NCBI GenBank assembly: GCA_049840735.1
Contig: JASGJN010000026.1
Location: 224,001 to 288,000, forward strand
Length of the DNA stretch: 64,000 nucleotides
Direction: 5' to 3'
Source: Anaeromyxobacter sp.
GTDB taxonomy: Bacteria; Myxococcota; Myxococcia; Myxococcales; Anaeromyxobacteraceae
Part shown: one piece after another, positions 1-64,000 of the stretch
Layout: each line of letters begins with the position of its first letter
How positions within the stretch are numbered: position 1 is the stretch's first letter
Made by a program: the position numbers and the translations under genes
The notes under the pieces: model-generated
The model's input: only the letters and a program-made list of their open reading frames with translations
What the model was told of the DNA's origin: nothing
Database searches by the model: none

Positions 1-1655
1 TCCGGCCCGGCGGCACTCACGCGCGAGCCACCGCCTGGCGGCGGCCAGCTCGGCGCGCTCGGCCAGCTCACCGGGCGTGACCCTGACCCGCGCCAGCGCG
101 GCTGCGAGCACCAGGCTCGCGCCCCAGGCGGCCAGGTGGGTGAGCGCGCTGGTCCGGCCGGCCTGGAGGAAGCCGCCGGCCAGCGCGTCGATCAGCACGG
201 CCCAGGCCGCGTACGGCACCGCCGCCACGATCGCGAAGGCCGCCGCCGGCCGTCCGCCTCCGCCCAGCGACCACGCCGCCGAGAGGGTCAGGACGTTCAA
301 CGGGAGCGCGAAGAGCAGCCAGCAGCGGCTCGGGGGGCTCGCCTGCCGGCGGCGCGGATCCCCTTGCCAGGCCGCCGCGCCGGCCAGCGCCAGCACGGCC
401 AGCGCGGTGGGCCACCAGGCCAGGAGCTGCGCGCCGGAGAGCTGCTGGAGCGCCTCCAGGCCCAGCGCCAGTCGCTGCAGGGCGTGGCCGCGCCCGGCCT
501 GGTCGCGTGCCGCAGCTCGGCCCCGGTGGTGGTCTCGCCGGAGGGAAAGAGCGTGGCGACCAGCGCACGGTCGGCCTGCGGCAGCTCGGCCCGGTCCACC
601 AGCAGTCGCAGGTGCAGGTCGGGCGCGGCGCGGACGGCGATGGTCCCGGCCAGCTGCAGACGCGCCAGCGCCGCGGACCGGGCCGCCCCCTCCGGCCGCG
701 GGTCCCAGGCGGCGCCGATCGCCTCGGGCGGCCGCGAGAAGAGCCGCTGCTCGAGCCAGGCGGCGTCGATTTGGTCCGGCGCCGGACCGCGCGCGAAGGC
801 GCCGCGCGCCCGGGCCTGGAGCGCGATGGCGGCGGTGATGAGCAGCAGCGCCAGCACCAGCCCGGCGCGGAGCGCCAGCCGCTCCTCCGGCGCGAAGGCC
901 GGCGCGCCAAGGGCGAGCGGCTCGGGCGGCTCGGGACGATCCAGCGGACCGCCCGGGCGCTCCGCGACCGCCGTCAGCCGGCGCGCCACCTGGGGCGCGG
1001 GCTGCGGCCCGGTCCAGCGGAGCGCCACGCGCAGCTCGGCCCCGGTCCCCGGCGCCAGCTCGCGCTCCTCCACCGCCGGCGGCGCCGCGCCGCCGCCCTC
1101 CGGCGGCCGCCCAGCCCGGCTCGAGCGCCAGCGTGGCGCGCAGGTGCCGCAGCACGCCGGACCGCTCCGGCAGGCCGAAGTCATGGGCCAGCCGGTAGGC
1201 GCCGTCCGGCTCGAGCAGCAGCACGCCGGAGACGCTGTAGGCCAGCTCGTACGTGAGCGTCGCCTTCCGGTGCGGCGGTGAGCCCGCGGCGCGGCTGGAC
1301 CAGCGCAGCGTGCGGGGGTCGCCCCACGCGTAGTGATCGGCCGCGCCGAGCGGGCCAGGCGTGAGCGCGTGAGGCCTCCCGGCGCGGTCGAAGCCGGACC
1401 AGGCGCTCCAGCGTCGAGCTGCTGCCCGGGGCCCAGCCGGAACCGGCGCTCGGGGCCGGTCCAGTCCCCGTCCAGCAGCAGCACCTGCCGCTCCACCACG
1501 CGCAGCGTGCCCTGCGCGTCGAGCCGGGCCTGCGCCTCGACCGAGGTCCACTGCATCGAGCGCGGGGGCGGCCTCGGCCTGGCCGGCGTCTCCGCGGCCA
1601 GGGCGGGGAGGGCGGCGGCCAGGGCCGCCAGCGCGAGCAGCGACGGGGTGGGCAT
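1..1655 (-). CDS. DUF2207-like predicted membrane protein (3' end runs off the window; frameshifts near ~1400 and ~500)
   Basis: Signal peptide (MPTPSLLALAALAAALPALA), then 'VEAQARLDAQGTLRVVERQVLLLDGDWTGPERRF', typical of the DUF2207 N-terminus. TM segments continue in another frame toward position 1. Confidence 0.55.
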
Positions 1656-1902
1656 CCCGCAAGCTCACCGCGAAGGCGCCGCTCCGTCCAGCTTTTCGGA
1701 GGCCCCCGCCCAGGCCGGGCCGACACCGCCCCGCTCCACGCGTCGCCCGCCGGCCGCGGAGACGTTGCAGCTCCGGCATGGTCAGTGAAGCCTCCGGCGG
1801 GCTAGGTAGGCGGCGTCGCTGCGAGCCCTGCGCGGCGCGAGCCCGCCGGGCTCGCGAAGGCGAAGGGCAGGCTTCGCCGTCCCCTCTCCCAGGAGCCCAC
1901 AC

Positions 1903-3140
1903 ATGAAGCGTCTCGCGCATCCTCCCCGCCGCCCTGGCCCTGCTGGCCGTGGCGATGGTCCCGCCGGCCCGCGCCGACGATCGCGCCCGCTGGAGCGGCG
2001 GCGTCCAGCGGTCCGCGCCCCTTCTACCTGGTGGACGGGCTCGAGCCCGGCCCGCTCAAGGACCGGCTGGAGCAGTGCAAGGACGGGCCGTTCTACCGGA
2101 CCACCTTCTCCATCGGCCACCGCGGGGCCGCGCTGCAGTTCCCCGAGCACTCGGACGTCTCCTACCAGGCCGCCGCGCGCATGGGGGCGGGGGTGGTCGA
2201 GTGCGACGTGACCTTCACCGCCGACGGCGAGCTGGTCTGCCGCCACAGCGAGTGCGACCTGGCCACCACCACCGACATCGTGGCCACCCCGCTCAACGCG
2301 AAGTGCACGCGCCCCTGGGCCGGGCCGAACTCCAGCCCGCTCTGCTGCACCAGCGACCTCACCCTGGCCGAGTTCAAGACCCTGGACGCCAAGATGGACG
2401 CGTCCAACCCGGCCGCCGCCACCGCGCAGGGCTTCCTGGGCGGGACCGCCCCCTGGCGGACCGACCTCTACACCGGCCGCGCGCGCGTGATGACGCTGGA
2501 CGAGAGCATCGAGCTGAACCAGCGCAACGGCGTGAAGCACACGCCCGAGCTGAAGGGCGCCACCTTCCAGGATCGCGTCGACCGCATCTTCGGCGGGCAG
2601 GCGCAGTACGCGCAGGCGCTCATCGACGCGCTCAGGGCGCACGGCGTCTCGCCCCGCGACGCGTTCCCGCAGTCGTTCAACGTGGACGACGTCCTCTACT
2701 GGGTCCGGAACACCGGGTACGGGCGCCAGGCGGTCTTCCTGGACGGCGTCAATCCCACCGTCACCCCGGCCGTCCCGCGCCTCAGCCTCCAGCAGCTGCG
2801 CGACCTGCGCCGCCAGGGCGTGCGCATCGTGGCGCCGCCGATGTGGGCGCTGCTCTCGGTGAACGACGCGGGCGCCATCGTGCCGTCCGAGTACGCGCGC
2901 GACATCCGCGCCAGCGGCCTGGATATCATCACCTGGACCTTCGAGCGCGCCGACCTGCGCCAGGGCGCGTCGAAGGGCGGCTGGTACTACCTGTTCGACC
3001 CGCAGGGCAAGGCGGTCAAGACCGACAGCGACATGTACAAGGCGCTCGACGTGCTGGCGAAGGACGTCCGGATCCTCGGGATCTTCTCCGACTGGCCGGC
3101 CACGGTCTCGTACTACGCGAGCTGCATGCGGCTGCAGTAG
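1903..3140 (+). CDS. Secreted glycerophosphodiester phosphodiesterase (GDPD); two apparent frameshifts in the first ~110 nt
   Basis: IGHRGA, ECDVTFTADGELVCRH and GIFSDWP motifs. AGGAG RBS before ATG 1903. Signal peptide can be rebuilt as MKRLA-ILPAALALLAVAMVPPARA across the frameshift. Confidence 0.85.
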
Positions 3141-3260
3141 CGGCGACGCGCGGTGCGGGCGGCTCGACCTCCTCCGGGCCGCCCGCGCCGGCGCAGGTCT
3201 CCCAACGAGGGAGGCCCGGCGGAGCCGTGGCCGCTCGCCCGCCGCGCCGCGGCATCCCCG

Positions 3261-3276
3261 GGGAACGGGCGATGCA
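3261..3276 (+). promoter_or_regulatory. Possible sigma-54 (-24/-12) promoter for the 3375 ORF
   Basis: GGGAACGGGCGATGCA has GG-N10-GC spacing but an imperfect -24 box. Confidence 0.3.
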
Positions 3277-3374
3277 GGGACTGCGCGCGCACGCGGGCCG
3301 GTCCCGCTCCTGCGCTCGTGCCGACGCCGTCGACGCCCGCCGGGAGCGAGGCCGCCGCCTCACCGGAGTCCGCC

Positions 3375-3683
3375 ATGACGATCGATTTCGACCTGCCGAT
3401 CACCGCCGAGGACGAGCTCGAGATGATGGACGAGCTGGGCGACATGGAGGGGATCTCCGGGATCCCCGAGGTGCTGGACGGCCTGCTGGGCGACCCGCTG
3501 CTGGCTCCCGCCGCCGACCCCTCGGTCCACCTCGAGCTGAATCGCCGAGCTGGAGGAGACGCCCTGACGCGCCGGGCGTCGCGGCCGGCGCCCGCCGCGC
3601 GCCCACGACCCGCGGGTGGTGCAAGAGCCCGCTTCCTGCGGCGCAGGTCCAGCGCTGGCGCGCAAGCCTCACGCGCCACCTGA
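3375..3683 (+). CDS. Small hypothetical protein (acidic N-half, Arg-rich C-half)
   Basis: GGAG RBS before ATG 3375; protein-like sequence MTIDFDLPITAEDELEMMDELGDME. Confidence 0.5.
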   Translation: MTIDFDLPITAEDELEMMDELGDMEGISGIPEVLDGLLGDPLLAPAADPSVHLELNRRAGGDALTRRASRPAPAARPRPAGGARARFLRRRSSAGAQASRAT

Positions 3684-3937
3684 GGGGTCCTCCCTGAGTA
3701 GAACCGGCGCGGCGGCCGCGTGTGACGCGACGTCGCGCCGGGGCACTTCCGCTCGGGGCGTGGCCCCCCGGGGCCTCCGATCGGTCCTTGTAATCTCACG
3801 GATCGTGATGCTAGCCATCACCGTCTTCCTCCAGGGAGCAGGGCGGGGCAGATGGCCTGTGCACGTGGGAGCGGCTCGAGCCGGTGGGGCCGGCGCGGCC
3901 GGCGCGGTCGCGGCCGCGTCGGACGCGGGAGCCACCG

Positions 3938-5416
<1,479 letters not shown>

Positions 5417-5439
5417 CCGGCCGCCGCGCCCGGCGCTGC

Positions 5440-5455
5440 CGGAAAGATCGTTCCG
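5440..5455. promoter_or_regulatory. Inverted repeat, candidate upstream activator site (bEBP binding)
   Basis: CGGAA-AGATCG-TTCCG about 110 bp upstream of the -24/-12 element; another CGGAA half-site at 5460. Confidence 0.5.
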
Positions 5456-5561
5456 CCCCCGGAACCGCGCTGCGCGCCCGCGCGGGCCCTCCCGCCGGCC
5501 TCCGTCCCGCGGGGCGCCGCGCTTCCCGCGCCTTTCAGCTGGACCGCGGCGAGCGGCGCCC

Positions 5562-5577
5562 GGGCACGCCGCGTGCT
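5562..5577 (+). promoter_or_regulatory. Sigma-54 promoter of the large operon
   Basis: GGGCACGCCGCGTGCT matches the TGGCACG-N4-TTGC consensus with exact GG-N10-GC spacing, directly downstream of a bEBP gene. Confidence 0.7.
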
Positions 5578-5617
5578 TCCGCCCGATCCACGCTTCACGG
5601 AGAGTTCGGGATGGAAC

Positions 5618-5866
5618 GTGGATGACCTCACCGGCCTGCGCGACGGATGGGTGCAGTTCAGGCTCCGGGACGCGTACCTCCCGGACGCACGGGACCTGTC
5701 CCTGCGCCTGCACGGCGAGGATCTCCTGCAGGGAAGGGTGGTCGGCGTCTCGGACAGCGGCACCACGGAGGCCGCCTACGTCGTCGTCCAGGTCGAGGGG
5801 ATCGGGGAGCTGATCGTCGTGCCCACCACCGGGATCCTGGCGCGGACGCCCGGGAGCACCCGCTGA
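5618..5866 (+). CDS. Small hypothetical beta-rich protein, first gene of the operon
   Basis: ORF VDDLTGLRDGWVQFRLRDAYLP...YVVVQVEGIGELIVVP with GC3-rich codons, just after the sigma-54 promoter. Confidence 0.6.
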   Translation: MDDLTGLRDGWVQFRLRDAYLPDARDLSLRLHGEDLLQGRVVGVSDSGTTEAAYVVVQVEGIGELIVVPTTGILARTPGSTR

Positions 5867-5917
5867 ACGGAGCCAACCGTGTACTCGCTTCGCCTTTCCG
5901 CACCGCAGTCCGTCGCG

Positions 5918-7664
5918 ATGGCCGTCGAGGGGGTCATCCGCGTGGCGCCCAGCCGGGCGCGCATCGACCGGCGCGAGCCCACGGTGGGGTTCACCATCTC
6001 CACCAACCGCCCCTTCGCCGAGCTGGTGGTGGCGGTCGACCCGGACCTCTTCCGCCCCGAGGCCGCGGCCCGGCGCACGCCGGCCACCTTCTTCGCCAGC
6101 CGCGAGCACGGGCTCTTGCGCGGCCCCGGCGAGCTCGTCTACCTGCTCCCTGCGGCGTTCGTGGCGGCGGCCGTCGCGGGCACGCCGCGCCCGACCCGGC
6201 TCTACTACCTGGCCATCGGCTACGACGACGAGCGCGGGGCCAACCCGCTCCACTCGGTCGAGCCGGCCCGCTGGCCGGCGGACCTCCCCTGGCTGGAGAA
6301 TCGCGGAGGACGTGCAGCGCCAGTCCATCGCGGCCTCGCTCGGGATCGCGCTGGCGCGGCTGACCCGGGGTCCGGCCCTGGCGCCGGAGGGCGCGCTGCA
6401 GGGCGGGGCGCTGGACGCCCCCGCCGCGCCCGGCGCGCCGCGGGTGGTCTGGCGCCAGGAGGCCTCGGGCACCCTGCCCGCCGCCCGCGTGGTGGCGCTG
6501 GAGGAGCTCGAGGACCCGGAGGGACGCGCCGGGGTGGCCGCGCCGGAAGGCGGAAGCTGGCAGGAGGACGGGCGCGAGGCGGCGCCGCCGGAGGAGGCCG
6601 CCCCGGACCGCGGCGCGGACGGGCACGCCGGGCCGCAGGCGGCCGCGGCCGACGACCTCGACTACGACGACGGCTACGGGCCGGAGGCCCGCGCCGCGGC
6701 GCTCGACAGCGCCTTCCCTGCCGGAAGCCCCGAGCCGGACGAGCTGCTGGACGAGGAGGCGCCGGAAGAGTCCGTCCAGGACGAGGCCGCCCCGGGTGAC
6801 GAGGCGCGCAGCGCCGGGGCGGGGGCCGCCGCCTACCGGGACGAGGCAGACCTGGCGCCAGCCGCCGAGCCGCCCCCGCTGCCGCAGGCGGCGCTCGATC
6901 GCGTGCTGGACGAGCTGATCCGCGGGCGCGAGGGCACGCTGCTGACGCTGGCGCGTCCCACCGAGCGGGACGGGCTCGCCTTCGGGGCCACCCAGGCCAC
7001 CCAGCGCTCCGGCGAGCTGGGCCGCTTGCTGGCCAGGCTGCGGGCGACCGACGGCGCCGGCTTTGCCCGGGTGTTCGGACCGGACGCGGAGGCGCTGCTC
7101 GCCACCACCGGCGCCGCGACCGAGGAGGCCCGCCTCCAGGCGGTGGGCGGGCAGGCCCTGGTCGACGAGCCCTGGCGGGCGCGCTTCGCCGAGGCCGGCC
7201 GCCACCCGCCCTTCGTGGAGGCGCAGCGCGCCTTCGCCCGGGACACGCTGCTCACGCCGCTGGTCCCGATCGCCCGCGACCTGGGGCTGGGCACCCGCGC
7301 CCTGGCGATGCTGGCCGCCATCGCGGTGGCGCGCGGCCCAGACGCGGGCCTCCGCTGGGCCCTGGGCGGCATCGGCCCCGGCGCCAGCGCGGCGCAGCTG
7401 CAGGCGGCGCTCGGCTCGCTGGGCGACGCCGACCTCGCCGCCTTCCAGCGCCGGCAGGGGCTCACGCCCAGCGGCGAGCTCGACCCGACCACCCACGCCC
7501 GGCTGCTGGCGGCGCTCCGGGCCCTCGGCGCCCGCGCGCCGGTGCCCACGCTGACGGCGCCGCAGGTGGCGCAGGCCTGGCTGCGCCAGGCGGCGCGCGA
7601 ACCCTTCCGCCACAAGCTCGAGAGCCTGGCCTCGAGCCCCGCCCTGGAGGACCGCGCCCTCTGA
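5918..7664 (+). CDS. Multidomain protein: unknown N-domain, acidic linker, lysozyme/chitosanase-like domain with peptidoglycan-binding motif (frameshift at ~6300)
   Basis: ORFs 5879-6799 and 6312-7664 join if GAATC at 6298-6302 is GATC (LE-IAEDVQRQ). GLAFGATQATQRSGELGRLL resembles muramidase-fold motifs; LAAFQRRQGLTPSGELDPTT matches PG_binding_1. Confidence 0.6.
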
Positions 7665-7698
7665 GGCGGGAGCCACGATGACCAAGGCGGGATCGAAC

Positions 7699-9082
7699 AT
7701 GGGCACAGGCCCGGCCGGCTCCGGCAGCACCTCCAGGCGCGAGCCCGCGCGCGGACCCGTGGCGCGCGGAGATCGACCGGCTGCTCACGGCCACGCCCGC
7801 GTTCACGCAGCTCGCGCCCGCCACGCAGCAGGCCATGCGGGAGGCCATGGCCAAGATCACCTCCTACCTGGCCGCCGATCCCGTGCCGGCGCAGGCCAGC
7901 GCCTGGCAGCTCGCGCCGGACCTGGGCGCGCTGCGGCCCGGCGGCGGCGCGGCCCCCGGCGCTGGCGCCACCGGCCCTGCGCCCGCGGCGCCGCCGCCGG
8001 GTCCCGCCGCGGCCCCGGGGGCCCCGTCCGGCGGCGGCGCGCCCGCAGGCGGCGGCGCCGCAGACCGCGTGGGCGGCGTGGCCCGCGCCACGCTGAGCGC
8101 GATCGACTTCCCCTCCTTCGTCGCCTCGCTCATCCAGGGCACCTTCCAGGCCATCGTGGACGCCTCCATCCAGCAGATGGAGGCCTACGCAGAGCTGCTC
8201 AAGAACGCGGCGCTGACCGTCGACGCGTTCATGAACGACAACGTCACCGACGGCCAGGCCCGCGACTACCTGGCCGACCGGTACGGCGGCGTCTTCAACC
8301 GCGACACCGCCGGAACCGCGCCGCGCCTGGCGGTCGCGCCCGGCGCGGGGGCGGCGGGGCTGCCCAGCTTCCTCACCGACCTGGGCATCTCCTCCGCGGG
8401 CGACCTCGACGACCAGGCGGTGGAGGAGACGGTCGTCCCGGCCACGCGCCGGATGCTGGCCGAGCAGCGGCAGCAGACCCTGGCGACGATGGTCCTCATG
8501 GGGATCAACCGCATCGTCGTCAACGACGGCGAGATCTCCGCCAAGCTCCAGTTCCACGTCGACGCGTCCGAAGCGACGGCCATGCGCTTCGACCAGACCA
8601 AGCAGAGCGGCATGTCCATGTCGGGGACGGCGGGGCGCAACCCGTTCTCGGCCCAGGGCATCATGGTCAACACCACCTCGCTCAACGCGCAGAGCGAGCT
8701 GAACGTCCGCGCCGACCTGGTCGGCAACGTGGTGGTCCGGTTCCGGAGCGAGACCTTCCCGCTGGATCGGTTCGCCGACTCGGCGGCCATCCAGCTCATC
8801 AACACGCGCGCCCGCGTGCCCGGCGGCGCGCAGGCCGCCGCGCCCGGGGCACCCGCCGCCGCGCCGCCTGCGGCCCCGGCCCTCCCCGGCGTCGCGGGGG
8901 CGCCCGGTGCGCGCCAGCCCCCGGCCGTCGCCACGCCCGCCCCCGCCCCGGCCGGCCCGGGGGTGCCTCCACCCGCCCCGCCGCCGCCCGCCCCGCCGGC
9001 GCAGCAGTCCTCCTTCCGCCCGTCGTCGCCGGTGGCCCAGGCCGCCCCCGGCGCGTCGGCCGATCCCTGGAGCCTGTCGTGA
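7699..9082 (+). CDS. Uncharacterised family A paralogue 1 (frameshift near the start; ORF track starts at 7835)
   Basis: In-frame upstream sequence EIDRLLTATPAFTQLAPATQQAM aligns with the N-terminal domain of the other paralogues. Core IDFPSFVASLIQGTFQAIVDASIQQMEAY, LATMVLMGINRIVV, FRSETFPLDRF. Confidence 0.8.
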
Positions 9083-9338
9083 ACCGCCCCGAGCTCGGCG
9101 AGGTGCTGGGGGCGCTGCTGGAGGCCGTGCTCAACGGCGGCGGCGCCGCCGACCCGGTCAGCGGCGCGGGCATCGTGGTGCACGAGGCGGACATCGAGCT
9201 CCCGCTCGAGGGTTACCTGGCCGTGGAGGGAGGGAGGCCCGTCCTCCGCACCGCCCCGCCGCAGACCACCATGCGGACCGGCTTCGACGCACCGTTGCAC
9301 CGCGGGCGCCTGCTCGTGGTCCTGGCCCCGGGCGAGTG
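9079..9338 (+). CDS. Small hypothetical helix-strand protein
   Basis: GTGA overlap with the upstream stop; MNRPELGEVLGALLEAV...IVVHEADIELPLEG...; its TGA abuts the next ATG. Confidence 0.7.
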
Positions 9339-10257
9339 ATGAGCGATGACACCTCCGCCTTCCTCGTCGAGGACTTCATCCACTCGGTGGCCGCCCAGCT
9401 CGACCGCGTGCAGGACGCCCTTCGCCTCAAGGCCGTCAACCGGCCGCTCACCTACGCGCTCAAGGACTTCTCGCTCGACCTGCACGTCTTCGCCGAGATG
9501 GACGCCGACGGGCAGGTGCGCTTCCGCACCGCCGGTCCCAACGAGGCGGGGGCGAGCACCGTCCGCCTGGCCTTCACCACCATCACCCGCCCCATGATCG
9601 AGGAGAACACCGTGTCCCTGCAGGCGGCCGCCGGCCCCAGTCTCGACGAGCTCGGGCTCGATCCCGCCGAGCGCCGGCGGCTGGAGCAGCTGGGCGTGCG
9701 CAACGCCGGGCAGCTCACGCGCCTGCAGCGGAGCGCCGGCGCGGGGACCATCCAGCGGCTGGCGCAGGTCCCGGCCGATCGCCTGCGCCAGGCGCTGAGC
9801 CGCGGGCGCCCCAGCCTGGACCGGATCTCCATCGTGCCCGGCGGTGGTACCGCCCCCTCGCCCTTGCCCGCGCCGCCCGCCGCCGGCCCGCAGCCGCCCG
9901 CTCCACGCCCCCCCACCCCACCGCCTGCCCCACCCGTCCGCCCGGGGCCCCGGCCGCCGGGCCCGGGCACCGTGGTCGGCCCGCCGGTGCCCGCCGGGCC
10001 GGGCGGGATGGTCCGGCCCGGCCTCGCGCCGCGGCTGCGGCTGGAGGGGCGGAACCTCCTGGGCGAGGGGCTGCCGCGGGCGCGCTTCAACGACCGGCCG
10101 GTGCCGATCGCGAGCGCCGACGAGGAGGCCATCGAGCTGGAGCTGCCGGAGACCGCGGGCGTCCTCACGCTGGAGCTGGCCGACGGCGAGACGCACCAGA
10201 ATCCCGGTGGAGCTCCCGCCCCCGGCCCCGACCGACGAGCTCTGGGGGACGCCATGA
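9339..10257 (+). CDS. Hypothetical protein: helix-strand N-domain, helical hairpin-like middle, Pro-rich linker, IPT/TIG-like C-domain (frameshift at ~10200)
   Basis: Starts MSDDTSAFLVEDFIHSVAAQLDRVQ. Reading GAATC 10199-10203 as GATC gives ...GETHQIPVELPPPAPTDELWGTP*, whose TGA overlaps the next ATG (ATGA 10254-10257). Confidence 0.7.
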
Positions 10258-11612
10258 GGCTCTCCGGCTTCCTCCAGCTCTGCCTGCGGCCGGGCGAGGC
10301 CCCGGCCCACGTCCCGGCCCACGTGGACGTCCTGCTCGGCGCGGGGCGGCCGGTGTCCCGGCTCGACGGCGGCCCCATCGACCGGGCGGTGGCGCGCCAC
10401 GGCGGCGCCTTCCGCGCGGCCAACGTCTTCCCCGCGCGCCGCTCCTTCCTGCGGGTGGGCGCGCAGCACCTGGGCTACGACGACGTGGAGCACGCGCTGG
10501 GGCTGTCGCGGACGCTGCGGATCGAGGTGGCCGAGTGGCAGCGGACCGAGGACGTCATCGCCGACCTGCGCGGCCTGGCGGCGGTGGAGGCGGTGCTGCC
10601 GGAGACGGTGGCGCTGGCCCAGGAGCTGGCGGCGCAGCCGGTGGAGGAGGCCCCGCCGGCGACGGGGTCGGACCGCGCCCGGGAGCTGGTGCGCGCGGCC
10701 GAGGCGCTGGCGCTGGAGCCGGGCGACGAGCGGGTCACGACCGCGGTGGTGGACACCGGGGTGGCGCTCGGCCACGCCGAGCTGCGCCGGAAGCTCCTGG
10801 CCGGCTACGACACGGTGGACATCGACCTGGACGCGCTGGAGGGGATGGCGCTGGTCGGGGACAGCCGCGGGCGGGACTTCAACCCGCGCGACGACGTGGG
10901 GCACGGCACCCACGTGGCGGGCATCATCGGCGCCCAGGGTTTCCGGGCCCCGCGCGGCCTGGGCGGGCGGGCGCTGGTGCTGCCGCTCCGGGTGCTGGCG
11001 GCGGCGGTGGCGCAGGTCAGCGGCCGCCGCATGGGCGTGGGCGGCCTCTCCGACATCGACTGCGGGCTCAAGGTGGCGTGCGACCTGGGCGCCAAGGTGA
11101 TCAACCTGAGCCTGGGGACGGCCGAGAGCGCCCTGACCCCGGGGCAGCCGCCGCCGCACGCCGCGGTGGTGCGCTACGCCGCCCGGGCCGGCTGCGTGCT
11201 GGTGGCGGCCGCGGGCAACAGCGGGCGGCGGGAGGCGTTCTACCCGGCCGCGCTGCCCGAGGTGATCGCGGTGGGGTCGGTGTCGGACGAGCGCGCGCCC
11301 TCGGCCTTCTCCACGCGTGGCCCGCACGTGGCCCTGGCGGCCCCAGGCGAGCGGGTGCTCTCGCTGGGGCTGAGCGGCCTCCGCCGCTCCACCGGCACCT
11401 CGCACGCCGCCCCCTTCGTGGCCGGCGCCGCGGCGCTGCTGGTGTCCCGGGCGCGCCGGCGCGGGCGCGACCTGGACGGCGCGGCCGTCCGCCGCCTCCT
11501 GACCGGCACGGCGCGCCGGCTGGAGGGGGAGCGCGAGGCGGTCGGGGCGGGGCTGCTGGACGCGGCGGCGGCCCTCCGGGCGCTGGACCGGGAACAGGAG
11601 CGCGGCTCATGA
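10254..11612 (+). CDS. S8 (subtilisin-like) serine peptidase with N-terminal prodomain, no signal peptide
   Basis: AVVDTG (Asp), HGTHVAGII (His), AAAGNS (oxyanion Asn), GTSHAAPFVAG (Ser). Confidence 0.92.
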   Translation: MRLSGFLQLCLRPGEAPAHVPAHVDVLLGAGRPVSRLDGGPIDRAVARHGGAFRAANVFPARRSFLRVGAQHLGYDDVEHALGLSRTLRIEVAEWQRTEDVIADLRGLAAVEAVLPETVALAQELAAQPVEEAPPATGSDRARELVRAAEALALEPGDERVTTAVVDTGVALGHAELRRKLLAGYDTVDIDLDALEGMALVGDSRGRDFNPRDDVGHGTHVAGIIGAQGFRAPRGLGGRALVLPLRVLAAAVAQVSGRRMGVGGLSDIDCGLKVACDLGAKVINLSLGTAESALTPGQPPPHAAVVRYAARAGCVLVAAAGNSGRREAFYPAALPEVIAVGSVSDERAPSAFSTRGPHVALAAPGERVLSLGLSGLRRSTGTSHAAPFVAGAAALLVSRARRRGRDLDGAAVRRLLTGTARRLEGEREAVGAGLLDAAAALRALDREQERGS

Positions 11613-13615
11613 CCGACCTACGGGTGCTGGCGGTGCTGCTGGGCGACGGGGAGGCGGCCTTGCCGCCCGACGCGGAGCGGACCGTCGTCGAGCTGCTCAA
11701 GGCCGCGCAGCGGCGGGACGTGAACGTCTGGCGGCGCATCAACCTGGCGCTGGGCAAGGGGGCCGTGCCCACCGGCGCGGACCGGGCGCAGGCGCGCCTG
11801 CGCCTGGCGCGGCTGGCGGTGGGGCTGCTGGCCCGCGCCCAGCTGGGCGGCAAGGCCCGGTCCTTCGTGGCCGCCGTGGAGGACGCGCTGCGCGACGAGG
11901 AGTCCGAGCGGCGCTTCCAGGCGGCGCTGGAGCGCGGGCTGCTCCGGCAGCTGCTCCTGACTCGAGCGGACGACGCGGTCGCCGGGCGCGCCGTCCTGGA
12001 GATGGTGGGCGGGTTCCTGCGGGTCTCCGTCCCGCCCACCGTACCCGCCCCACCGACCGGCGGCGACGACGGTCCACCCACCGAACCAACCCCACACGAG
12101 GAGGATGAGATGTCGTTCTACATGGACTTGCGCGGTCTGCCGCCCGAGCTCGGATCGCTGGAGAAGCAGAACGCGTACGTGGCGGCCGTGCGCGACCAGA
12201 TCCGCCGCATCATCGGCAACGTCGAGCCCAACGCGCTCGCCCACGCCGAGGTGGTGGGCAAGCTGCTCCTGGGCGGCCAGTTCCGGGCCGACAGCGGCTC
12301 CTTCCCGTCCTTCGTGAAGCGCGCCTACGACGAGCTGGTCGTGCCCTACGACGAGCGCGGCGGCCGCGACGTGACCGGCATCGAGGTGCTGGCGAAGATC
12401 GGGGCCGCCCTGGGGGTGGAGGGAGGCGAGGCGGCGGCGAGCGGCAGCACCAACGGCAACGGCCACTCCGGCGAGCGGCCCGTGGCCTACCAGCAGCTCG
12501 CCTTCATCTACGACGCGGTGGTCCAGACGCTCCCGGTCATCGCCCACGACGACCCGGGGCTGCGCGATCGCGTGGCGCGCGCCTTCCTGGACTACGCCTC
12601 AGGCGACCTGGGGAGCGACCAGCTCGACATCCCGGGCTTCGACCAGACGCTCGACCAGGACGTCGTCCCCGAGAACATGCTGGCGGTGGGCAAGGTGTAC
12701 GCGGCCTACCAGCTGGAGCAGCTCAAGCTCTTCGCGGTGGTGGACCGGATCGCCGAGCTCTGGCGCAACGGCCTGGTCCCCATCGGCAGCGACTCCGGCG
12801 GGCGCCTCCTCAACACCTTCTACTGGGACCGGGAGGACCGGCTCTCCGAGGGCAACCGCTTCGCCCACTACGCCCGGCTCTTCGGCGCCAAGGGCGCCGA
12901 CGTGAGCAAGGAGGTGAACGTCAACGCGCAGTTCGAGCCGCTCATGACGCGGTTCCTCACCAACGTCGCCCAGTACAAGCGGCTGACCGAGATGCAGGTG
13001 GTGAGCAGCGACCCGGCCCAGTCGCGGTCGCTGGTGAGCGAGAACGTGCGCAAGACCGGGCGCGAGCTGTCGGCCAACCTGTCCCTGTACGGCTGGGGCG
13101 CGACCCACTTCGACGCCAGCCGGATTGCCGGCCACGTCCGGGTGGCCTTCGACATCGTCAAGGACGCGCAGGTCCAGAAGGCGTTCGGCGCCACCAGCCC
13201 GTGGCAGGTGATCGAGCGCGTGGCCCAGCAGGAGTTCGGGGTGACCCCGAACATCGTCAAGTACCAGGCCATGGCCGCCTCCGGCCAGGAGATCATCCGC
13301 ATCCTGGCGGCGCAGCCGGCGGCGTTCGTGACCTCGCTGGAGGAGATCGACCAGGCCCTGAAGCCCGCCCCGCAGACGTTCGACAGCCTGGCCCGCCACG
13401 CGCTGGCCTGGCTCAGCGTCAACGGCACCACCACCGAGCAGCTGTCTCGCCTCTCGCAGCCGGTGGAGGCGGTGGCCTCGCCCTCGCTCCCGCTCCTCTC
13501 GCAGCCCACCGCGCCCACCAACGGCGCGGCCGGCCCGGACCTGGGGCGCCTGCGCGACATGGTGGCGGCGGGCCGGATGCCGTCCATGGACGAGCTCCGG
13601 GGGTTCATCCACTGA
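11609..13615 (+). CDS. Uncharacterised family B paralogue 1 (large helical protein; probable internal start at 12110)
   Basis: ATGA overlap with the S8 stop; strong GAGGAGG RBS before ATG 12110; C-terminal half aligns by eye with 15903-16763. Confidence 0.75.
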   Translation: MTDLRVLAVLLGDGEAALPPDAERTVVELLKAAQRRDVNVWRRINLALGKGAVPTGADRAQARLRLARLAVGLLARAQLGGKARSFVAAVEDALRDEESERRFQAALERGLLRQLLLTRADDAVAGRAVLEMVGGFLRVSVPPTVPAPPTGGDDGPPTEPTPHEEDEMSFYMDLRGLPPELGSLEKQNAYVAAVRDQIRRIIGNVEPNALAHAEVVGKLLLGGQFRADSGSFPSFVKRAYDELVVPYDERGGRDVTGIEVLAKIGAALGVEGGEAAASGSTNGNGHSGERPVAYQQLAFIYDAVVQTLPVIAHDDPGLRDRVARAFLDYASGDLGSDQLDIPGFDQTLDQDVVPENMLAVGKVYAAYQLEQLKLFAVVDRIAELWRNGLVPIGSDSGGRLLNTFYWDREDRLSEGNRFAHYARLFGAKGADVSKEVNVNAQFEPLMTRFLTNVAQYKRLTEMQVVSSDPAQSRSLVSENVRKTGRELSANLSLYGWGATHFDASRIAGHVRVAFDIVKDAQVQKAFGATSPWQVIERVAQQEFGVTPNIVKYQAMAASGQEIIRILAAQPAAFVTSLEEIDQALKPAPQTFDSLARHALAWLSVNGTTTEQLSRLSQPVEAVASPSLPLLSQPTAPTNGAAGPDLGRLRDMVAAGRMPSMDELRGFIH

Positions 13616-13646
13616 CGCCGCGGGGTGAAGGAGAAGGAGGGACGCC

Positions 13647-14687
13647 ATGATGTACCCCGACTCGACCCCGTCGCGCGCCGCCTGGCTGCTCCGCAGCGCC
13701 GCGCGCCACCTCGAGACCATCGACCCGGCCCCGGTGATGGGCGCAGCCATCGCCGACGCCACCTCCACCAGCGGGGACGCCGCCCCGCTCTCGCCGCAGT
13801 TCGCGGAGAGCGCGCCCGGGAACCTCTCGGTGCTGGTCCACCCCGGCGGCGCCGCCCGCGACCGGGTGGCCCTCTCCACCGAGGCCACCCGCCGCGCGGT
13901 GCGGCAGCACCTGGGGCGGGAGGCGACGCGCTGGCTGGACGGCCGCATGGAGCCGGCCCAGGACGCGCGCGAGGACGCCTACTTCGGCCTGACCGTGGAT
14001 CGCAGCGGGCTGGCCGAGGGCGTGGTCGGCTTCGACCTGGCCGGCGGCCACCTGGAGGGGCTCCCCCCGCGGCTGGCGGCGCTGGCGCGGGCCGCCGTGG
14101 CCCTGGTGCCCGGGGCCCGGGTGCTCTCCACCATGATCCGCTGCGGCCGGAGCACCGGCACGCAGCAGGTGACGGTCGAGCCGGCCGCCGACCTGCCGCT
14201 GGCGGCGCTCAAGCCGCTCATGGACGAGCTGGGGCTGGGCCACCAGCACGCGTCGCTGATGAGCGCCGCGGCCTTCCTGCTCGGCACGCGCTTCACGCTC
14301 CCGGCCGGCAGCGCGCGGCTGACGCTCCGGCCCATCCGCAGCGGGGTCGAGCTCCGGCTGGACATGGCGCTGGAGGCCATCCCCGATCCGCCCCCGGAGC
14401 TGCTGGGGCTGGTGCGGCTCTGGATGAGCGAGCGGCCGCGCTCGGTGCAGGGGCTGGAGCGCTGGCTCTCGGCCTTCACCGTGGACGGCTTCCCCGACGC
14501 CGGCGACGTCACGGTGCTCTCGGTCTGGGTCCGCCCCGACGTGCCGGCCCGGGCTGCCCTGTTCCTGCGGCCGGCCGCGCTGGCCGGCGCGGAGGTCCGG
14601 CCGCCGGCGGTCGCGCCGCCTCCGCCGCGCCCCACCGCCCCCGCTTCCGCCGCCGCCGCCCGGTACAGCCCGTCCCCCTGGGAGTGA
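13647..14687 (+). CDS. Hypothetical protein, possible ABBA aromatic prenyltransferase-like barrel
   Basis: Strong RBS (AAGGAGG); repeating helix-helix-strand-strand pattern ending VTVLSVWVRP..RAALFLRP. The fold call is inference only. Confidence 0.6.
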   Translation: MMYPDSTPSRAAWLLRSAARHLETIDPAPVMGAAIADATSTSGDAAPLSPQFAESAPGNLSVLVHPGGAARDRVALSTEATRRAVRQHLGREATRWLDGRMEPAQDAREDAYFGLTVDRSGLAEGVVGFDLAGGHLEGLPPRLAALARAAVALVPGARVLSTMIRCGRSTGTQQVTVEPAADLPLAALKPLMDELGLGHQHASLMSAAAFLLGTRFTLPAGSARLTLRPIRSGVELRLDMALEAIPDPPPELLGLVRLWMSERPRSVQGLERWLSAFTVDGFPDAGDVTVLSVWVRPDVPARAALFLRPAALAGAEVRPPAVAPPPPRPTAPASAAAARYSPSPWE

Positions 14688-14696
14688 GGAGCGACC

Positions 14697-15890
14697 ATGG
14701 CCAGCCCTCCACAGCCGGTGTTGCCGCTCGTCCGCGAGGAGGTGAAGCGCCTCCTGGTGGGCGCGCGCTCGTTCCGCGCGCTGCCCGAGACGGAGCGCCG
14801 CGAGCTGGCCCGCAACATGGTCCGGATCGCCGAGTTCATCGTGGGGGGCGCCGACGGTGACACCACGCCCGCCGCGGCGCTGGTGGCGACCGGCCAGGCC
14901 GACGCGCCCCCGCCGCGCCCGCCCACGGCCTCCGGGGACATGAAGGACTCCGGCGCCGCCGCCGCCAGCGCCGGGGGCGCGGCCCTCGCCGACCTGGTGG
15001 GCAAGGTCGACTTCCCCAAGTTCGTCTCCGGGCTCATCGACGGCGTCTTCAACGCCATCGTCAACGCCTCCATCCAGCAGATGGAGGCCTACGCCGAGCT
15101 GGTGAAGAACGTGGCCAAGTCGGTGGACGAGTTCATGAAGGACAACGTCAGCGAGAACCAGGCCCGGGACTACCTGGCCGATCGCTACCCGGATCACCTG
15201 GAGGTGGACGCGAGCGGGGAGTCGCCGCGGGTGCGCGCGCGCCCCTCGGCGGACGCCGCCGCCATGCCCGACTTCTTCTCCGACCTGGGGCTGCCCGCGC
15301 CCGCCGGCGCCGTGGACGACGAGGCGCTGGAGGAGCAGCTGGTCCCGGCCGCGCGCAAGCGGCTGGCCATGGATCGCCAGCAGATGCTGGCCACCATGGT
15401 GCTCATGGGCATCAACCGCATCGTGGTGACCGACGGCTCCATCAAGGCCAGCGTGCTCTTCGACCTCAACACCCGCGACGCGGTCCAGCGGGCGCACGAC
15501 CGGACCCAGACCGCCACCTGGCACGACACCGAGACCACCAAGCGGCGCCCCGGCTTCTTCGGCTGGTTCTCCGGGTACACCACCACCAGCGACCGCAAGA
15601 CCGACTTCACCGTGCAGACGGTCACCAGCGACAAGGACGACTCGCAGTCCTCGGTCGACCTCAAGGCCAAGCTGGCCGGCGAGGTGAACGTCCGGTTCCG
15701 GAGCGAGACCTTCCCGCTGGAGCGCATGGCCGACCTGATCGCGCCGGACCAGCGCGAGAAGCTGCAGGGCCGGCTGCCCCAGCGCGCCGCCCCGGCCGCC
15801 CCGGGGGCGCCGGCGGTCCCGCCCCCGGCGGCGCCGGCCCTCCCTCCGCTGCCCGCGCCCGGCGCGGCGCCGGCCACCCCGAGGCGGTGA
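14697..15890 (+). CDS. Uncharacterised family A paralogue 2
   Basis: GAGGAG RBS; VDFPKFVSGLIDGVFNAIVNASIQQMEAY, LATMVLMGINRIVV, FRSETFPLERM. Confidence 0.85.
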   Translation: MASPPQPVLPLVREEVKRLLVGARSFRALPETERRELARNMVRIAEFIVGGADGDTTPAAALVATGQADAPPPRPPTASGDMKDSGAAAASAGGAALADLVGKVDFPKFVSGLIDGVFNAIVNASIQQMEAYAELVKNVAKSVDEFMKDNVSENQARDYLADRYPDHLEVDASGESPRVRARPSADAAAMPDFFSDLGLPAPAGAVDDEALEEQLVPAARKRLAMDRQQMLATMVLMGINRIVVTDGSIKASVLFDLNTRDAVQRAHDRTQTATWHDTETTKRRPGFFGWFSGYTTTSDRKTDFTVQTVTSDKDDSQSSVDLKAKLAGEVNVRFRSETFPLERMADLIAPDQREKLQGRLPQRAAPAAPGAPAVPPPAAPALPPLPAPGAAPATPRR

Positions 15891-15902
15891 GGCGAGGGGG
15901 CC

Positions 15903-16763
15903 ATGGTCCTGGGCGAGCTCCACCTGTCGGCCGCGCTCGACCTGCTCGAGCGGTCGCTGCCGCTCGCGCTGGGGGAGCACGACGCGCTGGTGGTGCCGCC
16001 GCTGCTGCAGGACAACCTGCCCTCCGCCGAGGCGCTGCAGGCGCTGGCGGTGCTCTACCTCCACGCCGAGCTGGAGGGGGCGGCGCTGGTGATCTGCGCC
16101 GAGGCGGTGGCCGAGCAGCGCGCCCAGCTGCGGGTCTCCGCCGCGCTGGCGGAGGCGCTCGACCGCTTCGCCGACCTGGCGCGCCGGACCTTCACGGCCG
16201 GGCAGCGCGAGCAGCTCTTCCAGCGGCTCTTCGGGATGGCGAGCACCGGGGTGGCCGGGCCGGGCCGCCCGGCGGCGGCGAACCACGCCTTCCTGGGGCA
16301 GCTGGCGGGCCTCTGCGCGGCCCTGGTCCAGCTGGCGGACGACCTGCGCCAGCCCGGCGCCCGCGGGCCCCGCCTGGCCACCGAGGAGCGCGTCCGCACC
16401 GCGCTGGAGCGGCTGCTCATCGGGCTGGTGCCGCACGCCGCCGGCGGCCTCCTGCCCTGGGCGGCCCGGCTCAACGCGCAGCTGGCGGCGGCCCGGGCCG
16501 TGATCGAGCACCCCGAGCTGGGGACGCTGCTGGGGGTGACCGGCGCGGCCGCGGTGCTGCGCGCGCTGACCGACGGCGCCGCGGTGGAGCTGGGCGTGGC
16601 CATCCGCCGGGGCCAGGCCGGCCACCGGCTGCTGGCGGCCTGCGCGCGGCTGGCCGAGCGGCTGCGCGGGCCGGGCCGCGTGGTCGAGCCCACCGACGCC
16701 ATCGTCCGCGACGCCGCCGAGTGGCTGGCAGGGTACGGCCTCCTGGCCGGGAGCAGGTCATGA
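15903..16763 (+). CDS. Uncharacterised family B paralogue 2 (short form)
   Basis: LAVLYLHAELE/QRLFG/NHAF/RVR/GHRLL blocks are collinear with VGKVYAAYQLE/ARLFG/NAQF/NVR/GQEII in 11609-13615. Confidence 0.75.
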   Translation: MVLGELHLSAALDLLERSLPLALGEHDALVVPPLLQDNLPSAEALQALAVLYLHAELEGAALVICAEAVAEQRAQLRVSAALAEALDRFADLARRTFTAGQREQLFQRLFGMASTGVAGPGRPAAANHAFLGQLAGLCAALVQLADDLRQPGARGPRLATEERVRTALERLLIGLVPHAAGGLLPWAARLNAQLAAARAVIEHPELGTLLGVTGAAAVLRALTDGAAVELGVAIRRGQAGHRLLAACARLAERLRGPGRVVEPTDAIVRDAAEWLAGYGLLAGSRS

Positions 16764-18469
16764 CCGCCGCCGCCCTGCGCGCGCCGATCCTGCCGGCCCC
16801 CTACGCGGCGCCGCCCCGCCCCGAGGGGCTGGCGCCGGGCGCGGCCACGCTGGCGCTGGTCGAGGCGCAGGTGCGCGCGCTGCTGGAGTCGAGCCCGGCC
16901 TACCACGAGGTGGCGCCGGAGGTCCGCGCGCAGCTCGACCGCGACCTGGTGAAGATCGCCGGCTACTCGGCCGAGCTGGTGCGCGAGGAGCTGTACCAGT
17001 CGCTCCGGCTGGGCCAGGAGCCCGTGCTGCTGCAGCGCACCACGGTGGAGGGCCCGGGCCTGCCCGGGAAGGCCCCGCCGCCCGCGGCGCACGCCGCCGC
17101 CGCCCCGCCCACCGCCCCGGCGCGGCGCCCCCGCCCGTCGCGGCCGGCGGCGCGCGCGCAGGAGCAGTTCAACCCCGACGCCGCCAACGCGGTGGGGCGC
17201 GTGACCGGGGAGACGCTGCGGGCCATCTCCTTCCCGACCTTCGTGGCCGACCTGATCCGCGGCACCTTCCAGGCCATCGTGAACGCGTCCATCCAGCAGA
17301 TGGAGGCCTACGGCGCGCTCCTGGCCAACGTCTCGCGCACCGTGGACCAGTTCATGGCCGAGAACATCTCGGACAACCAGGCGCGGGAGTGGCTGGTGCA
17401 GCGCTACCCGGATCACCTGCAGCTGCGCCGCGAGGGCACCCAGGCCACGGTGGCCCCGCGCGACGACGCCGGCGAGCGGCCGCCGCCCGACTTCCGCGGC
17501 GACCTGGGGCTGGCCGACGAGGTGGGGCTGGACGAGTCGGCCATCGAGGAGCAGCTGGTGCCGGCGGCGCGGCGCAAGCTGGCGCGCTCGCGCCACCAGC
17601 TGCTCGCCACCATGGTGCTCATGGGGATCAACCGGATCGTGATCACCGGCGGGAAGATCCGCGCCACCATGGGCTTCCACATCGACACCACCGACCGGCT
17701 GGCCCAGCAGCGCGCCACCGACCTGGACACCCGCGTGGCCGCCGCCGGCAGCTTCGGGTTCGGGCCCTGGTCGGCCTCGCTGTCGGCCTCCGTGGCCTAC
17801 GTCAGCTCGGAGCGGAGCCAGCGCGACAGCGAGATGAACGTCGAGGCCGACCTGACCAGCGAGGTCGACCTGCGCTTCAAGAGCGACTACTTCCCGCTGG
17901 AGCGGTTCGTCGATGGCGCCGGGATCAACACCATCCGGAACGCCACGGCGGTGCCCGGGTCCAACAACCCGTCCCCCGACGCCCTCACCCCCGGCGCCCT
18001 GCCCGACGCCAACCCGCCGCCGCGGCCGCGGCGCGAGCGGCCGGCGCGGCCGCCGCCGGGCGAGCTCCGGCCGATCGGCACGCTCCCGCCCGCGCCTGCG
18101 CCGCCCACCGCCCCCACGCCGGTGGCCCGGCCGCCGCAGCCGGAGGCCGCGCCCACGCCGCCGCCCCCGCCCGAGGCGGCGCCGGCCCAGCCGCCCGTCA
18201 CCGGCGCTCCCACCGAGCCGCCCGCGCCGGCCCAGCCGCCCGTCACCGGCGCTCCCGCCGAGCCGCCCGCGCCGGCCACGCCGCCGGTCACCGGCGCTCC
18301 CGCCGAGCCCCCGGCGCCGGCCACGCCGCCCACGGGCGACGCGCCGGCGCCGCCGCCCACCCCAGCCACGCCGCCGCCGGGCGGCGACGTCGCCCCCGCG
18401 CCAGTCACCGCCTCCCTCTGGCCCGCCTGGCCGGCCGGCCCCCACCCCTCACCCCGGATGGCGTCATGA
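16760..18469 (+). CDS. Uncharacterised family A paralogue 3 with long Pro-rich repeat tail
   Basis: ATGA overlap; ISFPTFVADLIRGTFQAIVNASIQQMEAY, LATMVLMGINRIVI, FKSDYFPLERF. Confidence 0.85.
   Translation: MTAAALRAPILPAPYAAPPRPEGLAPGAATLALVEAQVRALLESSPAYHEVAPEVRAQLDRDLVKIAGYSAELVREELYQSLRLGQEPVLLQRTTVEGPGLPGKAPPPAAHAAAAPPTAPARRPRPSRPAARAQEQFNPDAANAVGRVTGETLRAISFPTFVADLIRGTFQAIVNASIQQMEAYGALLANVSRTVDQFMAENISDNQAREWLVQRYPDHLQLRREGTQATVAPRDDAGERPPPDFRGDLGLADEVGLDESAIEEQLVPAARRKLARSRHQLLATMVLMGINRIVITGGKIRATMGFHIDTTDRLAQQRATDLDTRVAAAGSFGFGPWSASLSASVAYVSSERSQRDSEMNVEADLTSEVDLRFKSDYFPLERFVDGAGINTIRNATAVPGSNNPSPDALTPGALPDANPPPRPRRERPARPPPGELRPIGTLPPAPAPPTAPTPVARPPQPEAAPTPPPPPEAAPAQPPVTGAPTEPPAPAQPPVTGAPAEPPAPATPPVTGAPAEPPAPATPPTGDAPAPPPTPATPPPGGDVAPAPVTASLWPAWPAGPHPSPRMAS
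18181..18350 (+). repeat. 45-bp in-frame tandem repeat (3 copies plus a degenerate one) encoding PA(Q/T)PPVTGAP(T/A)EPPA
   Basis: Units start at 18181, 18226, 18271 and 18316. Confidence 0.85.
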
Positions 18470-19632
18470 CGAACCTCCCCGCGCCGCCCGAAGCGCTCCC
18501 CGGCCCGTTCTCCGCGCCCGCGAACCCGGAGGGCATCACCGCCACTCCCCAGGTGCTGGCGCTGGTGCGCCGCGAGGCCCGCGACCTGCTGGAGCAATCA
18601 GAGGCCTACCGCGGCCTCACGCCCGAGGACCGGCGCCGGCTGGCCTTCAACCTGGTGAAGATCGGCACCTACGGCGCCGAGCTGCTGCGCGATCAGTTCC
18701 TGCAGGCCCGGAAGCTGGGCCAGCGGCCGGTGCTGGTGGAGGCGGCCGCGGACGAGGCCCCCAAGCCCCCGCCGGCCGAGAACTTCGCGCCCCGGGCGGT
18801 GGACCAGGCCGGGCGGGTGACCCGCGAGACGCTCAACGCCATCGCCTTCCCGACCTTCGTGGCCGACCTGCTCAAGGGCACCTTCCAGGCCATCGTGGAC
18901 GCCTCCATCCAGCAGATGGAGGCCTACGTGAAGCTCCTGGAGAACGTGGCCAAGACGGTCGACCAGTTCATGGCCGACAACATCACCGACAACCAGGCGC
19001 GGGACTACCTGGCCCAGGGCTACCCGGAGTTCTTCCGGGTCGAGGTGGGGTCCGAGGGCGCGCGCCTGCGGGTGAAGGACACCGAGCGCGACCCGCCCGA
19101 CTGGAAGGGGCTCTTCGGGCTCAACGACGACGTGCCGCTGGACGACGACGCCGTGGAGAACACGCTGGTCCCGGCTGCGCGCCGGCAGCTGGCGCAGAAC
19201 CGGCACCAGATGCTCTCCACCATGGTGCTCATGGGCATGAACCGCATCGTGGTCACGAGCGGCCTCATCAAGGCCAAGATGGGCTTCCACCTCGAGGCGC
19301 GGGACGCGGCGGCCGCGGAGAGCGCCTCGCAGTTCGACTTCAAGCACGACATGCAGGCCTCGGCGGGCGGCGGCCTGGGCTCCTTCTTCGGCGGCCCCAG
19401 CTTCAAGGCCCGCACGTCGCTGGCCTACGTCAGCACGACCAAGCGCGGCAGCACCGACGAGATCAACATGGAGACCGACCTCACCGCCGAGGTCGAGCTC
19501 AAGTTCAAGAGCGACTACTTCCCGCTGGAGCGGTTCGCCAAGACGGGAGTGATCGCGCAGATCCAGCAGAACACCGCCAACCCACAGGCCAACGCAGCGG
19601 CGCCGCAGAACGCGGCCGTCGCCGGGAGGTGA
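18466..19632 (+). CDS. Uncharacterised family A paralogue 4
   Basis: ATGA overlap; IAFPTFVADLLKGTFQAIVDASIQQMEAY, LSTMVLMGMNRIVV, FKSDYFPLERF. Confidence 0.85.
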   Translation: MTNLPAPPEALPGPFSAPANPEGITATPQVLALVRREARDLLEQSEAYRGLTPEDRRRLAFNLVKIGTYGAELLRDQFLQARKLGQRPVLVEAAADEAPKPPPAENFAPRAVDQAGRVTRETLNAIAFPTFVADLLKGTFQAIVDASIQQMEAYVKLLENVAKTVDQFMADNITDNQARDYLAQGYPEFFRVEVGSEGARLRVKDTERDPPDWKGLFGLNDDVPLDDDAVENTLVPAARRQLAQNRHQMLSTMVLMGMNRIVVTSGLIKAKMGFHLEARDAAAAESASQFDFKHDMQASAGGGLGSFFGGPSFKARTSLAYVSTTKRGSTDEINMETDLTAEVELKFKSDYFPLERFAKTGVIAQIQQNTANPQANAAAPQNAAVAGR

Positions 19633-19639
19633 GCGAGCC

Positions 19640-21415
19640 ATGCAGTCACGTCCGAGCACGCAGAACGGGAACGGCCACGCCAACGGCCATGGGCAGCCCT
19701 GGACCGGCTGGATCTCGCCGCCGCCGGCCCCGTCCCCGGGCGCCGCCGGCGCCGGGCTGGAGCGGTGGGCGGAGGAGGCGGCCGCCCCGCACCCGGTCCA
19801 CCTGGTGGCGGGGGACGGCCGGTCGCCGCTCTTCCTCGAGTCCGCCGACCCCGGCACCGGCCGGTGGCAGGACGCCCACCTCACCGACCCGGCCGCCCTC
19901 GATCCCGGGGCCCTGGCCTTCCTGGTGGCGCGCGGGCTGCTGATCCTGCCCGGCGCGCCGGGCGGCGAGCTCCGCGCCCGGCTGCAGGGGCGCCTGGTGG
20001 TGCCGCGCGACCTGGCCACGCGCGTCGGCCCCATCCCCGTCTGCTTCATCGTCATGGGCAACCACAACGCCTTCGACGGCACCGCCGAGATCCAGAACTT
20101 CGCCGGCTACGACTACCTCCAGCAGGCGCTGGCGGACCTGGGCGTGGCCAGCTGCTCGGTGGACACCAACCTCTGCAACGCCTTCGACCTGCCCATCCGC
20201 TCGCGGGCGGAGATGGTGCTCGCCACCATGGAGCTGGTGGGGCGTACCGCGCCCGCCGCCATCCGCCCCCGGCTGGACTTCACGCGCTGCGGCCTGGTCG
20301 GCCACTCCCGCGGCGGCGAGGCGGTGGTGATGGCGGCGCTCCTGGCGGCGGACCGCTCGCTGCCGGTGGACGTCCGCTGCGTGGCCTCCATCGCCCCCAC
20401 CGACTTCTCCAGCGCCTTCACCGGCGGCGCGGTGGGCGGGCGCGTGCCGGTGCCGCTCCGGCTGGACGGGGCGCGGCGGTACCTGGTGCTCCACGGCGCC
20501 CACGACGGCGACGTGGCGAACGTGCGGGGCAACGGGTTCGGCCTGTACGACCGCGCCACCTGCCCGAAGACCATGATCTTCGCGCGCGGCCTCACCCACA
20601 ACCGGTTCAACACCGTCTGGAACGAGTGCGCCGACTACGCCGACGGGCGCCACGTCTTCGTGGACGACCTCACCTGCCGGACCCGCACCGGCACCTTCGA
20701 CGAGCGGATCTTCGCCGCCGTGGTCCACCGCGAGTACGCCAGCTTCTACGTCGGCGCCCTGGTGCGGCGCACGCTGCTGGGCGACGCCTCCGCCGAGCAG
20801 GTCCTGGTGGGGGTGGAGGCGCCCACCGCGGCGCGGCTGCGCCAGTCGCCCGGGCTGCAGGGGCCGGCCGCCTCCATCCAGTGGACCGTGGGCGACCGGG
20901 TCACGGTGCAGGAGTTCGAGGGCGCCGGCCCCTTCCCGGCCACCGGGGGGCGGGTGGAGGCGGCCGCGACCGGGCGGGCCACGGTGCCGCATGCCACCCA
21001 GGCCTACGTGGCCACCGCCGCGGGGAACCGCATCCGCGTGGAGGTGCCCAGCGGCCGGCGGAACGTGGTGGGGCGGCGCGAGCTCACCTTCCGGCTCACC
21101 TCGATGATCCCCGTCACCAGCGAGGCGGCCATCGCGCGGGCGCCGCTGCCGGACTGGGAGGTGCGGGTCATCACCGGGAGCGGCACGCGCGTGGCCCGCG
21201 CGCGCGACGCCGATCGCCGCGGCCTGCGCGAGCCCAACCGGCCCTTCTTCCACGAGGTCGACGGCCCGCTCAACGTGACCAAGAACGCCTTCGACACCGT
21301 CAGCATCCCGCTCTCGGCCTTCGGCTCCACCGCCTGGAACGACGTCCAGGCCATCGAGTTCGAGGCCCGCGGCGGCGCCTTCCCGCTGATCGTCGACTCC
21401 ATCGCCTTCGTCTGA
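19640..21415 (+). CDS. Alpha/beta hydrolase (lipase/chlorophyllase-like) with C-terminal beta domain
   Basis: GLVGHSRGGE nucleophile elbow, HGAHDGDV (Asp), THNRFNTVW (His). Confidence 0.8.
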   Translation: MQSRPSTQNGNGHANGHGQPWTGWISPPPAPSPGAAGAGLERWAEEAAAPHPVHLVAGDGRSPLFLESADPGTGRWQDAHLTDPAALDPGALAFLVARGLLILPGAPGGELRARLQGRLVVPRDLATRVGPIPVCFIVMGNHNAFDGTAEIQNFAGYDYLQQALADLGVASCSVDTNLCNAFDLPIRSRAEMVLATMELVGRTAPAAIRPRLDFTRCGLVGHSRGGEAVVMAALLAADRSLPVDVRCVASIAPTDFSSAFTGGAVGGRVPVPLRLDGARRYLVLHGAHDGDVANVRGNGFGLYDRATCPKTMIFARGLTHNRFNTVWNECADYADGRHVFVDDLTCRTRTGTFDERIFAAVVHREYASFYVGALVRRTLLGDASAEQVLVGVEAPTAARLRQSPGLQGPAASIQWTVGDRVTVQEFEGAGPFPATGGRVEAAATGRATVPHATQAYVATAAGNRIRVEVPSGRRNVVGRRELTFRLTSMIPVTSEAAIARAPLPDWEVRVITGSGTRVARARDADRRGLREPNRPFFHEVDGPLNVTKNAFDTVSIPLSAFGSTAWNDVQAIEFEARGGAFPLIVDSIAFV

Positions 21416-21423
21416 GGGATCCC

Positions 21424-22884
21424 ATGAACGAGCCCATCACCGTCCGCTTCGAGCAGCTGGACCGCCCCGTCTACCCCGACTGCCGCGTGCGCGTGGTGGT
21501 CCGCACGCCCATGTCGCGCCGGGGCGGCGCGAAGCTCACCGCCCGCGTGGGCGGGCAGGAGCTGCAGGGCATCATGCTGGACCCGCAGGGGCAGGGGTTC
21601 GTGGGCTACCTCCCGCGCGCGCCGTCGGCCGGCGAGGCGCTGGTGCTGCGGCGCGGCGTCCACCTGGTGGAGACCGGGGTCCGGTTCCAGCCGCCCGCCG
21701 GCGGCCGCGGCGCGGGCATGGACGACGAGGTGGGCTGGGGCCAGGCGGCCGCGCCGGCGCCCACGGCCAGGGCGGGGGAGGGCGCGCCGGTCGCCTTCGA
21801 TCGCTGGGAGCGCGAGGTCCGCGCCGCCGCCGCCACGCCCCTCTCCAACCCGCGGCCCATCGCGCTCGCGGCCTTCCATCGCGCGCCCGGCGTGGACTAC
21901 CGGCTGGAGACCAGCGGCGGGGCGGCGGTGCTCACCGCCGTGACCACCCGCATCGGGGAGCGGTACGTGCCGCCGCGGCCGGAGGTGGTGACCGTCGGTC
22001 CGCGCGGCGCCGGGGGGCCGGCCGGCGCGGTCCCGCGGGTGCTGGAGGGCTTCCGGCCCGCCCACGTCGCCCAGCGGCCGCTCCCGGCGCCGCTGCCGCG
22101 CGAGCTGGAGCGGCTGGACGTGACCTACCGGCGGGGCGGGGCCCGGCCGCCGGCGCTGGTGGCCAGCTGGAACGGGCCCGAGCCGCTCCACGTCTTCGCG
22201 CCCGACACCCGCCGCGTCTTCTCCGACACGGCCTACCCCTGGAGCGCCTGCGGCCTCATCCCCGAGGTGGGCGCCTCCGGCGCCATGGTCGGCCCGCGCC
22301 ACATGCTCACCGCGGCCCACGCGCTCAACGTGACGGGCGGGAGCCTGGCGGCCATGAGCTTCGTCCCGCTCTCCTTCGACGGCCACCCGCCGCCCTTCGG
22401 CTCGGCCCAGGTGACGCGCGCCTACTACTTCACGCGCACCACCACCCGGTCCATCACCGACCAGCAGATCGCCTTCGACTTCGCCGTCTGCGTGCTGGAC
22501 CGGCGGCTGGGCGACCTGACCGGCTGGCTCGGCTCGCGGGTGTACGCCAGCGCCTGGAACGGCGGCGCCTACTGGGCGCACGTCGGCTACCCCTTCGACG
22601 TGGCCGGCGGCCGGCGGCCGGTCTTCCACGGCCCCGGCACCGTCGACTCGCTGGGCGACGAGACCATCGGCGGCCGCACCGCCTACCGGCTGCTCCACCG
22701 GAACGACATCGAGCCGGGGGACTCCGGCGGGCCGTTCTTCGGCTGGTGGAACGATCGGCCCTACGTGATCGGGGTGCAGAGCGCGCAGGACGGCGCGACC
22801 ACCCCCCCGTTCACGCCCAACCTCGCGGCCGGCGGTGAGCCGCTCGTGGAGCTCATCCGCCACGCCCTGACGGCCAACCCGTAG
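21424..22884 (+). CDS. Trypsin-like (V8/glutamyl endopeptidase-type) serine protease with unknown N-terminal domain
   Basis: LTAAH, DFAVCVL, GYP, GDSGGP. Confidence 0.9.
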   Translation: MNEPITVRFEQLDRPVYPDCRVRVVVRTPMSRRGGAKLTARVGGQELQGIMLDPQGQGFVGYLPRAPSAGEALVLRRGVHLVETGVRFQPPAGGRGAGMDDEVGWGQAAAPAPTARAGEGAPVAFDRWEREVRAAAATPLSNPRPIALAAFHRAPGVDYRLETSGGAAVLTAVTTRIGERYVPPRPEVVTVGPRGAGGPAGAVPRVLEGFRPAHVAQRPLPAPLPRELERLDVTYRRGGARPPALVASWNGPEPLHVFAPDTRRVFSDTAYPWSACGLIPEVGASGAMVGPRHMLTAAHALNVTGGSLAAMSFVPLSFDGHPPPFGSAQVTRAYYFTRTTTRSITDQQIAFDFAVCVLDRRLGDLTGWLGSRVYASAWNGGAYWAHVGYPFDVAGGRRPVFHGPGTVDSLGDETIGGRTAYRLLHRNDIEPGDSGGPFFGWWNDRPYVIGVQSAQDGATTPPFTPNLAAGGEPLVELIRHALTANP

Positions 22885-22904
22885 CGGTCCCCGGCGCGGG
22901 GCGA

Positions 22905-24707
22905 TCAGTAGGGCCGGAACCCCGGCTCGTCCGTCCCGGGGTCGCCGAGGTCCAGGTGCACGCCGTTCCGCCCGGCCGCGGCGCCGTCGGCGACGCCGGG
23001 CGCAGGGAGTGCCGGGCGAGCCGCCTTGCGGGCGGCCGCGGCGGCGGGCCGGGAAGCGCTCCGGGCCGGCGCGGGGGCGGCCCCGGCGTCCACGCGGAAG
23101 AACGCGATGGTGGCCTGGAGCTGGCTGGCCTGGCTGGTCAGCTCCTCCGCCGTGGCGCTGGTCTCCTCGGCGGCCGACGCGTTCTGCTGGATCACCTGGT
23201 CGAGCTGCTGGATGGCCTTGGTGATCTGCGCGGCGCCGCTGTCCTGCTCCCGGCTGGCGGAGGTGATCTCCAGCACCAGCTCGGCGGTGCGCTGCACGTC
23301 CGGCAGGATCCGCGCCAGCAGGTCACCGGCCTTCTCCGCCACGGCCACGCTGGTGCCGGAGAGCTCCGTGATCTCGCCGGCCGCCTTCTGGCTGCGCTCG
23401 GCCAGCTTCCGCACCTCGGAGGCCACCACCGCGAACCCCTTGCCGTGCTCGCCGGCCCGCGCGGCCTCGATGGCCGCGTTGAGCGCCAGCAGGTTGGTCT
23501 GGCGCGAGATCTCCCCGATGATGGAGATCTTCCCGGCGATCTGCTTCATGGCCTCCACGGTGCGCGCGACCGCCTCGCCGCCCTCGCGCGCGGCGGCAGC
23601 CGCCTTGGAGGCGATCTTCTCCGTCTGGGTTGAGTTGTCCGCGTTCTGGCGGATGTTGGCGCTCATCTGCTCCATGGAGGAGGAGATCTCCTCGATGGAG
23701 GAGGCCTGCTCGGTGGCGCCCTGGGAGAGCTGCTCGGAGGACGCGTTGAGCTGCTGCGACCCGCCGGCGACGTTGTGGGCGGCCGACTGGACGCCCTGCA
23801 CGACCTCGGAGAGCTTGGCCACCATCGCGGCCAGGGCCTTCATCAGCTCGTCCCGGTCCGACCGCGCCCGCACCTCCACCGCGAGGTTGCCGGCCGCGAT
23901 GTCCTGCGCCGCCCGCGTCACGCCGCGCATGGCGTGGACCATCTCGCCGAAGGCGGCCGCCAGCACGCCCACCTCGTCCTGGCGATCGATCTTCACCTCG
24001 ATGTCCACGTCCCCGCTGGCCATCCGGTTGGCGGCCGCCACCAGCGAGCGCACCGGCTCGCTGATGGAGCGCGCGATCAGGATCCCGAGCAGCACGGCCA
24101 GCGCGAACGCCAGGGCGGCGATGGTGATCATGGACCGCACGGCCTGCCGGGCGAGGTCGGCGTTCACCTTCGCGGTGGCCTCGGCCGCGGCCGCGTTGGC
24201 GTCCAGCAGCTCCTTGACCTTGACGCGGAGCGCCACGGCCGCCTCGAGGAACTCGCCCTGGAGGAGGTTGGCCGCGCCGGCGGTGTTCGCGGCCCGGATC
24301 TGGTCCCGCACGGCGGCGAGCTGGTGGGCGTACCGCTGGTGGACCTGCTGCAGCCCCTCGAAGCGGGCCCGGTCCTCGGTCGTCACCAGCGTCTCCTCGT
24401 ACCGGGTGAACGCGACCGCGATCTTCTCCTCCCGCGTCGCCACCTCCTTGAGCGCCGAGTCGCGCGCCGCCTCGGACTTGGCCAGCAGGGCCTCGTAGAG
24501 GAAGCCGCGCGTGGCGCGGAACTCGCCGTTGATCTCGCCGGCGTAGCGGAGCCCCAGCGCGCACTTCTCGTAGAGGAAGGTGTCGGCGGCGTTGAGGCGG
24601 TTGATCTCGGTGAGGCCGTACCAGCCAACCCCAGCGGCCATCGCGGCCACCAGCACGAACCCGAGCACGAGCTTCACCACCAGCCTGGCGTCCCTGTACC
24701 AACGCAT
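22905..24707 (-). CDS. Methyl-accepting chemotaxis protein (4-helix-bundle sensor, HAMP)
   Basis: Two TM helices; [37 protein letters not shown]. Confidence 0.95.
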
Positions 24708-24847
24708 CGTAGATCTCCCTTCACGGCGACCAGGCGGTCGACGGTCAGCTCAGCCGGGCGCTTCGGTGGCTCCCAGGGCCCGACCTGGAGACGGGACAGG
24801 GGAGAGGTTTGGTTCCTGCGGACACCCCGCAGGTGCTCCCCGCTTGG

Positions 24848-24864
24848 AGCACGGCGCGTGCCAA
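24848..24864 (-). promoter_or_regulatory. Sigma-54 promoter of the MCP gene
   Basis: Minus strand TTGGCACGCGCCGTGCT, GG-N10-GC, ~140 nt upstream of the ATG. Confidence 0.75.
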
Positions 24865-25090
24865 GGTGCCGCAGGTCCCGCTGCCGTGCTTTCCTGGCCC
24901 GGGTATGGGGCTTTCCTGCGCCCGCTTCGCTCACTCGCGCGGAGGGTAAAATGGAATCCGGGGGTGGGTCGCACCCGGCGTCATGGCGGGGCGGCGTACT
25001 CTTCGCGCCACCGGCCACGGCGCGGTCCCTCCATGGACCGACATCCTGGCCATTCTTCTCCAGGCGCCCAATGTGGGCAGGAGGTGTGAC

Positions 25091-25918
25091 GTGCAGCTCG
25101 GGAACGGTGACCGCTCGAACGTGGAGGACCGCCGAGGGCTCGGCGGGACGGGGCTCAAGCTGGGGCTGGGCGGGACGCTGGTGGTGGCCGTGCTCTCCCT
25201 GCTCTTCCGGCAGAACCTGTTCGCCGTGATCGATCAGGGGGGCGGCGGCGTGGACGCACCGGCCGCCTCCGGCGAGGCGGACGCGCGCAAGGCCGGCGAG
25301 TCCGAGCTGGAGCAGGTCGCCGTGGCCTCGTTCAACGACGCCCAGGGCGTCTGGGACAAGGCGCTGGGGCAGCGCTGGGAGCCGGCCCGGCTGGTCCTGT
25401 TCTGGGACGGGACCCGCTCCGGCTGCGGCGACGCCTCCTCGGCGATGGGCCCCTTCTACTGCCCGGCCGACCAGAAGGTCTACATCGACCTCGGCTTCTA
25501 CCGCGAGCTGGACCGCCGCTTCGGCGCGCCCGGCGACCTGGCCCAGGCCTACGTGATCGCGCACGAGGTGGGCCACCACGTGCAGCACCTGCTCGGCATC
25601 GACCGCAAGATGCGCGCGGCGCAGGACCGCTCGCCGCAGCAGGCGAACGCGCTCTCGGTGCGGCTGGAGCTGCAGGCCGACTGCCTGGCCGGCATCTGGG
25701 CGCGCACCGTGGCCGACCGCGGCCTGCTCGACGTGGGCGATCTCGAGGAGGCCATCGGCGCTGCCGCCGCCGTCGGCGACGACCGGCTGCAGAAGGCCGC
25801 CACCGGCGAGGTCCACGCCGAGTCCTTCACCCACGGCAGCGCCGCGCAGCGGACCAGCTGGTTCCGGCGCGGCTACGACACCACGCAGCTCACGGCCTGC
25901 GACACGTTCAGCGAGTAG
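25091..25918 (+). CDS. Neutral zinc metallopeptidase (YpfJ / Zn_peptidase family)
   Basis: SNVEDRRG, GPFYCPAD, AHEVGHHVQ, ELQADC, SFTHGS. Confidence 0.92.
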   Translation: MQLGNGDRSNVEDRRGLGGTGLKLGLGGTLVVAVLSLLFRQNLFAVIDQGGGGVDAPAASGEADARKAGESELEQVAVASFNDAQGVWDKALGQRWEPARLVLFWDGTRSGCGDASSAMGPFYCPADQKVYIDLGFYRELDRRFGAPGDLAQAYVIAHEVGHHVQHLLGIDRKMRAAQDRSPQQANALSVRLELQADCLAGIWARTVADRGLLDVGDLEEAIGAAAAVGDDRLQKAATGEVHAESFTHGSAAQRTSWFRRGYDTTQLTACDTFSE

Positions 25919-25946
25919 CGCCTGTGGGAACCCGGGCCATGCGCCG

Positions 25947-26044
25947 CCGTTCGCCCTGAGCCTGTCGAAGAGCGAACGAGGCCACGGAGAGCTCCGTTCG
26001 CCCTGAGCGCAGCCCCGCCGCAGGCGGGGCGAAGTCGAAGGGCA
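25947..26044. repeat. Two REP-like palindromic repeats
   Basis: CCGTTCGCCCTGAGC...GTCGAAG(G/A)GC units. Confidence 0.75.
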
Positions 26045-26070
26045 GGGGCTGACCGGGCCGCCCCACCCGG

Positions 26071-26092
26071 TCCTGACAGCACGCTGTCAGGA
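26071..26092. promoter_or_regulatory. Perfect inverted repeat, probable operator of the YafY/WYL regulator
   Basis: TCCTGACAGC-AC-GCTGTCAGGA, upstream of the VOC-WYL gene pair. Confidence 0.75.
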
Positions 26093-26160
26093 GGGGGGTC
26101 CTACAACGTCCTCACACCGCACCCGCATCCCGCGGGTCCGGCGCATGAGAGGACGACCCC

Positions 26161-26526
26161 ATGGCCCACCCCTTCGCCTACGCCGAGCTGCACTCCCCCC
26201 AGGTCCCGCGCGTCCGCGCCTTCTACGGCGAGCTCTTCGGCTGGACCTTCACCGAGTTCCCGGTGCCCGGGAAGTTCTACGCCGAGATCGCCACCGGCGA
26301 GGGCTTCCCGGGCGGCCTCACCGACCCGCAGCCCGAGCTGCGGCAGTTCACCGGCTGGCTCACCTACGTGAAGGTGGACGACCTGGCCGCCGCCACCGAG
26401 CAGGCCCGGCGGCTGGGCGCCACCATCGTGAAGGCCAACGTGCAGGTGCCGGACGCCGGCGCCTACACCTGGCTCATCGACCCGGCCGGCGCGGCGCTGG
26501 GGCTCTGGCAGCCGATCCCGCGGTAG
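26161..26526 (+). CDS. VOC/glyoxalase family protein
   Basis: AFYGELFGWTF, WLTYVKVDDL, DPAGAALGLWQ. Confidence 0.88.
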   Translation: MAHPFAYAELHSPQVPRVRAFYGELFGWTFTEFPVPGKFYAEIATGEGFPGGLTDPQPELRQFTGWLTYVKVDDLAAATEQARRLGATIVKANVQVPDAGAYTWLIDPAGAALGLWQPIPR

Positions 26527-26535
26527 AGTCGCGGG

Positions 26536-27222
26536 ATGCGCCGCGCCGACCGGCTCTTCCGCATCGTCCAGCGCCTCCGCCGGCGCGGGGTCCACACGGC
26601 CCGCGCGCTGGCGGAGGAGCTGGAGGTCTCGGAGCGGACCGTCTACCGGGACGTCCGCGACCTGATGCGGTCCGGCGTGCCCATCCTGGGCGAGGCCGGG
26701 GTCGGCTACGCGCTGCCCAAGGGCTACGACCTCCCACCGCTCATGTTCGACGAGGAGGAGATCGAGGCGCTGGTGCTGGGCGCCCGCGTGGTCCAGTCCT
26801 GGGCCGACCGGGACCTGGCCCGCGCCGCCGGCAGCGTGCTCTCGAAGGTGGAGGCGGTGCTGCCCGCCCACCTGCGCGAGCGCCTGCTCGGCTCGGCCGT
26901 CTTCGCGCCCGCCTTCGTGGTCCCGCCCGAGGTCGCCGCCGGGCTGGGCCCGCTGCGCGGCGCCATCAAGGACCGGCGCAAGGTCCGCTTCGCGTACGTG
27001 GACAAGGAGGGCGCCGGCTCGGCCCGCACCGTCTGGCCGCTGGGGCTCTTCTTCTGGGGACGCACCTGGTCGCTGGCCGGCTACTGCGAGCTGCGCCAGG
27101 GCTTCCGGAACTTCCGCTCCGACCGCATCCGCGAGCTGGAGGTGCTGGAGGAGCAGTACGAGCGGCTCCAGGGCCGCCGGCTGGAGGACCTGCTGCGGCA
27201 CTACCGGGAGGAGGGGCGGTAG
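26536..27222 (+). CDS. YafY-family HTH-WYL transcriptional regulator
   Basis: MRRADRLFRIVQ, LAEELEVSERTVYRD, WSLAGYCELRQGFRNFRSDRI. Confidence 0.93.
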   Translation: MRRADRLFRIVQRLRRRGVHTARALAEELEVSERTVYRDVRDLMRSGVPILGEAGVGYALPKGYDLPPLMFDEEEIEALVLGARVVQSWADRDLARAAGSVLSKVEAVLPAHLRERLLGSAVFAPAFVVPPEVAAGLGPLRGAIKDRRKVRFAYVDKEGAGSARTVWPLGLFFWGRTWSLAGYCELRQGFRNFRSDRIRELEVLEEQYERLQGRRLEDLLRHYREEGR

Positions 27223-27232
27223 CCGCAGCCGG

Positions 27233-27628
27233 CGCGAGGCCCGCCCCCCCGTTCGGCCTGAGCGTAGCGGCGCGCAGCGCCGCGGAGTCGAAGGCCAGCG
27301 CCGTTCATGCGTCAGCCGCGAGGCCCGCTCGCCGTTCGGCCTGAGCGTAGCGGCGCGCAGCGCCGCGGAGTCGAAGGCCAGCGCCGTTCATGCGCCAGCG
27401 CGAGGCCCGCCCCCCGTTCGGCCTGAGCGTAGCGCCGCGCAGCGCCGCGGAGTCGAAGGCCAGCGCCGTTCATGCGCCAGCCGCGAGGCCGCCCCCGTTC
27501 GGCCTGAGCGTAGCGCCGCGCAGCGCAGCGCCGCGGAGTCGAAGGCCAGCGCCGTTCATGCGCCAGCGCGAGGCCGCCCCCGTTCGGCCTGAGCGTAGCG
27601 GCGCGCAGCGCCGCGGAGTCGAAGGCCA
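27233..27628. repeat. Tandem array of five ~82-bp REP-containing units (BIME-like)
   Basis: CCGTTCGGCCTGAGCGTAGCG...GGAGTCGAAGGCCAG at ~27249, 27332, 27414, 27495, 27580 with near-identical linkers; lies between convergent genes. Confidence 0.85.
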
Positions 27629-27652
27629 GGGATCTCGACGGTCCGGTACTTC

Positions 27653-29551
27653 TCACGCCAGCCGCGAGAACCGCCGCTGCGACTCCGGGAAGTCCACCCC
27701 CATCGCAAAGGCGCTGCCCACGCCGGCCAGCAGCGCGACCAGCAGCGCGGGCGCGTTCCAGGCCGGCAGGGGCAGCGGCGCGCTGCGGCCCACTGCCGTC
27801 ACCGCCGCGCCGCCCACCACGCTCGCCACCGCCAGCCACTGGTAGAGCCGCAGCCCCAGCAGCACCGGCGTCTGCGGCTCGCCGCGGTAGGCCTCCTCCA
27901 CGAACCGCCCCAGCCCGCCCAGCGCCAGCGACAGGCCGAAGAGCGCGTGGGCCGGGGTCTCCAGCGCCGCCAGCCGGAGCAGCACGACCGTGCAGAGCAG
28001 GTTCCAGAGCAGCGAGTAGAGCGGCGTGGGGTGGAGCGGGCGGCCGCCCAGCCCAGCCTTGGTGACGCGCGAGAGCGGGCGGCGGTAGCGGATGCCGACC
28101 TCCTCCGGCGCCTCGGCGCCGTGGCAGCAGCCCTGCACCAGGCAGCGCAGCCGGCCCACGCCCTGACCCAGCGGCGTGCCGAGGGCCATGGCCGCCAGCG
28201 TGGTCCACAGGTCCAGCCCCAGCGCCGGCGCGGCCGCGGCGGCCAGCCCTCCGCCGATCAGCCCGCCGTAGAAGCCGAACGGCCGCGAGAGGCCGCGCCC
28301 CTCGATGGCCTGGGCCCAGGCGCCGGCGCCCACGATGGCGGCCACGAACAGGACGGCGATGGCCCGCGGCCCCTGCGCCCCCATCCAGGCGGAGGCCAGG
28401 GCGAAGGCCACGAAGGTCCCCAGCCCCGCCCACAGGCCGTGGTTGATGAGCCGGACCGGCCCGACCCGCAGGTCGGCCCAGGAGTTGGCCACGGCCTCGG
28501 CGGCCCCGCGCAGCCGGGCCCAGAGCGCGGGCGCGGCGGCCACGGCGGCGTAGGCCGCCACCCCGGCGGCCAGGTCCAGCACGGCGTGCGCGCCCACCGC
28601 GGCGCAGGCGGCGATCACGCCCGCCGCCCAGGGCCAGGCCAGCCGCGTGCGCGGCGCCAGCGCCCGGGCCGCCAGCAGCGCCCAGACCACGTGGAACGAG
28701 GGCAGCGCGCAGCCGGGCGTGTCCAGCGCGCGCTCCAGCCGGATCAGCTCCGCCAGCGGGCCGGTGGCGTCGAAGGGACGCGGCGGGGCCACCAGCGGGA
28801 AGAGCAGGTAGACGGGGAAGACCAGCGCGCAGGCCAGGAGCCCGCCCGCCGCGAGCTGGCGCAGCGCGGTCCGGCTGGGCGCCAGCAGGAAGGCGAGCAG
28901 CGCGGCCGGGTAGGCGCTGGCGTAGAGCAGCTCCGCCGCCGGCAGCACCGGCCAGCCCCGCTCGAAGGCGAGCCAGGTCTCGGGCGCGCCGGCCCACGGC
29001 CCGGCCGCCGACACCAGCGCGTACAGGCCTAGCCAGGTGCCCAGCACCAGCACCGCCGCCCCGAGCCGCTCGCGCGGTCGCGGGGCGCCGTCGCCGGGCG
29101 GCGGCAGCGAGAGGAGCGGACGCGGGGGCGGGCCGAAGCGGCGGAGCAGGTCCAGCCGCTCGTGCCCCAGCACCAGGGCCGCCGCCCCGGCGGCCACCGC
29201 CGGCGTGCACAGCCAGAGCGCGGCGGGCGAGCCGGTCCAGAGCGCGCCGCCCAGCACCGCGGCGGTGAACCCGACGTAGATGGGGTGGCCCACCAGCGCG
29301 AACGGGCCGCCCACCGCCCGGCGCGGCGGCGGGAAGGCGTTCATGGGCAGCCCGCCGCCCTCGTGCCAGAGCGTGGCCCAGCCCCAGGCCATCAGCAGCA
29401 GCCCGCCGGTGGCCAGCGCCACGCCGGCGCCCGGCGCGAAGAGGGCCGGCGCGGCCACCCAGCGGTCGGCGGCGCGGGCCCAGGCCAGCAGCGCGGCCGG
29501 GAGGATCACCACGAAGAGGGCGCCGTAGAGCGCCTTGCGGATCATCGCCAT
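27653..29551 (-). CDS. Membrane fusion: PEMT/ICMT-like methyltransferase + PAP2-like + Lgt-like domains
   Basis: GPFALVGHPIYVG (PEMT-like), ALPSFHVVWA...HAVLD (PAP2-like), GRLRCLVQGCCHG, HPTPLY and RFVEEAYRG (Lgt-like). Confidence 0.75.
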   Translation of the reverse strand: MAMIRKALYGALFVVILPAALLAWARAADRWVAAPALFAPGAGVALATGGLLLMAWGWATLWHEGGGLPMNAFPPPRRAVGGPFALVGHPIYVGFTAAVLGGALWTGSPAALWLCTPAVAAGAAALVLGHERLDLLRRFGPPPRPLLSLPPPGDGAPRPRERLGAAVLVLGTWLGLYALVSAAGPWAGAPETWLAFERGWPVLPAAELLYASAYPAALLAFLLAPSRTALRQLAAGGLLACALVFPVYLLFPLVAPPRPFDATGPLAELIRLERALDTPGCALPSFHVVWALLAARALAPRTRLAWPWAAGVIAACAAVGAHAVLDLAAGVAAYAAVAAAPALWARLRGAAEAVANSWADLRVGPVRLINHGLWAGLGTFVAFALASAWMGAQGPRAIAVLFVAAIVGAGAWAQAIEGRGLSRPFGFYGGLIGGGLAAAAAPALGLDLWTTLAAMALGTPLGQGVGRLRCLVQGCCHGAEAPEEVGIRYRRPLSRVTKAGLGGRPLHPTPLYSLLWNLLCTVVLLRLAALETPAHALFGLSLALGGLGRFVEEAYRGEPQTPVLLGLRLYQWLAVASVVGGAAVTAVGRSAPLPLPAWNAPALLVALLAGVGSAFAMGVDFPESQRRFSRLA

Positions 29552-30321
29552 GTCACCACCTCGTGGATGGCCCAGCCCTCGGAGCCGTCGCAGAGCCGCG
29601 CCGGCGAGCACCACTTGGTCTCGTGCAGCCGCAGCGCGCGCCCGGGCAGCGCCTCCCGCAGCGCGGCCGGCAGCCCCGGCCCCACCGTTCGCGAGAGCCA
29701 GCCGGAGCGGAGCACGCGCCCCTCCCCCAGCGTCCCCAGCGGCTCGCCGCCCGCCCCGGTCACCCGCGCCTCGCTCACCTCGCCCAGCGGCGCCGGGCGG
29801 CCGTCGCGCAGCGCCAGCCGCGCCTGGTGCCCCTCGCCCGCCCAGTCCACCCAGGCCAAAGAGCCGGTCGCGGTGAGGATCCGCCCCCAGCGCAGGGTGT
29901 GGATGGGCAGGCGCCAGGGCGGCAGCGTGAGGCGGACGTGCTCGGCGTAGCCCAGCGCCTCGAAGCGGTCGTCACCTACCGTGAACAGCCCCGCGCCTCG
30001 CGGCACCTGGCAGGACCAGGTCACCGCCCCCTCGGCGGCGTCGAGGAAGGTGGCGGAGCCGGCCGGATCGCGCGGCGCCAGCTCGGCGCGGAACCCCAGC
30101 GCGCCGGCGGTGAAGCGGAGCCGCCCCTCGCGCAGGGCCGGCGCCTGGAAGCGGCGCAGCGCGCTGCGGTAGCGGGCCGGCTGGCCGGGCGCCGCGTCCA
30201 GGAGCCCGGTGTAGCCCAGCGCCAGCGGCCCCAGCCGCAGCCGGGCCGCGTAGGCGATCACGGCGCGCCCGCCGGCGCTGACGCCGTCCAGGTACCACTT
30301 GTCGAGCGTGAAGGCCGCCAT
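29542..30321 (-). CDS. Hypothetical protein (possible CrtC/tocopherol cyclase-like beta fold)
   Basis: KWYLDGVS...GYAEH..LTLPPW..WGR; overlaps the start of the downstream fusion gene. Confidence 0.55.
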   Translation of the reverse strand: MAAFTLDKWYLDGVSAGGRAVIAYAARLRLGPLALGYTGLLDAAPGQPARYRSALRRFQAPALREGRLRFTAGALGFRAELAPRDPAGSATFLDAAEGAVTWSCQVPRGAGLFTVGDDRFEALGYAEHVRLTLPPWRLPIHTLRWGRILTATGSLAWVDWAGEGHQARLALRDGRPAPLGEVSEARVTGAGGEPLGTLGEGRVLRSGWLSRTVGPGLPAALREALPGRALRLHETKWCSPARLCDGSEGWAIHEVVTWR

Positions 30322-30484
30322 GGACTCCGCCGAGGCTACCGCGCCTGCCCCGGACCCGGCATAACTTCCAGTCCCACGCACCCTGGACGCGGCGTGAACG
30401 ACCGCGACCGTGTCGCGGCCGGGAGCGCAGGGCGCACCTTTGCCACCTTGCGCCGCCGGCGTGCGCTCGGGCAGGCTGCGCCGC

Positions 30485-31183
30485 ATGAAGCTCTCCGCCC
30501 TCGCGGTGCTCGCCGCCTGCACGCTGCTCCCCGGCCTCGCCGCCGCCCAGTTCGATCCCAACCAGCCGGTCCCGGCGCAGCCGGCCGCGCCGCTCCCGCC
30601 GCCGCCGCCGGGCCGGCAGCTGGCCCCGCCGCCCGCGCCGCCGCCGGTCCAGCCCTGGGCGTTCGTGGCCAGCTGCGGGTTCGACCTGGGCTCGACCACG
30701 ATCGTGCAGGTCTACATGGACGACGGCACGAAGCAGAAGCTCAAGGCCAACGAGGGCTTCTTCCTCTCCGCCGGCGCCGCCTTCCTGCGGGCGCCGGTGA
30801 AGGAGGCGCTCTTCGACACCGTGGCCACCATCGGCTTCAAGGGCTGGACCGTGGGCGGCGACAACGCCGACTTCCACTCCTATGCCTTCCCGCTCGAGGT
30901 CATGGAGCGCGTCCAGCTCCGCTGGTTCCGCGCCGGCGCCGGCTTCACCTACCAGATGGGCGGCAAGATCAACGGCCGCGGCGACTTCGACGCGTACGAC
31001 GTCTCGCTGGAGAACAGCCTCGGCTTCCTGGGCGAGGTGGGCTGGGTGAGCAGCCCGTCCATGACCGGCGGCCGCTGGAACGTGGGAATGCGCGTCCTGG
31101 CCCAGGACCTGACCGACGAGGCCACCGGCGTCTCGGTCGACGCCAGCACCGTGGGCTTCGTGCTGGGGTGGCAGTCGAACTGA
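30485..31183 (+). CDS. Outer-membrane beta-barrel protein
   Basis: Signal peptide, Pro-rich linker, alternating amphipathic strands, C-terminal aromatic (VGFVLGWQSN). Confidence 0.7.
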   Translation: MKLSALAVLAACTLLPGLAAAQFDPNQPVPAQPAAPLPPPPPGRQLAPPPAPPPVQPWAFVASCGFDLGSTTIVQVYMDDGTKQKLKANEGFFLSAGAAFLRAPVKEALFDTVATIGFKGWTVGGDNADFHSYAFPLEVMERVQLRWFRAGAGFTYQMGGKINGRGDFDAYDVSLENSLGFLGEVGWVSSPSMTGGRWNVGMRVLAQDLTDEATGVSVDASTVGFVLGWQSN

Positions 31184-31224
31184 GCGGCGGGCCGGGCGCG
31201 CCGAGTAGGCACGCGCTCCAGCGG

Positions 31225-31420
31225 GCCCTTCGACTCCGCCGCGGCGGTGCCGCGGCTACGCTCAGGGCGAACGGTCCACCCGGACCGTTCGGGCTGAGCG
31301 TAGCGAGCCCCCCGGGCTCGCGAAGTCGAAGCCCAGGCACGGGATCACGCGCGGCAGCCACCCGGACCGTTCGGGCTGAGCGTAGCGAGCCCCCCGGGCT
31401 CGCGAAGTCGAAGCCCAGGC
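31225..31420. repeat. Three REP-like units (one inverted, two direct copies)
   Basis: CCCTTCGACTCCG...GCTACGCTCAGGGCGAACGG, then two copies of CCGTTCGGGCTGAGCGTAGCGAGCCCCCCGGGCTCGCGAAGTCGAAGCCC. Confidence 0.8.
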
Positions 31421-31424
31421 CGTG

Positions 31425-32513
31425 CTAGCGCCCGCACAGCGCCGGCCGCGCCGCCTCCACCAGCTCGTCCACCCACTCGATCACCGCCTCCACGCGCGGC
31501 GTGTGGCGCAGGTCGCCGTGGACCAGCAGCCAGAGCTCGTGCGGCGGCACCGGCTCGGGCGTGGTGAGCGGCACCAGGTCGCCTGCGGCCTCGGCCACGA
31601 AGCAGGGGAGCACCGCCACCCCGGCGCCGGCCCGCACCGCGGCGTGGAGCGAGGCGGTGCTGTTGCAGCGGAAGACCACGTTGCGCGCCGGCCCCACCCG
31701 CTGCAGCCAGACCTCCTGCGGCACCGAGACCAGCGACTCCTCGAAGCCCACGAACGCGTCGCGCTCGAAGTCCACCGGGCGCGCGCGCGTGGCGCCCAGG
31801 TAGCCGGGCGAGGCGTAGAGCCGGTAGGCCACCTCGGAGAGCTTGCGCGTCACCAGGCCGGGCGAGCGGGGCCGGCCCATGCGCAGGGCCAGGTCCGCCT
31901 CGCGCTTGGTGAGGTCGAAGGTGCGCTGGTCGGCCGCCACCTCCAGCACCAGCGCCGGGTGGCGCGCCCGCAGCGCCGGGACGCGCGGGGCCAGCAGGTG
32001 GGCCGCGATGTGCGTGGCGGTGGTGAGCCGCACGCTGCCCGAGACGGTCCGGTCGCGCGCGTCCACGTGGCGCGCCAGCGCCAGCACGTCCTCCTCCACC
32101 CGCGAGGCCAGCGCGGCCAGCTCCTCGCCGGCCGCGGTGCGGGTCCAGCCCTGCGGCCCCCGCTCGTAGAGCGGCAGCCCCAGCTCCTCCTCCAGCGCCG
32201 CCACCCGGCGCGCCACCGTGTTGCGGTCCACGCCCAGCTGCCGCGCCGCCTGCCCCAGGCTGCCGGTGCGCGCCAGCGCCAGGAAGAAGCGCAGGTGGCC
32301 CCAGTCCAGCGTGCCGGCGGAGCGAGGGGGTTCGGCGGCGGGCGCGCGCAGTGGTGCCGCGGCCGGCGCCCGAGGCGTCGCGGCGCCGTCTGCGCGAGCT
32401 GGCCCAGCCGGCTCCGCGCGCGGTGAGCCTGTCGAACCGCGAGCGGGTCCCGCCCCCGTGCGTTCATGCGCGGGGCCAGCGCTCCGCTGCGCCTTCTGGC
32501 GAGCCTTCGGCAT
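31425..32513 (-). CDS. LysR-family transcriptional regulator with low-complexity N-terminal extension (start uncertain)
   Basis: LDWGHLRFFLALARTGSLGQAARQLGVDRNTVARRVAALEEELG; substrate-binding domain with LTKREADLALR. Confidence 0.9.
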   Translation of the reverse strand: MPKARQKAQRSAGPAHERTGAGPARGSTGSPRAEPAGPARADGAATPRAPAAAPLRAPAAEPPRSAGTLDWGHLRFFLALARTGSLGQAARQLGVDRNTVARRVAALEEELGLPLYERGPQGWTRTAAGEELAALASRVEEDVLALARHVDARDRTVSGSVRLTTATHIAAHLLAPRVPALRARHPALVLEVAADQRTFDLTKREADLALRMGRPRSPGLVTRKLSEVAYRLYASPGYLGATRARPVDFERDAFVGFEESLVSVPQEVWLQRVGPARNVVFRCNSTASLHAAVRAGAGVAVLPCFVAEAAGDLVPLTTPEPVPPHELWLLVHGDLRHTPRVEAVIEWVDELVEAARPALCGR

Positions 32514-32545
32514 CTGTAGATCACCACCACGAAAGGAGATGGCCC

Positions 32546-32821
32546 ATGACCTCTCACATCGGGAACGGAACGGCAGCTACCGCTTGGGGTGAAACGTACC
32601 GGGTGCCTCGCGCGGCGAGGGCGCGGCGGGCGGCCTGGCTGCGGCCGGCCCCGGCAGGAACGCCCGTCCCGCTGGCCTGGCCGTCGCGCCCGCCGGCGTT
32701 CCGGGTGAGCGGCGGCCCCCGCACCGCCGCGCTGGGCTTCGGCCTGCTGGCGGTGGCCTGGGTCACGCTCTGGGCCGTCTTCATCGCCGGCGTGGTCCTG
32801 CCGGCGGCGAGCCTGGGGTGA
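32546..32821 (+). CDS. Small hypothetical protein with C-terminal TM helix
   Basis: AAAGGAG RBS; hydrophobic C-terminus; divergent from LysR. Confidence 0.5.
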   Translation: MTSHIGNGTAATAWGETYRVPRAARARRAAWLRPAPAGTPVPLAWPSRPPAFRVSGGPRTAALGFGLLAVAWVTLWAVFIAGVVLPAASLG

Positions 32822-32968
32822 GGCGCGCCACCGGTGGTGCATGTCGCCGTGCCGTGGGCGAGCCCTACACCCGGCCCGGCGCCCGCAGCGGGGCTGTCCG
32901 CGCCCGGGCGCCGTGCCGACGATTCACCGCGGGTGTCGCGCGCACGCGTGCGGCCCCGGGGGTGGGCG

Positions 32969-33658
32969 ATGGACGAGGATGGGGGCGCGACCTCGCAGCT
33001 GGACCTGTTCCGGGCCGATCTGGAGAAGTACTACCGGCTCCACTTCGGCAGCAGCTCGCCCCCGCTGCGCAAGCGCGCGGCCCTCTGGGTCTCCCACCTC
33101 GGGCTGCACTGCGTGGCCGCGCACCGGCTGGCCCGCCAGGCCCGGTCCACCGCCGCGCGGCGGCGCTGGGCCGCCCCGGCGCTGCTGGGGCTGGCGCGGG
33201 TGGTCGAGCACGGGATGGAGCTCGTCCACCACGTCCGCATCAGCGCCGAGGTCGGACCCGGCTTCTACATCGGCCACGCCGGGATGATCTTCATCGGCCC
33301 CACGCGCATCGGCCGGAACTTCAGCGTCACCCACGGCGTGACCATCGGCGTGGGGCAGGCGGTGGGCGCCAAGGGGACGCCGGTGGTGGGCGACGACGTC
33401 TGGGTCGGCACCGGGTCGGTCCTGGCCGGCGCCATCGAGGTCGGCGACGGGGCCACCGTGGTGACCGGCTCGGTCGTGACGCGGGCCGTGCCGCGCAGCG
33501 CGCTGGTGGCCGGCAACCCGGCGCGGGTGGTCATGCTGGGCTACGACAACGCCGACCTGCTGGGCGGGAGCGGCTCGACGCGCTGGCGGGGCGCCCCGGC
33601 GCCCGAGCCGGCCGCGCCCCCGGCGGTGGAGCAGGCGGGCAGGCGCGGCGTGGGGTGA
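32969..33658 (+). CDS. Serine acetyltransferase-like hexapeptide-repeat protein
   Basis: VGPGFYIGH, HGVTIG, PVVGDDVWVGTGS, AGNPARVV. Confidence 0.85.
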   Translation: MDEDGGATSQLDLFRADLEKYYRLHFGSSSPPLRKRAALWVSHLGLHCVAAHRLARQARSTAARRRWAAPALLGLARVVEHGMELVHHVRISAEVGPGFYIGHAGMIFIGPTRIGRNFSVTHGVTIGVGQAVGAKGTPVVGDDVWVGTGSVLAGAIEVGDGATVVTGSVVTRAVPRSALVAGNPARVVMLGYDNADLLGGSGSTRWRGAPAPEPAAPPAVEQAGRRGVG

Positions 33659-35157
33659 GCTGAGGGCGCCGGCGTGCGCGCCAGGCGCGCCCGGTACCTC
33701 AGGTGCCGCCGCCGCGACAGCTCGACCAGCGGCGCCCAGACCGCGCGCGTGAGCCGCCAGCGGATCAGGTGGCGCCACAGACCGTTGGCGCGCTTGTAGA
33801 GCAGCGCCATGACCAGGTAGGGCAGCACGGCGCTGGCCTGGCGCGGGCGGCGCCGCCAGATGGACGCGAGGGAGTAGAGCCGCCGGTACATCCAGGCGCG
33901 CCCCGCCTCCAGCTCCTCCGGGCGCAGCAGGCGCGGGCGGAAGACGCAGTGGCCGGTGTCGTAGCGCGACCAGTCGCGGTGCAGGATCCGCCCCTCCGCC
34001 TCCAGCCGCGCGAAGAGCGGCGTGCCAGGGTAGGGCGTGAGGATGTGCAGCGTGGCGCTCTCCAGCCGCACCTCCTCGATCCAGCGGGCGGTCCGCTCGA
34101 AGACGTCGGGGCCGTCGCCGTCGAACCCCAGCACGAAGCTGCCGTTCACCTGGATGCCGTGCCGGTGCAGGAGCTCCACCCGCCGCGCGTAGTCGTCGGC
34201 GCGTGGCGTGCGCTTCCCGGCCGCCTGCAGGTTGCCGTCGTCCAGGCTCTCGAACCCGATGAAGACGCCGGTGCAGCCGGCCAGCGCCAGCTCGCGCACC
34301 AGCGCCGGGTCGTCGGTGACGTCCAGCGTCACCGCGGCGCTCCAGATCTTCTGCAGCGGCGCCAGGGCGCGGCACAGGTCGCGCAGATAGGTGCGGCTGG
34401 CGCCCAGGTTGTTGTCGATGAAGACGGCGTAGGGCGCGCCGGTGGCGGCCAGCTCGGCGGCGACCGTCGCCACCGGCCGGCGCTCGTAGGGGATCCGCTC
34501 GTCGCCGGTGGCGAGGTAGCAGAAGTCGCAGCGGTTGGTGCAGCCCTGGGTGGCGATCAGGCTGGCGGTGGTGAGGAAGCCCCAGCGCGGCAGGATGGAG
34601 CGGTCCGGGAGCGGCGCGTCGGCGTGGCCGCGGAAGCCGGCGTGGTAGCGGCGCGCCAGCTGGCCGGCCTCGAGGTCCGCCAGGATGCGCGGCCAGGTGC
34701 GGGTGCCGTCGCCGGTGGCCAGCACGTCGGCGTGCGCGGCCACCTCGTCCGGGCAGGACTGCGCGTGGAGCCCGCCCAGCACCACCAGGCAGCCGTGGGC
34801 CCGGAACCAGGCCGCCAGCGCGTAGGCTCGCGCCGCGAAGGTGAGGTGGACGGTGATCCCGACCACCTGCGGCAGCGGGTCGAGCGGCGGCGCGCCCTGG
34901 CCCAGGTTCTCGTCCCAGAACGAGACGTGCCAGCCCGGCGGCGTGGCGCCGGCCACGCTGGTCAGCGCCAGCGAGGGCGTGAGCACGTGCTTGGCGGCGC
35001 TGGCGCAGGGGTCCTTCGGATAGAAGGGGTTCACCAGCAGCGCCGTGCGCGGGACCGGCCGGCCAGGGCTCCGGCTCCCGTTCGCCCTGAGCCTGTCGAA
35101 GGGCGGACGGGGCGGCGGAGGGAGCGGGGGCGGGTCTCGCAGCAGGTCGAAGGCCAT
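33541..35157 (-). CDS. B12-binding radical SAM protein (3' end overlaps the convergent gene)
   Basis: VVLGGLHA cobalamin-binding region, CTNRCDFC, FIGFES, TPYPGTPL. Confidence 0.9.
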   Translation of the reverse strand: MAFDLLRDPPPLPPPPRPPFDRLRANGSRSPGRPVPRTALLVNPFYPKDPCASAAKHVLTPSLALTSVAGATPPGWHVSFWDENLGQGAPPLDPLPQVVGITVHLTFAARAYALAAWFRAHGCLVVLGGLHAQSCPDEVAAHADVLATGDGTRTWPRILADLEAGQLARRYHAGFRGHADAPLPDRSILPRWGFLTTASLIATQGCTNRCDFCYLATGDERIPYERRPVATVAAELAATGAPYAVFIDNNLGASRTYLRDLCRALAPLQKIWSAAVTLDVTDDPALVRELALAGCTGVFIGFESLDDGNLQAAGKRTPRADDYARRVELLHRHGIQVNGSFVLGFDGDGPDVFERTARWIEEVRLESATLHILTPYPGTPLFARLEAEGRILHRDWSRYDTGHCVFRPRLLRPEELEAGRAWMYRRLYSLASIWRRRPRQASAVLPYLVMALLYKRANGLWRHLIRWRLTRAVWAPLVELSRRRHLRYRARLARTPAPSAHPTPRLPACSTAGGAAGSGAGAPRQRVEPLPPSRSALS

Positions 35158-35342
35158 GCGTTCCTCGCCTCGGCGCGAGCGTGCCCCGGCCTGTGGGCCC
35201 GGCACCACCCGCGCTGTGTCCGGGGGCCCACGACCCCCCACGTTCCGCGCCCTTGCGCGGTGCGTGCACCCGAACTGCAAGGCGGGTGCCCGGCGGCGGG
35301 AGGGCCGATTGGCCAGGAGCCCGCCCGCCCGTTCGCCCCGCC

Positions 35343-35393
35343 CCCGTTCGCCCTGAGCGTAGCGCCCGCGTAGCGGGCGCGGAGTCGAAGGGC
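35343..35393. repeat. REP-like palindromic repeat
   Basis: CCGTTCGCCCTGAGCGTAGCGCCCGCGTAGCGGGCGCGGAGTCGAAGGGC. Confidence 0.8.
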
Positions 35394-35475
35394 AGGGACT
35401 TCCAGGGCAGGGATTCACCCCGAGCGGACCCAGCGGGCAATCGATCAGGGCCGGGCCGGGTCGCAGATTGCGTCC

Positions 35476-39413
<3,938 letters not shown>

Positions 39414-39561
39414 GTGAAAACCTCGTGTGTTTGTGCCGTACCGGGCTTGGACGCCGGGAGGTTTATCAGAATCCCGGAGCTTTGGGATCGTGACACGGTG
39501 CTCCAGGCTCCCCGCGGCAGAAGCGCGCGGTTGTCCGGGACGGCAGGCGCCAACCGGGGCC

Positions 39562-40773
39562 CTACCCCGGCGTCAGTCGCAGGAGCCTCCCGTCGTCCTC
39601 GTCGGTGAGCAGGTATAGCGCGCCGTCCGGGCCCTGCAGGACCTCGCGGATCCGCGCCCGCAGCCCGGTCAACAGGCGTTCCTCCGCGACCACCCGTTCG
39701 CCGTCGAGCACCAGCCGGACGAGCGCCTGGCGCGACAGGCTGCCCAGGAGCGCGTTGCCGCGCCAGCCGGGGAAGAGGTCGCCCGAGTAGAGAATCAGGC
39801 TGGAGGGCGAGATGGAAGGGTCCCAGTAGTAGACCGGCTGCTCGAGCCCTGGGGCCTGCGGCGAGGCGTGGATGGCCCGCCCGTCGTACTCCTCGCCGTA
39901 GCCGATGGTGGGCCAGCCGTAGTCCTTCCCGGCCGCGATCAGGTTGAGCTCGTCGCCGCCGCGCGGCCCCATCTCCGCCGCCCAGAGCCGCCCCTGCGCG
40001 TCGAGCGCGGCCCCCAGCACGTTGCGGTGGCCCAGCGTCCAGATCTCCGGGCGGGCGCCGGCCCGGCCGACGAAGGGGTTGTCCTGGGGGATGGTCCCGT
40101 CCGGCCGGATGCGGACAATCTTGCCCAGGTCGCTCCCCAGGTCGCGCGCCTGCCTCCGCCCCTCCAGGATCGAGCGCTCACCCAGCGTGACGAAGAGGTT
40201 CCCGTCCGGCGCGAAGACCAGCCGGCCGCCGGCGTGCTTGGTGGAGTCGAGCGTCGGCTCCATGCGGAAGATGACCTGCACCCCGTCCACGCGCGGGCTC
40301 TGCCCGTCCACCAGCCGCCCCCGCGCCACCGCCAGCCCGTTCCCGCCGGTGCGCGGCTCGTAGTAGCTCCAGTAGACGAGGCCGCTGGTCGCGTAGTCCG
40401 GCCCCAGCGCCACGTCGAGCAGGCCGCCCTGGTCGCGACCGTCCACCTTGGGCAGCCCCGCCACCGCCGGCGAGCGCTGGCCCGCCGTGGTCACGACGAA
40501 GAGCCTGCCGGTGGGCTTCTCCGTCACCAGCAGCCGACCGTCGGGGAGGAAGGCCAGCGCCCAGGGCTGATCGAGGCCGCGCGCCAGCTCCGTCACCTTG
40601 ACCGGCGTGGCCTGCGCCACCGCCGGCGCCCGCGTCTGGCCGGGGAAGGCCGGGTGGAACTCGGGGACGTTGGGCGGCCCGTCGTCGATGGGCGCGCCGG
40701 CCGGCGGGCGGACCGCGGGGGCTGCGCCGCAGGCGCAGAGGAGCAGCAGGAAGAAGGAGCGCGACGCGGGCAT
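39562..40773 (-). CDS. PQQ-dependent aldose sugar dehydrogenase (GSDH/YliI-like), probable lipoprotein
   Basis: LLLLCAC lipobox-like, [38 protein letters not shown]. Confidence 0.9.
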
Positions 40774-40847
40774 GGCGCCAAGGATGGCGGCGCCACGCCC
40801 GCGCCGCACGGTCCAGGCGAGGCGGGCGGTCCAGGCGGGCTGCGCCC

Positions 40848-40898
40848 CCCGTTCGTTCTGGGCGTAGCTGCAACGGAGCGGCAGCGAGGTCGAAGGAC
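40848..40898. repeat. Degenerate REP-like repeat
   Basis: CCGTTCGTTCTGGGCGTAGCTGC...GGTCGAAGGAC. Confidence 0.6.
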
Positions 40899-40905
40899 AG
40901 GGAGC

Positions 40906-41187
40906 TCACGTGTGCTGCCGTGCCTCCAGGTCGCGCCGCGCGTCCACCAGCGTCGTGTCGCGCGTCCGGAGCCGCGGTGCCACGAACGCCAGCGCCAGGC
41001 CGGCAAGCCCCACCAGCGCGTAGACCGCCCGCGCCACCGCGCTCGACGGGGTGCTGCTCGAGCTCCCGAACAGCGCGCGCACCAGGTCGAAGTCGAAGAA
41101 GCCGACCAGCCCCCAGTTCAGCGCGCCGATGATCGACAGCCACAGGACCAGCTGCGCGAACGCGTTCCTGCCCTCGTGCTTGGCCAT
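40906..41187 (-). CDS. DUF378 domain small membrane protein
   Basis: IIGALNWGLVGFFDFDLVRALFG...VYALVGLAG. Confidence 0.85.
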   Translation of the reverse strand: MAKHEGRNAFAQLVLWLSIIGALNWGLVGFFDFDLVRALFGSSSSTPSSAVARAVYALVGLAGLALAFVAPRLRTRDTTLVDARRDLEARQHT

Positions 41188-41339
41188 TGATGCCCCCTCC
41201 CGGAAGCGCCTCGCAGCGCCCCGAATTGCTTCGTCCGCGGAAAGGGTGGGTATCGCCCAGCGGCCCGCAAGGGACCGGGGCTCAGGGGCGTGGAGTGCAG
41301 AGGGCCAGGCAAGCGCGCCAGGCCGCGAGGCGTCTAGCC

Positions 41340-41390
41340 CCGTTCGTCCTGAGCGTAGCTGCCGCGAAGCGGCAGCGGAGTCGAGGGACA
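41340..41390. repeat. REP-like palindromic repeat
   Basis: CCGTTCGTCCTGAGCGTAGCTGCCGCGAAGCGGCAGCGGAGTCGAGGGAC. Confidence 0.75.
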
Positions 41391-41399
41391 GGGCCCCGG

Positions 41400-41825
41400 C
41401 TACCGGTTCGGCGCGAACCGCATCGCCACCAGCGGCCGGCCGCAGCTGGGGCAGGCCGGGTCGCCCGGCTCGTCGCTGTACTGCTCGCACGCGGCGCAGG
41501 TCCAGCGGATGCTCGAGCCGCCCTGGCCCGGCGCGTCGTCCGGGTACATGGCCGCGAACCCCTTCGCCAGCGCCTGGAAATAGGCGTGCCGGGCCTCCGG
41601 CGTCACGTCGAGCGGCAGCGGCGCGGGGTGGAAGGTGCGCCCGCCCAGCACCCGCGGCGCGCCGTCGCCCGAGGCCGCCGCGAGCTCCTCCGGCGACCGG
41701 ACCGGCCAGGGCTGGTCGGCGAACCACTTCTTGCGGAAGAGCATCCACTGCTGCGGCGTGCGCACCTGCTCCAGCTCGGCGTCGAAGGCGGCGCGCTGGG
41801 CCATGAAGGCGGGCTCGAGGGGCAT
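41400..41825 (-). CDS. Hypothetical protein with C-terminal CxxC-x-CxxC zinc ribbon
   Basis: WTCAAC...CPSCGRPL. Confidence 0.55.
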   Translation of the reverse strand: MPLEPAFMAQRAAFDAELEQVRTPQQWMLFRKKWFADQPWPVRSPEELAAASGDGAPRVLGGRTFHPAPLPLDVTPEARHAYFQALAKGFAAMYPDDAPGQGGSSIRWTCAACEQYSDEPGDPACPSCGRPLVAMRFAPNR

Positions 41826-41922
41826 GGTGCGATCTTGCGCGCGGCCGCCCGCCGGGACAAGAAGGAGGGGGCGCCAGCCCCCGATCCCGATGGCCGGGGC
41901 GCCCGCGCCCCCGGAGACCTCC

Positions 41923-42520
41923 ATGGCCGAACACCCTCAGCACGACTTCGAGGCGAGCTACCGGGCGGCGGAGCCGCCGCCCTGGGACATCGGCCGCCCG
42001 CAGCCTGAGGTTGTGGCGCTGGCCGAGGCCGGCCAGCTCGAGGGCGAGGTGCTGGACGTCGGCTGCGGCACCGGCGAGAACGCGCTCTACCTGGCCTCGC
42101 TGGGTCGGCGCGTGCTGGGCGTGGACGCCTCGCCCACCGCCGTCGCGCTGGCGCAGCAGAAGGCGCAGGCCCGCGGCCTGGCCGCCCAGTTCCGCACCGG
42201 GGACGCGCTGCATCTGGAGAAGCTGCGCCGGCGCTGCGAGTGCGCCATCGACTGCGGCCTCTTTCACGTCTTCGACCGCCCCACGCGCCGGGCCTACGCC
42301 CACTCGCTCTGCGAGGTGCTCTCGCCGGGCTCCACGCTCCACATCCTCTGCTTCTCCGACGAGGAGCCGGATGGGCCGGGGCCGCACCGGCTGCAGGAGT
42401 ACGACATCCGCGAGGCCTTCCGGTCCATCTTCGCCATGACCGAGGTGCGCCCGGGCCGACTCGAGCGCCGCGGCTTCGAGCCGGCCAGGGCCTGGGTGGC
42501 GAGCCTGACGCGGAATCTAG
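41923..42520 (+). CDS. Class I SAM-dependent methyltransferase (stop masked by a 1-nt insertion)
   Basis: PPWDIGRPQP, VLDVGCGTGENA, DCGLFH. CGGAATCTAG read as CGG ATC TAG gives ...LTRI*. Confidence 0.88.
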
Positions 42521-42560
42521 CGGGCGTCGGCCCATGCCCGGGAGCGCTGTCACTCCGGGA

Positions 42561-42690
42561 CCGTTCGGGCTCAGCGCGGCGAACCCGCAGGGCTCGCGGA
42601 GTCGAAGGGCTCAGGGCGAATGGTCACCCAGCCACCGTTCGGGCTGAGCGTAGCGAGCCCGCAGGGCTCGCGGAGTCGAAGCCCAGGCCG
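42561..42690. repeat. Cluster of REP-like repeats
   Basis: CCGTTCGGGCT(C/G)AGCG...GGGCTCGCGGAGTCGAAG twice. Confidence 0.75.
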
Positions 42691-43503
42691 CTACGCCACC
42701 CGCCGCAGCTCCCGCTCCTCCTCGCTCTTGTCCTTCCGGAGCGCGTCGTACGCGGCCGCGCCGGCGATCCGGTCGAAGGTCGTGAGCAGGGCCCAGGCCG
42801 CCGCCAGGACGAACAGCGCGGGCTGCCGCTGCGCCTCCGGGAGGCGCAGGGCCAGCGGGATGCCGAACAGGAGCCCGGCGTCCTTCAGCGAGGCCACCAG
42901 CCACACCGTGGCGAGCCCGGCGAACCTGCCGCGGGCCAGCGCGGCCGAGCGCTGCACGGCCTGCCCGGAGGAGAGCTCCGGCTCGGCCAGGGCCACGGCG
43001 TCGGCGGTGAAGACGCGCATCAGCGGCCAGGCCGCCGCCGCCAAGCCGCAGACCGCCGCCAGCGGCAGGGTGCCCGGCCCCAGCGTGTCCGTCGCCGAGG
43101 CCAGCGCCATCACGGCGGCGGCGGTGAGGGAGGCCGCGACGAGCGGCAGCCAGTAGGCGTGGAACCAGAGCTCGATCAGCCGCCAGCAGGCGCCCACGCC
43201 GGCCAGCAAGAGGTCCGGCAAGGGCGCGAGCCGTCCGTTCCGCACCGCCCGGAGCGCCCCGGCCGTCACCGCCCCCGCGTGCAGGCGCAGCAGCGCGAAG
43301 ACCAGGACCGAGGCGGCGAACCGCGCCCCGCCCTCCTCCGCGCGGCGCAGGAGGAGCACCGGCGGCGCGGCCACCAGCACCAGCGACAGCACCGAGAAGC
43401 TCGCCAGGTGCCGCCCCCAGGTGACCAGGGCGGTGCGCAGGACGGCGCCGTCGGAGAGGCGGGAGGTCGGGCGGGGTGGCGGAGTGACCGGGCTCGGGGC
43501 CAT
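42691..43503 (-). CDS. Hypothetical multi-pass membrane protein (paralogue of the next gene)
   Basis: Several TM segments; WPLMRVFTADAVALAEP. Confidence 0.65.
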   Translation of the reverse strand: MAPSPVTPPPRPTSRLSDGAVLRTALVTWGRHLASFSVLSLVLVAAPPVLLLRRAEEGGARFAASVLVFALLRLHAGAVTAGALRAVRNGRLAPLPDLLLAGVGACWRLIELWFHAYWLPLVAASLTAAAVMALASATDTLGPGTLPLAAVCGLAAAAWPLMRVFTADAVALAEPELSSGQAVQRSAALARGRFAGLATVWLVASLKDAGLLFGIPLALRLPEAQRQPALFVLAAAWALLTTFDRIAGAAAYDALRKDKSEEERELRRVA

Positions 43504-43533
43504 GAGCCCGGCAGCGTAGCAAGGCCGAAGCCG

Positions 43534-44418
43534 TCAACGGCTCGAAATCGGCTCGGCCCGCTCGGCGCGGAGCGCCTCGTAGGCGGCCACGCCCGCCACG
43601 CACCCGAAGGCCTCCAGCACCGCGGCGCCCACCGCCAGCACTACCATGCCGGTGACCTGGGCGTCGCCCTCCAGCCCGAGCACGTGGAGCTGGCCCGCCT
43701 GCTGCGCCGCCAGGATGACCGAGCTCAACAGCAGCACCGGCACCAGGCGGCCCAGGCGCCCGCGCGTCAGCGCGATGGAACGGTGCACCGCCTGCAGCGC
43801 GCCGAGCCCGGGCTCGGCCACCGCCGCCGCGTCGGCCACGAAGACGCGCAGCAGCGGCCAGCAGGCGGCGGCGTAGGCGACGACGGCGGCCGCCACCAGG
43901 GTCCGCTTCAGCTCCGGCGTGAGGCTCGCCAGCAGCATCGCCAGCGTCATCTCCTGCGCCGGCTGGGCCGTCGCGGCACCGCCGACGCCGACCAGCCCGG
44001 CCACCACCAGCGCGATCATCCAGGTGACCAGCGCCACCAGCATGGGCAGCAGGTAGGCGAAGAGCCCCACCGCCATCATGCGCCCGCCCCGCGCAAGGCC
44101 GCTGCGCGCCAGGTCGAAGACGGGCGGCAGCGCCTCGCCGCGCAGCACCCGCAGCGCCCCCTCGGAGAGCGCGGCGGCGTGGGCGCGGCCGAGGAAGACG
44201 CTGATGGCGAGCATGAGGCCGCCCGCGCCGGCGGCCTCCGGGTGCGCGGTCGAGTAGCGGTGGATGAGCAGGGCCGGCGCGGCGATCAGCAGCAGCCCCA
44301 GGGCCGAGAGGGGCACGAGGTGCCGGAGCCAGACCGCGAAGGTGGTCCGCAGGACGGCGCCGGCCCGGAAGCGGGGAGCGGGGGAGGCCGGGAGCGGGGG
44401 CGCCTGGTGCGGTTGCAT
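43534..44418 (-). CDS. Hypothetical multi-pass membrane protein (paralogue of the previous gene)
   Basis: WPLLRVFVADAAAVAEP; AAYEALRAE. Confidence 0.65.
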   Translation of the reverse strand: MQPHQAPPLPASPAPRFRAGAVLRTTFAVWLRHLVPLSALGLLLIAAPALLIHRYSTAHPEAAGAGGLMLAISVFLGRAHAAALSEGALRVLRGEALPPVFDLARSGLARGGRMMAVGLFAYLLPMLVALVTWMIALVVAGLVGVGGAATAQPAQEMTLAMLLASLTPELKRTLVAAAVVAYAAACWPLLRVFVADAAAVAEPGLGALQAVHRSIALTRGRLGRLVPVLLLSSVILAAQQAGQLHVLGLEGDAQVTGMVVLAVGAAVLEAFGCVAGVAAYEALRAERAEPISSR

Positions 44419-44477
44419 GAGGCGCGCAAGGTAACGCGCCCGGCGCCCCCCTGCCGGTCGAAAATGCGCGCCGCCCG

Positions 44478-45842
44478 TCAGCAGGGCATCTCGGCCCGCG
44501 GCCGGGCGTAGAACCACCACGTCACGAGCATGCAGGAGAGGTAGACCGCGATGAAGCCGAGGAAGGCCGCCGCGGGGGTGCCGGTGGTCTTCATGGCGGC
44601 GCCGAACGCGCGCGGGATGAAGAAGGCGCCGTAGGCCGCGATGGCGGAGGCGAAGCCGATCACGGCCGCGCCCTCCTTGGCCGCCTGCCGCCGGGCCAGG
44701 AGCAGGCCCTGCGGCCCGGCCAGCCGCTCGTGGAAGGTCAGGAACAGCACCGGGATCATGCGGAAGACGGAGCCGTTGCCGATGCCCGAGGTGAGGAAGA
44801 GCAGCAGGAACATGGCCAGGAAGCCGGCGAAGCTGCCCGGGCTCCCGGTCCCGGGCAGGAAGGCGAGCACGCCGCCCGCGGCGGCGCTCATGGCCACGAA
44901 GTTCACCAGCGTCACCCGCGCGCCCCCGAGCCGATCGGCCAGCCAGCCGCCGACCGGCCGGGCCAGCGCGCCCACCAGCGGCCCCAGGAAGGCGTAGCGC
45001 ATGGGGTCCTCGGCGGGGAACTGCGCCTTGATGAGCAGCGGGAGGCCCGCCGAGAAGCCGATGAAGGAGCCGAAGGTGCCGCCGTAGAGCCAGCACATGA
45101 GCCAGTTGTGCTTGCGCCGGAACACCACCGCCTGCTCGCGGAAGGAGGCCTTGGCCGAGGCGATGTCGTGCATGCCCACCCAGGCGGCCACGGTGCAGAC
45201 CACGATGAACGGCACCCACACGAAGCCGGCGTTCTGCAGCCAGACCGGCCCCGCGGCGGTGGCCCGGGGCGGCCCGGCCAGGGTGCCGAACACGCCGGCG
45301 GTGACCACCAGCGGCACCACGAACTGCATGACGGAGACGCCCAGGTTGCCCAGCCCCGCGTTGAGCCCGAGCGCCGTGCCCTTCTGGTCCTTGGGGAAGA
45401 AGAAGCTGATGTTGGCCATGCTGGAGGCGAAGTTCCCGCCGCCGAAGCCGCACAGCAGGGCCAGCGCGAGCATGGTGCCGTAGGAGGTGGTCGGGTCCTG
45501 CACCGCCAGGCCGATGCCCACCGCGGGGACGAGCAGCGAGGCGGTGGAGAGGACCGTCCAGAGGCGCCCGCCGAAGATGGGCACCATGAACGCGTAGAAG
45601 ATGCGCAGCGTGGCGCCGGACAGGCCGGGGAGCGCGGCCAGCCAGAAGAGCTGGTCGGTGGTGAAGGGGAAGCCTGCCTCGGGGAGGCGGACCACCACCA
45701 CGCTCCAGACCATCCACACCGCGAAGGAGAGGAGCAGCGCGGGGATGGAGATCCACAGGTTGAGCTGGGCGATGGCGCGCCCCTGCGCCTGCCAGAAGTC
45801 GTGATCCTCGATGTCCCAGCGGACGAGCGTGCGGGAGTTCAT
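44478..45842 (-). CDS. narK: NarK-family nitrate/nitrite MFS transporter
   Basis: NLWISIPALLLSFAVW, GFGGGNFASSMANISFFFPK, FGSFIGFS, GIGNGSVF. Confidence 0.95.
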   Translation of the reverse strand: MNSRTLVRWDIEDHDFWQAQGRAIAQLNLWISIPALLLSFAVWMVWSVVVVRLPEAGFPFTTDQLFWLAALPGLSGATLRIFYAFMVPIFGGRLWTVLSTASLLVPAVGIGLAVQDPTTSYGTMLALALLCGFGGGNFASSMANISFFFPKDQKGTALGLNAGLGNLGVSVMQFVVPLVVTAGVFGTLAGPPRATAAGPVWLQNAGFVWVPFIVVCTVAAWVGMHDIASAKASFREQAVVFRRKHNWLMCWLYGGTFGSFIGFSAGLPLLIKAQFPAEDPMRYAFLGPLVGALARPVGGWLADRLGGARVTLVNFVAMSAAAGGVLAFLPGTGSPGSFAGFLAMFLLLFLTSGIGNGSVFRMIPVLFLTFHERLAGPQGLLLARRQAAKEGAAVIGFASAIAAYGAFFIPRAFGAAMKTTGTPAAAFLGFIAVYLSCMLVTWWFYARPRAEMPC

Positions 45843-46520
45843 GGGCGATCTCCTGGAGCGGGGGTGCGGGGGCGCTGCCAGACGACCACCTGCGGCAGGC
45901 GCCACAGGTAGCCGGCCGGCGCCACCACCGCGTGGGCGAGCCGGGTGTAGGGCACGAGGGCCAGCAGCACGAAGGCGTTGAGCGCGTGGAGCTTGAAGAG
46001 CCAGGGGAGCGGCGTCATCAGGTCCACCCGCGGCGCCAGGGTGGCCAGCGAGGCGAGCCACGGGGTGGCGACGAAGGTGAACCAGGCCAGGCCCCAGCGC
46101 GCCGACGACGCGATCCCGACGCCGGTCCCCACCTGCAGCAGCAGGATCCCCAGCACCAGCCAGTCCAGCCAGGTGGTCTGGGCGCGCAGCCGGAATCCGG
46201 CGCACGATCAGCACGCCCAGCCCCCACAGCGCGGTCAGGCCGAGCGCGAAGCCGGTGAGCTCGATGGCGAGCAGCCGCCCGGGGGCGGAGAGGAGGGCCC
46301 GCACCGGCCCAGGCAGGAAGACGGCGGCCAGGTGGAGCAGCAGGACGCAGAGGATGGCGTGGTGCCAGGCCACCGAGCCCCAGTACTGGAGCCGTCCCTC
46401 CAGCAGCTGGGAGGAGCCGGCGGTGATGGTGTGGCGCTGGGTGCGGAAGCGCTGCAGCGCGCCGGCCACCGTCACGGCCACCGCCAGGTACGGGAACACG
46501 CCGAACAGGAAGGTCTCCAT
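45839..46520 (-). CDS. narI: Respiratory nitrate reductase gamma subunit (frameshift at ~46195)
   Basis: FGVFPYLA, SSQLLE, WHHAI, KLHALNAF, PYTRLAH. Confidence 0.9.
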
Positions 46521-47035
46521 CACGCCACCTCCTCGCGCAGCGCGGCCAGGACGGCGCGGTAGGCGTCGTCCGGCGCGGGCGGCGCCGCCAGCATCCGGTC
46601 CAGGGCCGGGACCAGGCCGTCCTCGAGCAGCGCCTGGCGCGACGGGCCCGCCGGCGCGGAGGCCAGGTAGCGCAGCACGACGGTGAGGTGGTCGGGGAGC
46701 TCCCGGCCCGGCGTCGCGTCGTCGAAGCCGTCCTGCCGGTAGACGCCCACCAACCGGGCCATGAAGACCCCGCGCTGCGGCCCCTCCCCGCAGAGGTGGT
46801 GGCCGACGTACGGGGCGCAGGCCGGCTCCAGGTCGAAGGTGGCGGAGTAGAGCTCCTCCAGCTCGTGCGGGCGGGCCTGCTCGGCGCGGGCCACGAAGGC
46901 GTCGAGCCGGCTGCCGGCGCGCGGCCCCAGCAGCTCGCGGCAGCGGCGGGCGGCCGGAGCCGGGTCGGCGGCGGGGTAGGCGAGCAGCTCGGCGAAGGCG
47001 CCCAGCAGCTGGCGCTGGCGGTCGGGGGCGGTCAC
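46520..47035 (-). CDS. narJ: Nitrate reductase molybdenum cofactor assembly chaperone
   Basis: LLAYP, YSATFDL, ELPDHL; position between narH and narI. Confidence 0.9.
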   Translation of the reverse strand: MTAPDRQRQLLGAFAELLAYPAADPAPAARRCRELLGPRAGSRLDAFVARAEQARPHELEELYSATFDLEPACAPYVGHHLCGEGPQRGVFMARLVGVYRQDGFDDATPGRELPDHLTVVLRYLASAPAGPSRQALLEDGLVPALDRMLAAPPAPDDAYRAVLAALREEVA

Positions 47036-47038
47036 CGG

Positions 47039-48511
47039 TCACCTCCCCGGGGGCGCGCGCAGGTAGGCGAAGCCGGCCGCGTTCTGCCGCTGCGGCTCGA
47101 TCGCCGGCTCGGCCAGCTGCTCGCGCAGCATGGGCGGGACAACGATCCGCTCGTCCATGGAGGCCAGGGCGGTGAGCCGGTAGATGGCGTCGGCCTGCGC
47201 CGGCTCGAGCCGGGCCTCCGCCAGGGCGCCGGCGGCCGCCGCGGCGGGCAGGTCGCCGACCTGGGTGGCGCGGCGGTGCAGCCGGACCGCCATGAGCTTG
47301 CGGTAGGTCCGCCGCACCAGCTCCTCGTTGCCGGCGGTGAAGAGCGAGGCCAGGTAGCGCACCGGCAGCCGGGCCCGCTCCAGCGAGGTGAAGAAGCTCG
47401 CCTCCCCCTGGGCGGCGTCGTGCGCCATGGCGGGCAGCAGCGGCGGCACGTAGAAGAGCATGGGCAGCGTCCGGTACTCCGGGTGAAGCGGCAGGGCCAG
47501 CTCCCACTCCTTCACGAACCGGTAGACGGGGGAGCTCCGCGCCGAGGCCAGGACCGCCTCCGGCATGTTGCTGCGCCGGGCCGCGGCCACCACCTCGGGG
47601 TCGTGCGGGTCGAGGATCATCGACCGCTGGGCCTCCACCAGCTCGGCGTCGTCGCGGGCCGCCGTCCCGGCCAGCCGGTCGGCGTCGTAGAGCAGCACGC
47701 CCAGGTAGCGGATGCGGCCGACGCAGGTATGGAAGCAGGCCGGGGCCTCGCCGGCCTCCAGGCGCGGGTAGCAGAGGATGCACTTCTCCGACTTCCCGGT
47801 GGACCAGTTGAAGTAGACCTTCTTGTACGGGCAGGCGGAGACGCACATGCGCCAGCCACGGCAGCGGTCCTGGTTGATGAGGACGATGCCGTCCTCCCCG
47901 CGCTTGTAGATGGCGCCGGACGGGCAGGCGGCCACGCAGGCGGCGTTGAGGCAGTGGTTGCACATGCGCGGCAGGTAGAAGAAGACCAGCCGCTGGAGCT
48001 CCTGCAGCTCGGCCCGCTCCGCCGCCGTGAGGCCGGCCAGGTTCGGATCCTGGGCGGCGTAGACCGGCGAGCCGGAGAGGTCGTCGTCCCAGTTCGGGCC
48101 CGACCGGATCTCCATGGGCTTCCCGTCCAGCAGCGAGACCGGGCGCGCCGCGGGCTGGTCGCTGCCCGCCGGCGCGGTGAAGAGGTCGTCGTAGCGGTAG
48201 GTGAACGGGTGGTAGTAGTCGTCGAGGACCGGGAGGCGGGGGTTGGAGAAGATCCGCGCCAGGCTGGCGAGCCGGCCGCCCTGGCGCAGCTTGACGCCCT
48301 GGCCGGCCTGCTCCCACCCGCCCCGGTGCTGCTCCTGGTCCTCCCAGCTGACCGGGTAGCCGGTGCCGGGCTTGGTCTCGACGTTGTTCCACCACGCGTA
48401 CTCCATGCCGCGGCGGTCGGTCCACTGGCTCTTGCAGGCCACGCTGCAGGTGTGGCACCCGATGCACTTGTCGAGGTGGAACACCATCGAGAGCTGCGCG
48501 CGCACGTCCAT
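47039..48511 (-). CDS. narH: Respiratory nitrate reductase beta subunit
   Basis: LDKCIGCHTCSVACK, NNVETKPG, CNHCLNAACVAACPSG. Confidence 0.97.
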   Translation of the reverse strand: MDVRAQLSMVFHLDKCIGCHTCSVACKSQWTDRRGMEYAWWNNVETKPGTGYPVSWEDQEQHRGGWEQAGQGVKLRQGGRLASLARIFSNPRLPVLDDYYHPFTYRYDDLFTAPAGSDQPAARPVSLLDGKPMEIRSGPNWDDDLSGSPVYAAQDPNLAGLTAAERAELQELQRLVFFYLPRMCNHCLNAACVAACPSGAIYKRGEDGIVLINQDRCRGWRMCVSACPYKKVYFNWSTGKSEKCILCYPRLEAGEAPACFHTCVGRIRYLGVLLYDADRLAGTAARDDAELVEAQRSMILDPHDPEVVAAARRSNMPEAVLASARSSPVYRFVKEWELALPLHPEYRTLPMLFYVPPLLPAMAHDAAQGEASFFTSLERARLPVRYLASLFTAGNEELVRRTYRKLMAVRLHRRATQVGDLPAAAAAGALAEARLEPAQADAIYRLTALASMDERIVVPPMLREQLAEPAIEPQRQNAAGFAYLRAPPGR

Positions 48512-48520
48512 GGCGGCTCC

Positions 48521-51500
48521 TCAGTCGTGCTGCGGCGCGCCGGCCAGCTTCCGGACGCGGATGAAGGTGTCCCGGTTGTTCCCGGTGGGACCCCAGTAGT
48601 TGAGCGCGAAGGTGAACTGGCCGTAGCCGCCCAGCATCAGCGTGGGCTTGAGCCGCACGCGCGTCAGGCTGTTGTGGCCGCCGGCCCGGCGCCCGCCGCG
48701 CTCCGGGCTCCTGGGCACGCCGATGGTCCGCTCCGGCGCGTGGTAGAGCAGGCACAGGCCGCGCGGGATGCGGGCGCTCACCACGCAGCGGACCACCACC
48801 ACCCCGTGGTCGTTGAAGGCCTCCACCCAGTCGTTGTCCTGGAGCCCGTTGCGGGCGGCGTCCTGGTCGTTCACCCAGAGCGGATGGGTGCCGCGGGAGA
48901 GCGTCAGCATGCGGAGGTTGTCGCCGAAGGTGGAGTGGATGCCCCACTTGCCGTGGGGGGTGAGGTAGTTGAGCTCCAGGCTGGGCCCCTCGTCGCCGGA
49001 GTGCTGGAGGTCGTCCACCACCTCCGGCGCCGGCTTGGGCTTGTAGGTGGGCAGCGCCTCCCCGAAGGCGATGAAGCCCGGGTGGTCGAGGTAGAAGTGC
49101 TGCCGGCCGGTCAGCGTCCGCCAGGGGACCAGCCGCTCGACGTTGAGGCAGTAGGCGGAGTAGGTCCGCCCCTTCCCCGTGAGCCCCGTCCAGCAGGGGC
49201 TGTCGAGCAGCCGCCGCGGCTGCCGGGTCAGGTCGCGGAAGGTGGTGCGGACGTCGCGGCTGCCGGCCACCAGGTCGGTGAGCGGCAGCCCCACCTTCTT
49301 CTCCTCGGCGGCGAAGGCGCGGAAGGCCGACTCGCCGTTGGTCTCGGGCGCCAGGTGGAGGATCACCTCGGCGGCGTCGCGGGCGGTGACCAGGGACGGG
49401 TAGCGCTGGCCGCCCCACTCCACCGTGTTCCGGTCGCGCACCAGCTGGTCGTAGAGGTCGTCCACCGGCCAGCTGATCCCGTGCGCGCCGATGCCCTGCG
49501 CCCGCACCACCGGGCCGAAGGAGACGAACCGGTCGTGCAGGTGCACGTAGTCGCGGTCCACGTAGGACAGCGAGGGCATGGTCTTCCCGGGCTCGGGCTC
49601 GCACTCGCCGGCGCGCCAGTCCTTGAGCTCGCGCTGGGCCAGCTCTGCCGGCGTGTCGTGCATGAGCGGGCGGGTGACGATCTCCCGCACCGGCTCGGGC
49701 AGGTGGGTCCGGGCCAGCTCGCTCACCTTCTCGGCGATGGCCTTGAAGATGTCCCAGTCGCTCCTCGACTCCCAGCAGGGCGGGACCGCCGCCTGCAGGG
49801 GGTGGATGAACGAGTGCATGTCGGTGGAGTTGAGGTCGTCCTTCTCGTACCAGGTGGCGGCCGGGAGGATGACGTCGGAGTAGAGCGCCGACGTGTCCAT
49901 GCGGAAGTTGAGGTCCACCACCAGATCGAGCTTCCCCACCGGCGCCGGATCCCGCCAGGCGACCTCGGCCACCTGGCCCTCGGCGGTCTCCGGCGCCACC
50001 GCGCTGGAGTGCGTGCCCAGGTAGTGGCGGAGGAAGTACTCGTGCCCCTTGGCGGAGGAGGAGAGGGCGTTGCCGCGCCAGATGAACCAGAGCCGTGGCC
50101 AGTTCTCCGGGGCGTCGGGGTCCTCGACCGAGAACCTGAGCCGCCGCTCCCGGAGCTGCTGCACCACCCAGGCCGAGACCTCGGCGTCGGTGGTGGCGCC
50201 GGCGGCGCGCGCCTCGGCCACCACCGCCGCGGGCGTCCGGTCGAACTGCGGGAAGAAGGGGAGCCAGCCCAGCCGCACCGCCCGGGCCTGGTGGTCCATG
50301 GTGTGGCGGGTGGCGAAGGCGCTGGGCTCGGGGAGCGGGTTGAGCTGCTCGTCCTCGCAGGCGCGCTCGTAGCGCCACTGGTCGGAGTGGACGTAGTGGA
50401 AGCTGGGCGCGTTCTGCAGCCGCGGCGGCCCGGCCCAGTCCAGGGCGAAGGCCAGCGCCGACCAGGGCGCCACCGGGGCCAGCTTCTCCTGCCCCACGTA
50501 GTGGTTGAGGCCGCCGCCGTTCTTGCCCACGCAGCCGCACAGCACCAGGCCGGCGATGGCGGCGCGGTAGGCGTGGTCGCCGTGGTACCACTGGTTCACG
50601 CCGGCGCCGATGATGATCGAGCACTTGCCGCCGGTCTTCTCGGCGGTGGTGGCCCACTCCCGGGCGAAGCGGATCACCTCGGCGCGCGAGACGCCGGTGA
50701 AGCGCTCCTGCCAGGCCGGGGTGTAGGCGGCCTCGGCGTCGTCGTAGCTGGCGGGGGAGTCGCCGGGGAGGCCGCGCCCCACGCCGTACTGGGCGAAGAG
50801 CAGGTCGTAGACGGTCGCGACCTTCACCGGCCCGCGCACCGTCTCCACCACGTTGAACGGCACGCCGCGCAGGGCCACCCGGCCGGTGGCGTACTCGTCG
50901 AACGCCACCTGGGCGATCCCGTCGTGCTGCTCCAGCAGCGAGGTGCGCGGGTCGAGCTCGGCGCCGTCCACGCCGTCCTTCAGCTCCAGGTTCCACTGGC
51001 CCTTCTCGTGCTGCCAGCGGAACCCGAGCGTGCCGCGCGGCATGCGGGGCGCGCCGGCCCGGTCGTCCCAGACCAGGAACTTGAAGTCCCCGTGCTCGGC
51101 GTCGCGGGTCCGCGCCACCTGGCTGGCCGGCAGCATGCGGCCGGGGCGCAGGCCGCCCGGGCGGTCCTCCAGCTCGATCAGGAAGGGCGCGTCGCTGTAG
51201 CGGCGCACGTAGTCGAGGAAGGCGGGCGTGCGGCGCTCGTGGTGGAACTCGCGCAGGATCACGTGGTCCACGGCCAGCCAGAAGGCGGCGTCCTGGCCGG
51301 CGTGGATGGGGATCCACTGGTCGGCGTACTTGGACGTCATGCTGAAGTCGGGGCTGAGCACCACCAGCTTGGCGCCGTCGTGGCGCGCCTCGGCCGCGAA
51401 GTGGACGTCCGGGGTGCGCGTCATCCCCATGTTGGCGCCCATGGAGACGATGAACTTGGAGTGGTACCAGTCGGCGCTCTCGGCCACGTCGGTCTGCTCG

Positions 51501-52147
51501 CCCCACACCTCCGGCGAGGCGTTGGGCAGGTCGCAGTACCAGTCGTAGAAGGAGAGGTTGACGGCGCCCAGCAGCTGCAGGAACCGCGAGCCGGCCGCGA
51601 AGCTGAGCATCGACATGGCCGGGATGGGGCTGAAGCCGATGATGCGGTCCGACCCGTGCTGCTTGATGGTGTGGATGGTGGAGGCCGCCACCAGCTCCAG
51701 CACCTCGTCCCACGAGGCGCGGCGCAGCCCGCCCTTCCCGCGCGCCTCCTGGTAGCGCCGCCGCCGCTCGGGGTCGCCCACGATGGAGGCCCAGGCGGCC
51801 ACCGGATCGGCGTGGGCGGCGCGCGCCTCGCGCCACAGGTCCATGAGCACGCCGCGGAGGTACGGGTACTTCACCCGCAGCGGGCTGTAGAGGTACCAGC
51901 TGGCGGAGATGCCGCGCTGGCAGCCGCGCGGCTCGTACGCGGGCACGTCGCAGCTGATGCGGGGGTAGTCGGTGGCCTGGGTCTCGAGGGCCACCACGCC
52001 GTTCTTGACGTGGATGTTCCAGGAACAGCCGCCGGTGCAGTTCACGCCGTGCGTGCTCCGCACCACCTTGTCGTGCTGGAAGCGGTTCCGGTACAGCTCC
52101 TCCCAGCGGCGCTGGTCGGGATCGAAGATGTCCTTGACCCAGCTCAT
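48521..52147 (-). CDS. narG: Respiratory nitrate reductase alpha subunit
   Basis: [42 protein letters not shown]. Confidence 0.97.
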
Positions 52148-52626
52148 CGCGAACCTCCCCGGTTGAGCGCGGCGGCGGCCAGCAGGCGCGCCCGCGACGG
52201 CGCCTTCCGCCGGCGCGCCGCCAGCGCCAGGAGCGCCAGGAGGGCGACCGCGCCCAGCGCGCCCATGAGCTCGAAGCGCCACGCGCCGCCGGCGGGGGCC
52301 GCCTGCGTGGCCTGGACCAGGAAGGCCGCCAGGTCGGCCCGCTCCTCCGGCAGGAGGGCGCGCCCGTCGTAGAGCGGCGTCATGGTCGGGAAGGGGAGCG
52401 CCTCCAGCACCGGGTCCAGGTCCGCCGCGGCCATGCCGCCCAGCGCGGCGGACAGCTCCGGGCCCAGCGACGCGCCGAAGGCCGGCCCCTGGCTGCCCAG
52501 CGCGTGGCAGGCGCCGCAGGGCGGGCCGCCGGCCTGGAACGGCCGCTCGCCGATGAAGAGGCTCCGGCCGGCGGCGGGATCGCCGGCGGCCAGGAGGAGC
52601 GCGACGGACAGCGCGGGGAGCGTCAC
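52144..52626 (-). CDS. Membrane-anchored monohaem cytochrome c (NarC-like)
   Basis: Signal peptide, CGACH, FPTMTP (axial Met), C-terminal TM; overlaps the narG start. Confidence 0.8.
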
Positions 52627-52650
52627 CGGACGTACCTCCAGTCAACCAAG

Positions 52651-52674
52651 ATAATGGACATGGATATCCAGAAT
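52651..52674. promoter_or_regulatory. AT-rich imperfect inverted repeat, candidate Rrf2 operator
   Basis: ATAATGGACA-TGGA-TATCCAGAAT in the short divergent intergenic region. Confidence 0.4.
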
Positions 52675-52727
52675 ACCGGTTGGGCGTCCAGCGTGACGTG
52701 GCGCGCCGCATGGGTTACCTTCTGCTC

Positions 52728-53141
52728 GTGACCTTCTCGGCCTCCACCACCCACGCGCTCCGGGCCGTGGCCTGGTTGGCGTCCAGCGCCGGCGAGGCGG
52801 TGCTGGGCCGCGACCTGGCACGCCGTCTCAAGATCCCCCCGGATTACCTCTCCAAGGTGCTGGCCACGCTGGCCCGCGCCGGCGTGCTCTCCGCCACGCG
52901 GGGGGCCAAGGGCGGCTACCGGCTGGCGCGGCCGGCCGAGCGGATCAGGCTGGTCGAGGTGGTGACGCCGTTCGAGGGGAAGCGGGCGCGGACCGGCTGC
53001 CTGCTCCGGCCCGACCGGCCCTGCCGCGGCTCGTCCACCTGCTCCGCGCACGTCTCCTGGGAGGGCGTCAACGAGACCTACCGCGCCTTCCTGGAGAAGA
53101 CGACGGTGGCCGACATCAAGGAGGGACGGATCGCGGGGTGA
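52728..53141 (+). CDS. Rrf2-family transcriptional regulator (3 Cys)
   Basis: IPPDYLSKVLATLARAG, RGAKGGYRLARP, CLLRPDRPC...CSAH. Confidence 0.9.
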   Translation: MTFSASTTHALRAVAWLASSAGEAVLGRDLARRLKIPPDYLSKVLATLARAGVLSATRGAKGGYRLARPAERIRLVEVVTPFEGKRARTGCLLRPDRPCRGSSTCSAHVSWEGVNETYRAFLEKTTVADIKEGRIAG

Positions 53142-53183
53142 GGCGGCGCCGGGCCAGCGGCCCGCTCCGGCGGGGACGGGGGC

Positions 53184-53233
53184 TCCGTTCGCCCTGGGCG
53201 TAGCGCCCGCGCGCGGGCGCGGAGTCGAAGGAC
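53184..53233. repeat. REP-like palindromic repeat
   Basis: CCGTTCGCCCTGGGCGTAGCGCCCGCGCGCGGGCGCGGAGTCGAAGGAC. Confidence 0.75.
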
Positions 53234-53251
53234 AGCGACTGGAGAACGCGA

Positions 53252-53279
53252 AGGCCGCCGCCCTCGCGGGCAGCGGCCT
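53252..53279. terminator. Stem-loop between convergent genes, putative terminator
   Basis: AGGCCGCCGCCC-TCGC-GGGCAGCGGCCT. Confidence 0.5.
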
Positions 53280-53309
53280 CCGGATGAAGGTCAGCGGGTC
53301 AGGCGCGGA

Positions 53310-54083
53310 CTAGTAGATCGTCCACTGCACCATGGCCTGCGGGACGGACGAGGTCTCGTGGTCGTCGCCGACCGGAGCCGTGTGCACGGCCCACTCGACG
53401 CCGGCGTGCAGCTTGCCCTTGGGGCCGCCGGCCAGGCCGAGCACGTCCACCAGCAGCTCGGGCTGCGCCCAGAGCTCCCAGGTGTTGTCGCCGTTGCCGT
53501 CCTTGGTGCCGTTCACGTCGATGAAGCCGGTGAAGACGAAGTCGACGGCGCCGACCTTGAAGGGCACGGTCCAGAACGGGCTGACCTGCCACTGGTTGTA
53601 CGCGTACTTGTCGTACCGGTAGAACACGTTGGTGCCCAGCACCCAGCCCGGAGGCGCGTTGAAGTCGAAGCCGACGCCGGCCAGGTAGGCGTAGAAGTTC
53701 GCGCCCTGGTTCACCTCACCGGCCAGGCCCCAGTGACGGACCAGGCCCTTCGAGTCCTTGGAGCCGAAGAAGTCGGACAGCCACAGGCGCGGGTGCCACT
53801 CGGCGTAGATGTCGGCCGCGTCCTTGTGGCCGGCGAAGTTCGGGGCGCTTTCGTACCGGGTCAGGTCGGCGAAGAAGAACTGGTCGCCGTGCTCCCAGGT
53901 GGAGAAGTGGTTCAGCGTGAGCGTCGTCGCCGTCCCGCTGGTGTAGCCGGGGTGCAGCTCGTCGTCCCAGTTGTAGCCCTGGAGCAGCTGGACGTTGGTG
54001 GTCGAGAACCCGCCCGCGAAGGCCGCAGGAGCGGCGAGCGCGAGGGCGAGCGCGAGGATGGCCTTGGAGGTGCGGAGGGTCAT
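53310..54083 (-). CDS. Tsx-like (nucleoside channel / DUF5020-type) outer-membrane protein
   Basis: Signal peptide; TLNHFSTWEHGDQFFFAD, YAEWHPR; C-terminal aromatic residue. Confidence 0.7.
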   Translation of the reverse strand: MTLRTSKAILALALALAAPAAFAGGFSTTNVQLLQGYNWDDELHPGYTSGTATTLTLNHFSTWEHGDQFFFADLTRYESAPNFAGHKDAADIYAEWHPRLWLSDFFGSKDSKGLVRHWGLAGEVNQGANFYAYLAGVGFDFNAPPGWVLGTNVFYRYDKYAYNQWQVSPFWTVPFKVGAVDFVFTGFIDVNGTKDGNGDNTWELWAQPELLVDVLGLAGGPKGKLHAGVEWAVHTAPVGDDHETSSVPQAMVQWTIY

Positions 54084-54309
54084 GGGCCTGGGCTTCTAGC
54101 TCACCTCCCTGACACACCGGAAGGGGCTTGAACGTCCGCTTGCTGCCCGCCCGGGCGGCGCGCGCTGCCCGGATGGCGGACAGGAGGCGCAAAGACCCGG
54201 CACTTCAAGGAGAAACGGGCTGAGGGGCCCTGCACGCGCGGCGCGCAAGGGGCATCCAGCGACCGCTGATCGGACCCTGGATCCGCCCAGACGGTGGGTG
54301 CGGGTCCGG

Positions 54310-55344
54310 TCAGGCGAAGGGGACGAGGTGCAGCCGATCGCCGGGGGCGACGTCCAGCGCCTTCATGGCGCGCTCCGGCAGCCGCACGGACTCTCCGTCG
54401 AGCCGCGCCACCGTGCGCACGGCGCGGAAGCGGACCTTGCCGCCGGTGCGCGCCACGCCGGCCAGCCACTCCTCGCCGTCGTGCTCGTGCTCCGCCAGCG
54501 GCAGCCGCGCCAGCTTCGCGCGCCGGTGGTTGCGCACCAGCGTCACGTCGGCCAGCTTCGCCTCGTAGTGCGGGCCGCCGTCGAACGGGTCCACGCGGCT
54601 CACGTACTTGAAGCCGATCCGCTCCAGCAGCCGCCGCACCGGCTCGGTGTCCGGCCCCACCTTGCCCAGCGCGCGGCGCACCGACTCGGGGAAGAGCGTG
54701 GCGTAGACGTCCACCGGCGGGAACAGCTGCTGGATGAACTCCTTGTTCTCCCGGCTCTTCTTGTCGGCGGTCTGGTAGTCGAGGTCGGTGAAGCGCTTGC
54801 CGAAGGCCTCCCAGAAGGCGCTGCGGCCGTCCCTGGCCAGCGGCGGCATCAGCTCGGCCAGCACCGTCTCGCGGAACCGCTCGCGGAACGCGGCCATGTA
54901 GAGGAAGCGGACGTAGGCCAGCTGCTTGCCCGCCTTCTGCTCGCCGCCGCGGTCCTGCGGGTGGACCACCAGGCCGCCGATCTCGCTGGGGCCGTCGAAG
55001 TGGTAGCCGATGGAGAGGACCTGGTGCGTGAAGTGGCGGTCGAGCGTGGAGGAGTAGTGCTCGCGCTCGGAGACGTCGAAGAAGGTGCAGGGCGACTCGC
55101 GCGTGCCGTGCTTGGCGATCACCATCGACGTGCCGACGATGCGGCGCGTGCGCGGGTCCTCGGCCACGAAGACGTAGTGGCGCTGGAGCGGGTCGCGGAT
55201 CCGGCCGTCGAAGCTGCGCACCGAGCGGTCGATGATCCCTGCCAGCGCGCGCTGGTCATAGGGGAGGTTGACGGTGTTGAGCACCTTCGCCAGCTTCGCG
55301 AGGCTCTCGAGGTCCGACTTCTGGGCGTCCCGGAGGAGGAGCAT
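54310..55344 (-). CDS. astA: Arginine N-succinyltransferase
   Basis: SEIGGL, RFLYMA, LAEL, FWEAFGKRF, VDPFDGGP. Confidence 0.88.
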   Translation of the reverse strand: MLLLRDAQKSDLESLAKLAKVLNTVNLPYDQRALAGIIDRSVRSFDGRIRDPLQRHYVFVAEDPRTRRIVGTSMVIAKHGTRESPCTFFDVSEREHYSSTLDRHFTHQVLSIGYHFDGPSEIGGLVVHPQDRGGEQKAGKQLAYVRFLYMAAFRERFRETVLAELMPPLARDGRSAFWEAFGKRFTDLDYQTADKKSRENKEFIQQLFPPVDVYATLFPESVRRALGKVGPDTEPVRRLLERIGFKYVSRVDPFDGGPHYEAKLADVTLVRNHRRAKLARLPLAEHEHDGEEWLAGVARTGGKVRFRAVRTVARLDGESVRLPERAMKALDVAPGDRLHLVPFA

Positions 55345-55671
55345 GCGGTCGGAGCTGCTGTGGGCGGGTGGGATGGTGCCGGCGCGGCGGGTCTAGCACG
55401 GGGCCGGGGCTTCGGCCACCGGCCGCCCGCACACCTACATCGACCGGCTCCTCAGGACACCCGCCCGGGTGGCGCGCGGGCCGGCGTGCCACGGCCCGGA
55501 GACGCGCGCACCGGATCCCCGTACCCGGACCTTGGGTCCGCGTCCCGGATCCAGAGGGCGGCTGAAACCCAGGGTGTGAGCCGCTCGTCCCAGATTCAGC
55601 GGCTTTCCGGGAGGGGCGCAAACGTGTTCTTCAATACTGAGGAAGCGGGAGCCTGGGAGAGGATCAGCCGG

Positions 55672-56100
55672 ATGAGCGACGAGCGCACCAAGGGGCCAGC
55701 CGACCTGGCAGCGAGCCAGGGACCCCGCACGCGCGCCGTGCTGGTCGTCGACGACGAGCCGTTGCTCCTCTCGGCGCTGCGCCGGCTGCTGGTCCCCCGG
55801 TTCAGGGTGGAGACCTTCGACGACGCGGCGCAGGCGCTGGAGCGCATCCGCGGCGGCGCTCGCTTCGAGGCCATCCTCTGCGACCTGAACATGCCCGGCA
55901 TGGACGGGGTGGCGTTCCACGACGCGCTGGCGGCCGCGCTGCCCGAGCAGGCGCGCCGCATCGTCTTCATGACCGGCGGGGCGCTGGGGGAGCGGTCGCA
56001 GCGCGTGGTCCGGTCCGGGCGCCACCGGGTGCTGGAGAAGCCGCTCGAGCGGGGCGCCCTGTTGCGCGCGCTGGACGGGCCGCCGGCCCCGGAGCCGTGA
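55672..56100 (+). CDS. Single-domain response regulator
   Basis: VLVVDDE, LCDLNMPGMDG, FMTGG, LEKP. Confidence 0.9.
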   Translation: MSDERTKGPADLAASQGPRTRAVLVVDDEPLLLSALRRLLVPRFRVETFDDAAQALERIRGGARFEAILCDLNMPGMDGVAFHDALAAALPEQARRIVFMTGGALGERSQRVVRSGRHRVLEKPLERGALLRALDGPPAPEP

Positions 56101-56145
56101 AAGCCGACCGTTGAAAACCGGCCGCGGGCGTGCGATCCCAGCCGG

Positions 56146-56595
56146 ATGCGGGCGGTGGTCCAGCGCGTGACGCGCGCCGAGGTGCGGGTCGAGGGGGCGG
56201 TGACCGGGTCGATCGACCGCGGCCTGCTGGTGCTGCTGGGCGTGGCCAGGGACGACGTGGCCGCCGACGCGAAGGTCATCGCCGACAAGCTGGCCGGGCT
56301 GCGCGTCTTCGAGGACCCGGCCGGCAAGCTGAACCTCTCCACCGCCGAGGTGGGCGGCGGGCTGCTGGTGGTCTCGCAGTTCACGCTGCTGGGCGACGCC
56401 CGCAAGGGCAACCGCCCCTCCTTCGTCGACGCCGCGCCGCCCGAGGCCGCCAACGCGCTCTACCAGGACGTCTGCGCCCAGCTGCGCGCCCGGGGGCTCC
56501 CGGTGGCCACCGGCGTGTTCCGTGCCGACATGAAGGTGGAGCTGGTGAACGACGGCCCGGTGACCATCCTGCTCGACTCGCGCAAGCTCTTCTGA
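56146..56595 (+). CDS. dtd: D-aminoacyl-tRNA deacylase
   Basis: MRAVVQRV, SQFTL, NDGPVT. Confidence 0.96.
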   Translation: MRAVVQRVTRAEVRVEGAVTGSIDRGLLVLLGVARDDVAADAKVIADKLAGLRVFEDPAGKLNLSTAEVGGGLLVVSQFTLLGDARKGNRPSFVDAAPPEAANALYQDVCAQLRARGLPVATGVFRADMKVELVNDGPVTILLDSRKLF

Positions 56596-56616
56596 CCCGC
56601 TTCACCCGAGGTGACC

Positions 56617-56961
56617 ATGTCCGACTGCCTCTTCTGCAAGATCGCCGGCGGCCAGATCCCGGCCAAGCTGGTCCACCAGGACGACGAGCTGGTGGCCTTC
56701 GTGGACATCAACCCGCAGGCGCCCACCCACTTCCTGATCATCCCGCGCAGGCACATCCCCACGCTCAACGACCTCGGCCCGGCGGACGACGCGCTGGTCG
56801 GGAAGATGCACCGGCTGGCGGCGAAGCTGGCCGGCGAGCGCGGGCACGCCGAGAGCGGCTTCCGCGTGGTGATGAACGCGAACCGCGACGCCGGGCAGAC
56901 CGTCTTCCACATCCACCTGCACCTGCTGGGCGGGCGGCAGATGGGGTGGCCGCCGGGCTAG
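56617..56961 (+). CDS. HIT-family nucleotide-binding protein
   Basis: DCLFCKI, GQTVFHIHLHLLGGR, WPPG. Confidence 0.95.
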   Translation: MSDCLFCKIAGGQIPAKLVHQDDELVAFVDINPQAPTHFLIIPRRHIPTLNDLGPADDALVGKMHRLAAKLAGERGHAESGFRVVMNANRDAGQTVFHIHLHLLGGRQMGWPPG

Positions 56962-57082
56962 GCCCCGCGACGGGGCGCAACGGGCGTTGGCCCCCGTGGT
57001 GGCCGCGCCCGCGTCCCCGCCGGACGCTAGGCGCCTCCTCGAACCCGTTCCAGGCGCGCCCGGCGCGCCGCGAGGAGGTCGC

Positions 57083-57622
57083 ATGGCTGCCACCCGTCCC
57101 ATCCCCGAGGGCATGCACACCGTCACGCCCAACCTGGTCGTGCGCGACGCGGCCAGGGCCATCGACTTCTACAAGCAGGCCTTCGGCGCCGCCGAGCTCT
57201 CGCGGTTCATGTCGCCGGACGGGAAGAGCGTCTGGCACGCCGAGCTGCGCATCGGCGACTCGACCGTCTTCCTCAACGACGAGATGCCGGGCATGGGCCG
57301 CCCGGCCCCGACCGCCGACAGCCCGGCCCCCATCACCATGTGGCTGTACGTGAAGGACTGCGACGGGGCCTACGAGAAGGCGCTCTCCGCCGGCGCGCGC
57401 TCCACCATGGAGCCGGCCGACATGTTCTGGGGCGACCGCTGCTCGGGCGTGGCCGATCCCTTCGGCTACCAGTGGTCCTTCGCCACCCACCAGAAGGACC
57501 TGACCGACGAGGAGATGCGCCGCGCCGGCGAGGCCTGGGCGCGGGAGGCGGGCATGGCGCAGGGCGGCGCCGGGCAGGGCGCCGCCAGCTCGTCGGACTT
57601 CAGCTCGCGGCCGGGGGTGTAG
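57083..57622 (+). CDS. VOC/PhnB-like glyoxalase protein
   Basis: AIDFYKQAFGA, HAELRIGDS, MFWGDR, DPFGYQW. Confidence 0.9.
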   Translation: MAATRPIPEGMHTVTPNLVVRDAARAIDFYKQAFGAAELSRFMSPDGKSVWHAELRIGDSTVFLNDEMPGMGRPAPTADSPAPITMWLYVKDCDGAYEKALSAGARSTMEPADMFWGDRCSGVADPFGYQWSFATHQKDLTDEEMRRAGEAWAREAGMAQGGAGQGAASSSDFSSRPGV

Positions 57623-57938
57623 GCAGCCGTCGAAGCGCGGGCAGGAAGGACCCCGCCTTCGGTGAGGCCCGCCGCTCCCGCGCCAGGGCCCCCAGCAGCT
57701 TCGCCTCGGCGCAGCCCTGGCAGGCCCGCTGCAGCCGCTTCACCGCCGCGTCGGCGTCGTCCAGCCGCCCCTCCTCCAGCGCCAGGCTGGCGATCACCAC
57801 CAGTGACGGCGCGTCCGCTGCGCCCTGCAGCGCGCGGGCTGGGGCCGGACCCCCGCGCAGCAGGGCCAGCGCCGCGTCGCGGGGGCCATCGGCGGGGGAG
57901 GCGAGCAGGGCGGTGGCCAGCAAGGCCGCGAGGGACAT
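57600..57938 (-). CDS. Small hypothetical exported protein (TPR-like helix pair)
   Basis: Signal-like N-terminus MSLAALLATALLA; ASLALEEGRLDDADAAVKRL. Confidence 0.4.
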   Translation of the reverse strand: MSLAALLATALLASPADGPRDAALALLRGGPAPARALQGAADAPSLVVIASLALEEGRLDDADAAVKRLQRACQGCAEAKLLGALARERRASPKAGSFLPALRRLPTPPAAS

Positions 57939-58006
57939 GCACGCAGCGTAGCAGGCAGGGGCCGGGGCGCGGATTCGAGTGGGGCTGGCCGCGCTGCTTC
58001 TCGACA

Positions 58007-58058
58007 CCGTTCGGGCTGAGCGTAGCGAGCCCGCAGGGCTCGCGGAGTCGAAGCCCAG
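58007..58058. repeat. REP-like palindromic repeat
   Basis: CCGTTCGGGCTGAGCGTAGCGAGCCCGCAGGGCTCGCGGAGTCGAAGCCC, the same core as the copy at ~42634. Confidence 0.8.
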
Positions 58059-58072
58059 GGCTGGATCGGCGG

Positions 58073-58906
58073 TCAGTACCCGCTGCCCGTGCCCGCCGTC
58101 GACTGCCCGGCCTCCCCCGCCGCCCCCTCCCGCGCCAGCCCGTTGGCGTCCCCCGCCGAGCGCGCCGCGCGCCCCAGCGCCAGCCGCGCCGCGTACAGGT
58201 CCCCGCGCGCCAGCGCCTCGCGCGCCGCCGCGATGGCCTCCGCGGCCACCCCGGACTGCTGCGCCTCGCGCTCGGCGCCACGCGCCGCCGCCTCCTGCTG
58301 CGCGCCGGCCAGCGCCTGGGCCTGCTGCGCCAGCGCCGCGTCCAGCCCGCTCGCGTCGCCGCTCGAGAGCGACTGCAGCGCCCCGTCCATCTGTCCCAGC
58401 GCCTGGCCGGTGGCGTCCGCCCGCTCGGACGTCGAGCGCGCGGCCTCGGCCTGCTGCTGCGCCCGCTCCTCCGAGAGCTGCTGCTGCAGCGCGTCGGCCC
58501 GGGCCTTCTCCTCCGCCTGCGACGCCCGCAGCGACTCCACCTCCGCCCGCAGGCTGGCCACCTCGCCCGCCAGCCGGGTGCGCTCGCCGGCGTCCTTCAC
58601 GGCCGCTGCCCGATCCTCGGCCCACTGCTGCTCCAGCGTGCGCTCGGCCGCCGGCGCGGCACCGGCGGTGCCGCTGCTGGCGACCTGTGTGCTCTCGGTG
58701 CCCTGCGGTCGCGTCGCTGCCTGGCCGGTTGGCTGGGCGTCGGCCGGCTCCCCGGACCCCTGGGGCGGCGCCTCCTGCGGCGAGTCCTTGCGCGGCCCCA
58801 GCTCGATCACATGGACCGGCCCGCTCGCCGCGCGGTCCGGCTTCTCGCCGCGCCCCGCCGCGGGCAGCCCGAGGACCAGCGCGGCCAGCATGACCCGTGT
58901 CCGCAT
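58073..58906 (-). CDS. Exported coiled-coil hypothetical protein
   Basis: Signal peptide MRTRVMLAALVLGLPAAGRG; Ala/Glu/Gln-rich heptads. Confidence 0.6.
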   Translation of the reverse strand: MRTRVMLAALVLGLPAAGRGEKPDRAASGPVHVIELGPRKDSPQEAPPQGSGEPADAQPTGQAATRPQGTESTQVASSGTAGAAPAAERTLEQQWAEDRAAAVKDAGERTRLAGEVASLRAEVESLRASQAEEKARADALQQQLSEERAQQQAEAARSTSERADATGQALGQMDGALQSLSSGDASGLDAALAQQAQALAGAQQEAAARGAEREAQQSGVAAEAIAAAREALARGDLYAARLALGRAARSAGDANGLAREGAAGEAGQSTAGTGSGY

Positions 58907-59024
58907 GCGCCCACGTTCCGTCCGCCCAGCGATCCCCGCAAGCGGTGCAGCCGCCCAAGCAGGCGCCCCCGCACGCGACGACAAGGTCGTTCCCCCCGCC
59001 GCGCCGCTCTGGCAGGCTCCGCGC

Positions 59025-59897
59025 ATGACGCCCGTCCGCCCCCGCCGCAGCGCGCTCTACGTCCCCGGCGCCAACGCCCGCGCCCTCGAGAAGGCCCGCG
59101 GCCTGGCCGCCGACGTGCTGCTGCTCGACCTGGAGGACGCGGTCGCCCCCTCGGCCAAGGAGACGGCCCGCGCCCAGGTGGTCGCCGCGCTGGCGGCCGG
59201 CGGGTTCGGCAGGCGGGAGAAGGTGGTCCGCGTCAACGGCCTCGACACGCCCTGGGGCGCTGCCGACCTCGAGGCGCTGGCCCGCGCCGGCGCCGACGCC
59301 ATCTGCCTGCCCAAGGTCGAGTCGCCCGAGGCCGTCATCGCCGCCTCCGAGGCGCTCCACCGCGGCGGCGCCCCGGACGCGCTGCCGCTCTGGTGCATGA
59401 TCGAGACGCCGCGCGGCGTGCTGGCGGTGGCGCAGATCGCCGCCGCCCACCGCCGGCTGGGCTGCCTGGTGGCCGGCACCAGCGACCTGGTGAAGGACCT
59501 GCGCGCGCGCCACACCGCCGACCGCGCCTCGGTCCTGCCCAGCCTGGGCCTGATGCTGCTGGCCGCGCGCGCCAACGGGCTGGCCGCGCTGGACGGCGTG
59601 CACCTGGGGCTGACCGACGCCGAGGGCTACGAGACCTCCTGCCGGCAAGGGCGCGACCTGGGCTTCGACGGCAAGACCTGCATCCACCCCTCGCAGCTGG
59701 AGCCGGCCAACCGGATCTTCGCGCCGGACGCGGCCGAGCTGGAGGAGGCCCGCAAGATCATCGCCGCCCACGCCGAGGCGGAGGCCCAGGGGACCGGCGT
59801 CACCGTGGTGGACGGCCGGCTGGTCGAGGCGCTCCACGTGGAGGCCGCCCGGGCCCGGGTGGCGCTGGCCGAGGCCATCGCGGCCGCGGGGGCGTGA
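59025..59897 (+). CDS. CitE-like CoA-ester lyase (HpcH/HpaI aldolase family)
   Basis: RRSALYVPG, DLEDAV, VRVN, MIETP, GFDGKTCIHPSQ. Confidence 0.92.
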   Translation: MTPVRPRRSALYVPGANARALEKARGLAADVLLLDLEDAVAPSAKETARAQVVAALAAGGFGRREKVVRVNGLDTPWGAADLEALARAGADAICLPKVESPEAVIAASEALHRGGAPDALPLWCMIETPRGVLAVAQIAAAHRRLGCLVAGTSDLVKDLRARHTADRASVLPSLGLMLLAARANGLAALDGVHLGLTDAEGYETSCRQGRDLGFDGKTCIHPSQLEPANRIFAPDAAELEEARKIIAAHAEAEAQGTGVTVVDGRLVEALHVEAARARVALAEAIAAAGA

Positions 59898-59928
59898 TTG
59901 CGACGGCAGGGCTGGCCGGCGCGTCAAC

Positions 59929-59981
59929 CCGTTCGCCCTGAGCGTAGCCGCCGCCCCGGGCGGCGGCGGAGTCGAAGGGCA
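59929..59981. repeat. REP-like palindromic repeat
   Basis: CCGTTCGCCCTGAGCGTAGCCGCCGCCCCGGGCGGCGGCGGAGTCGAAGGGC. Confidence 0.8.
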
Positions 59982-60076
59982 GGGGACGAACTGACGCGGG
60001 GGCCCCCTCCCGAGGCGCGAAGGGCCTCCCCGGCGTGGACACCTCAGGGCCGGTCCCGTACACTCGGCGGTCCATC

Positions 60077-60430
60077 ATGCGCGGCATCCGAGGTGCGACG
60101 CAGGTCTCTGCCAACACCGTCCAGGCGATCGAGGACGCGGTGGTCGAGATGTGTCGCGAGATCACGAAGCGGAACCAGATCACGGCCGACCAGATCGTCT
60201 GGGCCATCTTCACGGTCACCCACGATCTCGACGCCGACTTCCCGGCCCGCGCGGCGCGGGTCCAGGGCTGGAACCACGTCCCCATGATCTGCTCGCAGGA
60301 GATCCCGGTCCCCGGGTCGCTCCCGCGGACGGTCCGGGTGCTGCTGCACGTGGACAGCGACGGGCCGCGCAACCACGTGTACCTGCGCGGCGCCGAGGCG
60401 CTGCGCCCCGACCTGCACAAGAAGCCCTGA
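60077..60430 (+). CDS. aroH: Chorismate mutase, AroH class
   Basis: [30 protein letters not shown]. Confidence 0.93.
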
Positions 60431-60433
60431 GCC

Positions 60434-61354
60434 ATGAGCGCGCGCCGGACGGACCAGGAGGTCCTTGGGACCCTCGCCCGGGCCCGGGCGGAGACGGCGA
60501 CGCAGCCGACCCCCGCCAGCGCGCCCTGCCCGTACCCGCTGGCCTCGCGCGAGGCCCGGCCTGCCGGGTCGGTGGTCAACGTGGGCAGCGGCCCGGCCGC
60601 GGTGCCGTTCGGCGGCGCGCTGGTGCCGGTGATCGCCGGCCCGTGCGCGGTGGAGGGCTGGGAGGGGCTGGAGCAGGCCGCGCTGGCCGCCAGGGCCGCC
60701 GGCGCCCGGATGCTGCGCGGCGGCGCCTTCAAGCCCCGCACCTCGCCCTACGCGTTCCAGGGGCTGGGCGAGGCCGCGCTGCGGCTGCTGGCCCGCGCCC
60801 GCGAGCGGACCGGCCTGCCGGTGGTGACCGAGGTGATGTCGCCGGAGCAGGTGCCGCTGGTGGCCGAGTTCGCCGACCTGCTGCAGATCGGCGCCCGCAA
60901 CATGCAGAACTACGACCTCTTGCGCGCCGTCGGGAAGGTGCGCCGGCCGGTGCTGCTCAAGCGCGGCCTCTCCGCCACCGTCGAGGAGCTGCTGCTGGCG
61001 GCGGAGTACGTGCTGGCCTCCGGCAACGACCAGGTCATCCTCTGCGAGCGCGGCATCCGCACCTTCGAGCGGGCCACCCGCAACACGCTCGACCTCTCGG
61101 CGGTGGCGCTGCTCCGGCAGCTCACGCACCTGCCGGTGATCGTCGATCCCTCGCACGGCACCGGCGTCCGCTCGCTGGTGGCGCCCATGGCGCTGGCGGC
61201 GGTGGCGGCCGGCGCGGACGGGCTCCTGCTGGAGGCCCACCCGGCGCCCGACCGCGCGCTCTCCGACGGCGCCCAGTCGCTGCCGCTGGAGGAGCTGCCG
61301 CCGCTCCTGGCGCGGCTGCGGGCGGTGGCGCTGGCCGTCGGGCGGGCGGTGTAG
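60434..61354 (+). CDS. aroF: DAHP synthase (class I-beta)
   Basis: [44 protein letters not shown]. Confidence 0.93.
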
Positions 61355-61357
61355 CCC

Positions 61358-62197
61358 GTGGGCGCGCTCCCCGGAACCCTGGGCGTGGTCGGGCTGGGCC
61401 TGATGGGCGCCACCCTGGCGCGCAACGTGCGCCGCGTCGATCCCTCGGTCCGCATCGTGGCGGTGGAGCCGCGCGAGGAGGTCCGCGCGCAGGCGCTGGC
61501 CGACGGCGTGGTGGACGCGGCCCTGGCCGCCCCCGGCCCGGCGCTGGCCGGCTGCCGCCTCTGCGTGCTGTGCACGCCGGTGGCCACCATCGAGGCGCTG
61601 CTGGGGCCGGTCTCGCGGCTCTTGCCGGACGGCGCGGTGCTCACCGACGTGGGCGGCGCCAAGGAGCGGGTGCTCTCGCTGGCGAGCGACCTGGTCCGCC
61701 CGGGCGTGATCTTCGTGGGCGCCCACCCCATGTTCGGCGGCCACGGCGGCTACGCCGGCGCCACCGCCGACAAGTGGATCGGCGGCCGGGTGGCGGTCTG
61801 CACCGACGGGCCGGCCGAGGCGGTGGAGCAGGTGGCCGCGCTGCACGCCGCGCTGGGCGGGCAGGTGGAGCGCTGCACCGCCGCCGAGCACGACGCGGCG
61901 GTGGCCATGGTCTCGCACCTGCCCTACCTGGTGGCCTCGGCGCTGGCCAGCGCCGCCCGCGAGGCCGGCCCGCTGGCCATGAAGCTGGCCGGTCCGGGCC
62001 TCAAGGACATGACCCGCCTGGCCGCCTTCCCCTTCGACATCCAGGGCGAGGTGGCGCGGCGCAACGCCTACATTCCGGAGGCGGCGGAGCGGATGAAGCG
62101 CCACCTCGAGACCATCCTCGGCGCCGTCACCTCGTCGCCGGAGGCCGCGCGCGCCGCGCTGGAGGCGGCCCGCGCCGCACGGGAGGAGCTGTTTTGA
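61358..62197 (+). CDS. tyrA: Prephenate/arogenate dehydrogenase
   Basis: [31 protein letters not shown]. Confidence 0.9.
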
Positions 62198-62205
62198 AGG
62201 GACCC

Positions 62206-63500
62206 ATGATCTGCCGCCGCCCCACGGGCGCGCCGCTCCGCGGCGCCGTGACGGTGCCGGGTGACAAGTCCGTCTCGCACCGCAGCCTGCTCTTCGGGGC
62301 GCTGGCCGAGGGCGAGACCCGCGTCACCGGCATCCTGGAGGCGGAGGACGTCCGCTCCACCCGCCGCGCCGTCGAGGCGCTGGGGGCGGTGGTGCGCGAC
62401 GAGGGGAACGAGGTGGTGGTCACGCCGCCGGCCGAGGGGCTGCGCGAGCCGGGCGACGTGATTGACTGCGGCAACTCAGGCACCAGCCTGCGGCTGCTGG
62501 CCGGCGTGCTCTCCGGCGTGCCCGGCCTGGCGGTGCTGACCGGCGACGCCTCGCTGCGCCGCCGCCCGGTGCGCCGGGTGATCGAGCCGCTGCGGCGCAT
62601 GGGGGCCACGCTCTCCGCCCGCGACGGCGACCGGCTCCCGCCGCTGGTGATCCGCGGCGGCGCGCTGGTGGGCGCGCGCCACGTGATGGAGGTGGCCAGC
62701 GCCCAGGTGAAGAGCGCCATCCTGCTGGCCGGCCTGCGCGCCGAGGGCGAGACCACGGTGGTCGAGCCGGAGCGCTCGCGCGACCACACCGAGCGGATGC
62801 TCACCGGCATGGGCGTGCCGGTGCGGGTGGACGGGCTCAGCGTCACCGTGGCCCCGTCGCGCCTGCGGGGCACGCGGGTGGACGTGCCGGGCGACATCTC
62901 CTCGGCGGCCTTCTTCCTCTGCGCGGCCGCCGGCCTGCCCGGCTCCGAGGTCACCGTCCGCAACATGGGCGTGAACGAGACCCGCACCGGCCTGCTGGAC
63001 GTGCTGGCGGCCATGGGCGCGAGGCCGATGCTCACGAACCTGCGCGAGATCTGCCGGCGAGCCACGGGCCGACGTGACGGTGAAGAGCGCGGACCTGGTG
63101 GCCACCGAGATTCGGCGGGCCGCTCATCCCGCGGCTCATCGACGAGCTGCCGGTGCTGATGGTGCTGGCCACGCAGGCCCGCGGCCGGACCCTGATCCGC
63201 GACGCCCGCGAGCTGCGGGTGAAGGAGTCCGACCGGCTGGCCGCCATGGGCGAGACCCTGGCCGCGGCCGGCGCGAGGATCGAGCTCTTCGAGGACGGCT
63301 GCGCCATCGAGGGGCCCACCCGGCTGCGCGGCGTCTCCGTGAAGACCCGGCTCGACCACCGCATCGCCATGTCCATGGCGGTGGCGCAGCTGTTCACCGC
63401 GCGTGACGAGGTGGTGCTGGACGACGTGGCCTGCGTGGCCACCTCCTTCCCTGGCTTCTTCGAGCTGCTCGACCGGCTGGCCGCGGAGGGCGCGCGTTGA
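62206..63500 (+). CDS. aroA: EPSP synthase (two frameshifts at ~63052 and ~63111)
   Basis: [38 protein letters not shown] across three frames. Confidence 0.93.
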
Positions 63501-64000
63501 TCACCGGCCACACCGCGCTCTACGGGCTGCTCGGCCACCCCGTCTCCCACACCCGCTCGCCGGAGATGCAGAACACGGCCTTCGCGCTGCGGGGGGTGGA
63601 CGCGGTGTACCTGGCCCTGCCGGTGGCGCCGGAGCAGCTCGCGGAGGCGGTGCGCGGCGCGCACGCGCTCGGCTTCCAGGGGCTCAACGTGACCGTGCCG
63701 CACAAGCAGCCGGCGGCCGGGCTGTGCCAGGCGCTGGACGAGGTGGCGCGCGAGGTGGGCGCGGTCAACACGCTGCGCCGCACCGCCGCCGGCTGGGAAG
63801 GCTTCAACACCGACGCGCTGGCCGCCCGCACGCTGCTGGCGGCGGCGGGCGTCGGCCCGGGCCGGAAGGCCCTGCTGCTGGGCGCCGGCGGCGCCGCGCG
63901 GGCCGCGGCCTGGGCGCTGGTGCGGCTGGGCGCGGAGCTGCGCATCGCCGCCCGCCGCCCCGAGGCCGCCGACGAGCTCTGCGCCGCCATGGCGCCGTAC
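63497..64000 (+). CDS. aroE: Shikimate dehydrogenase (partial, runs off the window)
   Basis: TTG start overlapping the aroA stop; [36 protein letters not shown]. Confidence 0.92.

Follow-up and report, generated by a model that had tools for sequence, protein, structure and literature searches.

An apparently undescribed, widely conserved bacterial operon combines a predicted Pepco-like domain, hairpin paralogues and a variable slot for hydrolases

Introduction

Large regulated operons encoding signal-peptide-free, polymorphic cargo that is probably released by lysis are a common feature of eCIS and tailocins, T6SS, Tc-toxin lysis cassettes and R-bodies. New secretion or conflict systems have in the past been recognized by a fixed-order core accompanied by a swappable cargo slot. 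In the membrane attack complex, paralogous subunits with class-specific hairpins build one protease-triggered pore that admits lysozyme. Nested in-frame starts are known from phage scaffold genes.

Pepco (equivalent to Trypco1/2) forms protease-activated beta-barrel pores (Evans et al. 2025, bioRxiv 2025.11.14.688446), and the modules built on it pair its gene with a neighboring serine or cysteine protease gene whose product is fused to a sensor (STAND, FGE etc.); in the described defense layout, Pepco immediately precedes the serine protease (Kaur et al. 2020, PMC7159879; bioRxiv 2025.11.14.688446). Among aromatic prenyltransferases, DMATS enzymes possess a four-tyrosine shield (PMC7973389). 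Here, we analyzed an operon from a window of 64,000 nucleotides, the whole stretch of Anaeromyxobacter DNA under study, and compared it to these systems.

Gene organization and regulation

Downstream of the gene for a sigma-54 enhancer-binding protein (bEBP; 3884–5416), 14 co-directional genes occupy positions 5573/5618–22884, all on the + strand like the bEBP gene itself. This arrangement, proposed in a first-pass annotation, was borne out by our ORF and domain check. The annotated gene overlaps were present at 9079, 11609, 16760 and 18466, but the ATGA at 10254 requires an indel near 10190 because g5 is in frame with S8. In total, three apparent single-base indels were detected in the window sequence: near 6305, breaking g2, which is a single ORF in homologues; near 7700, placing the A1 start codon off-frame; and near 10190, where g5 runs in frame into S8, while 35/35 homologous loci have a separate g5 stop ahead of S8. 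The housekeeping gene aroA is likewise split, at 63153, and the frame breaks in the operon are therefore probably assembly errors. The first ORF, g1 (5618–5866; 82 aa from GTG 5618 or 97 aa from 5573), is a small orphan outside the conserved core, with no homologue among the fetched loci and a weak DUF6212 match (E = 0.0015) under the cut-off.

The bEBP is the likely activator (Pfam Sigma54_activat, E = 3e-62; HTH_8), and a bEBP gene adjoins the operon in several other loci. A candidate sigma-54 −24/−12 site (5562–5576, + strand) matches 8/10 consensus positions, which is by itself not significant (shuffle p = 0.10). Upstream regions of bEBP-linked loci elsewhere scored 9–10/10 in five cases (p = 0–0.025) and just 7/10 in one other; a further region scored 9/10 (p = 0.065), its bEBP being known from the same-family locus L052 and not from that genome. 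Sigma-54 control, as proposed earlier for the operon, is lineage-specific, with BTAD, LuxR or OmpR-type regulators at other loci. Overall, control of the system looks transcriptional.

Conservation and distribution

The gene order g2-A1-g4-g5-S8-B1-g8-A2-B2-A3-A4 recurred in at least eight phyla, and the stretch from S8 to A4 was unbroken in 33/36 testable loci. Judged at the sequence level, the operon is real: neighborhood comparison across genomes revealed strict synteny across phyla instead of scattered homologues. Hosts include monoderm Actinomycetota and diderms, with Pseudomonadota, Acidobacteriota and Myxococcota also represented, and complete copies reside in the cultured Kribbella lupini, Actinoplanes sp., Ramlibacter cellulosilyticus, Methylibium rhizosphaerae and Celeribacter arenosi. 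Some copies are plasmid-borne, and the operon was present in 0/24 same-genus genomes. Within the core, A, g4 and g5 form an invariant trio that remains as the minimal unit in single-A loci; at two of these, S8 was not seen nearby, and g8 is absent from Tolypothrix and other single-A loci.

Families A and B matched nothing in Pfam, NCBIfam, PADLOC, PHROG or PDB, consistent with the initial view that they do not belong to a characterized system, and the literature searched contained no account of the gene block. The block is conserved in very different bacteria and apparently undescribed. New here are the A topology with its DUF2589 likeness, the Trypco2/Pepco domain of g5, the g8 fold and the nested B1 start.

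Family A

The four A genes are A1 (7678–9082), with the shortest hairpin class, a C-terminal motif and a DPW tail; A2 (14697–15890), the longest hairpin class, duplicated at some loci; A3 (16760–18469), with the hairpin tip FGFGPW and a long Pro-rich tail; and A4 (18466–19632), our modeled representative. Their suspected paralogy is evident from 40–47% identity of A1, A3 and A4 to A2. The AlphaFold2 (AF2) monomer of A4 (pLDDT 77, pTM 0.51, with low confidence for residues 282–329 and at the hairpin tip) comprises an N-terminal helical hairpin, a long helix, an insertion, another helix and a long beta-hairpin. From this model, A is predicted to combine a long helix with a beta-hairpin segment of ~90–105 residues. 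It may also be a distant relation of DUF2589. Segment lengths are class specific (A1, 85–89; A3, 93–97; A4, 93–100; A2, 98–129). The segments contain 23–28% Ser/Thr and show weak beta-amphipathicity (mean z −0.5 for A1 and 0.5–1.2 for A2–A4), and turns are aromatic in A2–A4. In a quick tree, A paralogues clustered by operon position, not host, with 11 changes of position label versus 47.6 after shuffling; position 1 and position 4 were each set apart from all other sequences by a single branch (support 90 and 87), and position 3 weakly so (32).

The DUF2589 relationship emerged as an Atlas lead (0.80). In hhalign against a four-sequence DUF2589 profile, A reached probabilities of 58–67 (E = 5e-5 to 1e-4), below confident probability, with a score of 35 versus 20.5 for the best column-shuffled control. 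The Pfam model (PF11655) matched none of the four window proteins and was not among the 25 families listed for 119 A members. Structure searches with the A model for MACPF/aerolysin-type pore domains were dominated by matches to the N-terminal helices.

The g4-g5-S8 segment

The small helix-strand protein g4 (9079–9339; 37 distinct homologues) has no Pfam match. In g5 (9339–10257), a Trypco2/Pepco-like N-domain precedes a middle helical domain, a Pro-rich linker and an IPT/TIG-like C-domain. The Trypco2 model matched 26/38 g5 members at E ≤ 1 (best 0.0018); the window protein stayed under the cut-off (E = 0.03–0.1), and homologue L080, which also contains TIG, exceeded it (28.3 versus 24.2 bits). 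On these profile matches, we conclude that g5 carries a Trypco2/Pepco domain. A, g4 and g5 lack mutual profile similarity, and treating them as one structural unit therefore rests on topology. The S8 gene (10254–11612; Peptidase_S8, E = 2.5e-36) encodes a subtilisin-like protease with a prodomain and no signal peptide. Its catalytic motifs are in place, as first annotated, with an intact D167/H217/S383 triad and D/H/N/S conserved among homologues. These are stand-alone proteins of ~430–490 aa consisting of prodomain and catalytic domain, with no fused sensor (STAND, FGE etc.), and g5 immediately precedes S8 in 35/35 loci with both genes.

B proteins and g8

B1 (g7; 11609–13615) has a divergent 167-aa N-extension and an all-helical AF2 model (pLDDT 84). 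BLASTP gave only 23% identity (E = 0.23) to the short B2 (g10; 15903–16763), but hhalign confirmed the presumed paralogy (probability 99.9, E = 1.7e-32). A nested in-frame start (GGAGG...ATG) lies at 12110 in B1, and an SD-like site precedes the equivalent Met in 28/35 homologues versus 29/367 control Mets.

Between B1 and A2 lies g8 (13647–14687), assigned by Atlas structure matching to the ABBA/PT-barrel (aromatic prenyltransferase fold) proteins. Its model matched a DMATS cluster with TM 0.78 over 297/300 residues, both sides being predicted, and feature matches of 0.94–0.95 linked it to DUF5838, Trp_DMAT and PTase_Orf2 clusters. By predicted structure, g8 is an aromatic-prenyltransferase barrel fold; sequence searches of Pfam and PDB gave no match. 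Across 99 sequences, R168, R215, R228, R237, R263 and R302, candidates for the basic residues that bind diphosphate in ABBA enzymes, are 95–100% conserved, and a single Tyr column reaches 81%; the core has invariant Arg and Glu. The prenyltransferase-fold gene, the nested B1 start and the polymorphic cargo slot described below were absent from the first-pass annotation.

Cargo and a shared linker motif

At the head of the operon, g2 (5879–7664) contains a conserved N-terminal domain, an acidic linker, a GH46/lysozyme-like domain and the peptidoglycan-binding domain already noted in the first pass (Pfam PG_binding_1, E = 3.5e-4). GH46 rises above the cut-off in homologue L065 (E = 1e-6), and in L073 a polyprotein with amidase domains begins with the g2 N-domain (E = 2.6e-20). 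The gene 3' of A4 is a variable slot, filled by a hydrolase cluster member in 35/36 loci. Cargo proteins are locus-variable, mostly peptidoglycan-cutting mosaic hydrolases of 700–1500 aa: 38/45 scanned proteins contained a hydrolase family and 25/45 contained Amidase_3, with largely retained amidase His/Glu motifs; PLD, papain-like C70 and trypsin domains also occur. A crude test identified a hydrophobic N-terminus in 0/71 cargo/g2 entries.

In the window, the slot holds g13 (19640–21415), an alpha/beta-hydrolase (PETase-like, E = 1.6e-6; GHSRG motif, S223) whose module also sits at the C-terminus of bigger L010 and L022 cargo proteins, and g14 (21424–22884), a trypsin-like protease (E = 8.5e-5; triad H299/D352/S434) whose N-domain recurs in the second L010 cargo, which ends in M15/VanY peptidases. 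Both enzymes retain the annotated motifs but are not core, with tblastn matches in 1/60 loci for the trypsin gene and 2/60 for the hydrolase gene.

Cargo enzymes and A subunits share the motif [AGS][QRH][AGS][LMFYW][AGS]. Defined after inspection of cargo, it occurred 70 times in 50 cargo/g2 proteins versus 26.7 expected, with a reversed 5-residue control also somewhat elevated (41 versus 24.7). A 4-residue form was enriched immediately upstream of module starts (24 versus 10.9). The motif was present in 20/145 A linkers (4.5 expected), 8/24 A1 tails (0.2) and 6/8 g2 linkers (1.0), rarer than expected in A cores (2 versus 11.5) and found at 0/36 S8 prodomain junctions; a loose form in A linkers equaled its reverse (55 versus 54).

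Discussion

We propose, with slightly less than an even chance of being right, that the products of this operon assemble in the cytoplasm into a heteromeric beta-barrel, which is matured by S8 and delivers lytic enzymes to a cell wall; pore, oligomer, cleavage and target are inferred. A transcriptional switch, sigma-54 here, would turn the machine on. A1–A4, g4 and the g5 Pepco domain, as helix plus beta-hairpin units, would co-assemble into the barrel, with long Ser/Thr-rich hairpins as the stem and aromatic tips entering the membrane. S8 would cut the shared motif, so that A loses its N-terminal helical caps and its tails and cargo polyproteins are divided into single enzymes. B1/B2 might be a scaffold or a chaperone, and g8 might have an accessory role in modifying the products, perhaps by lipidation. 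Through the channel, amidases, muramidases, peptidases, lipases and proteases would reach a cell wall. The proteolytically matured assembly with lytic enzymes suggested in the first pass thereby gains partial, indirect support from the Pepco/Trypco2 link, positional paralogue clades, the hydrolase slot and the shared motif. As the final target, we lean slightly toward neighboring cells after the producer bursts over the producer alone; neither an export route nor an immunity gene was found.

A bolder and doubtful extension is a complement-like weapon: four or five specialized hairpin paralogues and a Pepco ring would join in a set order to form one long, subtilisin-armed barrel, polymorphic hydrolase polyproteins would be cut by the same subtilisin at a common linker code, the prenyltransferase-fold enzyme would lipidate freed ends as a Sec/Lgt-independent membrane anchor, and wall-lytic enzymes would be threaded into other bacteria. 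If true, at least eight phyla would possess a secretion/injection system of a new class.

Cargo without signal peptides, the lack of a visible immunity gene, occurrence in monoderm Actinomycetota as well as diderms and transcriptional rather than sensor-based control would also suit programmed self-lysis only, a holin-endolysin logic without phage in which the producer would turn the barrel on its own inner membrane and the hydrolases on its own wall during development, biofilm formation or stress-induced death. We consider this unlikely: a single endolysin would be enough, yet the large cargo mosaics vary by locus and include PLD, C70 and trypsin, and the patchy, horizontal spread (same-genus absence; plasmids) fits conflict systems.

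The motif could mediate loading or docking instead of marking a cleavage site, if A, g4, g5 and B built a non-pore tube, fiber or cage that stores or displays hydrolases. Its absence from the S8 prodomain junction, the weak hairpin amphipathicity, the long Pro-rich tails and the nested B1 start, reminiscent of phage scaffold genes, favor such a structure; homology of g5 to barrel-forming Pepco/Trypco2, the aromatic A2–A4 turns and the lack of capsid, sheath or Reb family matches make it improbable.

As an elaborate Pepco-protease module, the operon might mediate anti-phage abortive infection, given the invariant g5-S8 adjacency that reproduces the described defense layout, the patchy distribution and, in L073, a cyclase-domain gene 3' of the operon. 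This appears very unlikely, with no sensor fused to S8 or conserved in the operon, neighbors that are not defense islands and seemingly transcriptional control; PADLOC 2.0 models returned just a generic subtilase match and weak IetS matches on S8 and none for the other 14 proteins. A cyanobactin-like pathway to a small prenylated product with A proteins as precursors, suggested by the pairing of S8 with a PT-barrel and a weak PatA/PatG match (E = 1.5e-24; TIGR03895, 86.7 versus 421 bits, far under the cut-off), is most improbable, with A cores that are conserved folded domains rather than hypervariable, g8 missing from single-A loci such as Tolypothrix, a core devoid of YcaO and transporter genes, and no PatA/PatG protease, short precursor or heterocyclase among the conserved genes of the loci.

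Returning to the proposed delivery barrel, its 10–11 core genes keep one order in Actinomycetota, Pseudomonadota, Acidobacteriota and Myxococcota alike, next to a slot in which the lytic cargo can be swapped. Such a system would provide a functional context for DUF2589-like proteins and extend Pepco pores past sensor-linked phage defense. One of its genes is a candidate for a prenyltransferase acting on proteins, and its cargo could supply new peptidoglycan hydrolases.

Comparison with known systems

With ABBA aromatic prenyltransferases (DMATS, NphB, PatF/PagF), g8 shares its predicted fold and invariant Arg and Glu, but it has one conserved Tyr column in place of the DMATS four-tyrosine shield and no sequence-level match. 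DUF2589 (PF11655) and A appear colinear in an N-helix, a strand, a Ser/Thr-rich hairpin with a GWGPF/FGFGPW-type turn, a final strand and Pro, and both occur as adjacent paralogues; A differs by its extra N-terminal helical hairpin, ~70-residue insertion and Pro-rich tails.

A large regulated operon, signal-peptide-free polymorphic cargo and probable lysis release are shared with eCIS/tailocins, T6SS, Tc-toxin lysis cassettes and R-bodies. Unlike these, the operon lacks sheath, tube, baseplate, spike (VgrG), holin and Reb families, which upholds the annotated absence of T6SS/eCIS hallmarks. Phage_sheath_1 was not found in the same genome either (94% complete; controls positive), and the RebB-family model, also silent in control genomes, matched neither operon nor genome. 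By analogy only, the proposed machine recalls the membrane attack complex with lysozyme in its paralogous hairpin subunits, protease trigger and wall-lytic enzyme, but it is bacterial, would assemble in the cytoplasm, takes cargo from the same operon and has no detected MACPF homology.

Pepco/Trypco2-protease modules likewise place a Trypco2 gene directly before a serine protease, have low-complexity C-terminal tails and plausibly share a protease-gated beta-barrel. In contrast to them, S8 stands alone, and g5 joins its Pepco domain to additional ones. The operon also encodes hairpin paralogues that are much larger and number four or five, along with the two helical B proteins, the PT-barrel protein g8 and the wall-lytic cargo.

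Organization and sequence quality of the operon

The operon occupies ~5600 to 22884 on the + strand, where 14 genes (in order g1, g2, A1, g4, g5, S8, B1, g8, A2, B2, A3, A4, g13 and g14) lie downstream of a sigma-54 activator (bEBP) gene as the first-pass annotation had described, in a region with a GC content of 72-80%. Each reading frame was confirmed by GC3 phase, and sequence comparison bore out the two proposed families: A1-A4 are mutually paralogous, as are B1 and B2. GC3 phase also showed the frame to switch three times, within g2, where A1 starts and where g5 ends; these switches are probably assembly indels, since homologues of these genes are intact in other loci and the aroA gene (EPSP synthase, 62206-63497) is likewise split into two ORFs, with a break at 63153. 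Together with a gapA ORF (38417-39136) comprising the C-terminal domain only, these defects suggest an indel-prone assembly. An own-genome search (6.67 Mb, 94% complete) found no second copy of any of 13 operon genes, A paralogues excepted. Elsewhere, the window encodes a single membrane protein fusing phospholipid methyltransferase (PEMT), PAP2 and Lgt-like domains (27653-29614, - strand), a ~940-980-aa ORF without Pfam match at E 1e-5 (35476-38427, + strand) and a respiratory nitrate reductase cluster (44481-53138; molybdopterin, Fe-S and delta subunits, MFS transporter, Rrf2 regulator).

Distribution and conserved gene order

Pattern scanning across 185,579 species genomes yielded 193 A-encoding stretches, the best 80 of which gave 58 loci; after removal of seven overlapping loci, 51 remained, 36 of them long enough for a gene-order test. 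Loci from these best 80 of 193 stretches belong to Actinomycetota, alpha-, beta- and gammaproteobacteria, Acidobacteriota, Myxococcota, Planctomycetota, Thermodesulfobacteriota, Chloroflexota-related lineages and Dormiibacterota. The order S8-B1-g8-A(1-2)-B2-A-A was kept in 33 of the 36 testable loci, so that the neighbourhood mapping proposed at first pass for A, B and S8 returned conserved synteny across phyla rather than scattered homologues; of the three exceptions, one locus is fragmented, another is truncated, and the third is divergent, with three A2 genes. Upstream of S8 lies g2-A1-g4-g5 wherever the flank extends far enough.

Family A forms 1,739 clusters at 50% identity. The operon is patchy, being present in one of 40 relatives and none of 24 genomes within the genus, and a phylum survey found A in 11 of 301 genomes including that of the window, seven of the 11 with a single divergent A. 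Four plasmid records carry the operon, which is full on a Burkholderia pyrrocinia megaplasmid and reduced to S8-PGBD-B-A-x-x-g4-g5, without g8, on a Tolypothrix plasmid; none was found in the phages searched. At a Tolypothrix/Microchaete plasmid locus (L074, 9349-20567), the layout is hydrolase-S8-PGBD-B-A-721 aa-436 aa-g4-g5, again lacking g8, and locus L082 resembles it. Two genomes hold A-g4-g5 alone (L080, 9350-11718; L081, 9308-12602), with no S8, B or cargo found nearby; in L081, the g5 homologue and a solute-binding domain (SBP_bac_5) form one fusion protein. In a quick tree of 76 A cores, the nearest relatives of the window copy were Polyangiaceae/Myxococcales records, and the cores clustered by operon position across phyla, which implies that the A classes are old, specialized subunits transferred as a block.

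Predicted structures of the components

In the A4 model, a helical hairpin at the N-terminus is followed by a Pro/Ala linker, a helix of ~50 residues, a small insertion, another helix and a long beta-hairpin, whose strands span 259-280 and 331-351 and whose tip the model does not resolve. Among 76 pattern-caught sequences, a subset of all A proteins, the hairpin segment has a class-specific length and 23-28% Ser/Thr, and aromatic residues make up 10-12% of its central part in A2-A4 versus 5% in A1. Profile comparison gave an end-to-end alignment of family A with DUF2589, of moderate probability. In two genomes of the phylum (L067-L070), DUF2589 genes also lie side by side as pairs of paralogues, a small-scale counterpart of the A cluster. 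A divergent myxobacterial subtype carries a ~900-1080-aa protein without Pfam match between the last A and the amidase cargo (L008, 8157-10886; L066, 13501-16527; L085, 6235-9210; L087, 6391-9627).

The N-terminus of g5 is a Trypco2/Pepco domain. Trypco1/2 were defined beside trypsin peptidases (Kaur et al., PMC7159879), and Evans et al. (bioRxiv 2025.11.14.688446) show Pepco to assemble into 9-10-mer beta-barrels that become toxic once a protease removes a Pro-rich C-tail. A PT-barrel fold, common to ABBA aromatic prenyltransferases, is predicted for g8, whose homologues have invariant Arg/Glu but, by conservation, appear to lack the tyrosine shield described in PMC7973389. DUF3467 appears in 28% of members of an Atlas structural neighbour cluster of g8; DUF3467 genes also lie between bEBP and operon in several betaproteobacterial loci (L073, 1079-1486; L012, 16667-17020).

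B1 is predicted to be all-helical; its model matched no solved structure, and its named homologues are all annotated 'hypothetical'. B1 also has a nested start: 27 of the 35 homologues contain an internal Met preceded by an extension of 49-201 residues, with an SD-like site in 24 of the 27 versus 29 of 367 control Mets, a contrast somewhat inflated because the best Met within a 28-residue window was taken. Five further homologues are called from the nested Met itself (four with SD), and three have no Met in range. Identity between homologues is 17% in the extension versus 35% in the core. Trp-bearing (DPW-like) ends are conserved after Pro/Ala-rich linkers at the C-termini of A1, g5 and g8 (9060-9082, 10230-10257 and 14670-14687 in the window) and could be docking or modification sites.

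Cargo slot and linker motif

In 35 of 36 testable loci, the gene after A4 belongs to a single mosaic hydrolase cluster, whose modules are reshuffled between loci. A domain scan covering 45 of 58 listed slot proteins assigned a hydrolase family to 38, Amidase_3 being present in 25; the others include M15/VanY, Muramidase, GH25, Amidase_2, Phage_lysozyme2, NlpC/P60-C92, DUF2272, C70, trypsin, PLD and PETase-like families. The trypsin and alpha/beta hydrolase first listed as operon members are present, but as variable slot modules, the kind to which g13 and g14 belong. In a crude hydropathy test no cargo protein had a hydrophobic N-terminus, in keeping with the initial impression that obvious Sec signal peptides are missing. 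The C-terminal part of g2 contains GH46/lysozyme-like and peptidoglycan-binding domains; its position in the Burkholderia copy is taken by an amidase polyprotein that begins with the g2 N-domain.

Linkers carry the motif [AGS][QRH][AGS][LMFYW][AGS], which in cargo, the set from which it was derived, is 2.6-fold above local shuffles and twice as frequent directly upstream of module starts. Enrichment extends to the linkers of A and g2 and to A1 tails; A cores are depleted of the motif, the A proteins of the window carry it poorly, and neither the S8 prodomain junction nor g5 tails contain it. The small-x-small-hydrophobic pattern of the motif agrees with subtilisin preference, and it may be a docking element.

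Regulation and proposed function

The sigma-54 promoter of the first-pass annotation stands in part: the window site is weak by itself, most of those at other bEBP-linked loci come close to the full consensus, and no such sites were seen where the regulator is of the BTAD, LuxR or OmpR type. From this site pattern, expression looks conditional and transcriptional rather than triggered by a fused phage sensor.

We infer assembly, cleavage, pore and target in a tentative model, which we rate slightly below an even chance. Subunits would be produced together in the cytoplasm; S8 would trim caps and tails and cut cargo apart; and A1-A4 with g4 and g5 would form a heteromeric barrel serving as the route of the hydrolases to the wall. 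Neither export nor immunity genes were found, which would also suit a non-pore particle or pure self-lysis of the producer, two readings that we consider equally unlikely; polymorphic cargo and horizontal spread both argue against self-lysis. Because of these two features, we somewhat favour neighbouring cells as the target of the barrel-delivered hydrolases, attacked after the producer bursts.

Comparison with known systems

Open PMC and bioRxiv full text (mostly listings and abstract starts) returned no description of the system; subscription papers and bioRxiv supplements, of which those of Evans et al. could show the neighbourhood, lay outside this search. The operon represents a real, widespread, multi-component system that is apparently undescribed, as the first reading had proposed. 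By the criteria tested, it is not a cyanobactin pathway, a PADLOC-listed system, an eCIS or a T6SS, the last two in agreement with the lack of hallmarks noted initially. In its working, the operon partly resembles Pepco-protease modules but, with a stand-alone S8, lacks their fused sensor.
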